This document shows positions 1 to 59,108 of a DNA stretch of 59,108 nt, piece by piece. The DNA is from Macrostomum lignano (lineage: Eukaryota). Each line of letters begins with the position of its first letter. Positions within the stretch are counted from its first letter, which is position 1. The DNA is taken from NCBI GenBank assembly GCA_002269645.1, contig NIVC01002625.1, positions 1-59,108 on the forward strand, read 5' to 3'. Made by a program: the position numbers and the translations under genes. Below the pieces are notes generated by a model that made no database searches, was not told the DNA's origin, and was given only the letters and a program-made list of their open reading frames with translations.

Positions 1-3000
1 TCTGTCGACCTTGAATTGATCGTCTTTGAATCGGCGCTCCGCTCTTGCATGTCGCGGCGAGCGCGCTCATCGCGACGTCGTCGTTCGCGGCGACGGTGGC
101 TCACGAGCTCTTCTTGACGCGCGGCTTCTCGCTCTCGCTCTCGCTCTGGCGCTTCAAACTCGGTATTCTTTGCGATTGGAGGCAGATCCTCTTCGATCTC
201 GTTGGCTCGCGATTTCTAATACTTTGTCGTCGAACAGGTCTATCTGGTGTCGCACGTCCTCGTCTACAGTAGTCTTCGTCGGCCTGATCGATCTGATCGA
301 CCTTGAATTGATCTGTTTGAATCGGCGCTTCGCCTTGCAATGTCGCGGCGAGCGCGCTCATCGCGACGTCGTCGTTCGGGCGACGGTGGCTCACGAGCTT
401 CTTTGACGCGCGAGCTTCTCGCTCTCCGCTCCCGTCTGGCGCCTTCAACTCGTTTCTTTGCGCATTGGAGGCAGATCCTCTTCGATCTCGCTGGCTCGCG
501 ATCTTCTAATACTTTGTCGTTCGAACAGGTCTATCTGGTGTCGCACGTCCTCGTCTACAGTATTCTTGTCGGCCTGAACAATCTCTGTCGACCTTGAATT
601 GATCGTTTCGAATCGGCGCTCCGCCCTTTGCAATGTCGCGGCGAGCGCGCTCATCGCGACGTCGTCGTTCGCGGCGACGGTGGCTCACGAGTTCTTTGAC
701 GCGCGGCTTTCGCTCTCGCTCCCGCTCTGGCGCCTTCAACTCGTCTTCTTTGCGCATTGGAGGCAGATCCTCTTCGATCTCGCTGGCTCGCGATTTCTAA
801 TACTTTGTCGTCGAACAGGTCTATCTGGTGTCGCACGTCTTCGTTACTTGCTTGTCGGCCTGAACAATCTCGTCGACCTTGAATTGATCGTCTTCGAATC
901 GGCGCTCCGCTCTTGCAATGTCGCGGCGAGCGCGCTCATCGCGACGTCGTCGTTCGCGGCGACGGTGGCTCACGAGCTCTTCTTGACGCGCGGCTTCTCG
1001 CTCTCGCTCCCGCTCTGGCGCCTTCAACTCGTCTTCTTTGCGCATTGGAGGCAGATCCTCTTCGATCTCGCTGGCCTCGCGATCTTCTAATACTTTGTCG
1101 TCGAACAGGTCTATCTGGTGTCGCACGTCTTCGTCTACTTCTTGTCGGCCTGAACAATCTCGTCGACCTTGAATTGATCGTCTTGAATCGGCGCTCCGCT
1201 CTTGCAATGTCGCGGCGAGCGCGCTCATCGCGACGTCGTCGTTCGCGGCGACGGTGGCTCACGAGCTCTTCTTGACGCGCGGCTTCTCGCTCTCGCTCCC
1301 GCTCTGGCGCCTTCAACTCGTCTTCTTTGCGCATTGGAGGCAGATCCTCTTCGATCTCGCTGGCCTCGCGATCTTCTAATACTTTGTCGTCGAACAGGTC
1401 TATCTGGTGTCGCACGTCCTCGTCTACCTACTTCTTCGTCGGCCTGAACAATCTGTCGACCTTGAATTGATCGTTTCGAATCGGCGCTCCCTTGCAATGT
1501 CGCGGCGAGCGCGCTCATCGCGACGTCGTCGTTCGCGGCGACGGTGGCTCACGAGCTCTTCTTGACGCGCGGCTTCTCGCTCTCGCTCCGCTCTGGCGCC
1601 TTCAACTCGTCTTCTTTGCGCATTGGAGGCAGATCCTCTTCGATCTCGCTGGCCTCGCGATCTTCTAATACTTTGTCGTCGAACAGGTCTATCTGGTGTC
1701 GCACGTCCTCGTCTACCAGTACTTCTTCGTCGGCCTGAACAATCTCGTCGACCTTGAATTGATCGTCTTCGAATCGGCGCTCCGCTCTTGCAATGTCGCG
1801 GCGAGCGCGCTCATCGCGACGTCGTCGTTCGCGGCGACGGTGGCTCACGAGCTCTTCTTGACGCGCGGCTTCTCGCTCTCGCTCCCGCTCTGGCGCCTTC
1901 AACTCGTCTTCTTTGCGCATTGGAGGCAGATCCTCTTCGATCTCGCTGGCCTCGCGATCTTCTAATACTTTGTCGTCGAACAGGTCTATCTGGTGTCGCA
2001 CGTCCTCGTCTACCAGTTTCTTCGTCGGCCTGAACAATCTCGTCGACCTTGAATTGATCGTCTTCGAATCGGCGCTCCGCCTTGCAATGTCGCGGCGAGC
2101 GCGCTCATCGCGACGTCGTCGTTCGCGGCGACGGTGGCTCACGAGCTCTTCTTGACGCGCGGCTTCTCGCTCTCGCTCCCGCTCTGGCGCCTTCAACTCG
2201 TCTTCTTTGCGCATTGGAGGCAGATCCTCTTCGATCTCGCTGGCCTCGCGATCTTCTAATACTTTGTCGTCGAACAGGTCTATCTGGTGTCGCACGTCCT
2301 CGTCTCAGTACTTCTTCGTCGGCCTGAACAATCTCGTCGACCTTGAATTGATCGTCTTCGAATCGGCGCTCCGCTCTTGCAATGTCGCGGCGAGCGCGCT
2401 CATCGCGACGTCGTCGTTCGCGGCGACGGTGGCTCACGAGCTCTTCTTGACGCGCGGCTTCTCGCTCTCGCTCCCGCTCTGGCGCCTTCAACTCGTCTTC
2501 TTTGCGCATTGGAGGCAGATCCTCTTCGATCTCGCTGGCCTCGCGATCTTCTAATACTTTGTCGTCGAACAGGTCTATCTGGTGTCGCACGTCTCGTCTA
2601 CTTCTTGTCGGCCTGAACAATCTCGTCGACCTTGAATTGATCGTCTTCGAATCGGCGCTCCGCTCTTGCAATGTCGCGGCGAGCGCGCTCATCGCGACGT
2701 CGTCGTTCGCGGCGACGGTGGCTCACGAGCTCTTCTTGACGCGCGGCTTCTCGCTCTCGCTCCCGCTCTGGCGCCTTCAACTCGTCTTCTTTGCGCATTG
2801 GAGGCAGATCCTCTTCGATCTCGCTGGCCTCGCGATCTTCTAATACTTTGTCGTCGAACAGGTCTATCTGGTGTCGCACGTCCTCGTCTACTTCTTCGTC
2901 GGCCTGAACAATCTCGTCGACCTTGAATTGATCGTCTTCGAATCGGCGCTCCGCTCTTGCAATGTCGCGGCGAGCGCGCTCATCGCGACGTCGTCGTTCG

Positions 3001-6000
3001 CGGCGACGGTGGCTCACGAGCTCTTCTTGACGCGCGGCTTCTCGCTCTCGCTCCCGCTCTGGCGCCTTCAACTCGTCTTCTTTGCGCATTGGAGGCAGAT
3101 CCTCTTCGATCTCGCTGGCCTCGCGATCTTCTAATACTTTGTCGTCGAACAGGTCTATCTGGTGTCGCACGTCCTCGTCTACTTCTTCGTCGGCCTGAAC
3201 AATCTCGTCGACCTTGAATTGATCGTCTTCGAATCGGCGCTCCGCTCTTGCAATGTCGCGGCGAGCGCGCTCATCGCGACGTCGTCGTTCGCGGCGACGG
3301 TGGCTCACGAGCTCTTCTTGACGCGCGGCTTCTCGCTCTCGCTCCCGCTCTGGCGCCTTCAACTCGTCTTCTTTGCGCATTGGAGGCAGATCCTCTTCGA
3401 TCTCGCTGGCCTCGCGATCTTCTAATACTTTGTCGTCGAACAGGTCTATCTGGTGTCGCACGTCCTCGTCAGTACTTCTTCGTCGGCCTGAACAATCTCG
3501 TCGACCTTGAATTGATCGTCTTCGAATCGGCGCTCCGCTCTTGCAATGTCGCGGCGAGCGCGCTCATCGCGACGTCGTCGTTCGCGGCGACGGTGGCTCA
3601 CGAGCTCTTCTTGACGCGCGGCTTCTCGCTCTCGCTCCCGCTCTGGCGCCTTCAACTCGTCTTCTTTGCGCATTGGAGGCAGATCCTCTTCGATCTCGCT
3701 GGCCTCGCGATCTTCTAATACTTTGTCGTCGAACAGGTCTATCTGGTGTCGCACGTCCTCGTCTCAGTACTTCTTCGTCGGCCTGAACAATCTCGTCGAC
3801 CTTGAATTGATCGTCTTCGAATCGGCGCTCCGCTCTTGCAATGTCGCGGCGAGCGCGCTCATCGCGACGTCGTCGTTCGCGGCGACGGTGGCTCACGAGC
3901 TCTTCTTGACGCGCGGCTTCTCGCTCTCGCTCCCGCTCTGGCGCCTTCAACTCGTCTTCTTTGCGCATTGGAGGCAGATCCTCTTCGATCTCGCTGGCCT
4001 CGCGATCTTCTAATACTTTGTCGTCGAACAGGTCTATCTGGTGTCGCACGTCCTCGTCTACCAGTACTTCTTCGTCGGCCTGAACAATCTCGTCGACCTT
4101 GAATTGATCGTCTTCGAATCGGCGCTCCGCTCTTGCAATGTCGCGGCGAGCGCGCTCATCGCGACGTCGTCGTTCGCGGCGACGGTGGCTCACGAGCTCT
4201 TCTTGACGCGCGGCTTCTCGCTCTCGCTCCCGCTCTGGCGCCTTCAACTCGTCTTCTTTGCGCATTGGAGGCAGATCCTCTTCGATCTCGCTGGCCTCGC
4301 GATCTTCTAATACTTTGTCGTCGAACAGGTCTATCTGGTGTCGCACGTCTCGTCTCTACTTCTTCGTCGGCCTGAACAATCTCGTCGACCTTGAATTGAT
4401 CGTCTTCGAATCGGCGCTCCGCTCTTGCAATGTCGCGGCGAGCGCGCTCATCGCGACGTCGTCGTTCGCGGCGACGGTGGCTCACGAGCTCTTCTTGACG
4501 CGCGGCTTCTCGCTCTCGCTCCCGCTCTGGCGCCTTCAACTCGTCTTCTTTGCGCATTGGAGGCAGATCCTCTTCGATCTCGCTGGCCTCGCGATCTTCT
4601 AATACTTTGTCGTCGAACAGGTCTATCTGGTGTCGCACGTCCTCGTCTACTTCTTCGTCGGCCTGAACAATCTCGTCGACCTTGAATTGATCGTCTTCGA
4701 ATCGGCGCTCCGCTCTTGCAATGTCGCGGCGAGCGCGCTCATCGCGACGTCGTCGTTCGCGGCGACGGTGGCTCACGAGCTCTTCTTGACGCGCGGCTTC
4801 TCGCTCTCGCTCCCGCTCTGGCGCCTTCAACTCGTCTTCTTTGCGCATTGGAGGCAGATCCTCTTCGATCTCGCTGGCCTCGCGATCTTCTAATACTTTG
4901 TCGTCGAACAGGTCTATCTGGTGTCGCACGTCCTCGTCTACCAGTACTTCTTCGTCGGCCTGAACAATCTCGTCGACCTTGAATTGATCGTCTTCGAATC
5001 GGCGCTCCGCTCTTGCAATGTCGCGGCGAGCGCGCTCATCGCGACGTCGTCGTTCGCGGCGACGGTGGCTCACGAGCTCTTCTTGACGCGCGGCTTCTCG
5101 CTCTCGCTCCCGCTCTGGCGCCTTCAACTCGTCTTCTTTGCGCATTGGAGGCAGATCCTCTTCGATCTCGCTGGCCTCGCGATCTTCTAATACTTTGTCG
5201 TCGAACAGGTCTATCTGGTGTCGCACGTCCTCGTCTACCAGTACTTCTTCGTCGGCCTGAACAATCTCGTCGACCTTGAATTGATCGTCTTCGAATCGGC
5301 GCTCCGCTCTTGCAATGTCGCGGCGAGCGCGCTCATCGCGACGTCGTCGTTCGCGGCGACGGTGGCTCACGAGCTCTTCTTGACGCGCGGCTTCTCGCTC
5401 TCGCTCCCGCTCTGGCGCCTTCAACTCGTCTTCTTTGCGCATTGGAGGCAGATCCTCTTCGATCTCGCTGGCCTCGCGATCTTCTAATACTTTGTCGTCG
5501 AACAGGTCTATCTGGTGTCGCACGTCCTCGTCTACCAGTACTTCTTCGTCGGCCTGAACAATCTCGTCGACCTTGAATTGATCGTCTTCGAATCGGCGCT
5601 CCGCTCTTGCAATGTCGCGGCGAGCGCGCTCATCGCGACGTCGTCGTTCGCGGCGACGGTGGCTCACGAGCTCTTCTTGACGCGCGGCTTCTCGCTCTCG
5701 CTCCCGCTCTGGCGCCTTCAACTCGTCTTCTTTGCGCATTGGAGGCAGATCCTCTTCGATCTCGCTGGCCTCGCGATCTTCTAATACTTTGTCGTCGAAC
5801 AGGTCTATCTGGTGTCGCACGTCCTCGTCTACCAGTACTTCTTCGTCGGCCTGAACAATCTCGTCGACCTTGAATTGATCGTCTTCGAATCGGCGCTCCG
5901 CTCTTGCAATGTCGCGGCGAGCGCGCTCATCGCGACGTCGTCGTTCGCGGCGACGGTGGCTCACGAGCTCTTCTTGACGCGCGGCTTCTCGCTCTCGCTC

Positions 6001-9000
6001 CCGCTCTGGCGCCTTCAACTCGTCTTCTTTGCGCATTGGAGGCAGATCCTCTTCGATCTCGCTGGCCTCGCGATCTTCTAATACTTTGTCGTCGAACAGG
6101 TCTATCTGGTGTCGCACGTCCTCGTCTACTTCTTCGTCGGCCTGAACAATCTCGTCGACCTTGAATTGATCGTCTTCGAATCGGCGCTCCGCTCTTGCAA
6201 TGTCGCGGCGAGCGCGCTCATCGCGACGTCGTCGTTCGCGGCGACGGTGGCTCACGAGCTCTTCTTGACGCGCGGCTTCTCGCTCTCGCTCCCGCTCTGG
6301 CGCCTTCAACTCGTCTTCTTTGCGCATTGGAGGCAGATCCTCTTCGATCTCGCTGGCCTCGCGATCTTCTAATACTTTGTCGTCGAACAGGTCTATCTGG
6401 TGTCGCACGTCCTCGTCTACCAGTACTTCTTCGTCGGCCTGAACAATCTCGTCGACCTTGAATTGATCGTCTTCGAATCGGCGCTCCGCTCTTGCAATGT
6501 CGCGGCGAGCGCGCTCATCGCGACGTCGTCGTTCGCGGCGACGGTGGCTCACGAGCTCTTCTTGACGCGCGGCTTCTCGCTCTCGCTCCCGCTCTGGCGC
6601 CTTCAACTCGTCTTCTTTGCGCATTGGAGGCAGATCCTCTTCGATCTCGCTGGCCTCGCGATCTTCTAATACTTTGTCGTCGAACAGGTCTATCTGGTGT
6701 CGCACGTCCTCGTCTCAGTACTTCTTCGTCGGCCTGAACAATCTCGTCGACCTTGAATTGATCGTCTTCGAATCGGCGCTCCGCTCTTGCAATGTCGCGG
6801 CGAGCGCGCTCATCGCGACGTCGTCGTTCGCGGCGACGGTGGCTCACGAGCTCTTCTTGACGCGCGGCTTCTCGCTCTCGCTCCCGCTCTGGCGCCTTCA
6901 ACTCGTCTTCTTTGCGCATTGGAGGCAGATCCTCTTCGATCTCGCTGGCCTCGCGATCTTCTAATACTTTGTCGTCGAACAGGTCTATCTGGTGTCGCAC
7001 GTCCTCGTCTACTTCTTGTCGGCCTGAACAATCTCGTCGACCTTGAATTGATCGTCTTCGAATCGGCGCTCCGCTCTTGCAATGTCGCGGCGAGCGCGCT
7101 CATCGCGACGTCGTCGTTCGCGGCGACGGTGGCTCACGAGCTCTTCTTGACGCGCGGCTTCTCGCTCTCGCTCCCGCTCTGGCGCCTTCAACTCGTCTTC
7201 TTTGCGCATTGGAGGCAGATCCTCTTCGATCTCGCTGGCCTCGCGATCTTCTAATACTTTGTCGTCGAACAGGTCTATCTGGTGTCGCACGTCCTCGTCT
7301 ACTTCTTGTCGGCCTGAACAATCTCGTCGACCTTGAATTGATCGTCTTCGAATCGGCGCTCCGCTCTTGCAATGTCGCGGCGAGCGCGCTCATCGCGACG
7401 TCGTCGTTCGCGGCGACGGTGGCTCACGAGCTCTTCTTGACGCGCGGCTTCTCGCTCTCGCTCCCGCTCTGGCGCCTTCAACTCGTCTTCTTTGCGCATT
7501 GGAGGCAGATCCTCTTCGATCTCGCTGGCCTCGCGATCTTCTAATACTTTGTCGTCGAACAGGTCTATCTGGTGTCGCACGTCTCGTCTCTACTTCTTCG
7601 TCGGCCTGAACAATCTCGTCGACCTTGAATTGATCGTCTTCGAATCGGCGCTCCGCTCTTGCAATGTCGCGGCGAGCGCGCTCATCGCGACGTCGTCGTT
7701 CGCGGCGACGGTGGCTCACGAGCTCTTCTTGACGCGCGGCTTCTCGCTCTCGCTCCCGCTCTGGCGCCTTCAACTCGTCTTCTTTGCGCATTGGAGGCAG
7801 ATCCTCTTCGATCTCGCTGGCCTCGCGATCTTCTAATACTTTGTCGTCGAACAGGTCTATCTGGTGTCGCACGTCCTCGTCTACCAGTACTTCTTCGTCG
7901 GCCTGAACAATCTCGTCGACCTTGAATTGATCGTCTTCGAATCGGCGCTCCGCTCTTGCAATGTCGCGGCGAGCGCGCTCATCGCGACGTCGTCGTTCGC
8001 GGCGACGGTGGCTCACGAGCTCTTCTTGACGCGCGGCTTCTCGCTCTCGCTCCCGCTCTGGCGCCTTCAACTCGTCTTCTTTGCGCATTGGAGGCAGATC
8101 CTCTTCGATCTCGCTGGCCTCGCGATCTTCTAATACTTTGTCGTCGAACAGGTCTATCTGGTGTCGCACGTCCTCGTCTACCAGTACTTCTTCGTCGGCC
8201 TGAACAATCTCGTCGACCTTGAATTGATCGTCTTCGAATCGGCGCTCCGCCTTGCAATGTCGCGGCGAGCGCGCTCATCGCGACGTCGTCGTTCGCGGCG
8301 ACGGTGGCTCACGAGCTCTTCTTGACGCGCGGCTTCTCGCTCTCGCTCCCGCTCTGGCGCCTTCAACTCGTCTTCTTTGCGCATTGGAGGCAGATCCTCT
8401 TCGATCTCGCTGGCCTCGCGATCTTCTAATACTTTGTCGTCGAACAGGTCTATCTGGTGTCGCACGTCCTCGTCTACCAGTACTTCTTCGTCGGCCTGAA
8501 CAATCTCGTCGACCTTGAATTGATCGTCTTCGAATCGGCGCTCCGCTCTTGCAATGTCGCGGCGAGCGCGCTCATCGCGACGTCGTCGTTCGCGGCGACG
8601 GTGGCTCACGAGCTCTTCTTGACGCGCGGCTTCTCGCTCTCGCTCCCGCTCTGGCGCCTTCAACTCGTCTTCTTTGCGCATTGGAGGCAGATCCTCTTCG
8701 ATCTCGCTGGCCTCGCGATCTTCTAATACTTTGTCGTCGAACAGGTCTATCTGGTGTCGCACGTCCTCGTCTACCAGTACTTCTTCGTCGGCCTGAACAA
8801 TCTCGTCGACCTTGAATTGATCGTCTTCGAATCGGCGCTCCGCTCTTGCAATGTCGCGGCGAGCGCGCTCATCGCGACGTCGTCGTTCGCGGCGACGGTG
8901 GCTCACGAGCTCTTCTTGACGCGCGGCTTCTCGCTCTCGCTCCCGCTCTGGCGCCTTCAACTCGTCTTCTTTGCGCATTGGAGGCAGATCCTCTTCGATC

Positions 9001-12000
9001 TCGCTGGCCTCGCGATCTTCTAATACTTTGTCGTCGAACAGGTCTATCTGGTGTCGCACGTCCTCGTCTACCAGTACTTCTTCGTCGGCCTGAACAATCT
9101 CGTCGACCTTGAATTGATCGTCTTCGAATCGGCGCTCCGCTCTTGCAATGTCGCGGCGAGCGCGCTCATCGCGACGTCGTCGTTCGCGGCGACGGTGGCT
9201 CACGAGCTCTTCTTGACGCGCGGCTTCTCGCTCTCGCTCCCGCTCTGGCGCCTTCAACTCGTCTTCTTTGCGCATTGGAGGCAGATCCTCTTCGATCTCG
9301 CTGGCCTCGCGATCTTCTAATACTTTGTCGTCGAACAGGTCTATCTGGTGTCGCACGTCCTCGTCTACCAGTACTTCTTCGTCGGCCTGAACAATCTCGT
9401 CGACCTTGAATTGATCGTCTTCGAATCGGCGCTCCGCTCTTGCAATGTCGCGGCGAGCGCGCTCATCGCGACGTCGTCGTTCGCGGCGACGGTGGCTCAC
9501 GAGCTCTTCTTGACGCGCGGCTTCTCGCTCTCGCTCCCGCTCTGGCGCCTTCAACTCGTCTTCTTTGCGCATTGGAGGCAGATCCTCTTCGATCTCGCTG
9601 GCCTCGCGATCTTCTAATACTTTGTCGTCGAACAGGTCTATCTGGTGTCGCACGTCCTCGTCTACCAGTACTTCTTCGTCGGCCTGAACAATCTCGTCGA
9701 CCTTGAATTGATCGTCTTCGAATCGGCGCTCCGCTCTTGCAATGTCGCGGCGAGCGCGCTCATCGCGACGTCGTCGTTCGCGGCGACGGTGGCTCACGAG
9801 CTCTTCTTGACGCGCGGCTTCTCGCTCTCGCTCCCGCTCTGGCGCCTTCAACTCGTCTTCTTTGCGCATTGGAGGCAGATCCTCTTCGATCTCGCTGGCC
9901 TCGCGATCTTCTAATACTTTGTCGTCGAACAGGTCTATCTGGTGTCGCACGTCCTCGTCTACTTCTTCGTCGGCCTGAACAATCTCGTCGACCTTGAATT
10001 GATCGTCTTCGAATCGGCGCTCCGCTCTTGCAATGTCGCGGCGAGCGCGCTCATCGCGACGTCGTCGTTCGCGGCGACGGTGGCTCACGAGCTCTTCTTG
10101 ACGCGCGGCTTCTCGCTCTCGCTCCCGCTCTGGCGCCTTCAACTCGTCTTCTTTGCGCATTGGAGGCAGATCCTCTTCGATCTCGCTGGCCTCGCGATCT
10201 TCTAATACTTTGTCGTCGAACAGGTCTATCTGGTGTCGCACGTCCTCGTCTACTTCTTGTCGGCCTGAACAATCTCGTCGACCTTGAATTGATCGTCTTC
10301 GAATCGGCGCTCCGCTCTTGCAATGTCGCGGCGAGCGCGCTCATCGCGACGTCGTCGTTCGCGGCGACGGTGGCTCACGAGCTCTTCTTGACGCGCGGCT
10401 TCTCGCTCTCGCTCCCGCTCTGGCGCCTTCAACTCGTCTTCTTTGCGCATTGGAGGCAGATCCTCTTCGATCTCGCTGGCCTCGCGATCTTCTAATACTT
10501 TGTCGTCGAACAGGTCTATCTGGTGTCGCACGTCCTCGTCTACTTCTTGTCGGCCTGAACAATCTCGTCGACCTTGAATTGATCGTCTTCGAATCGGCGC
10601 TCCGCTCTTGCAATGTCGCGGCGAGCGCGCTCATCGCGACGTCGTCGTTCGCGGCGACGGTGGCTCACGAGCTCTTCTTGACGCGCGGCTTCTCGCTCTC
10701 GCTCCCGCTCTGGCGCCTTCAACTCGTCTTCTTTGCGCATTGGAGGCAGATCCTCTTCGATCTCGCTGGCCTCGCGATCTTCTAATACTTTGTCGTCGAA
10801 CAGGTCTATCTGGTGTCGCACGTCCTCGTCTACCAGTACTTCTTCGTCGGCCTGAACAATCTCGTCGACCTTGAATTGATCGTCTTCGAATCGGCGCTCC
10901 GCTCTTGCAATGTCGCGGCGAGCGCGCTCATCGCGACGTCGTCGTTCGCGGCGACGGTGGCTCACGAGCTCTTCTTGACGCGCGGCTTCTCGCTCTCGCT
11001 CCCGCTCTGGCGCCTTCAACTCGTCTTCTTTGCGCATTGGAGGCAGATCCTCTTCGATCTCGCTGGCCTCGCGATCTTCTAATACTTTGTCGTCGAACAG
11101 GTCTATCTGGTGTCGCACGTCCTCGTCTACCAGTATCGTCTTCGAATCGACCTTGAATTGAGCGCGCTCAACGTCTTGCAATGTCGCGGCGAGCGCGCTC
11201 ATCGCGACGACGGTTCACGACGCGCGGCTTCTCGCTCTCGCTCCCGCTCTGGCGCCTTCAACTCGTCTTCTTTGCGCATTGGAGGCAGATCCTCTTCGAT
11301 CTCGCTGGCCTCGCGATCTTCTAATACTTTGTCGTCGAACAGGTCTATCTGGTGTCGCACGTCCTCGTCTACCAGTACTTCTTCGTCGGCCTGAACAATC
11401 TCGTCGACCTTGAATTGATCGTCTTCGAATCGGCGCTCCGCTCTTGCAATGTCGCGGCGAGCGCGCTCATCGCGACGTCGTCGTTCGCGGCGACGGTGGC
11501 TCACGAGCTCTTCTTGACGCGCGGCTTCTCGCTCTCGCTCCCGCTCTGGCGCCTTCAACTCGTCTTCTTTGCGCATTGGAGGCAGATCCTCTTCGATCTC
11601 GCTGGCCTCGCGATCTTCTAATACTTTGTCGTCGAACAGGTCTATCTGGTGTCGCACGTCCTCGTCTACCAGTACTTCTTCGTCGGCCTGAACAATCTCG
11701 TCGACCTTGAATTGATCGTCTTCGAATCGGCGCTCCGCTCTTGCAATGTCGCGGCGAGCGCGCTCATCGCGACGTCGTCGTTCGCGGCGACGGTGGCTCA
11801 CGAGCTCTTCTTGACGCGCGGCTTCTCGCTCTCGCTCCCGCTCTGGCGCCTTCAACTCGTCTTCTTTGCGCATTGGAGGCAGATCCTCTTCGATCTCGCT
11901 GGCCTCGCGATCTTCTAATACTTTGTCGTCGAACAGGTCTATCTGGTGTCGCACGTCCTCGTCTACCAGTACTTCTTCGTCGGCCTGAACAATCTCGTCG

Positions 12001-15000
12001 ACCTTGAATTGATCGTCTTCGAATCGGCGCTCCGCTCTTGCAATGTCGCGGCGAGCGCGCTCATCGCGACGTCGTCGTTCGCGGCGACGGTGGCTCACGA
12101 GCTCTTCTTGACGCGCGGCTTCTCGCTCTCGCTCCCGCTCTGGCGCCTTCAACTCGTCTTCTTTGCGCATTGGAGGCAGATCCTCTTCGATCTCGCTGGC
12201 CTCGCGATCTTCTAATACTTTGTCGTCGAACAGGTCTATCTGGTGTCGCACGTCCTCGTCTACCAGTACTTCTTCGTCGGCCTGAACAATCTCGTCGACC
12301 TTGAATTGATCGTCTTCGAATCGGCGCTCCGCTCTTGCAATGTCGCGGCGAGCGCGCTCATCGCGACGTCGTCGTTCGCGGCGACGGTGGCTCACGAGCT
12401 CTTCTTGACGCGCGGCTTCTCGCTCTCGCTCCCGCTCTGGCGCCTTCAACTCGTCTTCTTTGCGCATTGGAGGCAGATCCTCTTCGATCTCGCTGGCCTC
12501 GCGATCTTCTAATACTTTGTCGTCGAACAGGTCTATCTGGTGTCGCACGTCCTCGTCTACCAGTACTTCTTCGTCGGCCTGAACAATCTCGTCGACCTTG
12601 AATTGATCGTCTTCGAATCGGCGCTCCGCCTTGCAATGTCGCGGCGAGCGCGCTCATCGCGACGTCGTCGTTCGCGGCGACGGTGGCTCACGAGCTCTTC
12701 TTGACGCGCGGCTTCTCGCTCTCGCTCCCGCTCTGGCGCCTTCAACTCGTCTTCTTTGCGCATTGGAGGCAGATCCTCTTCGATCTCGCTGGCCTCGCGA
12801 TCTTCTAATACTTTGTCGTCGAACAGGTCTATCTGGTGTCGCACGTCCTCGTCTACCTACTTCTTCGTCGGCCTGAACAATCTCGTCGACCTTGAATTGA
12901 TCGTCTTCGAATCGGCGCTCCGCTCTTGCAATGTCGCGGCGAGCGCGCTCATCGCGACGTCGTCGTTCGCGGCGACGGTGGCTCACGAGCTCTTCTTGAC
13001 GCGCGGCTTCTCGCTCTCGCTCCCGCTCTGGCGCCTTCAACTCGTCTTCTTTGCGCATTGGAGGCAGATCCTCTTCGATCTCGCTGGCCTCGCGATCTTC
13101 TAATACTTTGTCGTCGAACAGGTCTATCTGGTGTCGCACGTCCTCGTCTACCAGTACTTCTTCGTCGGCCTGAACAATCTCGTCGACCTTGAATTGATCG
13201 TCTTCGAATCGGCGCTCCGCTCTTGCAATGTCGCGGCGAGCGCGCTCATCGCGACGTCGTCGTTCGCGGCGACGGTGGCTCACGAGCTCTTCTTGACGCG
13301 CGGCTTCTCGCTCTCGCTCCCGCTCTGGCGCCTTCAACTCGTCTTCTTTGCGCATTGGAGGCAGATCCTCTTCGATCTCGCTGGCCTCGCGATCTTCTAA
13401 TACTTTGTCGTCGAACAGGTCTATCTGGTGTCGCACGTCCTCGTCTACCAGTACTTCTTCGTCGGCCTGAACAATCTCGTCGACCTTGAATTGATCGTCT
13501 TCGAATCGGCGCTCCGCTCTTGCAATGTCGCGGCGAGCGCGCTCATCGCGACGTCGTCGTTCGCGGCGACGGTGGCTCACGAGCTCTTCTTGACGCGCGG
13601 CTTCTCGCTCTCGCTCCCGCTCTGGCGCCTTCAACTCGTCTTCTTTGCGCATTGGAGGCAGATCCTCTTCGATCTCGCTGGCCTCGCGATCTTCTAATAC
13701 TTTGTCGTCGAACAGGTCTATCTGGTGTCGCACGTCCTCGTCTACCAGTACTTCTTCGTCGGCCTGAACAATCTCGTCGACCTTGAATTGATCGTCTTCG
13801 AATCGGCGCTCCGCTCTTGCAATGTCGCGGCGAGCGCGCTCATCGCGACGTCGTCGTTCGCGGCGACGGTGGCTCACGAGCTCTTCTTGACGCGCGGCTT
13901 CTCGCTCTCGCTCCCGCTCTGGCGCCTTCAACTCGTCTTCTTTGCGCATTGGAGGCAGATCCTCTTCGATCTCGCTGGCCTCGCGATCTTCTAATACTTT
14001 GTCGTCGAACAGGTCTATCTGGTGTCGCACGTCCTCGTCTACCAGTACTTCTTCGTCGGCCTGAACAATCTCGTCGACCTTGAATTGATCGTCTTCGAAT
14101 CGGCGCTCCGCTCTTGCAATGTCGCGGCGAGCGCGCTCATCGCGACGTCGTCGTTCGCGGCGACGGTGGCTCACGAGCTCTTCTTGACGCGCGGCTTCTC
14201 GCTCTCGCTCCCGCTCTGGCGCCTTCAACTCGTCTTCTTTGCGCATTGGAGGCAGATCCTCTTCGATCTCGCTGGCCTCGCGATCTTCTAATACTTTGTC
14301 GTCGAACAGGTCTATCTGGTGTCGCACGTCCTCGTCTACCAGTACTTCTTCGTCGGCCTGAACAATCTCGTCGACCTTGAATTGATCGTCTTCGAATCGG
14401 CGCTCCGCTCTTGCAATGTCGCGGCGAGCGCGCTCATCGCGACGTCGTCGTTCGCGGCGACGGTGGCTCACGAGCTCTTCTTGACGCGCGGCTTCTCGCT
14501 CTCGCTCCCGCTCTGGCGCCTTCAACTCGTCTTCTTTGCGCATTGGAGGCAGATCCTCTTCGATCTCGCTGGCCTCGCGATCTTCTAATACTTTGTCGTC
14601 GAACAGGTCTATCTGGTGTCGCACGTCCTCGTCTACCAGTACTTCTTCGTCGGCCTGAACAATCTCGTCGACCTTGAATTGATCGTCTTCGAATCGGCGC
14701 TCCGCTCTTGCAATGTCGCGGCGAGCGCGCTCATCGCGACGTCGTCGTTCGCGGCGACGGTGGCTCACGAGCTCTTCTTGACGCGCGGCTTCTCGCTCTC
14801 GCTCCCGCTCTGGCGCCTTCAACTCGTCTTCTTTGCGCATTGGAGGCAGATCCTCTTCGATCTCGCTGGCCTCGCGATCTTCTAATACTTTGTCGTCGAA
14901 CAGGTCTATCTGGTGTCGCACGTCCTCGTCTACCAGTACTTCTTCGTCGGCCTGAACAATCTCGTCGACCTTGAATTGATCGTCTTCGAATCGGCGCTCC

Positions 15001-18000
15001 GCCTTGCAATGTCGCGGCGAGCGCGCTCATCGCGACGTCGTCGTTCGCGGCGACGGTGGCTCACGAGCTCTTCTTGACGCGCGGCTTCTCGCTCTCGCTC
15101 CCGCTCTGGCGCCTTCAACTCGTCTTCTTTGCGCATTGGAGGCAGATCCTCTTCGATCTCGCTGGCCTCGCGATCTTCTAATACTTTGTCGTCGAACAGG
15201 TCTATCTGGTGTCGCACGTCCTCGTCTACCAGTACTTCTTCGTCGGCCTGAACAATCTCGTCGACCTTGAATTGATCGTCTTCGAATCGGCGCTCCGCTC
15301 TTGCAATGTCGCGGCGAGCGCGCTCATCGCGACGTCGTCGTTCGCGGCGACGGTGGCTCACGAGCTCTTCTTGACGCGCGGCTTCTCGCTCTCGCTCCCG
15401 CTCTGGCGCCTTCAACTCGTCTTCTTTGCGCATTGGAGGCAGATCCTCTTCGATCTCGCTGGCCTCGCGATCTTCTAATACTTTGTCGTCGAACAGGTCT
15501 ATCTGGTGTCGCACGTCCTCGTCTACCAGTACTTCTTCGTCGGCCTGAACAATCTCGTCGACCTTGAATTGATCGTCTTCGAATCGGCGCTCCGCCTTGC
15601 AATGTCGCGGCGAGCGCGCTCATCGCGACGTCGTCGTTCGCGGCGACGGTGGCTCACGAGCTCTTCTTGACGCGCGGCTTCTCGCTCTCGCTCCCGCTCT
15701 GGCGCCTTCAACTCGTCTTCTTTGCGCATTGGAGGCAGATCCTCTTCGATCTCGCTGGCCTCGCGATCTTCTAATACTTTGTCGTCGAACAGGTCTATCT
15801 GGTGTCGCACGTCCTCGTCTACCAGTACTTCTTCGTCGGCCTGAACAATCTCGTCGACCTTGAATTGATCGTCTTCGAATCGGCGCTCCGCCTTGCAATG
15901 TCGCGGCGAGCGCGCTCATCGCGACGTCGTCGTTCGCGGCGACGGTGGCTCACGAGCTCTTCTTGACGCGCGGCTTCTCGCTCTCGCTCCCGCTCTGGCG
16001 CCTTCAACTCGTCTTCTTTGCGCATTGGAGGCAGATCCTCTTCGATCTCGCTGGCCTCGCGATCTTCTAATACTTTGTCGTCGAACAGGTCTATCTGGTG
16101 TCGCACGTCCTCGTCTACCAGTACTTCTTCGTCGGCCTGAACAATCTCGTCGACCTTGAATTGATCGTCTTCGAATCGGCGCTCCGCTCTTGCAATGTCG
16201 CGGCGAGCGCGCTCATCGCGACGTCGTCGTTCGCGGCGACGGTGGCTCACGAGCTCTTCTTGACGCGCGGCTTCTCGCTCTCGCTCCCGCTCTGGCGCCT
16301 TCAACTCGTCTTCTTTGCGCATTGGAGGCAGATCCTCTTCGATCTCGCTGGCCTCGCGATCTTCTAATACTTTGTCGTCGAACAGGTCTATCTGGTGTCG
16401 CACGTCCTCGTCTACCAGTACTTCTTCGTCGGCCTGAACAATCTCGTCGACCTTGAATTGATCGTCTTCGAATCGGCGCTCCGCTCTTGCAATGTCGCGG
16501 CGAGCGCGCTCATCGCGACGTCGTCGTTCGCGGCGACGGTGGCTCACGAGCTCTTCTTGACGCGCGGCTTCTCGCTCTCGCTCCCGCTCTGGCGCCTTCA
16601 ACTCGTCTTCTTTGCGCATTGGAGGCAGATCCTCTTCGATCTCGCTGGCCTCGCGATCTTCTAATACTTTGTCGTCGAACAGGTCTATCTGGTGTCGCAC
16701 GTCCTCGTCTACCAGTACTTCTTCGTCGGCCTGAACAATCTCGTCGACCTTGAATTGATCGTCTTCGAATCGGCGCTCCGCTCTTGCAATGTCGCGGCGA
16801 GCGCGCTCATCGCGACGTCGTCGTTCGCGGCGACGGTGGCTCACGAGCTCTTCTTGACGCGCGGCTTCTCGCTCTCGCTCCCGCTCTGGCGCCTTCAACT
16901 CGTCTTCTTTGCGCATTGGAGGCAGATCCTCTTCGATCTCGCTGGCCTCGCGATCTTCTAATACTTTGTCGTCGAACAGGTCTATCTGGTGTCGCACGTC
17001 CTCGTCTACCAGTACTTCTTCGTCGGCCTGAACAATCTCGTCGACCTTGAATTGATCGTCTTCGAATCGGCGCTCCGCTCTTGCAATGTCGCGGCGAGCG
17101 CGCTCATCGCGACGTCGTCGTTCGCGGCGACGGTGGCTCACGAGCTCTTCTTGACGCGCGGCTTCTCGCTCTCGCTCCCGCTCTGGCGCCTTCAACTCGT
17201 CTTCTTTGCGCATTGGAGGCAGATCCTCTTCGATCTCGCTGGCCTCGCGATCTTCTAATACTTTGTCGTCGAACAGGTCTATCTGGTGTCGCACGTCCTC
17301 GTCTACCAGTACTTCTTCGTCGGCCTGAACAATCTCGTCGACCTTGAATTGATCGTCTTCGAATCGGCGCTCCGCCTTGCAATGTCGCGGCGAGCGCGCT
17401 CATCGCGACGTCGTCGTTCGCGGCGACGGTGGCTCACGAGCTCTTCTTGACGCGCGGCTTCTCGCTCTCGCTCCCGCTCTGGCGCCTTCAACTCGTCTTC
17501 TTTGCGCATTGGAGGCAGATCCTCTTCGATCTCGCTGGCCTCGCGATCTTCTAATACTTTGTCGTCGAACAGGTCTATCTGGTGTCGCACGTCCTCGTCT
17601 ACCAGTACTTCTTCGTCGGCCTGAACAATCTCGTCGACCTTGAATTGATCGTCTTCGAATCGGCGCTCCGCTCTTGCAATGTCGCGGCGAGCGCGCTCAT
17701 CGCGACGTCGTCGTTCGCGGCGACGGTGGCTCACGAGCTCTTCTTGACGCGCGGCTTCTCGCTCTCGCTCCCGCTCTGGCGCCTTCAACTCGTCTTCTTT
17801 GCGCATTGGAGGCAGATCCTCTTCGATCTCGCTGGCCTCGCGATCTTCTAATACTTTGTCGTCGAACAGGTCTATCTGGTGTCGCACGTCCTCGTCTACC
17901 AGTACTTCTTCGTCGGCCTGAACAATCTCGTCGACCTTGAATTGATCGTCTTCGAATCGGCGCTCCGCTCTTGCAATGTCGCGGCGAGCGCGCTCATCGC

Positions 18001-21000
18001 GACGTCGTCGTTCGCGGCGACGGTGGCTCACGAGCTCTTCTTGACGCGCGGCTTCTCGCTCTCGCTCCCGCTCTGGCGCCTTCAACTCGTCTTCTTTGCG
18101 CATTGGAGGCAGATCCTCTTCGATCTCGCTGGCCTCGCGATCTTCTAATACTTTGTCGTCGAACAGGTCTATCTGGTGTCGCACGTCCTCGTCTACCAGT
18201 ACTTCTTCGTCGGCCTGAACAATCTCGTCGACCTTGAATTGATCGTCTTCGAATCGGCGCTCCGCTCTTGCAATGTCGCGGCGAGCGCGCTCATCGCGAC
18301 GTCGTCGTTCGCGGCGACGGTGGCTCACGAGCTCTTCTTGACGCGCGGCTTCTCGCTCTCGCTCCCGCTCTGGCGCCTTCAACTCGTCTTCTTTGCGCAT
18401 TGGAGGCAGATCCTCTTCGATCTCGCTGGCCTCGCGATCTTCTAATACTTTGTCGTCGAACAGGTCTATCTGGTGTCGCACGTCCTCGTCTACCAGTACT
18501 TCTTCGTCGGCCTGAACAATCTCGTCGACCTTGAATTGATCGTCTTCGAATCGGCGCTCCGCTCTTGCAATGTCGCGGCGAGCGCGCTCATCGCGACGTC
18601 GTCGTTCGCGGCGACGGTGGCTCACGAGCTCTTCTTGACGCGCGGCTTCTCGCTCTCGCTCCCGCTCTGGCGCCTTCAACTCGTCTTCTTTGCGCATTGG
18701 AGGCAGATCCTCTTCGATCTCGCTGGCCTCGCGATCTTCTAATACTTTGTCGTCGAACAGGTCTATCTGGTGTCGCACGTCCTCGTCTACCAGTACTTCT
18801 TCGTCGGCCTGAACAATCTCGTCGACCTTGAATTGATCGTCTTCGAATCGGCGCTCCGCTCTTGCAATGTCGCGGCGAGCGCGCTCATCGCGACGTCGTC
18901 GTTCGCGGCGACGGTGGCTCACGAGCTCTTCTTGACGCGCGGCTTCTCGCTCTCGCTCCCGCTCTGGCGCCTTCAACTCGTCTTCTTTGCGCATTGGAGG
19001 CAGATCCTCTTCGATCTCGCTGGCCTCGCGATCTTCTAATACTTTGTCGTCGAACAGGTCTATCTGGTGTCGCACGTCCTCGTCTACCAGTACTTCTTCG
19101 TCGGCCTGAACAATCTCGTCGACCTTGAATTGATCGTCTTCGAATCGGCGCTCCGCTCTTGCAATGTCGCGGCGAGCGCGCTCATCGCGACGTCGTCGTT
19201 CGCGGCGACGGTGGCTCACGAGCTCTTCTTGACGCGCGGCTTCTCGCTCTCGCTCCCGCTCTGGCGCCTTCAACTCGTCTTCTTTGCGCATTGGAGGCAG
19301 ATCCTCTTCGATCTCGCTGGCCTCGCGATCTTCTAATACTTTGTCGTCGAACAGGTCTATCTGGTGTCGCACGTCCTCGTCTACCAGTACTTCTTCGTCG
19401 GCCTGAACAATCTCGTCGACCTTGAATTGATCGTCTTCGAATCGGCGCTCCGCTCTTGCAATGTCGCGGCGAGCGCGCTCATCGCGACGTCGTCGTTCGC
19501 GGCGACGGTGGCTCACGAGCTCTTCTTGACGCGCGGCTTCTCGCTCTCGCTCCCGCTCTGGCGCCTTCAACTCGTCTTCTTTGCGCATTGGAGGCAGATC
19601 CTCTTCGATCTCGCTGGCCTCGCGATCTTCTAATACTTTGTCGTCGAACAGGTCTATCTGGTGTCGCACGTCCTCGTCTACCAGTACTTCTTCGTCGGCC
19701 TGAACAATCTCGTCGACCTTGAATTGATCGTCTTCGAATCGGCGCTCCGCTCTTGCAATGTCGCGGCGAGCGCGCTCATCGCGACGTCGTCGTTCGCGGC
19801 GACGGTGGCTCACGAGCTCTTCTTGACGCGCGGCTTCTCGCTCTCGCTCCCGCTCTGGCGCCTTCAACTCGTCTTCTTTGCGCATTGGAGGCAGATCCTC
19901 TTCGATCTCGCTGGCCTCGCGATCTTCTAATACTTTGTCGTCGAACAGGTCTATCTGGTGTCGCACGTCCTCGTCTACCAGTACTTCTTCGTCGGCCTGA
20001 ACAATCTCGTCGACCTTGAATTGATCGTCTTCGAATCGGCGCTCCGCTCTTGCAATGTCGCGGCGAGCGCGCTCATCGCGACGTCGTCGTTCGCGGCGAC
20101 GGTGGCTCACGAGCTCTTCTTGACGCGCGGCTTCTCGCTCTCGCTCCCGCTCTGGCGCCTTCAACTCGTCTTCTTTGCGCATTGGAGGCAGATCCTCTTC
20201 GATCTCGCTGGCCTCGCGATCTTCTAATACTTTGTCGTCGAACAGGTCTATCTGGTGTCGCACGTCCTCGTCTACCAGTACTTCTTCGTCGGCCTGAACA
20301 ATCTCGTCGACCTTGAATTGATCGTCTTCGAATCGGCGCTCCGCCTTGCAATGTCGCGGCGAGCGCGCTCATCGCGACGTCGTCGTTCGCGGCGACGGTG
20401 GCTCACGAGCTCTTCTTGACGCGCGGCTTCTCGCTCTCGCTCCCGCTCTGGCGCCTTCAACTCGTCTTCTTTGCGCATTGGAGGCAGATCCTCTTCGATC
20501 TCGCTGGCCTCGCGATCTTCTAATACTTTGTCGTCGAACAGGTCTATCTGGTGTCGCACGTCCTCGTCTACCAGTACTTCTTCGTCGGCCTGAACAATCT
20601 CGTCGACCTTGAATTGATCGTCTTCGAATCGGCGCTCCGCTCTTGCAATGTCGCGGCGAGCGCGCTCATCGCGACGTCGTCGTTCGCGGCGACGGTGGCT
20701 CACGAGCTCTTCTTGACGCGCGGCTTCTCGCTCTCGCTCCCGCTCTGGCGCCTTCAACTCGTCTTCTTTGCGCATTGGAGGCAGATCCTCTTCGATCTCG
20801 CTGGCCTCGCGATCTTCTAATACTTTGTCGTCGAACAGGTCTATCTGGTGTCGCACGTCCTCGTCTACCAGTACTTCTTCGTCGGCCTGAACAATCTCGT
20901 CGACCTTGAATTGATCGTCTTCGAATCGGCGCTCCGCTCTTGCAATGTCGCGGCGAGCGCGCTCATCGCGACGTCGTCGTTCGCGGCGACGGTGGCTCAC

Positions 21001-24000
21001 GAGCTCTTCTTGACGCGCGGCTTCTCGCTCTCGCTCCCGCTCTGGCGCCTTCAACTCGTCTTCTTTGCGCATTGGAGGCAGATCCTCTTCGATCTCGCTG
21101 GCCTCGCGATCTTCTAATACTTTGTCGTCGAACAGGTCTATCTGGTGTCGCACGTCCTCGTCTACCAGTACTTCTTCGTCGGCCTGAACAATCTCGTCGA
21201 CCTTGAATTGATCGTCTTCGAATCGGCGCTCCGCTCTTGCAATGTCGCGGCGAGCGCGCTCATCGCGACGTCGTCGTTCGCGGCGACGGTGGCTCACGAG
21301 CTCTTCTTGACGCGCGGCTTCTCGCTCTCGCTCCCGCTCTGGCGCCTTCAACTCGTCTTCTTTGCGCATTGGAGGCAGATCCTCTTCGATCTCGCTGGCC
21401 TCGCGATCTTCTAATACTTTGTCGTCGAACAGGTCTATCTGGTGTCGCACGTCCTCGTCTACCAGTACTTCTTCGTCGGCCTGAACAATCTCGTCGACCT
21501 TGAATTGATCGTCTTCGAATCGGCGCTCCGCTCTTGCAATGTCGCGGCGAGCGCGCTCATCGCGACGTCGTCGTTCGCGGCGACGGTGGCTCACGAGCTC
21601 TTCTTGACGCGCGGCTTCTCGCTCTCGCTCCCGCTCTGGCGCCTTCAACTCGTCTTCTTTGCGCATTGGAGGCAGATCCTCTTCGATCTCGCTGGCCTCG
21701 CGATCTTCTAATACTTTGTCGTCGAACAGGTCTATCTGGTGTCGCACGTCCTCGTCTACCAGTACTTCTTCGTCGGCCTGAACAATCTCGTCGACCTTGA
21801 ATTGATCGTCTTCGAATCGGCGCTCCGCTCTTGCAATGTCGCGGCGAGCGCGCTCATCGCGACGTCGTCGTTCGCGGCGACGGTGGCTCACGAGCTCTTC
21901 TTGACGCGCGGCTTCTCGCTCTCGCTCCCGCTCTGGCGCCTTCAACTCGTCTTCTTTGCGCATTGGAGGCAGATCCTCTTCGATCTCGCTGGCCTCGCGA
22001 TCTTCTAATACTTTGTCGTCGAACAGGTCTATCTGGTGTCGCACGTCCTCGTCTACCAGTACTTCTTCGTCGGCCTGAACAATCTCGTCGACCTTGAATT
22101 GATCGTCTTCGAATCGGCGCTCCGCTCTTGCAATGTCGCGGCGAGCGCGCTCATCGCGACGTCGTCGTTCGCGGCGACGGTGGCTCACGAGCTCTTCTTG
22201 ACGCGCGGCTTCTCGCTCTCGCTCCCGCTCTGGCGCCTTCAACTCGTCTTCTTTGCGCATTGGAGGCAGATCCTCTTCGATCTCGCTGGCCTCGCGATCT
22301 TCTAATACTTTGTCGTCGAACAGGTCTATCTGGTGTCGCACGTCCTCGTCTACCAGTACTTCTTCGTCGGCCTGAACAATCTCGTCGACCTTGAATTGAT
22401 CGTCTTCGAATCGGCGCTCCGCTCTTGCAATGTCGCGGCGAGCGCGCTCATCGCGACGTCGTCGTTCGCGGCGACGGTGGCTCACGAGCTCTTCTTGACG
22501 CGCGGCTTCTCGCTCTCGCTCCCGCTCTGGCGCCTTCAACTCGTCTTCTTTGCGCATTGGAGGCAGATCCTCTTCGATCTCGCTGGCCTCGCGATCTTCT
22601 AATACTTTGTCGTCGAACAGGTCTATCTGGTGTCGCACGTCCTCGTCTACCAGTACTTCTTCGTCGGCCTGAACAATCTCGTCGACCTTGAATTGATCGT
22701 CTTCGAATCGGCGCTCCGCTCTTGCAATGTCGCGGCGAGCGCGCTCATCGCGACGTCGTCGTTCGCGGCGACGGTGGCTCACGAGCTCTTCTTGACGCGC
22801 GGCTTCTCGCTCTCGCTCCCGCTCTGGCGCCTTCAACTCGTCTTCTTTGCGCATTGGAGGCAGATCCTCTTCGATCTCGCTGGCCTCGCGATCTTCTAAT
22901 ACTTTGTCGTCGAACAGGTCTATCTGGTGTCGCACGTCCTCGTCTACCAGTACTTCTTCGTCGGCCTGAACAATCTCGTCGACCTTGAATTGATCGTCTT
23001 CGAATCGGCGCTCCGCTCTTGCAATGTCGCGGCGAGCGCGCTCATCGCGACGTCGTCGTTCGCGGCGACGGTGGCTCACGAGCTCTTCTTGACGCGCGGC
23101 TTCTCGCTCTCGCTCCCGCTCTGGCGCCTTCAACTCGTCTTCTTTGCGCATTGGAGGCAGATCCTCTTCGATCTCGCTGGCCTCGCGATCTTCTAATACT
23201 TTGTCGTCGAACAGGTCTATCTGGTGTCGCACGTCCTCGTCTACCAGTACTTCTTCGTCGGCCTGAACAATCTCGTCGACCTTGAATTGATCGTCTTCGA
23301 ATCGGCGCTCCGCTCTTGCAATGTCGCGGCGAGCGCGCTCATCGCGACGTCGTCGTTCGCGGCGACGGTGGCTCACGAGCTCTTCTTGACGCGCGGCTTC
23401 TCGCTCTCGCTCCCGCTCTGGCGCCTTCAACTCGTCTTCTTTGCGCATTGGAGGCAGCTCCTCTTCGATCTCGCTGGCCTCGCGATCTTCTAATACTTTG
23501 TCGTCGAACAGGTCTATCTGGTGTCGCACGTCCTCGTCTACCAGTACTTCTTCGTCGGCCTGAACAATCTCGTCGACCTTGAATTGATCGTCTTCGAATC
23601 GGCGCTCCGCTCTTGCAATGTCGCGGCGAGCGCGCTCATCGCGACGTCGTCGTTCGCGGCGACGGTGGCTCACGAGCTCTTCTTGACGCGCGGCTTCTCG
23701 CTCTCGCTCCCGCTCTGGCGCCTTCAACTCGTCTTCTTTGCGCATTGGAGGCAGATCCTCTTCGATCTCGCTGGCCTCGCGATCTTCTAATACTTTGTCG
23801 TCGAACAGGTCTATCTGGTGTCGCACGTCCTCGTCTACCAGTACTTCTTCGTCGGCCTGAACAATCTCGTCGACCTTGAATTGATCGTCTTCGAATCGGC
23901 GCTCCGCTCTTGCAATGTCGCGGCGAGCGCGCTCATCGCGACGTCGTCGTTCGCGGCGACGGTGGCTCACGAGCTCTTCTTGACGCGCGGCTTCTCGCTC

Positions 24001-27000
24001 TCGCTCCCGCTCTGGCGCCTTCAACTCGTCTTCTTTGCGCATTGGAGGCAGCTCCTCTTCGATCTCGCTGGCCTCGCGATCTTCTAATACTTTGTCGTCG
24101 AACAGGTCTATCTGGTGTCGCACGTCCTCGTCTACCAGTACTTCTTCGTCGGCCTGAACAATCTCGTCGACCTTGAATTGATCGTCTTCGAATCGGCGCT
24201 CCGCTCTTGCAATGTCGCGGCGAGCGCGCTCATCGCGACGTCGTCGTTCGCGGCGACGGTGGCTCACGAGCTCTTCTGACGCGCGGCTTCTCGCTCTCGC
24301 TCCCGCTCTGGCGCCTTCAACTCGTCTTCTTTGCGCATTGGAGGCAGATCCTCTTCGATCTCGCTGGCCTCGCGATCTTCTAATACTTTGTCGTCGAACA
24401 GGTCTATCTGGTGTCGCACGTCCTCGTCTACCAGTACTTCTTCGTCGGCCTGAACAATCTCGTCGACCTTGAATTGATCGTCTTCGAATCGGCGCTCCGC
24501 TCTTGCAATGTCGCGGCGAGCGCGCTCATCGCGACGTCGTCGTTCGCGGCGACGGTGGCTCACGAGCTCTTCTTGACGCGCGGCTTCTCGCTCTCGCTCC
24601 CGCTCTGGCGCCTTCAACTCGTCTTCTTTGCGCATTGGAGGCAGATCCTCTTCGATCTCGCTGGCCTCGCGATCTTCTAATACTTTGTCGTCGAACAGGT
24701 CTATCTGGTGTCGCACGTCCTCGTCTACCAGTACTTCTTCGTCGGCCTGAACAATCTCGTCGACCTTGAATTGATCGTCTTCGAATCGGCGCTCCGCTCT
24801 TGCAATGTCGCGGCGAGCGCGCTCATCGCGACGTCGTCGTTCGCGGCGACGGTGGCTCACGAGCTCTTCTTGACGCGCGGCTTCTCGCTCTCGCTCCCGC
24901 TCTGGCGCCTTCAACTCGTCTTCTTTGCGCATTGGAGGCAGATCCTCTTCGATCTCGCTGGCCTCGCGATCTTCTAATACTTTGTCGTCGAACAGGTCTA
25001 TCTGGTGTCGCACGTCCTCGTCTACCAGTACTTCTTCGTCGGCCTGAACAATCTCGTCGACCTTGAATTGATCGTCTTCGAATCGGCGCTCCGCTCTTGC
25101 AATGTCGCGGCGAGCGCGCTCATCGCGACGTCGTCGTTCGCGGCGACGGTGGCTCACGAGCTCTTCTGACGCGCGGCTTCTCGCTCTCGCTCCCGCTCTG
25201 GCGCCTTCAACTCGTCTTCTTTGCGCATTGGAGGCAGATCCTCTTCGATCTCGCTGGCCTCGCGATCTTCTAATACTTTGTCGTCGAACAGGTCTATCTG
25301 GTGTCGCACGTCCTCGTCTACCAGTACTTCTTCGTCGGCCTGAACAATCTCGTCGACCTTGAATTGATCGTCTTCGAATCGGCGCTCCGCTCTTGCAATG
25401 TCGCGGCGAGCGCGCTCATCGCGACGTCGTCGTTCGCGGCGACGGTGGCTCACGAGCTCTTCTGACGCGCGGCTTCTCGCTCTCGCTCCCGCTCTGGCGC
25501 CTTCAACTCGTCTTCTTTGCGCATTGGAGGCATCCTCTTCGATCTCGCTGGCCTCGCGATCTTCTAATACTTTGTCGTCGAACAGGTCTATCTGGTGTCG
25601 CACGTCCTCGTCTACCAGTACTTCTTCGTCGGCCTGAACAATCTCGTCGACCTTGAATTGATCGTCTTCGAATCGGCGCTCCGCTCTTGCAATGTCGCGG
25701 CGAGCGCGCTCATCGCGACGTCGTCGTTCGCGGCGACGGTGGCTCACGAGCTCTTCTGACGCGCGGCTTCTCGCTCTCGCTCCCGCTCTGGCGCCTTCAA
25801 CTCGTCTTCTTTGCGCATTGGAGCAGATCCTCTTCGATCTCGCTGGCCTCGCGATCTTCTAATACTTTGTCGTCGAACAGGTCTATCTGGTGTCGCACGT
25901 CCTCGTCTACCAGTACTTCTTCGTCGGCCTGAACAATCTCGTCGACCTTGAATTGATCGTCTTCGAATCGGCGCTCCGCTCTTGCAATGTCGCGGCGAGC
26001 GCGCTCATCGCGACGTCGTCGTTCGCGGCGACGGTGGCTCACGAGCTCTTCTGACGCGCGGCTTCTCGCTCTCGCTCCCGCTCTGGCGCCTTCAACTCGT
26101 CTTCTTTGCGCATTGGAGGCAGCTCCTCTTCGATCTCGCTGGCCTCGCGATCTTCTAATACTTTGTCGTCGAACAGGTCTATCTGGTGTCGCACGTCCTC
26201 GTCTACCAGTACTTCTTCGTCGGCCTGAACAATCTCGTCGACCTTGAATTGATCGTCTTCGAATCGGCGCTCCGCTCTTGCAATGTCGCGGCGAGCGCGC
26301 TCATCGCGACGTCGTCGTTCGCGGCGACGGTGGCTCACGAGCTCTTCTAGACGCGCGGCTTCTCGCTCTCGCTCCCGCTCTGGCGCCTTCAACTCGTCTT
26401 CTTTGCGCATTGGAGGCAGCTCCTCTTCGATCTCGCTGGCCTCGCGATCTTCTAATACTTTGTCGTCGAACAGGTCTATCTGGTGTCGCACGTCCTCGTC
26501 TACCAGTACTTCTTCGTCGGCCTGAACAATCTCGTCGACCTTGAATTGATCGTCTTCGAATCGGCGCTCCGCTCTTGCAATGTCGCGGCGAGCGCGCTCA
26601 TCGCGACGTCGTCGTTCGCGGCGACGGTGGCTCACGAGCTCTTCTGACGCGCGGCTTCTCGCTCTCGCTCCCGCTCTGGCGCCTTCAACTCGTCTTCTTT
26701 GCGCATTGGAGGCAGATCCTCTTCGATCTCGCTGGCCTCGCGATCTTCTAATACTTTGTCGTCGAACAGGTCTATCTGGTGTCGCACGTCCTCGTCTACC
26801 AGTACTTCTTCGTCGGCCTGAACAATCTCGTCGACCTTGAATTGATCGTCTTCGAATCGGCGCTCCGCTCTTGCAATGTCGCGGCGAGCGCGCTCATCGC
26901 GACGTCGTCGTTCGCGGCGACGGTGGCTCACGAGCTCTTCTGACGCGCGGCTTCTCGCTCGCTCGCTCTGGCGCCTTCAACTCGTCTTCTTTGCGCATTG

Positions 27001-30000
27001 GAGGCAGATCCTCTTCGATCTCGCTGGCCTCGCGATCTTCTAATACTTTGTCATCGTCGAACAGGTCTATCTGGTGTCGCACGTCCTCGTCTACCAGTAC
27101 TTCTTCGTCGGCCTGAACAATCTCGTCGACCTTGAATTGATCGTCTTCGAATCGGCGCTCCGCTCTTGCAATGTCGCGGCGAGCGCGCTCATCGCGACGT
27201 CGTCGTTCGCGGCGACGGTGGCTCACGAGCTCTTCTGACGCGCGGCTTCTCGCTCTTCGCTCGCTCTGGCGCCTTCAACTCGTCTTCTTTGCGCATTGGA
27301 GGCAGATCCTCTTCGATCTCGCTGGCCTCGCGATCTTCTAATACTTTGTCGTCGAACAGGTCTATCTGGTGTCGCACGTCCTCGTCTACCAGTACTTCTT
27401 CGTCGGCCTGAACAATCTCGTCGACCTTGAATTGATCGTCTTCGAATCGGCGCTCCGCTCTTGCAATGTCGCGGCGAGCGCGCTCATCGCGACGTCGTCG
27501 TTCGCGGCGACGGTGGCTCACGAGCTCTTCTGACGCGCGGCTTCTCGCTCTCGCTCCCGCTCTGGCGCCTTCAACTCGTCTTCTTTGCGCATTGGAGGCA
27601 GATCCTCTTCGATCTCGCTGGCCTCGCGATCTTCTAATACTTTGTCGTCGAACAGGTCTATCTGGTGTCGCACGTCCTCGTCTACCAGTACTTCTTCGTC
27701 GGCCTGAACAATCTCGTCGACCTTGAATTGATCGTCTTCGAATCGGCGCTCCGCTCTTGCAATGTCGCGGCGAGCGCGCTCATCGCGACGTCGTCGTTCG
27801 CGGCGACGGTGGCTCACGAGCTCTTCTGACGCGCGGCTTCTCGCTCTCGCTCGCTCTGGCGCCTTCAACTCGTCTTCTTTGCGCATTGGAGGCAGATCCT
27901 CTTCGATCTCGCTGGCCTCGCGATCTTCTAATACTTTGTCGTCGAACAGGTCTATCTGGTGTCGCACGTCCTCGTCTACCAGTACTTCTTCGTCGGCCTG
28001 AACAATCTCGTCGACCTTGAATTGATCGTCTTCGAATCGGCGCTCCGCTCTTGCAATGTCGCGGCGAGCGCGCTCATCGCGACGTCGTCGTTCGCGGCGA
28101 CGGTGGCTCACGAGCTCTTCTGACGCGCGGCTTCTCGCTCTCGCTCGCTCTGGCGCCTTCAACTCGTCTTCTTTGCGCATTGGAGGCAGCTCCTCTTCGA
28201 TCTCGCTGGCCTCGCGATCTTCTAATACTTTGTCGTCGAACAGGTCTATCTGGTGTCGCACGTCCTCGTCTACCAGTACTTCTTCGTCGGCCTGAACAAT
28301 CTCGTCGACCTTGAATTGATCGTCTTCGAATCGGCGCTCCGCTCTTGCAATGTCGCGGCGAGCGCGCTCATCGCGACGTCGTCGTTCGCGGCGACGGTGG
28401 CTCACGAGCTCTTCTGACGCGCGGCTTCTCGCTCTCGCTCTGCTCTGGCGCCTTCAACTCGTCTTCTTTGCGCATTGGAGGCAGATCCTCTTCGATCTCG
28501 CTGGCCTCGCGATCTTCTAATACTTTGTCGTCGAACAGGTCTATCTGGTGTCGCACGTCCTCGTCTACCAGTACTTCTTCGTCGGCCTGAACAATCTCGT
28601 CGACCTTGAATTGATCGTCTTCGAATCGGCGCTCCGCTCTTGCAATGTCGCGGCGAGCGCGCTCATCGCGACGTCGTCGTTCGCGGCGACGGTGGCTCAC
28701 GAGCTCTTCTGACGCGCGGCTTCTCGCTTCGCTCGCTCTGGCGCCTTCAACTCGTCTTCTTTGCGCATTGGAGGCAGATCCTCTTCGATCTCGCTGGCCT
28801 CGCGATCTTCTAATACTTTGTCGTCGAACAGGTCTATCTGGTGTCGCACGTCCTCGTCTACCAGTACTTCTTCGTCGGCCTGAACAATCTCGTCGACCTT
28901 GAATTGATCGTCTTCGAATCGGCGCTCCGCTCTTGCAATGTCGCGGCGAGCGCGCTCATCGCGACGTCGTCGTTCGCGGCGACGGTGGCTCACGAGCTCT
29001 TCTGACGCGCGGCTTCTCGCTCTCGCTCGCTCTGGCGCCTTCAACTCGTCTTCTTTGCGCATTGGAGGCAGCTCCTCTTCGATCTCGCTGGCCTCGCGAT
29101 CTTCTAATACTTTGTCGTCGAACAGGTCTATCTGGTGTCGCACGTCCTCGTCTACCAGTACTTCTTCGTCGGCCTGAACAATCTCGTCGACCTTGAATTG
29201 ATCGTCTTCGAATCGGCGCTCCGCTCTTGCAATGTCGCGGCGAGCGCGCTCATCGCGACGTCGTCGTTCGCGGCGACGGTGGCTCACGAGCTCTTCTGGA
29301 CGCGCGGCTTCTCGCTCTTCTGGCGCCTTCAACTCGTCTTCTTTGCGCATTGGAGGCAGTCCTCTTGATCTCGCTGGCCTCGCGATCTTCTAATACTTTG
29401 CGTCGTCGAACAGGTCTATCTGGTGTCGCACGTCCTCGTCTACCAGTACTTCTTCGTCGGCCTGAACAATCTCGTCGACCTTGAATTGATCGTCTTCGAA
29501 TCGGCGCTCCGCTCTTGCAATGTCGCGGCGAGCGCGCTCATCGCGACGTCGTCGTTCGCGGCGACGGTGGCTCACGAGCTCTTCTGGACGCGCGGCTTCT
29601 CGCTCTCGCTCGCTCTGGCGCCTTCAACTCGTCTTCTTTGCGCATTGGAGGCAGATCCTCTTCGATCTCGCTGGCCTCGCGATCTTCTAATACTTTGTCG
29701 TCGAACAGGTCTATCTGGTGTCGCACGTCCTCGTCTACCAGTACTTCTTCGTCGGCCTGAACAATCTCGTCGACCTTGAATTGATCGTCTTCGAATCGGC
29801 GCTCCGCTCTTGCAATGTCGCGGCGAGCGCGCTCATCGCGACGTCGTCGTTCGCGGCGACGGTGGCTCACGAGCTCTTCTGGACGCGCGGCTTCTCGCTC
29901 TTCTGGCGCCTTCAACTCGTCTTCTTTGCGCATTGGAGGCAGTTCCTCTTCGATCTCGCTGGCCTCGCGATCTTCTAATACTTTGTCGTCGAACAGGTCT

Positions 30001-33000
30001 ATCTGGTGTCGCACGTCCTCGTCTACCAGTACTTCTTCGTCGGCCTGAACAATCTCGTCGACCTTGAATTGATCGTCTTCGAATCGGCGCTCCGCTCTTG
30101 CAATGTCGCGGCGAGCGCGCTCATCGCGACGTCGTCGTTCGCGGCGACGGTGGCTCACGAGCTCTTCTGACGCGCGGCTTCTAGCTTCGCTCGCTCTGGC
30201 GCCTTCAACTCGTCTTCTTTGCGCATTGGAGGCAGCTCCTCTTCGATCTCGCTGGCCTCGCGATCTTCTAATACTTTGTCGTCGAACAGGTCTATCTGGT
30301 GTCGCACGTCCTCGTCTACCAGTACTTCTTCGTCGGCCTGAACAATCTCGTCGACCTTGAATTGATCGTCTTCGAATCGGCGCTCCGCTCTTGCAATGTC
30401 GCGGCGAGCGCGCTCATCGCGACGTCGTCGTTCGCGGCGACGGTGGCTCACGAGCTCTTCTGGACGCGCGGCTTCTAGCTTTCGCTCTGGCTCTGGCGCC
30501 TTCAACTCGTCTTCTTTGCGCATTGGAGGCAGATCCTCTTCGATCTCGCTGGCCTCGCGATCTTCTAATACTTTGTCGTCGAACAGGTCTATCTGGTGTC
30601 GCACGTCCTCGTCTACCAGTACTTCTTCGTCGGCCTGAACAATCTCGTCGACCTTGAATTGATCGTCTTCGAATCGGCGCTCCGCTCTTGCAATGTCGCG
30701 GCGAGCGCGCTCATCGCGACGTCGTCGTTCGCGGCGACGGTGGCTCACGAGCTCTTCTGGACGCGCGGCTTCTAGCTTTCGCTCTGGCTCTGGCGCCTTC
30801 AACTCGTCTTCTTTGCGCATTGGAGGCAGATCCTCTTCGATCTCGCTGGCCTCGCGATCTTCTAATACTTTGTCGTCGAACAGGTCTATCTGGTGTCGCA
30901 CGTCCTCGTCTACCAGTACTTCTTCGTCGGCCTGAACAATCTCGTCGACCTTGAATTGATCGTCTTCGAATCGGCGCTCCGCTCTTGCAATGTCGCGGCG
31001 AGCGCGCTCATCGCGACGTCGTCGTTCGCGGCGACGGTGGCTCACGAGCTCTTCTGGAGACGCGGCTTCTCGCTCTTCTGGCGCCTTCAACGTCTTCTTT
31101 GATGAATTAGTTCTTTCGATCTCGCTGGCCTCGCGCTTCTAATACTTTGTCATCGATCAAATCTATTGGTGTCGCACGTCCTCGTCTACCAGTACTTCTT
31201 CGTCGGCCTGAACAATCTCGTCGACCTTGAATTGATCGTCTTCGAATCGGCGCTCCGCTCTTGCAATGTCGCGGCGAGCGCGCTCATCGCGACGTCGTCG
31301 TTCGCGGCGACGGTGGCTCACGAGCTCTTCTGGAGCTCGGCTTCTCGCTCTTTCGCTCTCTTAACTTTTCTTTGATGATTAGTTCTTTCGATCTCGCTGG
31401 CCTCGCGCTTCTAAACTTGTCATCGATCAAATCTATCTGGTGTCGCACGTCCTCGTCTACCAGTACTTCTTCGTCGGCCTGAACAATCTCGTCGACCTTG
31501 AATTGATCGTCTTCGAATCGGCGCTCCGCTCTTGCAATGTCGCGGCGAGCGCGCTCATCGCGACGTCGTCGTTCGCGGCGACGGTGGCTCACGAGCTCTT
31601 CTGGACGCGCGGCTTCTCGCTCTCGCTCGCTCTGGCGCCTTCAACTCGTCTTCTTTGCGCATTGGAGGCAGATCCTCTTCGATCTCGCTGGCCTCGCGAT
31701 CTTCTAATACTTTGTCGTCGAACAGGTCTATCTGGTGTCGCACGTCCTCGTCTACCAGTACTTCTTCGTCGGCCTGAACAATCTCGTCGACCTTGAATTG
31801 ATCGTCTTCGAATCGGCGCTCCGCTCTTGCAATGTCGCGGCGAGCGCGCTCATCGCGACGTCGTCGTTCGCGGCGACGGTGGCTCACGAGCTCTTCTGGA
31901 GACTCGGCTTCTCGCTCTTTCGCCTTCAACTCGTCTTCTTTGATTGAAGTTCTTTCGATCTCGCTGGCCTCGCGCTTCTAATACTTTGTCATCGATCAAC
32001 ATCATTGGTGTCGCACGTCCTCGTCTACCAGTACTTCTTCGTCGGCCTGAACAATCTCGTCGACCTTGAATTGATCGTCTTCGAATCGGCGCTCCGCTCT
32101 TGCAATGTCGCGGCGAGCGCGCTCATCGCGACGTCGTCGTTCGCGGCGACGGTGGCTCACGAGCTCTTCTGGAGACGCGGATTCTCGCTCTTTCGCCTTA
32201 ACTTTTCTTTGATGATAAAAATTAGTTCTTTTCGATCTCGCTGGCCTCGCGCTTCTAAACTTGTCATCGATCAAATCTATCTGGTGTCGCACGTCCTCGT
32301 CTACCAGTACTTCTTCGTCGGCCTGAACAATCTCGTCGACCTTGAATTGATCGTCTTCGAATCGGCGCTCCGCTCTTGCAATGTCGCGGCGAGCGCGCTC
32401 ATCGCGACGTCGTCGTTCGCGGCGACGGTGGCTCACGAGCTCTTCTGGAGACTCGGATTCTCGCTCTTTCGCTCTTCAACTTTTCTTTGATGATTAGTTC
32501 TTTCGATCTCGCTGGCCTCGCGCTTCTACTGTCATCGATCAAATCTATCTGGTGTCGCACGTCCTCGTCTACCAGTACTTCTTCGTCGGCCTGAACAATC
32601 TCGTCGACCTTGAATTGATCGTCTTCGAATCGGCGCTCCGCTCTTGCAATGTCGCGGCGAGCGCGCTCATCGCGACGTCGTCGTTCGCGGCGACGGTGGC
32701 TCACGAGCTCTTCTGGACGCGCGGCTTCTAGCTTTCGCTCTGGCTCTGGCGCCTTCAACTCGTCTTCTTTGCGCATTGGAGGCAGATCCTCTTCGATCTC
32801 GCTGGCCTCGCGATCTTCTAATACTTTGTCGTCGAACAGGTCTATCTGGTGTCGCACGTCCTCGTCTACCAGTACTTCTTCGTCGGCCTGAACAATCTCG
32901 TCGACCTTGAATTGATCGTCTTCGAATCGGCGCTCCGCTCTTGCAATGTCGCGGCGAGCGCGCTCATCGCGACGTCGTCGTTCGCGGCGACGGTGGCTCA

Positions 33001-36000
33001 CGAGCTCTTCTGGAGACTCGGATTCTCGCTCTCGCTCGCTCTTAACTTTTCTTTGATGATAAAAATTAGTTCTTTCGATCTCGCTGGCCTCGCGCGCTTC
33101 TAACTCTGTCGTCAACATCATTGGTGTCGCACGTCCTCGTCTACCAGTACTTCTTCGTCGGCCTGAACAATCTCGTCGACCTTGAATTGATCGTCTTCGA
33201 ATCGGCGCTCCGCTCTTGCAATGTCGCGGCGAGCGCGCTCATCGCGACGTCGTCGTTCGCGGCGACGGTGGCTCACGAGCTCTTCTGGAGACTCGGATCT
33301 CGCTCTTTCGCTCTTAACTTTTCTTTGATGATAAAAATTAGTTCTTTTGATCTCGCTGGCCTCGCGCGCTTCTAACTCTGCATCATCGATCAAATCTAGT
33401 TGGTGTCGCACGTCCTCGTCTACCAGTACTTCTTCGTCGGCCTGAACAATCTCGTCGACCTTGAATTGATCGTCTTCGAATCGGCGCTCCGCTCTTGCAA
33501 TGTCGCGGCGAGCGCGCTCATCGCGACGTCGTCGTTCGCGGCGACGGTGGCTCACGAGCTCTTCTGGACGCGCGGCTTCTAGCTTCGCTCTGGCTCTGGC
33601 GCCTTCAACTCGTCTTCTTTGCGCATTGGAGGCAGCTCCTCTTCGATCTCGCTGGCCTCGCGATCTTCTAATACTTTGTCGTCGAACAGGTCTATCTGGT
33701 GTCGCACGTCCTCGTCTACCAGTACTTCTTCGTCGGCCTGAACAATCTCGTCGACCTTGAATTGATCGTCTTCGAATCGGCGCTCCGCTCTTGCAATGTC
33801 GCGGCGAGCGCGCTCATCGCGACGTCGTCGTTCGCGGCGACGGTGGCTCACGAGCTCTTCTGGACGCGCGGCTTCTAGCTTTCGCTCTGGCTCTGGCGCC
33901 TTCAACTCGTCTTCTTTGCATTGGAGGCAGCTCTTCGATCTCGCTGGCCTCGCGATCTTCTAATACTTTGTCGTCGAACAGGTCTATCTGGTGTCGCACG
34001 TCCTCGTCTACCAGTACTTCTTCGTCGGCCTGAACAATCTCGTCGACCTTGAATTGATCGTCTTCGAATCGGCGCTCCGCTCTTGCAATGTCGCGGCGAG
34101 CGCGCTCATCGCGACGTCGTCGTTCGCGGCGACGGTGGCTCACGAGCTCTTCTGGAGACTCGGAATCTCGCTCTTTCGCTCTTAACTTTTCTTTGATGAT
34201 AAAAATTAGTTCTTTTTGGATCTCGCTGGCCTCGCGCGCTTCTAACTCTGCGTCATCGATCAAATCCAGTTGGTGTCGCACGTCCTCGTCTACCAGTACT
34301 TCTTCGTCGGCCTGAACAATCTCGTCGACCTTGAATTGATCGTCTTCGAATCGGCGCTCCGCTCTTGCAATGTCGCGGCGAGCGCGCTCATCGCGACGTC
34401 GTCGTTCGCGGCGACGGTGGCTCACGAGCTCTTCTGGAGACTCGGATTCTCGCTCTTTCGCTTTTAACTTTTCTTTGATGATAAAAATTAGTTCTTTTTG
34501 GATCTCGCTGGCCTCGCGCGCTTCTAACTCTGCGTCATCGATCAAATCTAGTTGGTGTCGCACGTCCTCGTCTACCAGTACTTCTTCGTCGGCCTGAACA
34601 ATCTCGTCGACCTTGAATTGATCGTCTTCGAATCGGCGCTCCGCTCTTGCAATGTCGCGGCGAGCGCGCTCATCGCGACGTCGTCGTTCGCGGCGACGGT
34701 GGCTCACGAGCTCTTCTGGAGACGCGGATTCTCGCTCTTTCTGGCGCCTTCAACTTCTTCTTTGATTGGAGGCAGTTCTTTCGATCTCGCTGGCCTCGCG
34801 ATCTTCTAATACTTTGCGTCATCGATCAAATCTGGTGTCGCACGTCCTCGTCTACCAGTACTTCTTCGTCGGCCTGAACAATCTCGTCGACCTTGAATTG
34901 ATCGTCTTCGAATCGGCGCTCCGCTCTTGCAATGTCGCGGCGAGCGCGCTCATCGCGACGTCGTCGTTCGCGGCGACGGTGGCTCACGAGCTCTTCTGGA
35001 CGCGCGGATCTCGCTCTTTCGCCTTCAACTTTTCTTTGATTAGTTCTTTCGATCTCGCTGGCCTCGCGATCTTCTAATACTTTGTCGTCGAACAGGTCTA
35101 TCTGGTGTCGCACGTCCTCGTCTACCAGTACTTCTTCGTCGGCCTGAACAATCTCGTCGACCTTGAATTGATCGTCTTCGAATCGGCGCTCCGCTCTTGC
35201 AATGTCGCGGCGAGCGCGCTCATCGCGACGTCGTCGTTCGCGGCGACGGTGGCTCACGAGCTCTTCTGGAGCGCGGCTTCTCGCTCTCGCTCTTCTGGCG
35301 CCTTCAACTCGTCTTCTTTGCGCATTGGAGGCAGTTCTTCGATCTCGCTGGCCTCGCGATCTTCTAATACTTTGTCGTCGAACAGGTCTATCTGGTGTCG
35401 CACGTCCTCGTCTACCAGTACTTCTTCGTCGGCCTGAACAATCTCGTCGACCTTGAATTGATCGTCTTCGAATCGGCGCTCCGCTCTTGCAATGTCGCGG
35501 CGAGCGCGCTCATCGCGACGTCGTCGTTCGCGGCGACGGTGGCTCACGAGCTCTTCTGGAGACTCGGATTCTCGCTCTTTCGCTTTTAACTTTTCTTTGA
35601 TGATAAAAATTAGTTCTTTTTGGATCTCGCTGGCCTCGCGCGCTTCTAACTCTGCGTCATCGATCAAATCCAGTTGGTGTCGCACGTCCTCGTCTACCAG
35701 TACTTCTTCGTCGGCCTGAACAATCTCGTCGACCTTGAATTGATCGTCTTCGAATCGGCGCTCCGCTCTTGCAATGTCGCGGCGAGCGCGCTCATCGCGA
35801 CGTCGTCGTTCGCGGCGACGGTGGCTCACGAGCTCTTCTGGACGCGCGGCTTCTCGCTTTCGCTCTGGCTCTGGCGCCTTCAACTCGTCTTCTTTGCGCA
35901 TTGGAGGCAGCTCCTCTTCGATCTCGCTGGCCTCGCGATCTTCTAATACTTTGTCGTCGAACAGGTCTATCTGGTGTCGCACGTCCTCGTCTACCAGTAC

Positions 36001-37400
36001 TTCTTCGTCGGCCTGAACAATCTCGTCGACCTTGAATTGATCGTCTTCGAATCGGCGCTCCGCTCTTGCAATGTCGCGGCGAGCGCGCTCATCGCGACGT
36101 CGTCGTTCGCGGCGACGGTGGCTCACGAGCTCTTCTGGAGACTCGGATTCTCGCTCTTTCGCTCTTAACTTTTCTTTGATGATAAAAATTAGTTCTTTTT
36201 GGATCTCGCTGGCCTCGCGCGCTTCTAACTCTGTCATCGATCAAATCAGTTGGTGTCGCACGTCCTCGTCTACCAGTACTTCTTCGTCGGCCTGAACAAT
36301 CTCGTCGACCTTGAATTGATCGTCTTCGAATCGGCGCTCCGCTCTTGCAATGTCGCGGCGAGCGCGCTCATCGCGACGTCGTCGTTCGCGGCGACGGTGG
36401 CTCACGAGCTCTTCTGGACGCGCGGCTTCTCGCTTCGCTCGCTCTGGCGCCTTCAACTCGTTTCTTTGATTGATTAGTTCCTCTTCGATCTCGCTGGCCT
36501 CGCGATCTTCTAATACTTTGTCGTCGAACAGGTCTATCTGGTGTCGCACGTCCTCGTCTACCAGTACTTCTTCGTCGGCCTGAACAATCTCGTCGACCTT
36601 GAATTGATCGTCTTCGAATCGGCGCTCCGCTCTTGCAATGTCGCGGCGAGCGCGCTCATCGCGACGTCGTCGTTCGCGGCGACGGTGGCTCACGAGCTCT
36701 TCTGGACGCGCGGCTTCTCTCGCTCTGGCTCTCGCCTTCAACTCGTCTTCTTTGCGCATGGATTAGTTCTCTTCGATCTCGCTGGCCTCGCGCTTCTAAT
36801 ACTTGTCATCGAACATCATCTGGTGTCGCACGTCCTCGTCTACCAGTACTTCTTCGTCGGCCTGAACAATCTCGTCGACCTTGAATTGATCGTCTTCGAA
36901 TCGGCGCTCCGCTCTTGCAATGTCGCGGCGAGCGCGCTCATCGCGACGTCGTCGTTCGCGGCGACGGTGGCTCACGAGCTCTTCTGGACGCGCGGCTTCT
37001 CGCTCTCGCTCGCTCTGGCGCCTTCAACTCGTCTTCTTTGCGCATTGGAGGCAGCTCCTCTTCGATCTCGCTGGCCTCGCGATCTTCTAATACTTTGTCG
37101 TCGAACAGGTCTATCTGGTGTCGCACGTCCTCGTCTACCAGTACTTCTTCGTCGGCCTGAACAATCTCGTCGACCTTGAATTGATCGTCTTCGAATCGGC
37201 GCTCCGCTCTTGCAATGTCGCGGCGAGCGCGCTCATCGCGACGTCGTCGTTCGCGGCGACGGTGGCTCACGAGCTCTTCTGGAGACTCGGATTCTCGCTC
37301 TTTCGCTTTTAACTTTTCTTTGATGATAAAAATTAGTTCTTTTTGGATCTCGCTGGCCTCTGCGCACTCTCTCAGTACTCCAGTTCGTGTCGCACGTCCT
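1..37400 (-). CDS. Putative giant repetitive E/R/D-rich protein region (99-aa repeat), partial at both ends; frameshifts probably consensus errors
   Basis: The minus frame reads VRHQIDLFDDKVLEDREASEIEEDLPPMRKEDELKAPEREREREAARQEELVSHRRRERRRRDERARRDIARAERRFEDDQFKVDEIVQADEEVLVDED with no stop in the unit. Clean unit lengths (297/291/282) are all multiples of 3, and variants differ by synonymous or conservative changes in this frame. The ORF-track M starts are internal GTG codons, not real starts. Confidence 0.72.
2666..10028. repeat. Sub-region containing 291-bp units (in-frame loss of Leu-Val)
   Basis: gtctacttcttcgtcgg replaces gtctaccagtacttcttcgtcgg at ~2886, 3177, 4644, 6124 and 9957. Unit spacing is 291 (2666-2957-3248; 4425-4716; 5904-6195; 9737-10028). 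The protein reads EEVDEDV instead of EEVLVDEDV. Confidence 0.85.
20272..24267 (-). CDS. Longest uninterrupted array-1 segment (1331 codons, ~13 repeats); a fragment, not a separate gene
   Basis: ORF track. Bounded by a 1-bp deletion at ~20345 (ccgccttgca) and a 1-bp deletion at ~24277 (tcttctgacg). Similar fragments: 17303-20263, 12654-14921, 8178-10241, 4156-6705. Confidence 0.6.
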   Translation of the reverse strand: MSHRRRERRRRDERARRDIARAERRFEDDQFKVDEIVQADEEVLVDEDVRHQIDLFDDKVLEDREASEIEEELPPMRKEDELKAPEREREREAARQEELVSHRRRERRRRDERARRDIARAERRFEDDQFKVDEIVQADEEVLVDEDVRHQIDLFDDKVLEDREASEIEEDLPPMRKEDELKAPEREREREAARQEELVSHRRRERRRRDERARRDIARAERRFEDDQFKVDEIVQADEEVLVDEDVRHQIDLFDDKVLEDREASEIEEELPPMRKEDELKAPEREREREAARQEELVSHRRRERRRRDERARRDIARAERRFEDDQFKVDEIVQADEEVLVDEDVRHQIDLFDDKVLEDREASEIEEDLPPMRKEDELKAPEREREREAARQEELVSHRRRERRRRDERARRDIARAERRFEDDQFKVDEIVQADEEVLVDEDVRHQIDLFDDKVLEDREASEIEEDLPPMRKEDELKAPEREREREAARQEELVSHRRRERRRRDERARRDIARAERRFEDDQFKVDEIVQADEEVLVDEDVRHQIDLFDDKVLEDREASEIEEDLPPMRKEDELKAPEREREREAARQEELVSHRRRERRRRDERARRDIARAERRFEDDQFKVDEIVQADEEVLVDEDVRHQIDLFDDKVLEDREASEIEEDLPPMRKEDELKAPEREREREAARQEELVSHRRRERRRRDERARRDIARAERRFEDDQFKVDEIVQADEEVLVDEDVRHQIDLFDDKVLEDREASEIEEDLPPMRKEDELKAPEREREREAARQEELVSHRRRERRRRDERARRDIARAERRFEDDQFKVDEIVQADEEVLVDEDVRHQIDLFDDKVLEDREASEIEEDLPPMRKEDELKAPEREREREAARQEELVSHRRRERRRRDERARRDIARAERRFEDDQFKVDEIVQADEEVLVDEDVRHQIDLFDDKVLEDREASEIEEDLPPMRKEDELKAPEREREREAARQEELVSHRRRERRRRDERARRDIARAERRFEDDQFKVDEIVQADEEVLVDEDVRHQIDLFDDKVLEDREASEIEEDLPPMRKEDELKAPEREREREAARQEELVSHRRRERRRRDERARRDIARAERRFEDDQFKVDEIVQADEEVLVDEDVRHQIDLFDDKVLEDREASEIEEDLPPMRKEDELKAPEREREREAARQEELVSHRRRERRRRDERARRDIARAERRFEDDQFKVDEIVQADEEVLVDEDVRHQIDLFDDKVLEDREASEIEEDLPPMRKEDELKAPEREREREAARQEELVSHRRRERRRRDERARRDIARRSADSKTINSRSTRLFRPTKKYW
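30455..35880. repeat. Units of a second 297-bp allele (A-prime: KAPEPERKLEAARPEE)
   Basis: ggacgcgcggcttctagctttcgctctggctctggcgcc occurs cleanly at ~30.46, 30.76, 32.71 and 33.86 kb, and nearly so at ~33.57 and 35.84 kb. In frame in ORFs 30155-31090 and 32399-33121. Confidence 0.8.
33000..37360. repeat. Units of a 282-bp (94-aa) variant B interspersed with 297-bp units
   Basis: Spacing 34270 to 34552 is 282 bp. The variable part reads QLDLIDDAELEAREASEIQKELIFIIKEKLKAKERESESPEE. ORFs 33814-34707 and 35254-36237 stay open across A-type/B boundaries. Confidence 0.85.
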
Positions 37401-38345
37401 CGTCTACCAGTACTTCTTCGTCGGCCTTGAATCTCGTCTTCTGCGCTCTTCTTGAATCGGCGCCGCTCTTCGAGTCGAGCGCGCTCTTCGCGACGTCGTC
37501 GCTTCGGCGCACGCTCGCTCTACCAGTCGCTTCTTTCGGCCTCGATCTCTCGCCTGAACTTCTCTTCTCGCGCGCTCTCTTGCATCGGCACGCTCTCTCG
37601 TCGTCTTTGCGATCTTCGACGCTCTTTCAAGCTCTCACGTCGTCTCGGTTCTCTTCTCGATCTTCGTGGCCTCGAAAATCTCGCGCAGATCTTCTCTGCA
37701 TCTGGTGTCACGTCTTCGAATCGGCGAGCTCTCTTCGCGACGCTCTTGCGCTCGAGCTCTCACGCTCGCTCTACGGTGGCTCGCTCTTCTCGGCTTCTTA
37801 TTCGCTCTTTCAACTCAATCTTCTTCTTCTCGCGGGCGCATCTGGTGCGTCTCGTCGTCGGCCTGAACAATCTCGTCGACCTTGAATTGATCGTCTTCGA
37901 ATCGGCGCTCCGCTCTTGCGCGGCGAGCGCGCTCACGCGACTCGTCGTTCGGCGACGGTGGCTCGAGCTCTTCTGGGATCGGATTCTTCTTCGCTTTTAA
38001 CTCGTCTTTTCTCGCTCTCGCGCGCTTCTAACTCTCTCATCCAGTTGGTGTCGCACGTCCTCGTCTGGGCCTGAACAATCTCTCGCTGAATTGATCTCTT
38101 CGAATCGCGCTCCGCTCTTGCAAGCGGCGAGCGCGCTCATCGCCGTCGTCCGGCGACGGTGGTCGAGCTCTTCTGCGGCTTCTTCTTCGCTTTCTAACTC
38201 GAAAAGTCTTTTCTCCTCTCGCCGCCAACTCTTCTCCTGCCAGCTTACAGCTCTCTCGAATCGCCTCTTTGACACTCTTCGTCGAATCTTGTCTTCGTCT
38301 CTCAAACAGTCGCGTAAAGCCAAGTCGTCTCTTTTCTTTTATCTC
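37360..38345. other. Scrambled junction between the arrays (probable consensus/polishing artefact over an unresolved linker)
   Basis: Built of short shuffled pieces of the array-1 unit (e.g. gtcgcacgtcctcgtctaccagtacttcttcgtcggcc, gcctgaacaatctcgtcgaccttgaattgatcg). It grades from ~38200 into degraded array-2 pieces (ttctcctctcgccgcca). No stable period. Confidence 0.65.
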
Positions 38346-41300
38346 AACAGCCTCGAAGAAGTGCTTCTTCTCCTCTCGCCGCCAGAGCTCTTCCTCCCTA
38401 GCCAGTGCTGGTGGTACACGCTCCTCCTCGAAGTGGGCCGCCTCCTCCTCCCAGCTGACGCACTCTTCCGCGTACACGTACATCTTGTCGAAGGCTTCGT
38501 GCTCCTGCAACAAGCCTCGCTCATCAGGCACTGGCAGGTCGGCTTCTTCTGCGGATGGCTTCTTCTTCGCCTCTTCCTCAACGGCCTCGAAGAAGTGCTT
38601 CTTCTCCTCTCGCCGCCAGAGCTCTTCCTCCCTAGCCAGTGCTGGTGGTACACGCTCCTCCTCGAAGTGGGCCGCCTCCTCCTCCCAGCTGACGCACTCT
38701 TCCGCGTACACGTACATCTTGTCGAAGGCTTCGTGCTCCTGCAACAAGCCTCGCTCATCAGGCACTGGCAGGTCGGCTTCTTCTGCGGATGGCTTCTTCT
38801 TCGCCTCTTCCTCAACGGCCTCGAAGAAGTGCTTCTTCTCCTCTCGCCGCCAGAGCTCTTCCTCCCTAGCCAGTGCTGGTGGTACACGCTCCTCCTCGAA
38901 GTGGGCCGCCTCCTCCTCCCAGCTGACGCACTCTTCCGCGTACACGTACATCTTGTCGAAGGCTTCGTGCTCCTGCAACAAGCCTCGCTCATCAGGCACT
39001 GGCAGGTCGGCTTCTTCTGCGGATGGCTTCTTCTTCGCCTCTTCCTCAACGGCCTCGAAGAAGTGCTTCTTCTCCTCTCGCCGCCAGAGCTCTTCCTCCC
39101 TAGCCAGTGCTGGTGGTACACGCTCCTCCTCGAAGTGGGCCGCCTCCTCCTCCCAGCTGACGCACTCTTCCGCGTACACGTACATCTTGTCGAAGGCTTC
39201 GTGCTCCTGCAACAAGCCTCGCTCATCAGGCACTGGCAGGTCGGCTTCTTCTGCGGATGGCTTCTTCTTCGCCTCTTCCTCAACGGCCTCGAAGAAGTGC
39301 TTCTTCTCCTCTCGCCGCCAGAGCTCTTCCTCCCTAGCCAGTGCTGGTGGTACACGCTCCTCCTCGAAGTGGGCCGCCTCCTCCTCCCAGCTGACGCACT
39401 CTTCCGCGTACACGTACATCTTGTCGAAGGCTTCGTGCTCCTGCAACAAGCCTCGCTCATCAGGCACTGGCAGGTCGGCTTCTTCTGCGGATGGCTTCTT
39501 CTTCGCCTCTTCCTCAACGGCCTCGAAGAAGTGCTTCTTCTCCTCTCGCCGCCAGAGCTCTTCCTCCCTAGCCAGTGCTGGTGGTACACGCTCCTCCTCG
39601 AAGTGGGCCGCCTCCTCCTCCCAGCTGACGCACTCTTCCGCGTACACGTACATCTTGTCGAAGGCTTCGTGCTCCTGCAACAAGCCTCGCTCATCAGGCA
39701 CTGGCAGGTCGGCTTCTTCTGCGGATGGCTTCTTCTTCGCCTCTTCCTCAACGGCCTCGAAGAAGTGCTTCTTCTCCTCTCGCCGCCAGAGCTCTTCCTC
39801 CCTAGCCAGTGCTGGTGGTACACGCTCCTCCTCGAAGTGGGCCGCCTCCTCCTCCCAGCTGACGCACTCTTCCGCGTACACGTACATCTTGTCGAAGGCT
39901 TCGTGCTCCTGCAACAAGCCTCGCTCATCAGGCACTGGCAGGTCGGCTTCTTCTGCGGATGGCTTCTTCTTCGCCTCTTCCTCAACGGCCTCGAAGAAGT
40001 GCTTCTTCTCCTCTCGCCGCCAGAGCTCTTCCTCCCTAGCCAGTGCTGGTGGTACACGCTCCTCCTCGAAGTGGGCCGCCTCCTCCTCCCAGCTGACGCA
40101 CTCTTCCGCGTACACGTACATCTTGTCGAAGGCTTCGTGCTCCTGCAACAAGCCTCGCTCATCAGGCACTGGCAGGTCGGCTTCTTCTGCGGATGGCTTC
40201 TTCTTCGCCTCTTCCTCAACGGCCTCGAAGAAGTGCTTCTTCTCCTCTCGCCGCCAGAGCTCTTCCTCCCTAGCCAGTGCTGGTGGTACACGCTCCTCCT
40301 CGAAGTGGGCCGCCTCCTCCTCCCAGCTGACGCACTCTTCCGCGTACACGTACATCTTGTCGAAGGCTTCGTGCTCCTGCAACAAGCCTCGCTCATCAGG
40401 CACTGGCAGGTCGGCTTCTTCTGCGGATGGCTTCTTCTTCGCCTCTTCCTCAACGGCCTCGAAGAAGTGCTTCTTCTCCTCTCGCCGCCAGAGCTCTTCC
40501 TCCCTAGCCAGTGCTGGTGGTACACGCTCCTCCTCGAAGTGGGCCGCCTCCTCCTCCCAGCTGACGCACTCTTCCGCGTACACGTACATCTTGTCGAAGG
40601 CTTCGTGCTCCTGCAACAAGCCTCGCTCATCAGGCACTGGCAGGTCGGCTTCTTCTGCGGATGGCTTCTTCTTCGCCTCTTCCTCAACGGCCTCGAAGAA
40701 GTGCTTCTTCTCCTCTCGCCGCCAGAGCTCTTCCTCCCTAGCCAGTGCTGGTGGTACACGCTCCTCCTCGAAGTGGGCCGCCTCCTCCTCCCAGCTGACG
40801 CACTCTTCCGCGTACACGTACATCTTGTCGAAGGCTTCGTGCTCCTGCAACAAGCCTCGCTCATCAGGCACTGGCAGGTCGGCTTCTTCTGCGGATGGCT
40901 TCTTCTTCGCCTCTTCCTCAACGGCCTCGAAGAAGTGCTTCTTCTCCTCTCGCCGCCAGAGCTCTTCCTCCCTAGCCAGTGCTGGTGGTACACGCTCCTC
41001 CTCGAAGTGGGCCGCCTCCTCCTCCCAGCTGACGCACTCTTCCGCGTACACGTACATCTTGTCGAAGGCTTCGTGCTCCTGCAACAAGCCTCGCTCATCA
41101 GGCACTGGCAGGTCGGCTTCTTCTGCGGATGGCTTCTTCTTCGCCTCTTCCTCAACGGCCTCGAAGAAGTGCTTCTTCTCCTCTCGCCGCCAGAGCTCTT
41201 CCTCCCTAGCCAGTGCTGGTGGTACACGCTCCTCCTCGAAGTGGGCCGCCTCCTCCTCCCAGCTGACGCACTCTTCCGCGTACACGTACATCTTGTCGAA

Positions 41301-44300
41301 GGCTTCGTGCTCCTGCAACAAGCCTCGCTCATCAGGCACTGGCAGGTCGGCTTCTTCTGCGGATGGCTTCTTCTTCGCCTCTTCCTCAACGGCCTCGAAG
41401 AAGTGCTTCTTCTCCTCTCGCCGCCAGAGCTCTTCCTCCCTAGCCAGTGCTGGTGGTACACGCTCCTCCTCGAAGTGGGCCGCCTCCTCCTCCCAGCTGA
41501 CGCACTCTTCCGCGTACACGTACATCTTGTCGAAGGCTTCGTGCTCCTGCAACAAGCCTCGCTCATCAGGCACTGGCAGGTCGGCTTCTTCTGCGGATGG
41601 CTTCTTCTTCGCCTCTTCCTCAACGGCCTCGAAGAAGTGCTTCTTCTCCTCTCGCCGCCAGAGCTCTTCCTCCCTAGCCAGTGCTGGTGGTACACGCTCC
41701 TCCTCGAAGTGGGCCGCCTCCTCCTCCCAGCTGACGCACTCTTCCGCGTACACGTACATCTTGTCGAAGGCTTCGTGCTCCTGCAACAAGCCTCGCTCAT
41801 CAGGCACTGGCAGGTCGGCTTCTTCTGCGGATGGCTTCTTCTTCGCCTCTTCCTCAACGGCCTCGAAGAAGTGCTTCTTCTCCTCTCGCCGCCAGAGCTC
41901 TTCCTCCCTAGCCAGTGCTGGTGGTACACGCTCCTCCTCGAAGTGGGCCGCCTCCTCCTCCCAGCTGACGCACTCTTCCGCGTACACGTACATCTTGTCG
42001 AAGGCTTCGTGCTCCTGCAACAAGCCTCGCTCATCAGGCACTGGCAGGTCGGCTTCTTCTGCGGATGGCTTCTTCTTCGCCTCTTCCTCAACGGCCTCGA
42101 AGAAGTGCTTCTTCTCCTCTCGCCGCCAGAGCTCTTCCTCCCTAGCCAGTGCTGGTGGTACACGCTCCTCCTCGAAGTGGGCCGCCTCCTCCTCCCAGCT
42201 GACGCACTCTTCCGCGTACACGTACATCTTGTCGAAGGCTTCGTGCTCCTGCAACAAGCCTCGCTCATCAGGCACTGGCAGGTCGGCTTCTTCTGCGGAT
42301 GGCTTCTTCTTCGCCTCTTCCTCAACGGCCTCGAAGAAGTGCTTCTTCTCCTCTCGCCGCCAGAGCTCTTCCTCCCTAGCCAGTGCTGGTGGTACACGCT
42401 CCTCCTCGAAGTGGGCCGCCTCCTCCTCCCAGCTGACGCACTCTTCCGCGTACACGTACATCTTGTCGAAGGCTTCGTGCTCCTGCAACAAGCCTCGCTC
42501 ATCAGGCACTGGCAGGTCGGCTTCTTCTGCGGATGGCTTCTTCTTCGCCTCTTCCTCAACGGCCTCGAAGAAGTGCTTCTTCTCCTCTCGCCGCCAGAGC
42601 TCTTCCTCCCTAGCCAGTGCTGGTGGTACACGCTCCTCCTCGAAGTGGGCCGCCTCCTCCTCCCAGCTGACGCACTCTTCCGCGTACACGTACATCTTGT
42701 CGAAGGCTTCGTGCTCCTGCAACAAGCCTCGCTCATCAGGCACTGGCAGGTCGGCTTCTTCTGCGGATGGCTTCTTCTTCGCCTCTTCCTCAACGGCCTC
42801 GAAGAAGTGCTTCTTCTCCTCTCGCCGCCAGAGCTCTTCCTCCCTAGCCAGTGCTGGTGGTACACGCTCCTCCTCGAAGTGGGCCGCCTCCTCCTCCCAG
42901 CTGACGCACTCTTCCGCGTACACGTACATCTTGTCGAAGGCTTCGTGCTCCTGCAACAAGCCTCGCTCATCAGGCACTGGCAGGTCGGCTTCTTCTGCGG
43001 ATGGCTTCTTCTTCGCCTCTTCCTCAACGGCCTCGAAGAAGTGCTTCTTCTCCTCTCGCCGCCAGAGCTCTTCCTCCCTAGCCAGTGCTGGTGGTACACG
43101 CTCCTCCTCGAAGTGGGCCGCCTCCTCCTCCCAGCTGACGCACTCTTCCGCGTACACGTACATCTTGTCGAAGGCTTCGTGCTCCTGCAACAAGCCTCGC
43201 TCATCAGGCACTGGCAGGTCGGCTTCTTCTGCGGATGGCTTCTTCTTCGCCTCTTCCTCAACGGCCTCGAAGAAGTGCTTCTTCTCCTCTCGCCGCCAGA
43301 GCTCTTCCTCCCTAGCCAGTGCTGGTGGTACACGCTCCTCCTCGAAGTGGGCCGCCTCCTCCTCCCAGCTGACGCACTCTTCCGCGTACACGTACATCTT
43401 GTCGAAGGCTTCGTGCTCCTGCAACAAGCCTCGCTCATCAGGCACTGGCAGGTCGGCTTCTTCTGCGGATGGCTTCTTCTTCGCCTCTTCCTCAACGGCC
43501 TCGAAGAAGTGCTTCTTCTCCTCTCGCCGCCAGAGCTCTTCCTCCCTAGCCAGTGCTGGTGGTACACGCTCCTCCTCGAAGTGGGCCGCCTCCTCCTCCC
43601 AGCTGACGCACTCTTCCGCGTACACGTACATCTTGTCGAAGGCTTCGTGCTCCTGCAACAAGCCTCGCTCATCAGGCACTGGCAGGTCGGCTTCTTCTGC
43701 GGATGGCTTCTTCTTCGCCTCTTCCTCAACGGCCTCGAAGAAGTGCTTCTTCTCCTCTCGCCGCCAGAGCTCTTCCTCCCTAGCCAGTGCTGGTGGTACA
43801 CGCTCCTCCTCGAAGTGGGCCGCCTCCTCCTCCCAGCTGACGCACTCTTCCGCGTACACGTACATCTTGTCGAAGGCTTCGTGCTCCTGCAACAAGCCTC
43901 GCTCATCAGGCACTGGCAGGTCGGCTTCTTCTGCGGATGGCTTCTTCTTCGCCTCTTCCTCAACGGCCTCGAAGAAGTGCTTCTTCTCCTCTCGCCGCCA
44001 GAGCTCTTCCTCCCTAGCCAGTGCTGGTGGTACACGCTCCTCCTCGAAGTGGGCCGCCTCCTCCTCCCAGCTGACGCACTCTTCCGCGTACACGTACATC
44101 TTGTCGAAGGCTTCGTGCTCCTGCAACAAGCCTCGCTCATCAGGCACTGGCAGGTCGGCTTCTTCTGCGGATGGCTTCTTCTTCGCCTCTTCCTCAACGG
44201 CCTCGAAGAAGTGCTTCTTCTCCTCTCGCCGCCAGAGCTCTTCCTCCCTAGCCAGTGCTGGTGGTACACGCTCCTCCTCGAAGTGGGCCGCCTCCTCCTC

Positions 44301-47300
44301 CCAGCTGACGCACTCTTCCGCGTACACGTACATCTTGTCGAAGGCTTCGTGCTCCTGCAACAAGCCTCGCTCATCAGGCACTGGCAGGTCGGCTTCTTCT
44401 GCGGATGGCTTCTTCTTCGCCTCTTCCTCAACGGCCTCGAAGAAGTGCTTCTTCTCCTCTCGCCGCCAGAGCTCTTCCTCCCTAGCCAGTGCTGGTGGTA
44501 CACGCTCCTCCTCGAAGTGGGCCGCCTCCTCCTCCCAGCTGACGCACTCTTCCGCGTACACGTACATCTTGTCGAAGGCTTCGTGCTCCTGCAACAAGCC
44601 TCGCTCATCAGGCACTGGCAGGTCGGCTTCTTCTGCGGATGGCTTCTTCTTCGCCTCTTCCTCAACGGCCTCGAAGAAGTGCTTCTTCTCCTCTCGCCGC
44701 CAGAGCTCTTCCTCCCTAGCCAGTGCTGGTGGTACACGCTCCTCCTCGAAGTGGGCCGCCTCCTCCTCCCAGCTGACGCACTCTTCCGCGTACACGTACA
44801 TCTTGTCGAAGGCTTCGTGCTCCTGCAACAAGCCTCGCTCATCAGGCACTGGCAGGTCGGCTTCTTCTGCGGATGGCTTCTTCTTCGCCTCTTCCTCAAC
44901 GGCCTCGAAGAAGTGCTTCTTCTCCTCTCGCCGCCAGAGCTCTTCCTCCCTAGCCAGTGCTGGTGGTACACGCTCCTCCTCGAAGTGGGCCGCCTCCTCC
45001 TCCCAGCTGACGCACTCTTCCGCGTACACGTACATCTTGTCGAAGGCTTCGTGCTCCTGCAACAAGCCTCGCTCATCAGGCACTGGCAGGTCGGCTTCTT
45101 CTGCGGATGGCTTCTTCTTCGCCTCTTCCTCAACGGCCTCGAAGAAGTGCTTCTTCTCCTCTCGCCGCCAGAGCTCTTCCTCCCTAGCCAGTGCTGGTGG
45201 TACACGCTCCTCCTCGAAGTGGGCCGCCTCCTCCTCCCAGCTGACGCACTCTTCCGCGTACACGTACATCTTGTCGAAGGCTTCGTGCTCCTGCAACAAG
45301 CCTCGCTCATCAGGCACTGGCAGGTCGGCTTCTTCTGCGGATGGCTTCTTCTTCGCCTCTTCCTCAACGGCCTCGAAGAAGTGCTTCTTCTCCTCTCGCC
45401 GCCAGAGCTCTTCCTCCCTAGCCAGTGCTGGTGGTACACGCTCCTCCTCGAAGTGGGCCGCCTCCTCCTCCCAGCTGACGCACTCTTCCGCGTACACGTA
45501 CATCTTGTCGAAGGCTTCGTGCTCCTGCAACAAGCCTCGCTCATCAGGCACTGGCAGGTCGGCTTCTTCTGCGGATGGCTTCTTCTTCGCCTCTTCCTCA
45601 ACGGCCTCGAAGAAGTGCTTCTTCTCCTCTCGCCGCCAGAGCTCTTCCTCCCTAGCCAGTGCTGGTGGTACACGCTCCTCCTCGAAGTGGGCCGCCTCCT
45701 CCTCCCAGCTGACGCACTCTTCCGCGTACACGTACATCTTGTCGAAGGCTTCGTGCTCCTGCAACAAGCCTCGCTCATCAGGCACTGGCAGGTCGGCTTC
45801 TTCTGCGGATGGCTTCTTCTTCGCCTCTTCCTCAACGGCCTCGAAGAAGTGCTTCTTCTCCTCTCGCCGCCAGAGCTCTTCCTCCCTAGCCAGTGCTGGT
45901 GGTACACGCTCCTCCTCGAAGTGGGCCGCCTCCTCCTCCCAGCTGACGCACTCTTCCGCGTACACGTACATCTTGTCGAAGGCTTCGTGCTCCTGCAACA
46001 AGCCTCGCTCATCAGGCACTGGCAGGTCGGCTTCTTCTGCGGATGGCTTCTTCTTCGCCTCTTCCTCAACGGCCTCGAAGAAGTGCTTCTTCTCCTCTCG
46101 CCGCCAGAGCTCTTCCTCCCTAGCCAGTGCTGGTGGTACACGCTCCTCCTCGAAGTGGGCCGCCTCCTCCTCCCAGCTGACGCACTCTTCCGCGTACACG
46201 TACATCTTGTCGAAGGCTTCGTGCTCCTGCAACAAGCCTCGCTCATCAGGCACTGGCAGGTCGGCTTCTTCTGCGGATGGCTTCTTCTTCGCCTCTTCCT
46301 CAACGGCCTCGAAGAAGTGCTTCTTCTCCTCTCGCCGCCAGAGCTCTTCCTCCCTAGCCAGTGCTGGTGGTACACGCTCCTCCTCGAAGTGGGCCGCCTC
46401 CTCCTCCCAGCTGACGCACTCTTCCGCGTACACGTACATCTTGTCGAAGGCTTCGTGCTCCTGCAACAAGCCTCGCTCATCAGGCACTGGCAGGTCGGCT
46501 TCTTCTGCGGATGGCTTCTTCTTCGCCTCTTCCTCAACGGCCTCGAAGAAGTGCTTCTTCTCCTCTCGCCGCCAGAGCTCTTCCTCCCTAGCCAGTGCTG
46601 GTGGTACACGCTCCTCCTCGAAGTGGGCCGCCTCCTCCTCCCAGCTGACGCACTCTTCCGCGTACACGTACATCTTGTCGAAGGCTTCGTGCTCCTGCAA
46701 CAAGCCTCGCTCATCAGGCACTGGCAGGTCGGCTTCTTCTGCGGATGGCTTCTTCTTCGCCTCTTCCTCAACGGCCTCGAAGAAGTGCTTCTTCTCCTCT
46801 CGCCGCCAGAGCTCTTCCTCCCTAGCCAGTGCTGGTGGTACACGCTCCTCCTCGAAGTGGGCCGCCTCCTCCTCCCAGCTGACGCACTCTTCCGCGTACA
46901 CGTACATCTTGTCGAAGGCTTCGTGCTCCTGCAACAAGCCTCGCTCATCAGGCACTGGCAGGTCGGCTTCTTCTGCGGATGGCTTCTTCTTCGCCTCTTC
47001 CTCAACGGCCTCGAAGAAGTGCTTCTTCTCCTCTCGCCGCCAGAGCTCTTCCTCCCTAGCCAGTGCTGGTGGTACACGCTCCTCCTCGAAGTGGGCCGCC
47101 TCCTCCTCCCAGCTGACGCACTCTTCCGCGTACACGTACATCTTGTCGAAGGCTTCGTGCTCCTGCAACAAGCCTCGCTCATCAGGCACTGGCAGGTCGG
47201 CTTCTTCTGCGGATGGCTTCTTCTTCGCCTCTTCCTCAACGGCCTCGAAGAAGTGCTTCTTCTCCTCTCGCCGCCAGAGCTCTTCCTCCCTAGCCAGTGC

Positions 47301-50300
47301 TGGTGGTACACGCTCCTCCTCGAAGTGGGCCGCCTCCTCCTCCCAGCTGACGCACTCTTCCGCGTACACGTACATCTTGTCGAAGGCTTCGTGCTCCTGC
47401 AACAAGCCTCGCTCATCAGGCACTGGCAGGTCGGCTTCTTCTGCGGATGGCTTCTTCTTCGCCTCTTCCTCAACGGCCTCGAAGAAGTGCTTCTTCTCCT
47501 CTCGCCGCCAGAGCTCTTCCTCCCTAGCCAGTGCTGGTGGTACACGCTCCTCCTCGAAGTGGGCCGCCTCCTCCTCCCAGCTGACGCACTCTTCCGCGTA
47601 CACGTACATCTTGTCGAAGGCTTCGTGCTCCTGCAACAAGCCTCGCTCATCAGGCACTGGCAGGTCGGCTTCTTCTGCGGATGGCTTCTTCTTCGCCTCT
47701 TCCTCAACGGCCTCGAAGAAGTGCTTCTTCTCCTCTCGCCGCCAGAGCTCTTCCTCCCTAGCCAGTGCTGGTGGTACACGCTCCTCCTCGAAGTGGGCCG
47801 CCTCCTCCTCCCAGCTGACGCACTCTTCCGCGTACACGTACATCTTGTCGAAGGCTTCGTGCTCCTGCAACAAGCCTCGCTCATCAGGCACTGGCAGGTC
47901 GGCTTCTTCTGCGGATGGCTTCTTCTTCGCCTCTTCCTCAACGGCCTCGAAGAAGTGCTTCTTCTCCTCTCGCCGCCAGAGCTCTTCCTCCCTAGCCAGT
48001 GCTGGTGGTACACGCTCCTCCTCGAAGTGGGCCGCCTCCTCCTCCCAGCTGACGCACTCTTCCGCGTACACGTACATCTTGTCGAAGGCTTCGTGCTCCT
48101 GCAACAAGCCTCGCTCATCAGGCACTGGCAGGTCGGCTTCTTCTGCGGATGGCTTCTTCTTCGCCTCTTCCTCAACGGCCTCGAAGAAGTGCTTCTTCTC
48201 CTCTCGCCGCCAGAGCTCTTCCTCCCTAGCCAGTGCTGGTGGTACACGCTCCTCCTCGAAGTGGGCCGCCTCCTCCTCCCAGCTGACGCACTCTTCCGCG
48301 TACACGTACATCTTGTCGAAGGCTTCGTGCTCCTGCAACAAGCCTCGCTCATCAGGCACTGGCAGGTCGGCTTCTTCTGCGGATGGCTTCTTCTTCGCCT
48401 CTTCCTCAACGGCCTCGAAGAAGTGCTTCTTCTCCTCTCGCCGCCAGAGCTCTTCCTCCCTAGCCAGTGCTGGTGGTACACGCTCCTCCTCGAAGTGGGC
48501 CGCCTCCTCCTCCCAGCTGACGCACTCTTCCGCGTACACGTACATCTTGTCGAAGGCTTCGTGCTCCTGCAACAAGCCTCGCTCATCAGGCACTGGCAGG
48601 TCGGCTTCTTCTGCGGATGGCTTCTTCTTCGCCTCTTCCTCAACGGCCTCGAAGAAGTGCTTCTTCTCCTCTCGCCGCCAGAGCTCTTCCTCCCTAGCCA
48701 GTGCTGGTGGTACACGCTCCTCCTCGAAGTGGGCCGCCTCCTCCTCCCAGCTGACGCACTCTTCCGCGTACACGTACATCTTGTCGAAGGCTTCGTGCTC
48801 CTGCAACAAGCCTCGCTCATCAGGCACTGGCAGGTCGGCTTCTTCTGCGGATGGCTTCTTCTTCGCCTCTTCCTCAACGGCCTCGAAGAAGTGCTTCTTC
48901 TCCTCTCGCCGCCAGAGCTCTTCCTCCCTAGCCAGTGCTGGTGGTACACGCTCCTCCTCGAAGTGGGCCGCCTCCTCCTCCCAGCTGACGCACTCTTCCG
49001 CGTACACGTACATCTTGTCGAAGGCTTCGTGCTCCTGCAACAAGCCTCGCTCATCAGGCACTGGCAGGTCGGCTTCTTCTGCGGATGGCTTCTTCTTCGC
49101 CTCTTCCTCAACGGCCTCGAAGAAGTGCTTCTTCTCCTCTCGCCGCCAGAGCTCTTCCTCCCTAGCCAGTGCTGGTGGTACACGCTCCTCCTCGAAGTGG
49201 GCCGCCTCCTCCTCCCAGCTGACGCACTCTTCCGCGTACACGTACATCTTGTCGAAGGCTTCGTGCTCCTGCAACAAGCCTCGCTCATCAGGCACTGGCA
49301 GGTCGGCTTCTTCTGCGGATGGCTTCTTCTTCGCCTCTTCCTCAACGGCCTCGAAGAAGTGCTTCTTCTCCTCTCGCCGCCAGAGCTCTTCCTCCCTAGC
49401 CAGTGCTGGTGGTACACGCTCCTCCTCGAAGTGGGCCGCCTCCTCCTCCCAGCTGACGCACTCTTCCGCGTACACGTACATCTTGTCGAAGGCTTCGTGC
49501 TCCTGCAACAAGCCTCGCTCATCAGGCACTGGCAGGTCGGCTTCTTCTGCGGATGGCTTCTTCTTCGCCTCTTCCTCAACGGCCTCGAAGAAGTGCTTCT
49601 TCTCCTCTCGCCGCCAGAGCTCTTCCTCCCTAGCCAGTGCTGGTGGTACACGCTCCTCCTCGAAGTGGGCCGCCTCCTCCTCCCAGCTGACGCACTCTTC
49701 CGCGTACACGTACATCTTGTCGAAGGCTTCGTGCTCCTGCAACAAGCCTCGCTCATCAGGCACTGGCAGGTCGGCTTCTTCTGCGGATGGCTTCTTCTTC
49801 GCCTCTTCCTCAACGGCCTCGAAGAAGTGCTTCTTCTCCTCTCGCCGCCAGAGCTCTTCCTCCCTAGCCAGTGCTGGTGGTACACGCTCCTCCTCGAAGT
49901 GGGCCGCCTCCTCCTCCCAGCTGACGCACTCTTCCGCGTACACGTACATCTTGTCGAAGGCTTCGTGCTCCTGCAACAAGCCTCGCTCATCAGGCACTGG
50001 CAGGTCGGCTTCTTCTGCGGATGGCTTCTTCTTCGCCTCTTCCTCAACGGCCTCGAAGAAGTGCTTCTTCTCCTCTCGCCGCCAGAGCTCTTCCTCCCTA
50101 GCCAGTGCTGGTGGTACACGCTCCTCCTCGAAGTGGGCCGCCTCCTCCTCCCAGCTGACGCACTCTTCCGCGTACACGTACATCTTGTCGAAGGCTTCGT
50201 GCTCCTGCAACAAGCCTCGCTCATCAGGCACTGGCAGGTCGGCTTCTTCTGCGGATGGCTTCTTCTTCGCCTCTTCCTCAACGGCCTCGAAGAAGTGCTT

Positions 50301-53300
50301 CTTCTCCTCTCGCCGCCAGAGCTCTTCCTCCCTAGCCAGTGCTGGTGGTACACGCTCCTCCTCGAAGTGGGCCGCCTCCTCCTCCCAGCTGACGCACTCT
50401 TCCGCGTACACGTACATCTTGTCGAAGGCTTCGTGCTCCTGCAACAAGCCTCGCTCATCAGGCACTGGCAGGTCGGCTTCTTCTGCGGATGGCTTCTTCT
50501 TCGCCTCTTCCTCAACGGCCTCGAAGAAGTGCTTCTTCTCCTCTCGCCGCCAGAGCTCTTCCTCCCTAGCCAGTGCTGGTGGTACACGCTCCTCCTCGAA
50601 GTGGGCCGCCTCCTCCTCCCAGCTGACGCACTCTTCCGCGTACACGTACATCTTGTCGAAGGCTTCGTGCTCCTGCAACAAGCCTCGCTCATCAGGCACT
50701 GGCAGGTCGGCTTCTTCTGCGGATGGCTTCTTCTTCGCCTCTTCCTCAACGGCCTCGAAGAAGTGCTTCTTCTCCTCTCGCCGCCAGAGCTCTTCCTCCC
50801 TAGCCAGTGCTGGTGGTACACGCTCCTCCTCGAAGTGGGCCGCCTCCTCCTCCCAGCTGACGCACTCTTCCGCGTACACGTACATCTTGTCGAAGGCTTC
50901 GTGCTCCTGCAACAAGCCTCGCTCATCAGGCACTGGCAGGTCGGCTTCTTCTGCGGATGGCTTCTTCTTCGCCTCTTCCTCAACGGCCTCGAAGAAGTGC
51001 TTCTTCTCCTCTCGCCGCCAGAGCTCTTCCTCCCTAGCCAGTGCTGGTGGTACACGCTCCTCCTCGAAGTGGGCCGCCTCCTCCTCCCAGCTGACGCACT
51101 CTTCCGCGTACACGTACATCTTGTCGAAGGCTTCGTGCTCCTGCAACAAGCCTCGCTCATCAGGCACTGGCAGGTCGGCTTCTTCTGCGGATGGCTTCTT
51201 CTTCGCCTCTTCCTCAACGGCCTCGAAGAAGTGCTTCTTCTCCTCTCGCCGCCAGAGCTCTTCCTCCCTAGCCAGTGCTGGTGGTACACGCTCCTCCTCG
51301 AAGTGGGCCGCCTCCTCCTCCCAGCTGACGCACTCTTCCGCGTACACGTACATCTTGTCGAAGGCTTCGTGCTCCTGCAACAAGCCTCGCTCATCAGGCA
51401 CTGGCAGGTCGGCTTCTTCTGCGGATGGCTTCTTCTTCGCCTCTTCCTCAACGGCCTCGAAGAAGTGCTTCTTCTCCTCTCGCCGCCAGAGCTCTTCCTC
51501 CCTAGCCAGTGCTGGTGGTACACGCTCCTCCTCGAAGTGGGCCGCCTCCTCCTCCCAGCTGACGCACTCTTCCGCGTACACGTACATCTTGTCGAAGGCT
51601 TCGTGCTCCTGCAACAAGCCTCGCTCATCAGGCACTGGCAGGTCGGCTTCTTCTGCGGATGGCTTCTTCTTCGCCTCTTCCTCAACGGCCTCGAAGAAGT
51701 GCTTCTTCTCCTCTCGCCGCCAGAGCTCTTCCTCCCTAGCCAGTGCTGGTGGTACACGCTCCTCCTCGAAGTGGGCCGCCTCCTCCTCCCAGCTGACGCA
51801 CTCTTCCGCGTACACGTACATCTTGTCGAAGGCTTCGTGCTCCTGCAACAAGCCTCGCTCATCAGGCACTGGCAGGTCGGCTTCTTCTGCGGATGGCTTC
51901 TTCTTCGCCTCTTCCTCAACGGCCTCGAAGAAGTGCTTCTTCTCCTCTCGCCGCCAGAGCTCTTCCTCCCTAGCCAGTGCTGGTGGTACACGCTCCTCCT
52001 CGAAGTGGGCCGCCTCCTCCTCCCAGCTGACGCACTCTTCCGCGTACACGTACATCTTGTCGAAGGCTTCGTGCTCCTGCAACAAGCCTCGCTCATCAGG
52101 CACTGGCAGGTCGGCTTCTTCTGCGGATGGCTTCTTCTTCGCCTCTTCCTCAACGGCCTCGAAGAAGTGCTTCTTCTCCTCTCGCCGCCAGAGCTCTTCC
52201 TCCCTAGCCAGTGCTGGTGGTACACGCTCCTCCTCGAAGTGGGCCGCCTCCTCCTCCCAGCTGACGCACTCTTCCGCGTACACGTACATCTTGTCGAAGG
52301 CTTCGTGCTCCTGCAACAAGCCTCGCTCATCAGGCACTGGCAGGTCGGCTTCTTCTGCGGATGGCTTCTTCTTCGCCTCTTCCTCAACGGCCTCGAAGAA
52401 GTGCTTCTTCTCCTCTCGCCGCCAGAGCTCTTCCTCCCTAGCCAGTGCTGGTGGTACACGCTCCTCCTCGAAGTGGGCCGCCTCCTCCTCCCAGCTGACG
52501 CACTCTTCCGCGTACACGTACATCTTGTCGAAGGCTTCGTGCTCCTGCAACAAGCCTCGCTCATCAGGCACTGGCAGGTCGGCTTCTTCTGCGGATGGCT
52601 TCTTCTTCGCCTCTTCCTCAACGGCCTCGAAGAAGTGCTTCTTCTCCTCTCGCCGCCAGAGCTCTTCCTCCCTAGCCAGTGCTGGTGGTACACGCTCCTC
52701 CTCGAAGTGGGCCGCCTCCTCCTCCCAGCTGACGCACTCTTCCGCGTACACGTACATCTTGTCGAAGGCTTCGTGCTCCTGCAACAAGCCTCGCTCATCA
52801 GGCACTGGCAGGTCGGCTTCTTCTGCGGATGGCTTCTTCTTCGCCTCTTCCTCAACGGCCTCGAAGAAGTGCTTCTTCTCCTCTCGCCGCCAGAGCTCTT
52901 CCTCCCTAGCCAGTGCTGGTGGTACACGCTCCTCCTCGAAGTGGGCCGCCTCCTCCTCCCAGCTGACGCACTCTTCCGCGTACACGTACATCTTGTCGAA
53001 GGCTTCGTGCTCCTGCAACAAGCCTCGCTCATCAGGCACTGGCAGGTCGGCTTCTTCTGCGGATGGCTTCTTCTTCGCCTCTTCCTCAACGGCCTCGAAG
53101 AAGTGCTTCTTCTCCTCTCGCCGCCAGAGCTCTTCCTCCCTAGCCAGTGCTGGTGGTACACGCTCCTCCTCGAAGTGGGCCGCCTCCTCCTCCCAGCTGA
53201 CGCACTCTTCCGCGTACACGTACATCTTGTCGAAGGCTTCGTGCTCCTGCAACAAGCCTCGCTCATCAGGCACTGGCAGGTCGGCTTCTTCTGCGGATGG

Positions 53301-54911
53301 CTTCTTCTTCGCCTCTTCCTCAACGGCCTCGAAGAAGTGCTTCTTCTCCTCTCGCCGCCAGAGCTCTTCCTCCCTAGCCAGTGCTGGTGGTACACGCTCC
53401 TCCTCGAAGTGGGCCGCCTCCTCCTCCCAGCTGACGCACTCTTCCGCGTACACGTACATCTTGTCGAAGGCTTCGTGCTCCTGCAACAAGCCTCGCTCAT
53501 CAGGCACTGGCAGGTCGGCTTCTTCTGCGGATGGCTTCTTCTTCGCCTCTTCCTCAACGGCCTCGAAGAAGTGCTTCTTCTCCTCTCGCCGCCAGAGCTC
53601 TTCCTCCCTAGCCAGTGCTGGTGGTACACGCTCCTCCTCGAAGTGGGCCGCCTCCTCCTCCCAGCTGACGCACTCTTCCGCGTACACGTACATCTTGTCG
53701 AAGGCTTCGTGCTCCTGCAACAAGCCTCGCTCATCAGGCACTGGCAGGTCGGCTTCTTCTGCGGATGGCTTCTTCTTCGCCTCTTCCTCAACGGCCTCGA
53801 AGAAGTGCTTCTTCTCCTCTCGCCGCCAGAGCTCTTCCTCCCTAGCCAGTGCTGGTGGTACACGCTCCTCCTCGAAGTGGGCCGCCTCCTCCTCCCAGCT
53901 GACGCACTCTTCCGCGTACACGTACATCTTGTCGAAGGCTTCGTGCTCCTGCAACAAGCCTCGCTCATCAGGCACTGGCAGGTCGGCTTCTTCTGCGGAT
54001 GGCTTCTTCTTCGCCTCTTCCTCAACGGCCTCGAAGAAGTGCTTCTTCTCCTCTCGCCGCCAGAGCTCTTCCTCCCTAGCCAGTGCTGGTGGTACACGCT
54101 CCTCCTCGAAGTGGGCCGCCTCCTCCTCCCAGCTGACGCACTCTTCCGCGTACACGTACATCTTGTCGAAGGCTTCGTGCTCCTGCAACAAGCCTCGCTC
54201 ATCAGGCACTGGCAGGTCGGCTTCTTCTGCGGATGGCTTCTTCTTCGCCTCTTCCTCAACGGCCTCGAAGAAGTGCTTCTTCTCCTCTCGCCGCCAGAGC
54301 TCTTCCTCCCTAGCCAGTGCTGGTGGTACACGCTCCTCCTCGAAGTGGGCCGCCTCCTCCTCCCAGCTGACGCACTCTTCCGCGTACACGTACATCTTGT
54401 CGAAGGCTTCGTGCTCCTGCAACAAGCCTCGCTCATCAGGCACTGGCAGGTCGGCTTCTTCTGCGGATGGCTTCTTCTTCGCCTCTTCCTCAACGGCCTC
54501 GAAGAAGTGCTTCTTCTCCTCTCGCCGCCAGAGCTCTTCCTCCCTAGCCAGTGCTGGTGGTACACGCTCCTCCTCGAAGTGGGCCGCCTCCTCCTCCCAG
54601 CTGACGCACTCTTCCGCGTACACGTACATCTTGTCGAAGGCTTCGTGCTCCTGCAACAAGCCTCGCTCATCAGGCACTGGCAGGTCGGCTTCTTCTGCGG
54701 ATGGCTTCTTCTTCGCCTCTTCCTCAACGGCCTCGAAGAAGTGCTTCTTCTCCTCTCGCCGCCAGAGCTCTTCCTCCCTAGCCAGTGCTGGTGGTACACG
54801 CTCCTCCTCGAAGTGGGCCGCCTCCTCCTCCCAGCTGACGCACTCTTCCGCGTACACGTACATCTTGTCGAAGGCTTCGTGCTCCTGCAACAAGCCTCGC
54901 TCATCAGGCAC
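38037..54911 (-). CDS. Putative giant Glu-rich repetitive protein region (78-aa repeat), 5' partial; the frame probably continues to the window end
   Basis: 5624-codon ORF of PDERGLLQEHEAFDKMYVYAEECVSWEEEAAHFEEERVPPALAREEELWRREEKKHFFEAVEEEAKKKPSAEEADLPV repeats. This frame is chosen from four open ones by helical, protein-like composition, GAG/AAG preference (16 of 22 Glu GAG; 6 of 6 Lys AAG), and same strand and character as array 1. Between-unit variation is too scarce for a selection test. Confidence 0.65.
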   Translation of the reverse strand: MPDERGLLQEHEAFDKMYVYAEECVSWEEEAAHFEEERVPPALAREEELWRREEKKHFFEAVEEEAKKKPSAEEADLPVPDERGLLQEHEAFDKMYVYAEECVSWEEEAAHFEEERVPPALAREEELWRREEKKHFFEAVEEEAKKKPSAEEADLPVPDERGLLQEHEAFDKMYVYAEECVSWEEEAAHFEEERVPPALAREEELWRREEKKHFFEAVEEEAKKKPSAEEADLPVPDERGLLQEHEAFDKMYVYAEECVSWEEEAAHFEEERVPPALAREEELWRREEKKHFFEAVEEEAKKKPSAEEADLPVPDERGLLQEHEAFDKMYVYAEECVSWEEEAAHFEEERVPPALAREEELWRREEKKHFFEAVEEEAKKKPSAEEADLPVPDERGLLQEHEAFDKMYVYAEECVSWEEEAAHFEEERVPPALAREEELWRREEKKHFFEAVEEEAKKKPSAEEADLPVPDERGLLQEHEAFDKMYVYAEECVSWEEEAAHFEEERVPPALAREEELWRREEKKHFFEAVEEEAKKKPSAEEADLPVPDERGLLQEHEAFDKMYVYAEECVSWEEEAAHFEEERVPPALAREEELWRREEKKHFFEAVEEEAKKKPSAEEADLPVPDERGLLQEHEAFDKMYVYAEECVSWEEEAAHFEEERVPPALAREEELWRREEKKHFFEAVEEEAKKKPSAEEADLPVPDERGLLQEHEAFDKMYVYAEECVSWEEEAAHFEEERVPPALAREEELWRREEKKHFFEAVEEEAKKKPSAEEADLPVPDERGLLQEHEAFDKMYVYAEECVSWEEEAAHFEEERVPPALAREEELWRREEKKHFFEAVEEEAKKKPSAEEADLPVPDERGLLQEHEAFDKMYVYAEECVSWEEEAAHFEEERVPPALAREEELWRREEKKHFFEAVEEEAKKKPSAEEADLPVPDERGLLQEHEAFDKMYVYAEECVSWEEEAAHFEEERVPPALAREEELWRREEKKHFFEAVEEEAKKKPSAEEADLPVPDERGLLQEHEAFDKMYVYAEECVSWEEEAAHFEEERVPPALAREEELWRREEKKHFFEAVEEEAKKKPSAEEADLPVPDERGLLQEHEAFDKMYVYAEECVSWEEEAAHFEEERVPPALAREEELWRREEKKHFFEAVEEEAKKKPSAEEADLPVPDERGLLQEHEAFDKMYVYAEECVSWEEEAAHFEEERVPPALAREEELWRREEKKHFFEAVEEEAKKKPSAEEADLPVPDERGLLQEHEAFDKMYVYAEECVSWEEEAAHFEEERVPPALAREEELWRREEKKHFFEAVEEEAKKKPSAEEADLPVPDERGLLQEHEAFDKMYVYAEECVSWEEEAAHFEEERVPPALAREEELWRREEKKHFFEAVEEEAKKKPSAEEADLPVPDERGLLQEHEAFDKMYVYAEECVSWEEEAAHFEEERVPPALAREEELWRREEKKHFFEAVEEEAKKKPSAEEADLPVPDERGLLQEHEAFDKMYVYAEECVSWEEEAAHFEEERVPPALAREEELWRREEKKHFFEAVEEEAKKKPSAEEADLPVPDERGLLQEHEAFDKMYVYAEECVSWEEEAAHFEEERVPPALAREEELWRREEKKHFFEAVEEEAKKKPSAEEADLPVPDERGLLQEHEAFDKMYVYAEECVSWEEEAAHFEEERVPPALAREEELWRREEKKHFFEAVEEEAKKKPSAEEADLPVPDERGLLQEHEAFDKMYVYAEECVSWEEEAAHFEEERVPPALAREEELWRREEKKHFFEAVEEEAKKKPSAEEADLPVPDERGLLQEHEAFDKMYVYAEECVSWEEEAAHFEEERVPPALAREEELWRREEKKHFFEAVEEEAKKKPSAEEADLPVPDERGLLQEHEAFDKMYVYAEECVSWEEEAAHFEEERVPPALAREEELWRREEKKHFFEAVEEEAKKKPSAEEADLPVPDERGLLQEHEAFDKMYVYAEECVSWEEEAAHFEEERVPPALAREEELWRREEKKHFFEAVEEEAKKKPSAEEADLPVPDERGLLQEHEAFDKMYVYAEECVSWEEEAAHFEEERVPPALAREEELWRREEKKHFFEAVEEEAKKKPSAEEADLPVPDERGLLQEHEAFDKMYVYAEECVSWEEEAAHFEEERVPPALAREEELWRREEKKHFFEAVEEEAKKKPSAEEADLPVPDERGLLQEHEAFDKMYVYAEECVSWEEEAAHFEEERVPPALAREEELWRREEKKHFFEAVEEEAKKKPSAEEADLPVPDERGLLQEHEAFDKMYVYAEECVSWEEEAAHFEEERVPPALAREEELWRREEKKHFFEAVEEEAKKKPSAEEADLPVPDERGLLQEHEAFDKMYVYAEECVSWEEEAAHFEEERVPPALAREEELWRREEKKHFFEAVEEEAKKKPSAEEADLPVPDERGLLQEHEAFDKMYVYAEECVSWEEEAAHFEEERVPPALAREEELWRREEKKHFFEAVEEEAKKKPSAEEADLPVPDERGLLQEHEAFDKMYVYAEECVSWEEEAAHFEEERVPPALAREEELWRREEKKHFFEAVEEEAKKKPSAEEADLPVPDERGLLQEHEAFDKMYVYAEECVSWEEEAAHFEEERVPPALAREEELWRREEKKHFFEAVEEEAKKKPSAEEADLPVPDERGLLQEHEAFDKMYVYAEECVSWEEEAAHFEEERVPPALAREEELWRREEKKHFFEAVEEEAKKKPSAEEADLPVPDERGLLQEHEAFDKMYVYAEECVSWEEEAAHFEEERVPPALAREEELWRREEKKHFFEAVEEEAKKKPSAEEADLPVPDERGLLQEHEAFDKMYVYAEECVSWEEEAAHFEEERVPPALAREEELWRREEKKHFFEAVEEEAKKKPSAEEADLPVPDERGLLQEHEAFDKMYVYAEECVSWEEEAAHFEEERVPPALAREEELWRREEKKHFFEAVEEEAKKKPSAEEADLPVPDERGLLQEHEAFDKMYVYAEECVSWEEEAAHFEEERVPPALAREEELWRREEKKHFFEAVEEEAKKKPSAEEADLPVPDERGLLQEHEAFDKMYVYAEECVSWEEEAAHFEEERVPPALAREEELWRREEKKHFFEAVEEEAKKKPSAEEADLPVPDERGLLQEHEAFDKMYVYAEECVSWEEEAAHFEEERVPPALAREEELWRREEKKHFFEAVEEEAKKKPSAEEADLPVPDERGLLQEHEAFDKMYVYAEECVSWEEEAAHFEEERVPPALAREEELWRREEKKHFFEAVEEEAKKKPSAEEADLPVPDERGLLQEHEAFDKMYVYAEECVSWEEEAAHFEEERVPPALAREEELWRREEKKHFFEAVEEEAKKKPSAEEADLPVPDERGLLQEHEAFDKMYVYAEECVSWEEEAAHFEEERVPPALAREEELWRREEKKHFFEAVEEEAKKKPSAEEADLPVPDERGLLQEHEAFDKMYVYAEECVSWEEEAAHFEEERVPPALAREEELWRREEKKHFFEAVEEEAKKKPSAEEADLPVPDERGLLQEHEAFDKMYVYAEECVSWEEEAAHFEEERVPPALAREEELWRREEKKHFFEAVEEEAKKKPSAEEADLPVPDERGLLQEHEAFDKMYVYAEECVSWEEEAAHFEEERVPPALAREEELWRREEKKHFFEAVEEEAKKKPSAEEADLPVPDERGLLQEHEAFDKMYVYAEECVSWEEEAAHFEEERVPPALAREEELWRREEKKHFFEAVEEEAKKKPSAEEADLPVPDERGLLQEHEAFDKMYVYAEECVSWEEEAAHFEEERVPPALAREEELWRREEKKHFFEAVEEEAKKKPSAEEADLPVPDERGLLQEHEAFDKMYVYAEECVSWEEEAAHFEEERVPPALAREEELWRREEKKHFFEAVEEEAKKKPSAEEADLPVPDERGLLQEHEAFDKMYVYAEECVSWEEEAAHFEEERVPPALAREEELWRREEKKHFFEAVEEEAKKKPSAEEADLPVPDERGLLQEHEAFDKMYVYAEECVSWEEEAAHFEEERVPPALAREEELWRREEKKHFFEAVEEEAKKKPSAEEADLPVPDERGLLQEHEAFDKMYVYAEECVSWEEEAAHFEEERVPPALAREEELWRREEKKHFFEAVEEEAKKKPSAEEADLPVPDERGLLQEHEAFDKMYVYAEECVSWEEEAAHFEEERVPPALAREEELWRREEKKHFFEAVEEEAKKKPSAEEADLPVPDERGLLQEHEAFDKMYVYAEECVSWEEEAAHFEEERVPPALAREEELWRREEKKHFFEAVEEEAKKKPSAEEADLPVPDERGLLQEHEAFDKMYVYAEECVSWEEEAAHFEEERVPPALAREEELWRREEKKHFFEAVEEEAKKKPSAEEADLPVPDERGLLQEHEAFDKMYVYAEECVSWEEEAAHFEEERVPPALAREEELWRREEKKHFFEAVEEEAKKKPSAEEADLPVPDERGLLQEHEAFDKMYVYAEECVSWEEEAAHFEEERVPPALAREEELWRREEKKHFFEAVEEEAKKKPSAEEADLPVPDERGLLQEHEAFDKMYVYAEECVSWEEEAAHFEEERVPPALAREEELWRREEKKHFFEAVEEEAKKKPSAEEADLPVPDERGLLQEHEAFDKMYVYAEECVSWEEEAAHFEEERVPPALAREEELWRREEKKHFFEAVEEEAKKKPSAEEADLPVPDERGLLQEHEAFDKMYVYAEECVSWEEEAAHFEEERVPPALAREEELWRREEKKHFFEAVEEEAKKKPSAEEADLPVPDERGLLQEHEAFDKMYVYAEECVSWEEEAAHFEEERVPPALAREEELWRREEKKHFFEAVEEEAKKKPSAEEADLPVPDERGLLQEHEAFDKMYVYAEECVSWEEEAAHFEEERVPPALAREEELWRREEKKHFFEAVEEEAKKKPSAEEADLPVPDERGLLQEHEAFDKMYVYAEECVSWEEEAAHFEEERVPPALAREEELWRREEKKHFFEAVEEEAKKKPSAEEADLPVPDERGLLQEHEAFDKMYVYAEECVSWEEEAAHFEEERVPPALAREEELWRREEKKHFFEAVEEEAKKKPSAEEADLPVPDERGLLQEHEAFDKMYVYAEECVSWEEEAAHFEEERVPPALAREEELWRREEKKHFFEAVEEEAKKKPSAEEADLPVPDERGLLQEHEAFDKMYVYAEECVSWEEEAAHFEEERVPPALAREEELWRREEKKHFFEAVEEEAKKKPSAEEADLPVPDERGLLQEHEAFDKMYVYAEECVSWEEEAAHFEEERVPPALAREEELWRREEKKHFFEAVEEEAKKKPSAEEADLPVPDERGLLQEHEAFDKMYVYAEECVSWEEEAAHFEEERVPPALAREEELWRREEKKHFFEAVEEEAKKKPSAEEADLPVPDERGLLQEHEAFDKMYVYAEECVSWEEEAAHFEEERVPPALAREEELWRREEKKHFFEAVEEEAKKKPSAEEADLPVPDERGLLQEHEAFDKMYVYAEECVSWEEEAAHFEEERVPPALAREEELWRREEKKHFFEAVEIKEKRRLGFTRLFERRRQDSTKSVKEAIRESCKLAGEELAARGEKTFRVRKRRRSRRRARPPSPDDGDERARRLQERSAIRRDQFSERLFRPRRGRATPTG

Positions 54912-57900
54912 TGGCAGGTCGGCTTCTTCTGCGGATGGCTTCTTCTTCGCCTCTTCCTCAACGGCCTCGAAGAAGTGCTTCTTCTCCTCTCGCCGCCAGA
55001 GCTCTTCCTCCTAGCCAGTGCTGGTGGTACACGCTCCTCCTCGAAGTGGGCCGCCTCCTCCTCCCAGCTGACGCACTCTTCCGCGTACACGTACATCTTG
55101 TCGAAGGCTTCGTGCTCCTGCAACAAGCCTCGCTCATCAGGCACTGGCAGGTCGGCTTTTCTGCGGATGGCTTCTTCTTCGCCTCTTCCTCAACGGCCTC
55201 GAAGAAGTGCTTCTTCTCCTCTCGCCGCCAGAGCTTTCTCCCTAGCCAGTGCTGGTGGTACACGTCTCTCGAAGTGGGCGCCTCCTCTCCAGCTGACGCA
55301 CTCTTCCGCGTACACGTACATCTTGTCGAAGGCTTCGTGCTCCTGCAACAAGCTCGCTCATCAGGCACTGGCAGGTCGGCTTCTTGCGGATGCTTCTTCT
55401 TGCCTCTTTCAACGGCTCGAAGAAGTGTTCTTTCCTCTCGCCGCCAGAGCTCTTCCTCCCTAGCCAGTGCTGGTGGTACACGCTCCTCCTCGAAGTGGGC
55501 CGCCTCCTCCTCCCAGCTGACGCACTCTTCCGCGTACACGTACATCTTGTCGAAGGCTTCGTGCTCCTGCAACAAGCCTCGTCATCAGGCACTGGCAGGT
55601 CGGCTTCTTCTGCGGATGGCTTCTTCTTCGCTCTCTCCTCAACGGCCTCGAAGAAGTGCTTTTTCCTCTCGCCGCCAGAGCTCTTCCTCCCTAGCCAGTG
55701 CTGGTGGTACACGCTCCTCTCGAAGTGGGCCGCCTCCTCCTCCAGCTGACGCACTCTTCGCGTACGTACATCTTGTCGAAGGCTCGTGCTCCTGCAACAA
55801 GCCTCGCTCATCAGGCACTGGCAGGTCGGCTTCTTCTGCGGATGGCTTCTTCTTCGCCTCTTCCTCAACGGCTCGAAGAAGTGCTCTTTCTTCTCGCCGC
55901 CAGAGCTCTTCCTCCCTAGCCAGTGCTGGTGGTACACGCTCCTCCTCGAAGTGGGCCGCCTCCTCTCCAGCTGACGCACTCTTCGCGTACAGTACATCTT
56001 GTCGAAGGCTTCGTGTCCTGCAACAAGCCTCGCTCATCAGGCACTGGCAGGTCGGCTTTTCTGCGGATGGCTTCTTTTCGCCTCTTCCTCAACGGCTCGA
56101 AGAAGTGCTTCTTCTCCTTCGCCGCCAGAGCTTTCCTCCCTAGCCAGTGCTGGTTACACGCTCCTCCTCGAAGTGGGCCGCTCTCCTCCAGCTGACGCAC
56201 TCTTCCGCGTACACGTAATCTTGTCGAAGGCTTCGTGCTCCTGCAACAAGCCTCGCTCATCAGGCACTGGCAGGTCGGCTTCTTCTGCGGATGGCTTCTT
56301 CTTCGCCTCTTCCTCAACGGCCTCGAAGAAGTGCTTCTTCTCTCTCGCCGCCAGAGCTCTTCCTCCTAGCCAGTGCTGGTGGTACACGCTCCTCCTCGAA
56401 GTGGGCCGCCTCCTCCTCCAGCTGACGCACTCTTCCGCGTACACGTACATCTTGTCGAAGGCTTCGTGCTCTGCAACAAGCCTCGCTCATCAGGCACTGG
56501 CAGGTCGGTTTTCTGCGGATGGCTTCTTCTTCGCCTCTTCCTCAACGGCTCGAAGAAGTGCTTCTTTCTCTCTCTCCGCCAGAGCTCTTCCTCCTAGCCA
56601 GTGCTGGTGGTACACGCTCTCTCGAAGTGGGCGCTCTCTCTCCCAGCTGACGCACTCTTCGCGTACACGTACATCTTGTCGAAGGTTCGTGCTCCTGCAA
56701 CAAGCCTCGCTCATCAGGCACTGGCAGGTCGGCTTCTTCTGATGGCGCCTCTTCCTCAACGGCCTCGAAGAAGTGCTTCTTCTCCTCTCGCCGCCAGAGC
56801 TCTCTCCCTAGCCAGTGCTGGTGGTACACGCTCCTCCTCGAAGTGGCCGCCTCCTCCTCCCAGCTGACGCACTCTTCGCGTACACGTAATCTTTGTCGAA
56901 GGCTTCGTGCTCCTGCAACAAGCTCGCTCATCAGGCACTGGCAGGTCGGCTTCTTCTGCGGATGGCTTCTTTTCGCTCTTCCTCAACGGCTCGAAGAAGT
57001 GCTTCTTCTCTCTCGCCAGAGCTCTTCCTCCCTAGCCAGTGCTGGTGGTACACGCCTCCTCGAAGTGGGCCGCCTCTCCTCCCAGCTGCACTCTTCCGCG
57101 TACACGTACATCTTGTCGAAGGCTTCGTGCTCCTGCAACAAGCCTCGCTCATCAGGCACTGGCAGGTCGGCTTCTTCTGCGGATGGCTTCTTTCTTCGCC
57201 TCTTCCTCAACGGCTCGAAGAAGTGCTTCTTCTCTCTCTCGCCGCCAGAGCTCTTCCTCCCTAGCCAGTGCTGGTGGTACACGCTCCTCCTCGAAGTGGG
57301 CGCCTCTCCTCCAGCTGACGCACTCTTCCGCGTACACGTACATCTTGTCGAAGGCTTCGTGCTCCTGCAAAAGCCTCGTCATCAGGCACTGGCAGGTCGG
57401 CTTCTTCTGCGGATGGCTTTCTTCTTCGCCTCTTCTCAACGGCTCGAAGAAGTGCTTCTTCTCTCTCGCCGCCAGAGCTCTTCCTCCCTAGCAGTGCTGG
57501 TGGTACACGCTCCTCCTCGAAGTGGGCGCCTCTCTCCAGCTGACGCACTCTTCGCGTACACGTACATCTTGTCGAAGGCTTCGTGCTCCTGCAACAAGCC
57601 TCGTCATCAGGCACTGGCAGGTCGGCTTCTTTGCGGATGGCTTCTTCTTCGCCTCTTCCTCAACGGCCTCGAAGAAGTGCTTCTTCTCCTCTCGCCGCCA
57701 GAGCTTTCCTCCCTAGCCAGTGCTGGTGTACACGCTCCTCTCGAAGTGGGCCGCCTCTCCTCCCAGCTGACGCACTCTTCGCGTACACGTACATCTTGTC
57801 GAAGGCTTCGTGCTCCTGCAACAAGCCTCGTCATCAGGCACTGGCAGGTCGGCTTCTTCTGCGGATGGCTTCTTCTTCGCCTCTTCCTCAACGGCCTCGA

Positions 57901-59108
57901 AGAAGTGCTTTTCTCCTCTCGCCGCCAGAGCTCTTCTCCTAGCCAGTGCTGGTGGTACACGCTCTCCTCGAAGTGGGCCGCCTCCTCCTCCAGCTGACGC
58001 ACTCTTCCGCGTACAGTACATCTTGTCGAAGCTTCGTGCTCCTGCAACAAGCCTCGCTCATCAGGCACTGGCAGGTCGGCTTCTTCTGCGGATGGCTTCT
58101 TCGCCTCTTCCTCAACGGCCTCGAAGAAGTGCTTCTTCTCTCTCGCCGCCAGAGCTCTTCCTCCTAGCCAGTGCTGGTGGTACACGCTCCTCCTCGAAGT
58201 GGGCCGCCTCCTCCTCCCAGCTGACGCACTCTTCGCGTACAGTACATCTTGTCGAAGGCTTCGTGCTCCTGAACAAGCTCGCTCATCAGGCACTGGCAGG
58301 TCGGCTTCTTCTGCGGATGGCTTCTTTTCGCCTCTTCCTCAACGGCCTCGAAGAAGTGCTTTTTCCTCTCGCGCCAGAGCTCTTCCTCCCTAGCAGTGCT
58401 GGTGGTACACGCTCCTCCTCGAAGTGGGCGCCTCCTCCCCAGCTGACGCACCTTTCGCGTACACGTACATCTTGTCGAAGGCTTCGTGCTCCTGCAACAA
58501 GCCTCGCTCATCAGGCACTGGCAGGTCGGCTTTTCTGCGGATGGTTCTTCTTCGCCTCTTCCTCAACGGCCTCGAAGAAGTGCTTCTTCTCCTCTCGCCG
58601 CCAGAGCTCTTCCTCCCTAGCCAGTGCTGTGTGGTACACGCTCCTCCTCGAAGTGGGCCGCCTCCTCTCCCAGCTGACGCACTCTTTCCGCGTACACGTA
58701 CATCTTGTCGAAGGCTTCGTGCTCCTGCAACAAGCCTCGCTCATCAGGCACTGGCAGGTCGGCTTCTTCTGCGGATGGCTTCTTCTTCGCCTCTTCCTCA
58801 ACGGCCTCGAAGAAGTGCTTCTTCTCTCTCGCCGCCAGAGCTCTTCCTCCTAGCCAGTGCTGGTGGTACACGCTCCTCCTCGAAGTGGGGCGCTCCTCCT
58901 CCCAGCTGACGCACTCTTCCGCGTACACGTACATCTTGTCGAAGGCTTCGTGCTCCTGCAACAAGCCTCGCTTCATCAGGCCACTGGCAGGTCGGCTTTC
59001 TTCTGCGGATGGCTTCTTTCTTCGCCTCTTCCTCAACGGCTCGAAGAAGTGCTTCTTCCTCTCGCGCGCCAGAGCTCTTCCTCCCTAGCCAGTGCTGGTG
59101 GTACACGC
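38345..59108. repeat. Tandem array 2: ~89 units of 234 bp, truncated by the window end
   Basis: cctcgaagaagtg recurs at 38351, 38585 and so on. No difference seen between units until the first 1-bp deletion at ~55010 (about 71 units). Manual unit count A32 C88 G53 T61, 60.3% GC. Units beyond 55010 carry scattered small deletions. Confidence 0.98.

Follow-up and report, generated by a model that had tools for sequence, protein, structure and literature searches.

Two tandem arrays filling a Macrostomum lignano contig probably belong to one giant orphan coding gene

The window analyzed here is the entire 59,108-bp contig NIVC01002625.1 of the Macrostomum lignano assembly Mlig_3_7 (GCA_002269645.1), and it is probably an error-ridden piece from the interior of a single, very large coding gene with essentially one exon, transcribed from the minus strand. 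The best reading, held with fairly good confidence, is one orphan gene with a product of at least 20,000 aa (~2.4 MDa). That confidence applies to the one-gene reading as a whole; the copy numbers are approximate, and both an unbroken frame between array 2 and array 1 and the function are proposed. Mlig_3_7, a PacBio/Canu assembly polished by Pilon only (PMC5730564), does not allow the whole reading frame to be demonstrated.

Results

Two unrelated tandem arrays fill the contig

Two tandem arrays with periods of 297 and 234 bp fill the window (Table 1). As an earlier note on this DNA had described, both are read on the minus strand, their products are rich in E, R and K, and they lie close together (1,041 bp apart). 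The products are also rich in D. The GenBank CDS features over both arrays are also on the minus strand, and the GenBank annotation of M. lignano was built with transcriptome data (PMC5730564). Both contig ends fall within arrays, and the start, the C-terminus and non-repeat DNA are all absent from the window, in agreement with the note. The suggestion that the two arrays might be tandem relatives was not borne out, as comparison of the two units gave no detectable similarity (E=16).

Table 1. Coordinates and composition of the array zones and the junction in the window
Feature	Position	Strand	Description
Array 1, whole	4-37301	minus	297-bp (99 aa) units, about 127 copies; split by TRF at ~11.15 kb
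Array 1, distal zone	4..11477	minus	canonical units, a 291-bp variant and a 290-bp frame-broken variant
Array 1, core	11478..29548	minus	canonical 297-bp unit, 99 aa: RRDERARRDIARAERRFEDDQFKVDEIVQADEEVLVDEDVRHQIDLFDDKVLEDREASEIEEDLPPMRKEDELKAPEREREREAARQEELVSHRRRERR
Array 1, proximal heterogeneous zone	29549..37301	minus	clean A' and B units interleaved with broken 'mosaic' units, 268-296 bp
Junction	37302..38342	minus	one deletion-ridden array-2 unit (~38343-38170), then ~3.5 collapsed B-type array-1 units
Array 2, whole	38343-59108	minus	234-bp (78 aa) units, about 89 copies
Array 2, core	38343..54922	minus	70 consecutive 100% identical 234-bp units, DLPVPDERGLLQEHEAFDKMYVYAEECVSWEEEAAHFEEERVPPALAREEELWRREEKKHFFEAVEEEAKKKPSAEEA (frame A); last unit truncated
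Array 2, contig-end zone	54923..59108	minus	~18.5 units of 217-233 bp; ORF broken

A continuous ORF of ~19,700 codons, the upper size that the note had given, is absent from the window: array 1 falls into dozens of minus-strand ORF pieces, the junction is collapsed and array 2 is broken past 54.9 kb. The sole open stretch of this giant frame is the ORF 38037..54911 (5,624 codons), which contains the array-2 core zone. In this ORF the E-rich frame of array 2 does pass its last unit into array-1-like sequence, as had been noted.

The array-2 frame continues an ATG-initiated coding sequence on other scaffolds

Because four of six frames stay open for 16.7-17.4 kb within array 2, an open frame is weak evidence for coding there. 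On three scaffolds, a 572-codon unique region starting from an ATG enters array 2 in the E-rich frame. NIVC01000770.1 holds an ORF of 3,850 codons that begins with the ATG, crosses the 572 unique codons and goes on through 42 perfect array-2 units without meeting a stop, and the same 5' end was found, identical, on NIVC01003104.1 and NIVC01000167.1. In the unique region, annotated as PAA53306.1/PAA77023.1, the coding frame contains 0 stops and each of the five remaining frames 24-42 (P ~3e-15). A TGA in the same frame precedes the ATG by 21 nt, and no N-terminal hydrophobic signal segment was found in the unique N-terminal region.

Frame A of array 2, the E-rich one, is thus the continuation of the unique N-terminal CDS. 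Its period-3 composition agrees with that of the array-1 coding frame, and a GAA>GAG variant of array 2 is synonymous in frame A and K>R in the other open frame. A K/R/S-rich frame, counted from the first base of the called gene ranges, was rejected on the basis of this variant and the link of frame A to the N-terminal CDS; the exact K/R/S-frame product of the called gene range was not present in the protein collection searched.

The order of the parts was obtained from other sequences. On one strand of NIVC01000167.1, the N-terminus is followed by 19.6 array-2 units, a 2.2-kb N gap and array 1. The older ML2 model P0004 contains ~20 array-1 units, the last of them degenerating, followed by unique C-terminal sequence; the C-terminus is known only from this model, which is over-extended and also takes in an RYK-like kinase gene and apparently non-coding sequence. 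The one gene would accordingly comprise, in order, an ATG and a 572-aa unique N-terminal region without signal peptide (from other scaffolds), array 2 with at least 89 units of 78 aa, array 1 with at least 127 units of 94-99 aa, B/A' first and then canonical, and a unique C-terminal region (from the older gene model only). Array 1 would run through ...FKEDQLKFVEIDQADKQVDEDVRHQLDLLDEAGQFRGATSVDWAQLESQMERAMRYLEGK... to a stop codon, and the RYK-like (WIF and kinase) gene would be separate. Of the earlier proposal of one intronless ~2-MDa protein with array 2 N-terminal and array 1 C-terminal, the order is upheld by the other scaffolds and the ML2 model; the ORF is not intact, and the in-frame link is unreadable in the window.

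Array 1 varies in frame, and frame breaks resemble consensus errors

The lengths of clean units are multiples of 3 in both arrays (234 = 78x3, 297 = 99x3; variants of 282, 291 and 294 bp). In array 1, the A' unit has 297 bp (99 aa) and the B unit 282 bp (94 aa, ...HQLDLIDDAELEAREASEIQKELIFIIKEKLKAKERESESPEELVSH...). The net 15-nt difference between them is in frame, pN/pS is 0.41-0.45, and differences at codon positions 3/1/2 number 17/14/8, which is a small sample. Array-1 units on another scaffold carry synonymous variants at positions 36 and 114 of the unit. The 291-bp variant of the distal zone is in frame, carries DEEVDED and lacks the two residues 'LV', and the 290-bp variant is the frame-broken version of a DKQVDED variant that is in frame (291 bp) on NIVC01000167.1 and in the ML2 models P0003 and P0004. 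Coding is well supported by this in-frame variation with its synonymous excess, together with the ATG-initiated region that enters array 2, the scaffold that connects the two arrays across a gap and the ML2 model with its unique C-terminal sequence.

The length of 46 of the 127 array-1 units is not a multiple of 3, and the longest run of intact units is 13. The distal zone contains a garbled patch at ~11.15-11.5 kb and more errors in the last three units. In the core, 1-2-nt 'deletions' recur at unit positions 36, 233-234, 241 and 260, thereby hitting four of the five sites that separate canonical from A' units (233, 234, 241, 260); the fifth site, 245, shows one G>T substitution, and position 36 is a synonymous A/G polymorphism on another scaffold. 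These recurrent deletions appear to be consensus drop-outs. The contig-end zone of array 2 contains nearly only 1-nt G deletions at varying positions, almost without substitutions, a pattern that is the signature of low-coverage, unpolished consensus. Across the window, the frame breaks are nearly only deletions, located at subtype-polymorphic sites or near the contig ends, and in-frame versions exist elsewhere. The frameshifts and stops would thus be Canu/Pilon consensus errors and not biological.

These breaks also bear on the possibility that the arrays are non-coding, either a satellite derived from the coding arrays or a decayed duplicate of them, with real frameshifts. The 46 out-of-frame array-1 units would fit such an origin, and so would the genomic setting, in which 15% of the genome consists of simple and tandem repeats and redundancy in the DV1 assembly is high; the four open frames of array 2 likewise mean that an open frame proves little. 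However, real decay would give the reverse of the observed ratio, in which almost all breaks are deletions and substitutions are virtually absent, and the breaks fall on subtype-polymorphic sites or increase toward the contig ends. Moreover, the intact units of the window are identical to in-frame copies on other scaffolds. A non-coding origin is therefore regarded as very improbable. With satellite DNA the arrays share tens of kb of near-identical head-to-tail units, strong strand asymmetry and probable masking as tandem repeats, but they differ in unit lengths that are multiples of 3, in a frame that continues an ATG-initiated CDS and in frame-keeping, synonymous-enriched variants. A non-coding satellite was rejected, as the frame is kept, the variation is codon-phase-biased and the breaks act as assembly drop-outs. 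No M. lignano satellite or tandem-repeat family fitting either unit was found in the published literature.

The junction between the arrays is collapsed

In the junction, the array-1 units are squeezed to 115-215 nt each and all frames hold stops; no unique or intergenic DNA is recognizable in this 1 kb. Because the junction is assembly-collapsed, the in-frame link between array 2 and array 1 is unreadable in the window. NIVC01000167.1 has its N gap at this boundary, and no sequence at hand reads in frame across it. Canonical array-2 and array-1 units share the heptamer CAGAAGA in the same codon phase (...KKKPSAEE running into ELVSHRRR...). Drawn from the canonical sequences, the transition from array 2 to array 1 would take place at this heptamer, which is unreadable in the window.

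An unreadable junction leaves room for two adjacent genes in the same orientation, or two cistrons of one trans-spliced unit, with the end of array 2 and the start of array 1 inside the 1 kb. In M. lignano, polycistronic precursors that have more than one trans-splice site account for about 7% of transcription units (PMC5730564), and the two repeat units share no sequence similarity. Against this arrangement, which we consider unlikely, all alignable pieces of the junction derive from array-2 or array-1 units, nothing there resembles a 3'UTR, intergenic DNA, a start region or a second unique N-terminus, and the end of the array-2 unit would meet the array-1 unit at the shared heptamer in one codon phase.

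A chimeric misjoin of arrays from different loci or genes would be in keeping with the junction having the worst consensus quality in the contig and with the contig being made of repeats only. Nevertheless, mate-pair scaffolding in the independent scaffold NIVC01000167.1 connects array 2 and array 1 with matching order and orientation, and the units have no similarity that could give a false overlap, which makes a misjoin extremely improbable. A single gene running from array 2 into array 1 is thus preferred.

Homologues were found in M. lignano only

Among 1.84 billion representative proteins, only five matches were obtained, all from M. lignano and one of them (P0001) from the window itself; no homologue outside this species was found in that set. 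A word-indexed protein search gave no match for unit 2, and the matches for unit 1 were confined to the fragment from the window itself plus two from ML2. The same type of search with the joined N- and C-terminal unique regions returned none, a weak negative because it also missed P0006 and P0004, which are known to be in the collection. P0008, a 46-aa JGI metagenome protein, was spuriously clustered with the N-terminus, to which it is unrelated.

Nothing above threshold was detected in Pfam for either unit or the N-terminus. Sequence searches of the PDB and a Foldseek search of the PDB with the array-2 model gave no match, and Rfam gave none on the window or on L002. The exact array-2 DNA had no match in bacterial and archaeal genomes, as expected. 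The gene IDs Mlig003749 and Mlig022173, sought as a lead to expression data, did not turn up in the full texts searched or in supplements to M. lignano papers.

The predicted product is acidic and helical

The product would be strongly acidic (pI ~4.7; units 4.5-4.8), with a net charge of -11 to -14 per unit, and the units are nearly without cysteine. In the array-1 unit, 60% of the residues are charged (E, R, D). AlphaFold single-sequence models of the units were all-helical, with low pTM values of 0.19 and 0.25. The array-1 model contains a predicted helix of ~57 residues (pLDDT 85-96; 64% charged, 16% hydrophobic), and the excess of opposite-charge pairs at i+3/i+4 in array 1 is modest (z = 1.5 and 2.4). 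The product is predicted to be all-alpha-helical, with a pair of helices in every unit and a hinge containing proline to close it. In array 2 the helices are amphipathic and have many aromatic residues, which suits a packed hairpin better than a single alpha-helix (SAH).

From this composition and the low-pTM models, the product might tentatively be a cytoplasmic modular rod, spacer or spring with a length set by copy number. It is equally tentative that unequal recombination and gene conversion would keep the copies near-identical. The copy numbers are unreliable because the arrays exceed the PacBio read length and Pilon with multi-mapping reads can homogenize units, and the protein size is therefore unreliable as well.

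Discussion

A direct precedent for the architecture exists in the same species. M. lignano adhesion protein 2 (Mlig-ap2) is a giant of 14,794 aa with two different consecutive arrays at its centre, 21 x 255 aa followed by 25 x 221 aa, and has no nr homologue (PMC6410801). Mlig-ap2 is a secreted protein with vWD, TIL, LDL-receptor and TSP-1 domains, whereas the product described here has neither a signal peptide nor a Pfam domain and consists of acidic helical units of 78 and 99 aa. The KR regions of Mlig-ap1, another giant M. lignano protein, are likewise long and highly charged repeats (PMC6410801), but they are extremely basic, with a pI above 14, and here only out-of-frame array 2 is K/R-rich. 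Identity with Mlig-ap1 or Mlig-ap2, for which EGF and C-lectin domains are further family features (PMC6410801), was rejected on unit lengths, pI and the lack of a Pfam domain and a signal segment.

FAZ10 and ClpGM6 are megadalton, intronless, charged proteins with long arrays of near-identical units. The comparison with these trypanosomatid giants made in the earlier note stands as an analogy and fails as kinship, because the organism is a flatworm and not a trypanosomatid; homology was rejected on this origin and on the five matches all being from M. lignano. Giants of the titin/twitchin type, built from Ig and Fn3 modules, were rejected as no Pfam match reached threshold and the predicted fold is all-helical. 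Trichohyalin and ER/K SAH segments resemble array 1 in charge content and in the long predicted helix with few hydrophobic positions, but have no sequence homology with the units. In Marinomonas MpAFP, region II comprises ~120 identical 104-residue repeats and acts as a length-setting extender (PMC4083281). More than 100 near-identical repeats of ~100 residues in a megadalton protein would be common to both; MpAFP is bacterial and secreted with a Ca2+-dependent Ig-like beta fold, whereas the product here is eukaryotic, helical and a candidate intracellular protein.

The case shows how giant repeat genes get lost in current resources, scattered, fragmented and fused. In Mlig_3_7 the gene is spread over four scaffolds or more, where its pieces are annotated as short 'hypothetical protein, partial' entries; the older ML2 annotation fused the gene with the neighboring RYK-like kinase gene, and it is probably masked as a tandem repeat in present resources.

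Taken to its full extent, the gene might encode a single polypeptide of at least 20,000 residues (~2.4 MDa or more) in one exon longer than 60 kb, with more than 200 near-identical helical modules of two unrelated types forming a Macrostomum-restricted, micrometre-scale polyanionic rod or spring, although we hold this full picture to be doubtful. If true, it would be a second M. lignano protein of ~15,000 aa or more made of two consecutive arrays, unrelated to the adhesive Mlig-ap2 and, unlike it, intracellular and polyanionic. It would rank among the largest single-exon proteins known in an animal and offer a clear example of extreme concerted evolution in coding sequence. The giant gene would also be restricted to its lineage and belong to a flatworm that is genetically tractable, for which RNAi, in situ hybridization and transgenesis are available.

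Open frames of the two repeat arrays

Two tandem arrays were delimited in the window, the minus strand of which carries a purine excess throughout. Read on that strand, the consensus units were DLPVPDERGLLQEHEAFDKMYVYAEECVSWEEEAAHFEEERVPPALAREEELWRREEKKHFFEAVEEEAKKKPSAEEA for array 2 (78 aa) and RRDERARRDIARAERRFEDDQFKVDEIVQADEEVLVDEDVRHQIDLFDDKVLEDREASEIEEDLPPMRKEDELKAPEREREREAARQEELVSHRRRERR for array 1 (99 aa).

Features of the window and of related M. lignano scaffold stretches (L002, L003 and L005)
Feature	Coordinates	Strand	Description
Array 1	4-37301	minus	297-bp period; TRF
Array 2	38343-59108	minus	234-bp period; TRF
ORF in the E-rich frame of array 2	38037..54911	minus	5,624 codons
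Open array-2 frames	38091-55463	two per strand	four of six frames; 5,581-5,790 codons (16.7-17.4 kb)
Short array-1 units	11150-11500		two neighbouring units, 268 and 271 bp (26-29 nt under 297 bp), several deletions each; TRF divides array 1 into two rows here
Units with regained frame	27790-30424		del233-234 (GG) plus del260 (A), net -3 nt, in several units
Array-1 subtype zone	29.5-37.3 kb		clean units of two subtypes: A', 297 bp, and B, 282 bp
Array-2 contig end	55.1-59.1 kb		4-14 single G's missing per unit, positions vary
EMP70 (TM9SF, PF02990) gene	L002 1-3591; L003 858-8740; L005 1-8178	opposite to giant gene	upstream of giant gene in three of three scaffold copies
Recurring N-terminal motif	L002 6140-6570		residues about 430-560; TEYEATVSLFEEF, TEYEVTLSIAEPL

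The proposal of the earlier note that a single ORF spans the window did not hold, as array 1 lies in dozens of ORF pieces and array 2 is broken past 54.9 kb. Its statement that the array-2 frame passes the last repeat into array-1-like sequence was borne out by the ORF in the E-rich frame. The length was not a multiple of 3 in 46 of the 127 array-1 units, and the longest intact run comprised 13 units. Since four of the six array-2 frames are open, an open frame alone is weak evidence. Over array 2, the gene ranges in GenBank, read from the first base, gave a K/R/S-rich frame (PTCQCLMSEACCRSTKPS...) and not the E-rich frame; the exact K/R/S-rich product of the array-2 gene range was absent from the protein collection.

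A unique N-terminal coding sequence runs into array 2

A full HMMER search against 1.84 billion representatives yielded five protein matches, all from M. lignano, and no homologue outside this species. Among the five, PAA53305.1 pointed to scaffold NIVC01003104.1, where an ORF begins at an ATG (MKRRKSKQNR...), comprises 572 unique AT-richer codons and then passes unbroken into array 2, which it reads in the E-rich frame, the join being ...KQAKKA then NLPVPDERGLL.... The coding frame of the unique part contained 0 stops vs 24-42 in each of the five other frames (P ~3e-15), and the ATG is preceded, 21 nt upstream, by an in-frame TGA. GAA>GAG changes in the first two array-2 units of this scaffold are synonymous when read in the E-rich frame; the other open frame would turn them into K>R. 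The 5' end was matched on NIVC01000770.1 and NIVC01000167.1 with 0 mismatches over 2.29 kb, and the ORF on NIVC01000770.1 (at least 3,850 codons) holds the N-terminus and 42 perfect array-2 units and is open to the end of the stretch examined. The N-terminal CDS running into array 2 is, at the level of sequence, decisive evidence that the arrays code. Its GenBank entry reads 'hypothetical protein BOX15_Mlig022173g3, partial', and the Mlig_3_7 annotation was based on transcriptome assemblies (PMC5730564).

Signs of coding were also present within the arrays. The net difference between A' and B (...HQLDLIDDAELEAREASEIQKELIFIIKEKLKAKERESESPEELVSH...) is 15 nt, which preserves the frame; their differences number 17/14/8 at codon positions 3/1/2, with pN/pS 0.41-0.45, and include the synonymous changes CAG/CAA, GAC/GAT (twice), CTG/TTG, CTG/CTA, TTG/TTA and AAG/AAA. 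In the chosen frames, both arrays share a period-3 signature, with G ~0.5 at position 1 and A ~0.46 at position 2.

Several further observations were made around the 5' end. The unique N-terminal CDS has 43% GC, the arrays 59-60% and the flanks 25-38% (L002 1-7000 vs window), with a sharp shift inside one ORF. The recurring N-terminal motif, found twice ~150 residues apart, may be an internal repeat. In L005, a 1-nt deletion leaves only 331 aa of the annotated N-terminal CDS, and the copy numbers of 30-, 59- and 73-bp tandem repeats in the EMP70 region differ between L004, another stretch with the 5' end, and L005. A 46-aa metagenome protein (L006; JGI 3300008263, Ga0114349_1016786) that shares a 90% cluster with the N-terminal protein had no real similarity to it, and its membership was rejected as spurious.

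Recurrent array-1 frame breaks coincide with sites that differ between unit subtypes

Outside the A'/B zone, nearly all deviations from the unit consensus were deletions and hardly any were substitutions, which argues against real divergence, where the opposite ratio would be seen. Canonical and A' units differ at five positions (233, 234, 241, 245 and 260); four of these (233-234, 241, 260) are the recurrent array-1 'deletions', and 245 was seen once, as a G>T substitution. Likewise, unit position 36 is polymorphic (AGA/AGG) on another scaffold, where adjoining units carry del36, and a 290-bp frame-broken variant (GACAAGAAGTAGACGAGGAC) has an in-frame counterpart, a 291-bp DKQVDED variant, on NIVC01000167.1 and in gene models of the older assembly ML2. 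The 'compensated frameshift' at 27790-30424, read as ...KAPERARARSRASEELV..., most plausibly represents two drop-outs at subtype-differing sites rather than a true variant, and the 11150-11500 patch looks like an internal low-quality stretch or a contig join.

Canu 1.4 assembled Mlig_3_7 from PacBio reads; Pilon, run with Illumina and RNA-seq reads, was the only polishing step, and SSPACE did the scaffolding (PMC5730564). Reads of different unit subtypes piled together would produce consensus drop-outs at the differing sites, and multi-mapping repeats would put such sites beyond Pilon repair. We infer that the frame breaks of the window are assembly artefacts, a reading that is well supported; a decayed or non-coding copy, with which broken frames would agree, is improbable given the excess of deletions. 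That 70 array-2 units are perfectly identical may in part be due to homogenisation during polishing.

Order of the two arrays in a probable single gene

The 1,041-bp spacer consists of one deletion-ridden array-2 unit followed directly by ~3.5 B-type array-1 units squeezed to 115-215 nt each. Alignment to the units found no unique sequence in it; a true linker was thereby ruled out, and the frame of the spacer is uninformative. The end of the canonical array-2 unit (GCA GAA GAA) and the array-1 unit (CCA GAA GAG CTC) share CAGAAGA in equal codon phase, so that a clean join, as derived from canonical units and not from the window, would read ...KKKPSAEE-ELVSHRRR... in frame.

The order put forward earlier, array 2 N-terminal and array 1 C-terminal in one polypeptide, is the probable one and agrees with the arrangement and orientation in the window and with the independent scaffold NIVC01000167.1, on a single strand of which the N-terminus is followed by 19.6 array-2 units and, beyond a 2.2-kb N gap, by at least 10 array-1 units; the frame across the window junction itself is unreadable. 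That unreadable junction would suit two adjacent genes or cistrons, which we consider unlikely, if the least so of the alternatives. A misjoin is the least probable of all, as the second scaffold repeats the order and a false overlap is unlikely between units unrelated in sequence; the suggestion that the arrays are tandem relatives is likewise unsupported.

Behind the identical 5' end, assembled array-2 lengths on at least three scaffolds were 15.8 units plus gap, 19.6 units plus gap and at least 42 units, vs at least 89 units in the window. The differing lengths reflect redundancy of the neopolyploid DV1 assembly together with collapse, and assembled copy numbers are unreliable for arrays exceeding read length.

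The C-terminal side was visible only in UniRef A0A1I8HPW6 (P0004), a 3,445-aa ML2 model with ~20 array-1 units, a degenerating last unit, unique sequence (GQFRGATSVDWAQLESQMERAMRYLEGK...), a WIF domain, a transmembrane segment and a tyrosine-kinase domain. The last three (residues 2021-2597) indicate a RYK-like receptor, which we take to be a neighbouring gene downstream of array 1 fused by the ML2 gene model; the tail beyond the kinase resembles a translation of non-coding or antisense read-through.

Product and known systems

A Pfam domain was found for neither the units nor the N-terminal region, and PDB searches gave no relative. No hydrophobic signal segment was found in the N-terminus, suggesting a cytoplasmic or nuclear location. 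Units of array 2 and array 1 are acidic (net charge -14 and -11, pI 4.5 and 4.8, charged residues 46% and 60%), and a model product with 89 + 127 units, unreliable as assembled counts, has 20,088 aa, 2.44 MDa and pI 4.7. Single-sequence AlphaFold predicted two helices (35 + 28 residues) and a Pro linker of 13 residues in each array-2 unit, and helices of ~57 and ~23 residues, then a Pro hinge, in each array-1 unit (mean pLDDT ~74, pTM only 0.19-0.25); the predicted secondary structure is credible and helix packing undefined. The long array-1 helix resembles an ER/K or trichohyalin segment, although its charges follow a pattern of only modest order.

FAZ10, ClpGM6, titin and the MpAFP RII extender serve only as analogies, and the hosts of FAZ10 and ClpGM6, cited in the earlier note, are trypanosomatids, whereas M. 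lignano belongs to the free-living flatworms. As a precedent, Mlig-ap2 from M. lignano itself comes nearest: it also has two consecutive arrays (14,794 aa; 21 x 255 aa then 25 x 221 aa; PMC6410801), but is secreted, has known domains and is unrelated in sequence. Our best guess, a tentative one, is that the product serves as a modular rod, spacer or spring associated with the cytoskeleton, the length of which product would be set by unit copy number, with unequal exchange and gene conversion keeping the units identical. The giant gene is a new, lineage-restricted giant tandem-repeat protein gene, now split over several scaffolds, where its annotation consists of partial hypothetical proteins.

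Follow-up and report, generated by a model that had tools for sequence, protein, structure and literature searches.

Does a contig made up of tandem repeats encode a protein, and can the differences between its repeat variants tell us so? This question is raised by contig NIVC01002625.1 of the Macrostomum lignano Mlig_3_7 assembly (GCA_002269645.1), which was analysed as a whole and is hereafter called the window (59,108 nt). This assembly was built from PacBio reads with Canu 1.4, followed by Pilon polishing (PMC5730564). The window contains only two tandem arrays (Table 1), both on the minus strand, with units of 297 bp (99 codons) in array 1 and 234 bp (78 codons) in array 2. Both periods are divisible by 3, and all public gene calls on the contig are also on the minus strand. 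The consensus unit of array 1, named A, reads EELVSHRRRERRRRDERARRDIARAERRFEDDQFKVDEIVQADEEVLVDEDVRHQIDLFDDKVLEDREASEIEEDLPPMRKEDELKAPEREREREAARQ in its minus frame and is represented by 49 identical 297-bp copies, while array 2 reads EERVPPALAREEELWRREEKKHFFEAVEEEAKKKPSAEEADLPVPDERGLLQEHEAFDKMYVYAEECVSWEEEAAHFE in its E-rich frame; protein similarity between the two arrays is not detectable (E = 8.2). In the junction between them, the last array-2 unit gives way to unique sequence of about 45 codons, and no open frame across the junction was found. In a putative product read from the minus strand, array 2 with its 78-residue units would be N-terminal and array 1 C-terminal. The explanation that we favour, with moderate confidence, is a species-restricted array coding for a giant, charged and helical repeat protein, which evolves in concert and retains older units of a second type, named B, at its edge.

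Table 1. Positions of the arrays, the junction and the B-type units in the window.
Feature	Positions	Strand	Description
Array 1	4..37301	minus	about 125 head-to-tail 297-bp units (99 codons); TRF period 297
Mixed A/B edge zone	31055..37411	minus	putative N-terminal end of array 1
Near-clean B unit	33286..33564	minus	279 bp; out of frame across the ELIFII patch owing to small deletions
Clean B unit	34153..34434	minus	282 bp; K>R and E>D variant, KEKLRAKERDSESP
Clean B unit	34435..34716	minus	282 bp; CTA Leu codon
Clean B unit	35557..35838	minus	282 bp (94 codons); CTG Leu codon; ends ...VRHQLDLIDDAELEAREASEIQKELIFIIKEKLKAKERESESP
Near-clean B unit	36136..36414	minus	279 bp; 1 + 2 bases missing within the QLDLIDDAE codons; frame-broken as assembled
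Inter-array junction	37302..38342	minus	4-5 shortened, degenerate array-1 units with many frameshifts and stops
Array 2	38343..59108	minus	about 89 units of 234 bp (78 codons), 70 identical

With regard to the reading frame, minus frame 0, which is rich in E and R, is the sole stop-free frame of the six in both A and B, the others containing one to six stops; in array 2, four of the six frames are open, two of them in sense orientation. An open frame taken alone was rejected as weak coding evidence after shuffling, which gave a probability of 0.57-0.64 of finding one with such a unit composition. Base composition has a marked period of 3: in A and array 2, first codon positions are about 50% G and second positions about 45% A, and the base-by-codon-phase chi-square yielded p = 5e-10 for A, p = 2e-8 for array 2 and, for the part specific to B, p = 0.03. 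Both arrays show this bias on one and the same strand, where its phase matches that of the open frame. It is stop codons and codon-phase composition that set the frame, not dN/dS, and array 1 looks protein-coding, its translation being predicted from the sequence. The first-pass annotation had taken array 1 as coding rather than satellite DNA; the frame that it proposed holds on stops and periodicity, but the dN/dS on which it relied as proof does not carry this conclusion (0.42-0.45, and not specific to that frame).

The contig could instead be a non-coding satellite, in which a coding-like, GA-rich piece was amplified and never translated as an array, its frame and period being inherited or accidental and the divergence between A and B neutral. 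The 59-kb contig is indeed composed of two arrays and nothing else, the 49 and 70 identical copies point to a very recent amplification, one open frame in six is expected by chance, stops are abundant in the junction, and simple or tandem repeats make up 15% of the M. lignano genome (PMC5730564). Furthermore, 48 of 122 units (about 40%) are frame-broken as assembled, including recurrent off-frame variants, the longest ORF has 1331 codons and none runs uninterrupted across the assembled array, and the length variants, all considered together, show no enrichment for multiples of 3 (23 of 66, P = 0.44). However, these two failures may be technical, as the indel pattern suggests consensus error. 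As expected of technical errors, indels are concentrated at variant sites and at the ends of the contig: deletions in A-type units recur where clean variants differ, at unit positions 269-270 (GG/CA) and 296 (A/C/T), and the 70 identical units of array 2 are devoid of any indel, scattered 1-bp deletions being present at the contig end only. A 1-bp deletion at unit position 72, which recurs seven or eight times with no alternative base visible, is not readily explained as a mixture artefact. The off-frame variants also include a unit of 290 bp. A satellite is expected to be a long homogeneous array lacking coding features; array and homogeneity are present here, but so are coding features, namely an open frame and, on one strand in both arrays, strong codon-phase composition. 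We consider a satellite unlikely, though by no means negligible.

The B units bear on this question, since their frame stays open despite 28% divergence from A and a net deletion of 15 nt (P = 0.019 for the joint occurrence of a stop-free B and a number of synonymous codons no lower than that observed), which speaks against a satellite. As first described, A reads QIDLFDD and B QLDLIDD in the minus frame, six of the seven quoted codons differing by four synonymous and two conservative changes (I>L and F>I). The minus strand carries 112 copies of the A motif CAGATAGACCTGTTCGACGAC, one of the B motif CAACTAGATTTGATCGATGAC (34554) and two of the CTG version of the latter (35676 and 34272). Differences among B copies were likewise confirmed as CTA/CTG, AAA/AGA (K/R) and GAA/GAT (E/D), the K/R and CTA states recurring in several units, and so was the net change of -15 (282 bp in clean B, 297 bp in A), which is robust, while its split into 3 + 12 hinges on alignment scoring. 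The AT-rich patch encoding ELIFII is unlike the rest of the window, as had been noticed: over the 59 kb, 25-mers with at most 7 G+C are confined to 31092-37328. Its exact 25-nt form is present five times (34195, 34477, 35599, 36178 and 37322), and its 15-nt core eight times between 32211 and 37322. This patch was also considered as a small intron and rejected, there being no usable GT...AG pair and the patch being in frame and open. B-specific 31-mers cross, for instance, CTAATTTTTATCATCAAAGAAAAG, and the tryptic peptides predicted from the units are HQIDLFDDK, FEDDQFK, HQLDLIDDAELEAR and ELIFIIK.

Every B unit, A/B hybrid unit and AT-rich patch of the window lies in the edge zone of array 1. 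The presence of B within the span first assigned to it (33000-37360) was upheld, but its lower limit was not, B-type sequence extending down to about 31.1 kb. Among 22 units of this zone, two measure 297 bp, 11 have another length divisible by 3 and nine do not. B is represented by three clean units, two near-clean ones and about nine in which A and B alternate on a fine scale and deletions have lengths not divisible by 3, hybrids lying for example at 34717-34996, 32446-32713 and 32170-32445; the variable halves of the first and last junction units are also B-like. The unit at 35557..35838 is in frame with the A units on both sides, and uninterrupted ORFs of 327 and 297 codons run across B-A-B-A and B-B-A unit junctions, respectively. 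A and B differ solely in their last ~133/118 nt. Of the 126 nt aligned in this variable part, 35 are mismatched, compared with none of the 162 in the constant part (Fisher p = 1e-14), and all 26 edge units have the same first 164 nt. With respect to the A and B templates, departures in these 26 units amount to 194 of 3562 cells in the variable part and 0 of 4264 in the constant part. Hybrids display up to eight or more switches between A and B states within 130 nt, and their deletions are located where A and B differ.

Such a pattern raises the question of whether B is an assembly artefact, that is, a mis-join or a noisy-read consensus absent from the genome. B is embedded in the noisiest zone of array 1, next to a garbled junction, in an assembly of PacBio CLR reads by Canu, and polishing short reads cannot be uniquely placed in the array. 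Yet the three clean units are in frame and the two near-clean ones come close, A and B are separated by substitutions, including coherent codon changes, rather than by indels, the CTA and K>R sub-variants recur in several units, and the B motif is also found in gene models from the ML2 assembly, made by another assembler. That B should be absent from the genome is, in our opinion, very improbable. Because the PacBio reads are common to ML2 and Mlig_3_7 (PMC5730564), the agreement of the two assemblies is not independent at the read level. Most hybrid and off-frame units, on the other hand, are probably consensus errors arising where PacBio reads of non-identical units were piled up.

A stronger claim had been made for the substitutions, namely that they reveal clear purifying selection on A and B and by themselves prove the frame and its coding status. 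In addition to the run of QIDLFDD/QLDLIDD changes, this claim is consistent with the synonymous or conservative nature of the differences within B, and with dN/dS in the proposed frame (Nei-Gojobori, whole segment differing between A and B), which is 0.42-0.45 overall and 0.27 over the ungapped first 90 nt; Fisher's test on the Nei-Gojobori counts gave P = 0.025 (one-sided, uncorrected). It had been expected that dN/dS would be well below 1 solely in the E/R-rich minus frame, but other frames gave similar values: over the whole segment, 0.52-0.60 in sense frame +1 and 0.47-0.57 in antisense frame 1, values down to 0.5 and 0.36, respectively, also being obtained. When the 35 substitutions were randomly re-placed, at least eight synonymous-only codons were obtained with P = 0.086 in the proposed frame, and the nine synonymous codons of antisense frame 1 with P = 0.08, so that over the full alignment the substitution pattern is equally compatible with another frame. 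The seven-codon stretch put forward as the signature is the best-looking part of the alignment, and its four synonymous codons reach P = 0.06 once corrected for window selection. Mismatches are distributed 13:9:13 over codon positions. The 16 replacements between A and B, among them P>I, P>F, R>I, V>E and D>A, are radical on average (mean BLOSUM62 -0.6), PPMR in A becoming IFII in B; substitutions among clean A sub-variants are all replacements, which, like the lack of frame specificity of dN/dS, also agrees with a satellite. In the half shared by A and B, the 164 identical nt point to homogenisation instead of selection. The excess of synonymous changes is marginal and lacks frame specificity, constraint on the variable half is weak, and the signature is too weak to prove coding. 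That clear purifying selection should by itself establish the frame and coding status is very improbable.

These observations can be accommodated by concerted evolution of a repeat protein gene. Array 1 would be protein-coding now, or would have been so very recently, and the region under study would be its N-terminal edge. Through unequal crossing-over and gene conversion, the interior would have become uniform for the A unit, and the first 164 nt of every unit, B included, would have been homogenised as well. B would then represent an earlier state of the last ~40 codons that has diverged and survives in the outermost ~20 units only, which could explain why old substitutions (dS ~0.7) and a net five-codon deletion are found in one half of the unit and no difference in the other. 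Both concerted evolution as the cause and B as the older state are what we infer from this distribution. Concerted evolution with diverged edge units is a general model for coding tandem repeats, for example VNTR genes of the mucin or involucrin type. The array resembles these in its identical interior units, its variant or degenerate units at the edges, and a mosaic identity within units, as from conversion tracts; it differs from them in the length of its unit (99 codons), in its extreme copy number and homogeneity, and in that its translation is putative.

Such an array would encode a repeat protein of high charge and almost wholly alpha-helical structure. AlphaFold2, used in single-sequence mode, predicts long helices, with a low-confidence Pro linker in A (residues 76-98) where B has a continuous helix; for array 2, it predicts helices and Pro linkers. 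In these models the variable half would be linker-like: a disordered linker containing Pro in A, and in B an uninterrupted helix that bears a hydrophobic LIFII cluster. For the E/R-rich stretch PEREREREAARQEELVSHRRRERRRRDERARRDIARAERRFEDD, the prediction is one long helix (pLDDT >90), and no compact fold is proposed (pTM 0.29). Charged repeat proteins include those with ER/K-rich single alpha-helices and trichohyalin-like proteins, which PEREREREAARQEELVSHRRRERRRRDERARRDIARAERRFEDD may resemble through its predicted helix. The differences are that there is no sequence homology with them, and that half of the present unit is acidic with regular hydrophobic residues and so not of the ER/K type.

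Searches for array-1 homologues outside M. lignano in a 5.8-billion word-indexed set and a 1.84-billion set searched in full with HMMER returned none, in line with what a satellite would show; the sole other match, P0005, is a weak low-complexity one (E = 6e-6). Searches for homologues of the array-2 protein gave no matches, and for both arrays there was neither a Pfam match above cut-off nor a sequence match in the PDB. Our literature search on Macrostomum satellites or repeats of this kind found nothing relevant. Within the species, A units are present in the UniProt entries A0A1I8HPW6, A0A1I8F6H6 and A0A1I8F5B1, with up to 91% identity over 20 stretches. These three ML2 models, in which the B motif or a terminal unit resembling B is found as well, are ab initio predictions, uncharacterised, fragmentary and frameshift-ridden, and come from a different assembly of the same reads. 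In A0A1I8HPW6, the last unit before unique sequence is B-like (VRHQLDLLDEAG), and a second model carries VRHQLDLIDDAE. The continuation of the array into unique sequence in an ML2 gene model argues against a satellite.

A precedent from the same species is the adhesive protein Mlig-ap2, which has 14,794 aa and carries in its centre 21 repeats of 255 aa followed by 25 of 221 aa; it has no homologues outside its lineage, and its expression and function have been demonstrated (PMC6410801). Both loci have two different long-period arrays back to back. Here, however, units of 78 and 99 aa are repeated about 89 and 125 times, the composition is E/R/D-rich and Cys-poor, the arrays are without vWD, TIL, LDL or TSP-1 domains, and their product is predicted from sequence. 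No sequence match to Mlig-ap2 was found. The hallmarks of Mlig-ap1 and Mlig-ap2 are periods of 255/221 aa or K/R-rich regions, together with vWD, TIL, EGF and TSP-1 domains; identity with either was rejected owing to the periods of 99/78 aa and to the lack of any Pfam domain.

A bolder proposal starts from A0A1I8HPW6, in which the repeats are followed by WIF, transmembrane and tyrosine-kinase regions (RYK-like) that are absent from the window. Both arrays might be exons of one translated giant protein with such a C-terminal module, the B units with their LIFII helix forming a functionally distinct proximal segment. The part encoded here would have at least 19,700 residues, a lower bound as both arrays run off the contig ends. 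This proposal appears doubtful in the extreme, but, if true, it would describe a Wnt co-receptor-type kinase bearing an enormous charged helical repeat region.

As it stands, the locus is an ordinary, uncharacterised, lineage-restricted repeat array. It illustrates that a short synonymous run between repeat variants is an unreliable test of coding, and that an array of non-identical units can look pseudogenised through consensus errors of long reads. If translated, the product would be among the largest and most homogeneous animal repeat proteins, in an organism used as a model of regeneration.

According to Tandem Repeats Finder, two tandem arrays fill nearly all of the 59,108-base window, which corresponds to the complete contig NIVC01002625.1 (see the table), namely, array 1 with a 99-codon period and array 2 with a 78-codon period. 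The assembly (GCA_002269645.1) was built with Canu 1.4 from PacBio reads SRX1063031 and polished by Pilon with Illumina and RNA-seq reads, and its authors attribute 15% of the M. lignano genome to simple and tandem repeats (PMC5730564). When the minus strand was divided at a conserved 20-mer, array 1 yielded 122 single units, 49 of which are identical copies of one 297-bp sequence (A), translated in its sole stop-free frame as EELVSHRRRERRRRDERARRDIARAERRFEDDQFKVDEIVQADEEVLVDEDVRHQIDLFDDKVLEDREASEIEEDLPPMRKEDELKAPEREREREAARQ. Array 2 includes 70 identical 234-bp units. The window has a G+C content of 58-60%, which seems high by comparison with the roughly 46% of the M. lignano genome. Tandem Repeats Finder breaks array 1 in two at 11130-11225 (minus strand), where a unit is cut to ~242 bp with its segment order disturbed, CAATTCAAGGTCGA preceding TTCGAAGACGAT; an assembly join seems a likelier cause than biology. 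No reading frame spans the junction of the two arrays, which may represent an intron, a degenerate spacer or a join with poor support.

Repeat arrays and selected units of contig NIVC01002625.1
Feature	Position	Strand	Description
Array 1	4-37301	minus	period 297; Tandem Repeats Finder
Array 2	38343-59108	minus	period 234; Tandem Repeats Finder
Junction of arrays	37302-38342		array-1 units (4-5), shortened and frameshifted; ~45 unique codons following the last array-2 unit
Clean B unit	35557-35838	minus	282 bp
Clean B unit	34435-34716	minus	282 bp
Clean B unit	34153-34434	minus	282 bp
Position-72 deletion, example unit starts	20415, 17446, 15962, 15666, 15073		1-bp deletion in A units

The first-pass annotation described a diverged unit, B, and its observations on this unit were confirmed. 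The quoted A, B and AT-rich strings are all found on the minus strand of the window, with 112 occurrences of the A heptapeptide motif (QIDLFDD), three of the B motif (QLDLIDD; one with CTA, two with CTG), five of the AT-rich 25-mer and eight of its 15-nt core. The seven quoted codons do hold four synonymous changes together with I>L and F>I, and clean B units, which end in ...VRHQLDLIDDAELEAREASEIQKELIFIIKEKL(K/R)AKER(E/D)SESP, show the announced net change of 15 bp (282 versus 297 bp). The AT-rich patch is indeed unlike the rest of the window, AT-rich 25-mers being confined to 31092-37328. The B zone lies in array 1 as proposed, at its 5' (N-terminal) edge, but spans ~31.1 to 37.4 kb and thus begins below the lower bound initially assigned to it.

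The A/B substitutions had been read as a signature of purifying selection that fixes the reading frame, a reading that our analysis does not bear out. A and B were aligned without an assumed frame; the first 90 nt were ungapped under all scoring schemes, while the split of the 15-nt deficit of B into 3 + 12 varied with the scoring. Over the whole variable segment, Nei-Gojobori dN/dS was 0.42-0.45 in the proposed frame, with close values in sense +1 (0.52-0.60) and antisense frame 1 (0.47-0.57); two further frames exceeded 1. A/B mismatches were distributed over the three codon positions as 13:9:13. When the same 35 substitutions were re-placed on bases of the same kind, the 8 synonymous-only codons observed in the proposed frame compared with 4.7 ± 2.0 expected (P = 0.086), and antisense frame 1 scored alike (9 codons, P = 0.08). 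In this randomisation, the substitutions created no new stop with a probability of 0.18 (joint P with the synonymous codons = 0.019). Four synonymous codons within a window of seven arise somewhere in the segment with P = 0.06. A Fisher test on the Nei-Gojobori counts gave a one-sided P = 0.025, uncorrected for six frames. The 16 A/B replacements have a mean BLOSUM62 score of -0.6 and include P>I, P>F, R>I, V>E, D>A and K>A, and all substitutions among clean A sub-variants are replacements (D75E, R90P, E92K, R93L, Q99P/L). Because of these results, the selection signal is at most suggestive and is not specific to one frame.

The distribution of the differences along the unit points to another process. 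Among the 26 units of the N-terminal edge, including B and A/B hybrids, the first 164 nt are the same in A and B (0 departures in 4264 cells), and all differences fall within the last ~133 (A) or 118 (B) nt. In this variable part, mismatches affect 35 of 126 aligned positions, apart from the net 15-nt length difference, versus 0 of 162 in the constant part (Fisher p = 1e-14). A synonymous divergence of ~0.7 adjoins a half-unit with none, a contrast that points to homogenisation through unequal exchange or conversion and not to selection. A diverged edge and a uniform interior are what concerted evolution typically produces in tandem arrays. As B-like states sit at both array edges (the other one being represented by the last unit of gene model A0A1I8HPW6) and in the degenerate junction units, the data are consistent with B being older and A having been amplified.

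What, then, supports the reading frame? Minus frame 0, the proposed E/R-rich frame, has no stop in A or B, and each of the other five has 1-6 per unit; this is weak evidence for coding, since at least one open frame also occurs in 57% of dinucleotide-shuffled A units. Stronger evidence comes from codon-phase composition, where G makes up 51% of position 1 and A 45% of position 2. The chi-square test gave p = 5e-10 for A, 2e-8 for array 2 and 0.03 for the part specific to B; in both arrays, the signal is in phase with the open frame and lies on one common strand. Further, ORFs continue across B-A-B-A and B-B-A unit junctions, and all public gene calls on NIVC01002625.1 are on the minus strand. 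The frame initially proposed for array 1 is therefore right, and the array is likely protein-coding, although the selection argument cannot carry either point. In array 2, four of six frames are open for >5500 codons, and public gene calls read it in two sense frames, one E-rich and one R/S/T/C-rich; the typical G-at-position-1, A-at-position-2 composition is limited to the former.

As assembled, 48 of the 122 array-1 units do not keep the frame cleanly, the longest ORF has 1331 codons, and length variants show no enrichment in multiples of three (23 of 66, P = 0.44), which, taken at face value, argues against an intact gene. The breaks, nearly all deletions, recur in A-type units where clean variants differ, at positions 269-270 (GG vs CA) and 296 (A, C or T), and near a clean variant that lacks 6 bp, where deletions of 2, 3+1+1 and 4 bp form intermediates; in B, one coincides with the A/T difference of the E/D site. 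Hybrid units alternate between A and B states, within 130 nt up to eight times or more, and their gaps sit at diagnostic columns; 16 kb of identical array-2 units contain no indel. As deletions track variant sites, hybrids gap at diagnostic columns and identical units are spared, the pattern looks technical, of the sort that a long-read consensus yields from piled reads of non-identical units. The contig ends (55000-59108 and 1-11000) are noisier than the interior, as expected from low coverage there: array-2 units at the contig end measure 225-226 bp and are peppered with 1-bp deletions, and at 1-11000, array-1 units of 289-292 bp group around the 6-bp deletion variant. One exception resists the pile-up explanation, namely, a 1-bp deletion at unit position 72 (CAAG to CAG) in 7-8 otherwise perfect A units, where no alternative base was seen; this is a systematic error of the consensus or else a genuine frameshift variant that has spread through the array.

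Matches to array 1 are limited to M. lignano proteins, namely, three UniProt gene models from ML2, an older assembly made from the same PacBio reads with a different assembler. A0A1I8F5B1 carries the B motif (VDEDVRHQLDLIDDAE), and A0A1I8HPW6 (3445 aa) comprises ~20 A units, the last degenerate B-like unit VRHQLDLLDEAG, ~150 unique residues, and then a WIF domain, a transmembrane helix and a tyrosine-kinase domain, an RYK-like arrangement. The unique region and RYK-like module occupy residues ~1874-2600, with apparent junk beyond the kinase. This join represents either a true fusion or merged neighbouring genes; the assignment of the contig to the worm, as opposed to its diatom food or a contaminant, rests on the connection that this model makes between the repeats and an RYK-like kinase of metazoan type. 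Array 2 has no relatives at all, neither array matches Pfam or PDB, and the two are unrelated to each other. The feature is a long-period repeat array restricted to one lineage, with diverged units at its edge, and lies in a noisy contig assembled from long reads.

Single-sequence AlphaFold2 predicts long helices for an A+B pair (mean pLDDT 80, pTM 0.29), and helices with Pro linkers between them for three array-2 units (pTM 0.22). Residues 76-98 of A (DLPPMRKEDELKAPEPERKREAARP) appear as a low-confidence Pro-containing linker, and the predicted helix of B runs unbroken through ELIFIIKEKLKAKE. If translated, the product would be an extended, highly charged helical repeat protein in which B may swap a flexible linker for a helix with a hydrophobic cluster. 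The closest documented analogue, from the same species, is the adhesive protein Mlig-ap2 (14,794 aa), with 21 repeats of 255 aa followed by 25 of 221 aa and no outside homologues (PMC6410801). The arrays are not Mlig-ap2 itself, since periods, composition and domains all differ. Unless a giant translated protein is revealed by reads, transcripts or peptides, the array has little general interest. Mlig-ap2 shows that such repeat architectures do get translated in M. lignano.

Follow-up and report, generated by a model that had tools for sequence, protein, structure and literature searches.

At one locus of Macrostomum lignano, a free-living flatworm, neighbouring units of a tandem array share a 162-bp block without a single difference, silent sites included, beside a remainder in which two versions of the unit, A and B, have diverged heavily. 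Clean units keep lengths that preserve the reading frame, and unit types form a spatial gradient along the array, from B-like at its upstream junction to uniform A in its centre. We consider it probable that a coding-type array present in two versions has evolved in concert here, and that units whose sequence alternates between A and B are blends introduced by the assembly. Adaptive diversification is not needed to explain the pattern.

Two tandem arrays, their unit types and their relatives

The window, that is, the whole stretch of DNA analysed, is 59,108 bp long and is the complete contig NIVC01002625.1 of GCA_002269645.1, the Mlig_3_7 draft assembly of M. lignano. It holds nothing but tandem repeat, in one array with a 297-bp unit and another with a 234-bp unit:

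1–37301, minus strand (the sense strand): array 1, with 297-bp (99-codon) units arranged head to tail in about 127 copies, delimited by TRF (period 297) and unit splitting
37280–38345, minus strand: array junction, garbled, with about four B-like units of the 297 family and one decayed unit of the 234 family
38343–59108, minus strand: array 2, about 89 units of 234 bp (78 codons), delimited by TRF

The two arrays have the same sense strand, and the minus-strand translation of both is a charged protein. Neither is complete, array 1 continuing past the contig end at position 1 and array 2 running off the contig end; 70 of the 80 anchored units of array 2 are identical. The assembly combines PacBio CLR reads, Canu 1.4 and a Pilon polish, whose input was Bowtie2-mapped Illumina reads and STAR-mapped RNA-seq (PMC5730564). 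M. lignano is a neopolyploid in which most sequence exists as about three paralogous copies, and its assemblies can be expected to contain collapsed or mosaic stretches (PMC10733133).

We cut array 1 into minus-strand units, each starting at GAAGAGCTCGTG. Its upstream edge is a zone of mixed unit types, in which the following features can be placed (the mosaic units are given further below):

30168–37279, minus strand: mixed zone at the 5′ (upstream) edge of array 1, 25 units, comprising 10 A-type, 5 B-type and 10 A/B mosaics
35974–36135, minus strand: constant block of a clean A unit, 162 bp, EELVSH...DVRH; the same 162 bp opens each unit of the zone
35839–35973, minus strand: A cassette, 45 codons, QIDLFDDKVLEDREASEIEEELPPMRKEDELKAPEPERKREAARP, GC 0.56
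35557–35838, minus strand: clean B unit, 282 bp, 94 codons, with cassette QLDLIDDAELEAREASEIQKELIFIIKEKLKAKERESESP, GC 0.43
34153–34716, minus strand: two more clean B units, 282 bp each
36136–36414 and 33286–33564, minus strand: near-B units of 279 bp
30461–31054, minus strand: two clean A2 units of 297 bp, tail PEPERKLEAARP
32714–33010, minus strand: a further clean A2 unit

Credible cassette types, both in frame and well supported, number two: A, with minor subtypes, and B. Read from the 5′ junction, array 1 passes from the garbled B-like junction into the zone of interspersed B and A, then into A2 units, a mix of A3 and A1, a run of 36 A1 units and, near the contig end, A1 units together with a form carrying a 6-bp deletion. 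The 36 A1 units (297 bp) are fully identical, and about 100 central units are uniform. A scan of the whole window finds B-specific strings in the 32.2–37.3 kb interval only. The A cassette ends in a GAGCGR-type subrepeat with slippage variants, and the SNP and slippage variants that separate the A subtypes are confined to the last third of the unit. B-like edges around an A centre are what concerted evolution classically yields, with new variants taking over the middle of an array and old ones persisting at its ends. Of the two edges here, the 5′ junction is B-like but garbled by deletions, and the B-like unit at the 3′ terminus is known solely from the protein of an ML2 gene model.

Among about 15 billion proteins, relatives were found only in M. 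lignano gene models of the older ML2 assembly. ML2 drew on the same PacBio reads as the present assembly, which makes its models an independent assembly and not independent data. One of them, A0A1I8F5B1, has a B-type junction (DVRHQLDLIDDAE) as well as A-type sequence. A second, A0A1I8HPW6 (3445 aa), holds about 21 A units, including an EEVDED form without two codons; its last unit has a B-like cassette start (...DVRHQLDLLDEA) and a diverged constant part. Beyond the array this model has unique sequence that leads into a WIF domain, after which come a membrane span and a tyrosine-kinase domain; the three together make an RYK-like receptor, which the gene model unites with the array in one protein. 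Used as a query, the unique linker that precedes the WIF domain gave no match, and an exact-DNA scan of metagenome and prokaryote genome collections gave none either, as expected for a flatworm.

The constant block and the diverged cassette

The constant block runs from GAAGAG to GTGCGACAC and encodes 54 codons (EELVSH...DVRH). Exactly the same 162 bp, with no substitution and no indel, is present in 25 of 25 units from 37279 down to 30168. The identity extends well beyond the mixed zone: every unit from 37279 to 20416 carries the block unchanged, as do 96 of the 127 units of array 1 overall, and outside that interval the differences in the block are deletions only, except in the noisy first kb of the contig. 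Between A2 and B types the shared stretch reaches 167 bp, gaining CCA upstream and CA downstream.

We compared a clean A unit (36135–35839, 297 bp) with the clean B unit next to it (35838–35557, 282 bp). The constant block shows 0 differences in 162 bp, whereas 35 of 120 aligned bases differ in the remainder (13, 9 and 13 by codon position), which also contains in-frame indels of 3 and 12 bp (15 bp in total). Within this variable part lies an island of 18 identical bases (CGCGAGGCCAGCGAGATC) that encodes REASEI. Nei–Gojobori estimates for the variable part are pS 0.48 and pN 0.24, with dN/dS 0.39. The block has 37 synonymous sites, at which about 18 silent differences would be expected were it of equal age; none is observed (P ~ 3e-11), and the hypergeometric probability that no difference lands in the block is 4e-15. 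Chance is ruled out. With zero silent change in the block against a pS of 0.48 immediately adjacent, uniform divergence cannot be the source of the pattern, and what is needed is homogenisation at sub-unit scale or the replacement of a segment, with its boundary at the block edge.

An earlier note on this DNA had described the block as identical even at silent sites across three unit forms, A, A-prime and B, next to a segment that is heavily diverged around REASEI. The identity holds for clean A and B units, and the divergence is as described; A-prime, by contrast, is a frame-broken mosaic and probably not real sequence. The note had also proposed sub-unit conversion or cassette exchange anchored on the block. 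That proposal survives as homogenisation or segment replacement ending at the block edge, but not as a cassette system that serves diversification.

On our preferred reading, concerted evolution of a two-version array, the mixed zone would be a transition zone on the upstream side of a very long coding-type array in which A units (99 codons) and B units (94 codons) are interspersed. The array would evolve in concert through unequal sister-chromatid or allelic exchange and through gene conversion between misaligned units, and the exchanges between units would resolve inside the perfectly identical block of 162–167 bp. The 3′ 40% of the unit, with 29% A/B divergence, indels and a shift in GC, would be too dissimilar to pair and would be carried along passively as a "cassette". 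The B-like form, seen at the 5′ junction and in the 3′-terminal unit, would be the older one left at the edges after the A cassette had swept the centre, and the interspersed order of A and B over 7 kb would be the footprint of exchanges within the constant block. Both the mechanism of exchange and a B-to-A direction of spread are inferred.

One observation sits awkwardly with such a mechanism. The edge of the block is abrupt, with 8 differences in the first 18 bp beyond it, and conversion tracts with scattered ends would rather produce a gradient.

Among biological explanations, the main rival is one recent segment replacement. A single ectopic recombination with a diverged paralogous array elsewhere in the genome would have swapped the 3′ 40% of a unit, and the chimeric unit would then have been amplified locally, the block being identical because the event is young. 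This would account for the step from 0 differences to 8 in 18 bp and for the GC shift of the cassette (0.43 in B, 0.55–0.56 in A), and the roughly three paralogous copies of the genome sequence speak in its favour. However, a cassette that appears B-like at both edges of the array fits an old resident form and not a recent import, the window contains no donor, and in protein databases the full B cassette occurs only in the window's own products, the ML2 gene model P0003 carrying the first 13 residues of a B-type junction. We regard the replacement as unlikely. Import of the B cassette from array 2 was considered separately and rejected, the two having no similarity.

Mosaic units and the reality of the block

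The ten remaining units of the mixed zone alternate between A and B sequence in their variable part:

31055–32713, minus strand: mosaic cluster, with unit starts 31330, 31601, 32169, 32445 and 32713 and lengths of 268–276 bp, around the A unit 31896
unit starts 33285, 34996, 35266, 36702 and 36984, minus strand: the remaining mosaics

Each switches between A and B 4–12 times over 51 informative columns, in about 135 bp; the mosaics are frame-broken, and at many positions they agree with neither A nor B. In eight of them the length is 268–280 bp, below both A (297) and B (282), and a unit shorter than both parents is not obtainable by simple exchange between A and B. Missing bases are concentrated where the types differ: 121 are deleted in the variable part as against 0 in the 162-bp block, and 80 of the 121 fall on the 55 columns that differ among clean unit types.

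The same signature recurs at three further places. A units of 293–296 bp at 24–30 kb have lost bases exactly at the sites where A1 and A2 differ (GG/CA, A/C). The constant block is scrambled at about 11.0–11.2 kb, where two zones meet. The array junction, set against four B units, gives 801 matches, 24 mismatches, 303 deleted and 69 inserted bases; its origin by evolutionary decay was rejected, since 303 deletions against 24 mismatches is not a mutational spectrum.

For A-prime and the other odd cassettes, the most likely origin is the blending of mixed reads in the consensus, not conversion. Blends would arise where A-bearing and B-bearing molecules contribute to one pile of reads, the possible sources being collapsed paralogous copies that differ in their A/B order, or reads placed in the wrong register. 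In a toy consensus, in which noisy A and B reads were simulated and called by simple majority rule, a 70:30 mix returned pure units and a 50:50 mix returned mosaics with 10–15 switches. The bias towards deletions was not recovered by this majority-rule simulation; it depends on the algorithm that computed the real consensus. In graph-based consensus of long reads, nodes backed by less than half of the reads are penalised, and such a penalty would favour skipping the columns at which A and B differ. Three of the mosaics (32713, 32445 and 31601) resemble one another in pattern and could represent a real third type garbled by errors.

If the assembly has blended cassettes, the zero divergence of the block might be an artefact as well, with correction, consensus or polishing pooled over about 127 units and their paralogous copies having erased B-linked variants. 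The pipeline is prone to such erasure, and consensus blending is demonstrable in the zone, at the junction and at about 11.0–11.2 kb. Single-unit variants at the level of SNPs nevertheless survived in the variable part, where variants private to one or a few units are kept at unit positions 225, 269–270, 277, 281 and 296 (position 225 has T, G or A variants in 10 of 106 A units); in nt 1–129 of the block no single-unit SNP variant occurs among about 106 A units. Mixing of unit types elsewhere in the array leaves a deletion-garbled consensus, of which the block shows no trace in any of the 25 units of the zone. Uncorrected 1-bp deletions recur, among them the loss of A at position 72 in seven otherwise perfect units, and show that the array was not rewritten by polishing with pooled short reads; homogenisation by Pilon as the main cause was rejected on this ground. 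A divergence of 29% is in any case more than pooling could conceal, even if a few SNPs were lost to it, and the contrast between block and cassette stands. Erasure therefore strikes us as an improbable origin for the block, which is probably invariant in reality, at least largely; a few rare B-linked SNPs within it could have been lost in Canu read correction.

The caveat that polishing with pooled reads might erase differences in the constant block had been raised in the earlier note. It pointed in the right direction but to the wrong step: short-read polishing barely acted, and the damage is long-read consensus blending that lies in the variable part and not in the constant block.

Coding character and comparable systems

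Several features of its sequence favour array 1 as protein-coding, or recently coding, rather than plain satellite. In all clean variants a single one of the six frames is free of stops (sense frame 0), and codon-position composition gives a chi-squared of 43–55 compared with about 6 in shuffles. Clean unit lengths are all multiples of 3 (297, 291, 288 and 282 bp, with 234 bp in array 2). It is the combination of frame-keeping lengths, one open frame, codon bias and dN/dS below 1 that favours coding. The alternative is non-coding satellite DNA with an incidentally open frame. In its favour, about 15% of the M. lignano genome is simple or tandem repeat (PMC5730564) and the contig consists of repeats throughout; four of the six frames of array 2 are open, and the units match nothing in Pfam, among PDB sequences or in Rfam. 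The single open frame of array 1 in every clean variant, its strong codon-type periodicity, the length differences in multiples of 3 and the low dN/dS all argue against an incidental frame, and we think satellite DNA very unlikely.

In an AlphaFold single-sequence model (mean pLDDT 79.7), the constant block is predicted to form a long helix. For the A cassette the prediction is a helix and then some 23 residues of low-confidence linker with prolines in it; for the B cassette it is a continuous helix. As charged helices are easily over-predicted, this difference between A and B is only a hint.

The earlier suggestion that the units might diversify a repeat protein, for antigenic variation or binding specificity, fares poorly. 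Constant and variable parts are indeed laid out as such an adaptive cassette-exchange system would have them, A and B are interspersed, and the predicted physical difference, a flexible proline-containing linker in A against a continuous helix in B, could in principle be put to use. But there are two credible cassettes only, the others being frame-broken blends; the window holds no donor repertoire, and about 100 central units are uniform. The animal is free-living, which leaves antigenic variation without a rationale, and with dN/dS at 0.39 positive selection is not indicated. We find adaptive diversification extremely unlikely. The resemblance to the silent-cassette systems of antigenic variation in pathogens is one of formal layout, a conserved anchor beside a variable segment; array 1, with its two cassettes, has neither a donor archive nor the logic of an expression site, and a free-living flatworm is under no immune pressure from a host. 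The case carries a caution, in that CLR-era assemblies of repeat-rich polyploids can fake cassette repertoires by consensus blending, a clean shared part next to a blended remainder mimicking a design of constant modules and variable cassettes.

In design, the nearest analogue is the Balbiani ring genes of Chironomus. These genes (BR1, BR2 and BR6) encode giant secretory proteins in very long, intron-poor arrays, whose units of a few hundred bp each have a constant part and a variable or subrepeat part, and whose unit types are kept alike by concerted evolution. A Balbiani ring gene is said to have been found, by Jackle et al. in 1982 and by Wieslander and Lendahl in 1983, to be built from two tandem types of major unit with a common origin. 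Array 1 is similar in that its units combine a constant with a variable part and the A tail is a subrepeat that varies by slippage. It differs in phylum and has no sequence similarity to Balbiani ring genes, and its E/R/D/K-rich predicted helices are unlike their Cys/Pro-rich secretory repeats.

Within the species, the giant adhesion protein Mlig-ap2 has a centre of 21 repeats of 255 aa followed by 25 repeats of 221 aa (PMC6410801). It shares with this locus the succession of two tandem arrays and shows that giant genes of this kind are real in M. lignano. Its units are far longer than the 99 and 78 aa found here, and the present repeats lack vWD, TIL and TSP domains. The possibility that our arrays are Mlig-ap1 or Mlig-ap2 was rejected because unit sizes and domains differ. 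With concerted arrays in general (rDNA, mucin VNTRs, satellites) array 1 has in common an identical centre, clustered or graded variants and edges that appear divergent; it departs from them in that homogenisation halts at a sharp boundary within the unit instead of covering the whole unit.

A bolder reading, which we rate as quite unlikely, joins both arrays into one giant gene for a chain of charged helices, in which exchange anchored on the block would mix mechanically different A and B cassettes and some mosaics would reflect true A/B heterozygosity between collapsed copies. Such a gene would exceed 19,000 codons in this contig alone. If this is right, paralogous copies and individuals would differ in the order of A and B and hence in the physical properties of the protein. 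The locus opens no new kind of system; it is a candidate for a previously undescribed giant repeat gene with two arrays in M. lignano, and a clear example of homogenisation that ends at a boundary within the repeat unit.

The 234-bp repeat and its junction with the 297-bp array

Two features describe the right-hand part of the contig, where array 1 (1–37301, minus strand, units of 297 bp) gives way to a second, shorter-unit repeat:

38343–59108, minus strand: array 2, about 89 copies of a 234-bp unit (78 codons), PDERGLLQEHEAFDKMYVYAEECVSW...
37280–38345: junction of arrays 1 and 2, a garble dominated by deletions

In array 2, 70 of the 80 anchored units are identical. Four of its six frames are free of stops, so the 5,600-residue 'ORFs' seen on either strand do not by themselves count as evidence; codon-type periodicity supports the frame on the minus strand. 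Measured against B units (the 282-bp type of array 1), the junction shows 24 mismatches versus 303 deleted bases, and holds a decayed 234-type unit running into a 297-type constant block, the 162-bp segment (EELVSH...DVRH) that opens array 1 units. Because this stretch is garbled by deletions, the adjacency of the two arrays depends on a poorly resolved consensus. Both contig ends (1–1000 and 56746–59108) are far noisier, with substitutions and indels resembling raw reads (for the right end, TRF reports 93% matches with 5% indels), as is typical of low coverage.

Probable consensus errors and unit variants within array 1

Seven otherwise perfect 297-bp units at 12405–20415 share a single-base deletion, the A at constant-block position 72, which breaks the frame in every case. 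This recurrent loss comes either from a systematic error in the consensus or from a variant hidden at that site, and shows that short-read polishing left the array unfixed. A larger defect lies further left:

about 11000–11220: unit whose constant block is scrambled, with local rearrangement and a loss of about 55 bp

It falls exactly where a uniform zone of A1 units (a subtype of the 297-bp A units) meets a zone of units with 6-bp deletions, and is likely a consensus glitch or mis-join. Across positions 1–11000, about 20 units carry deletions at constant-block positions 130–150, among them a recurrent in-frame loss of GTACTG (EEVLVDED to EEVDED) that gives 291-bp units, together with frame-broken 290- and 292-bp versions. 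Since the EEVDED form is also present in A0A1I8HPW6, a gene-model protein from ML2 (an older assembly of the same PacBio reads), a unit type two codons shorter is probably real close to the array's 3' part.

At 27236–29584, well beyond the B zone, units that are A-type in all other respects show faint signs of B-type sequence (GACGACGCAAAG within unit 29584; GACGATGACAAAG within unit 27235), suggesting that some reads piled up there carry B units.

A units predicted in frame with a RYK-like receptor

The ML2 gene model A0A1I8HPW6 (UniProt), which lies outside the window, is predicted to join a series of these A units in frame to a RYK-like receptor tyrosine kinase, with a WIF domain (4e-23), a membrane span and PK_Tyr (5e-54). 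The arrangement may be a gene-model fusion, or the receptor may be a real neighbour beyond position 1 of the contig.
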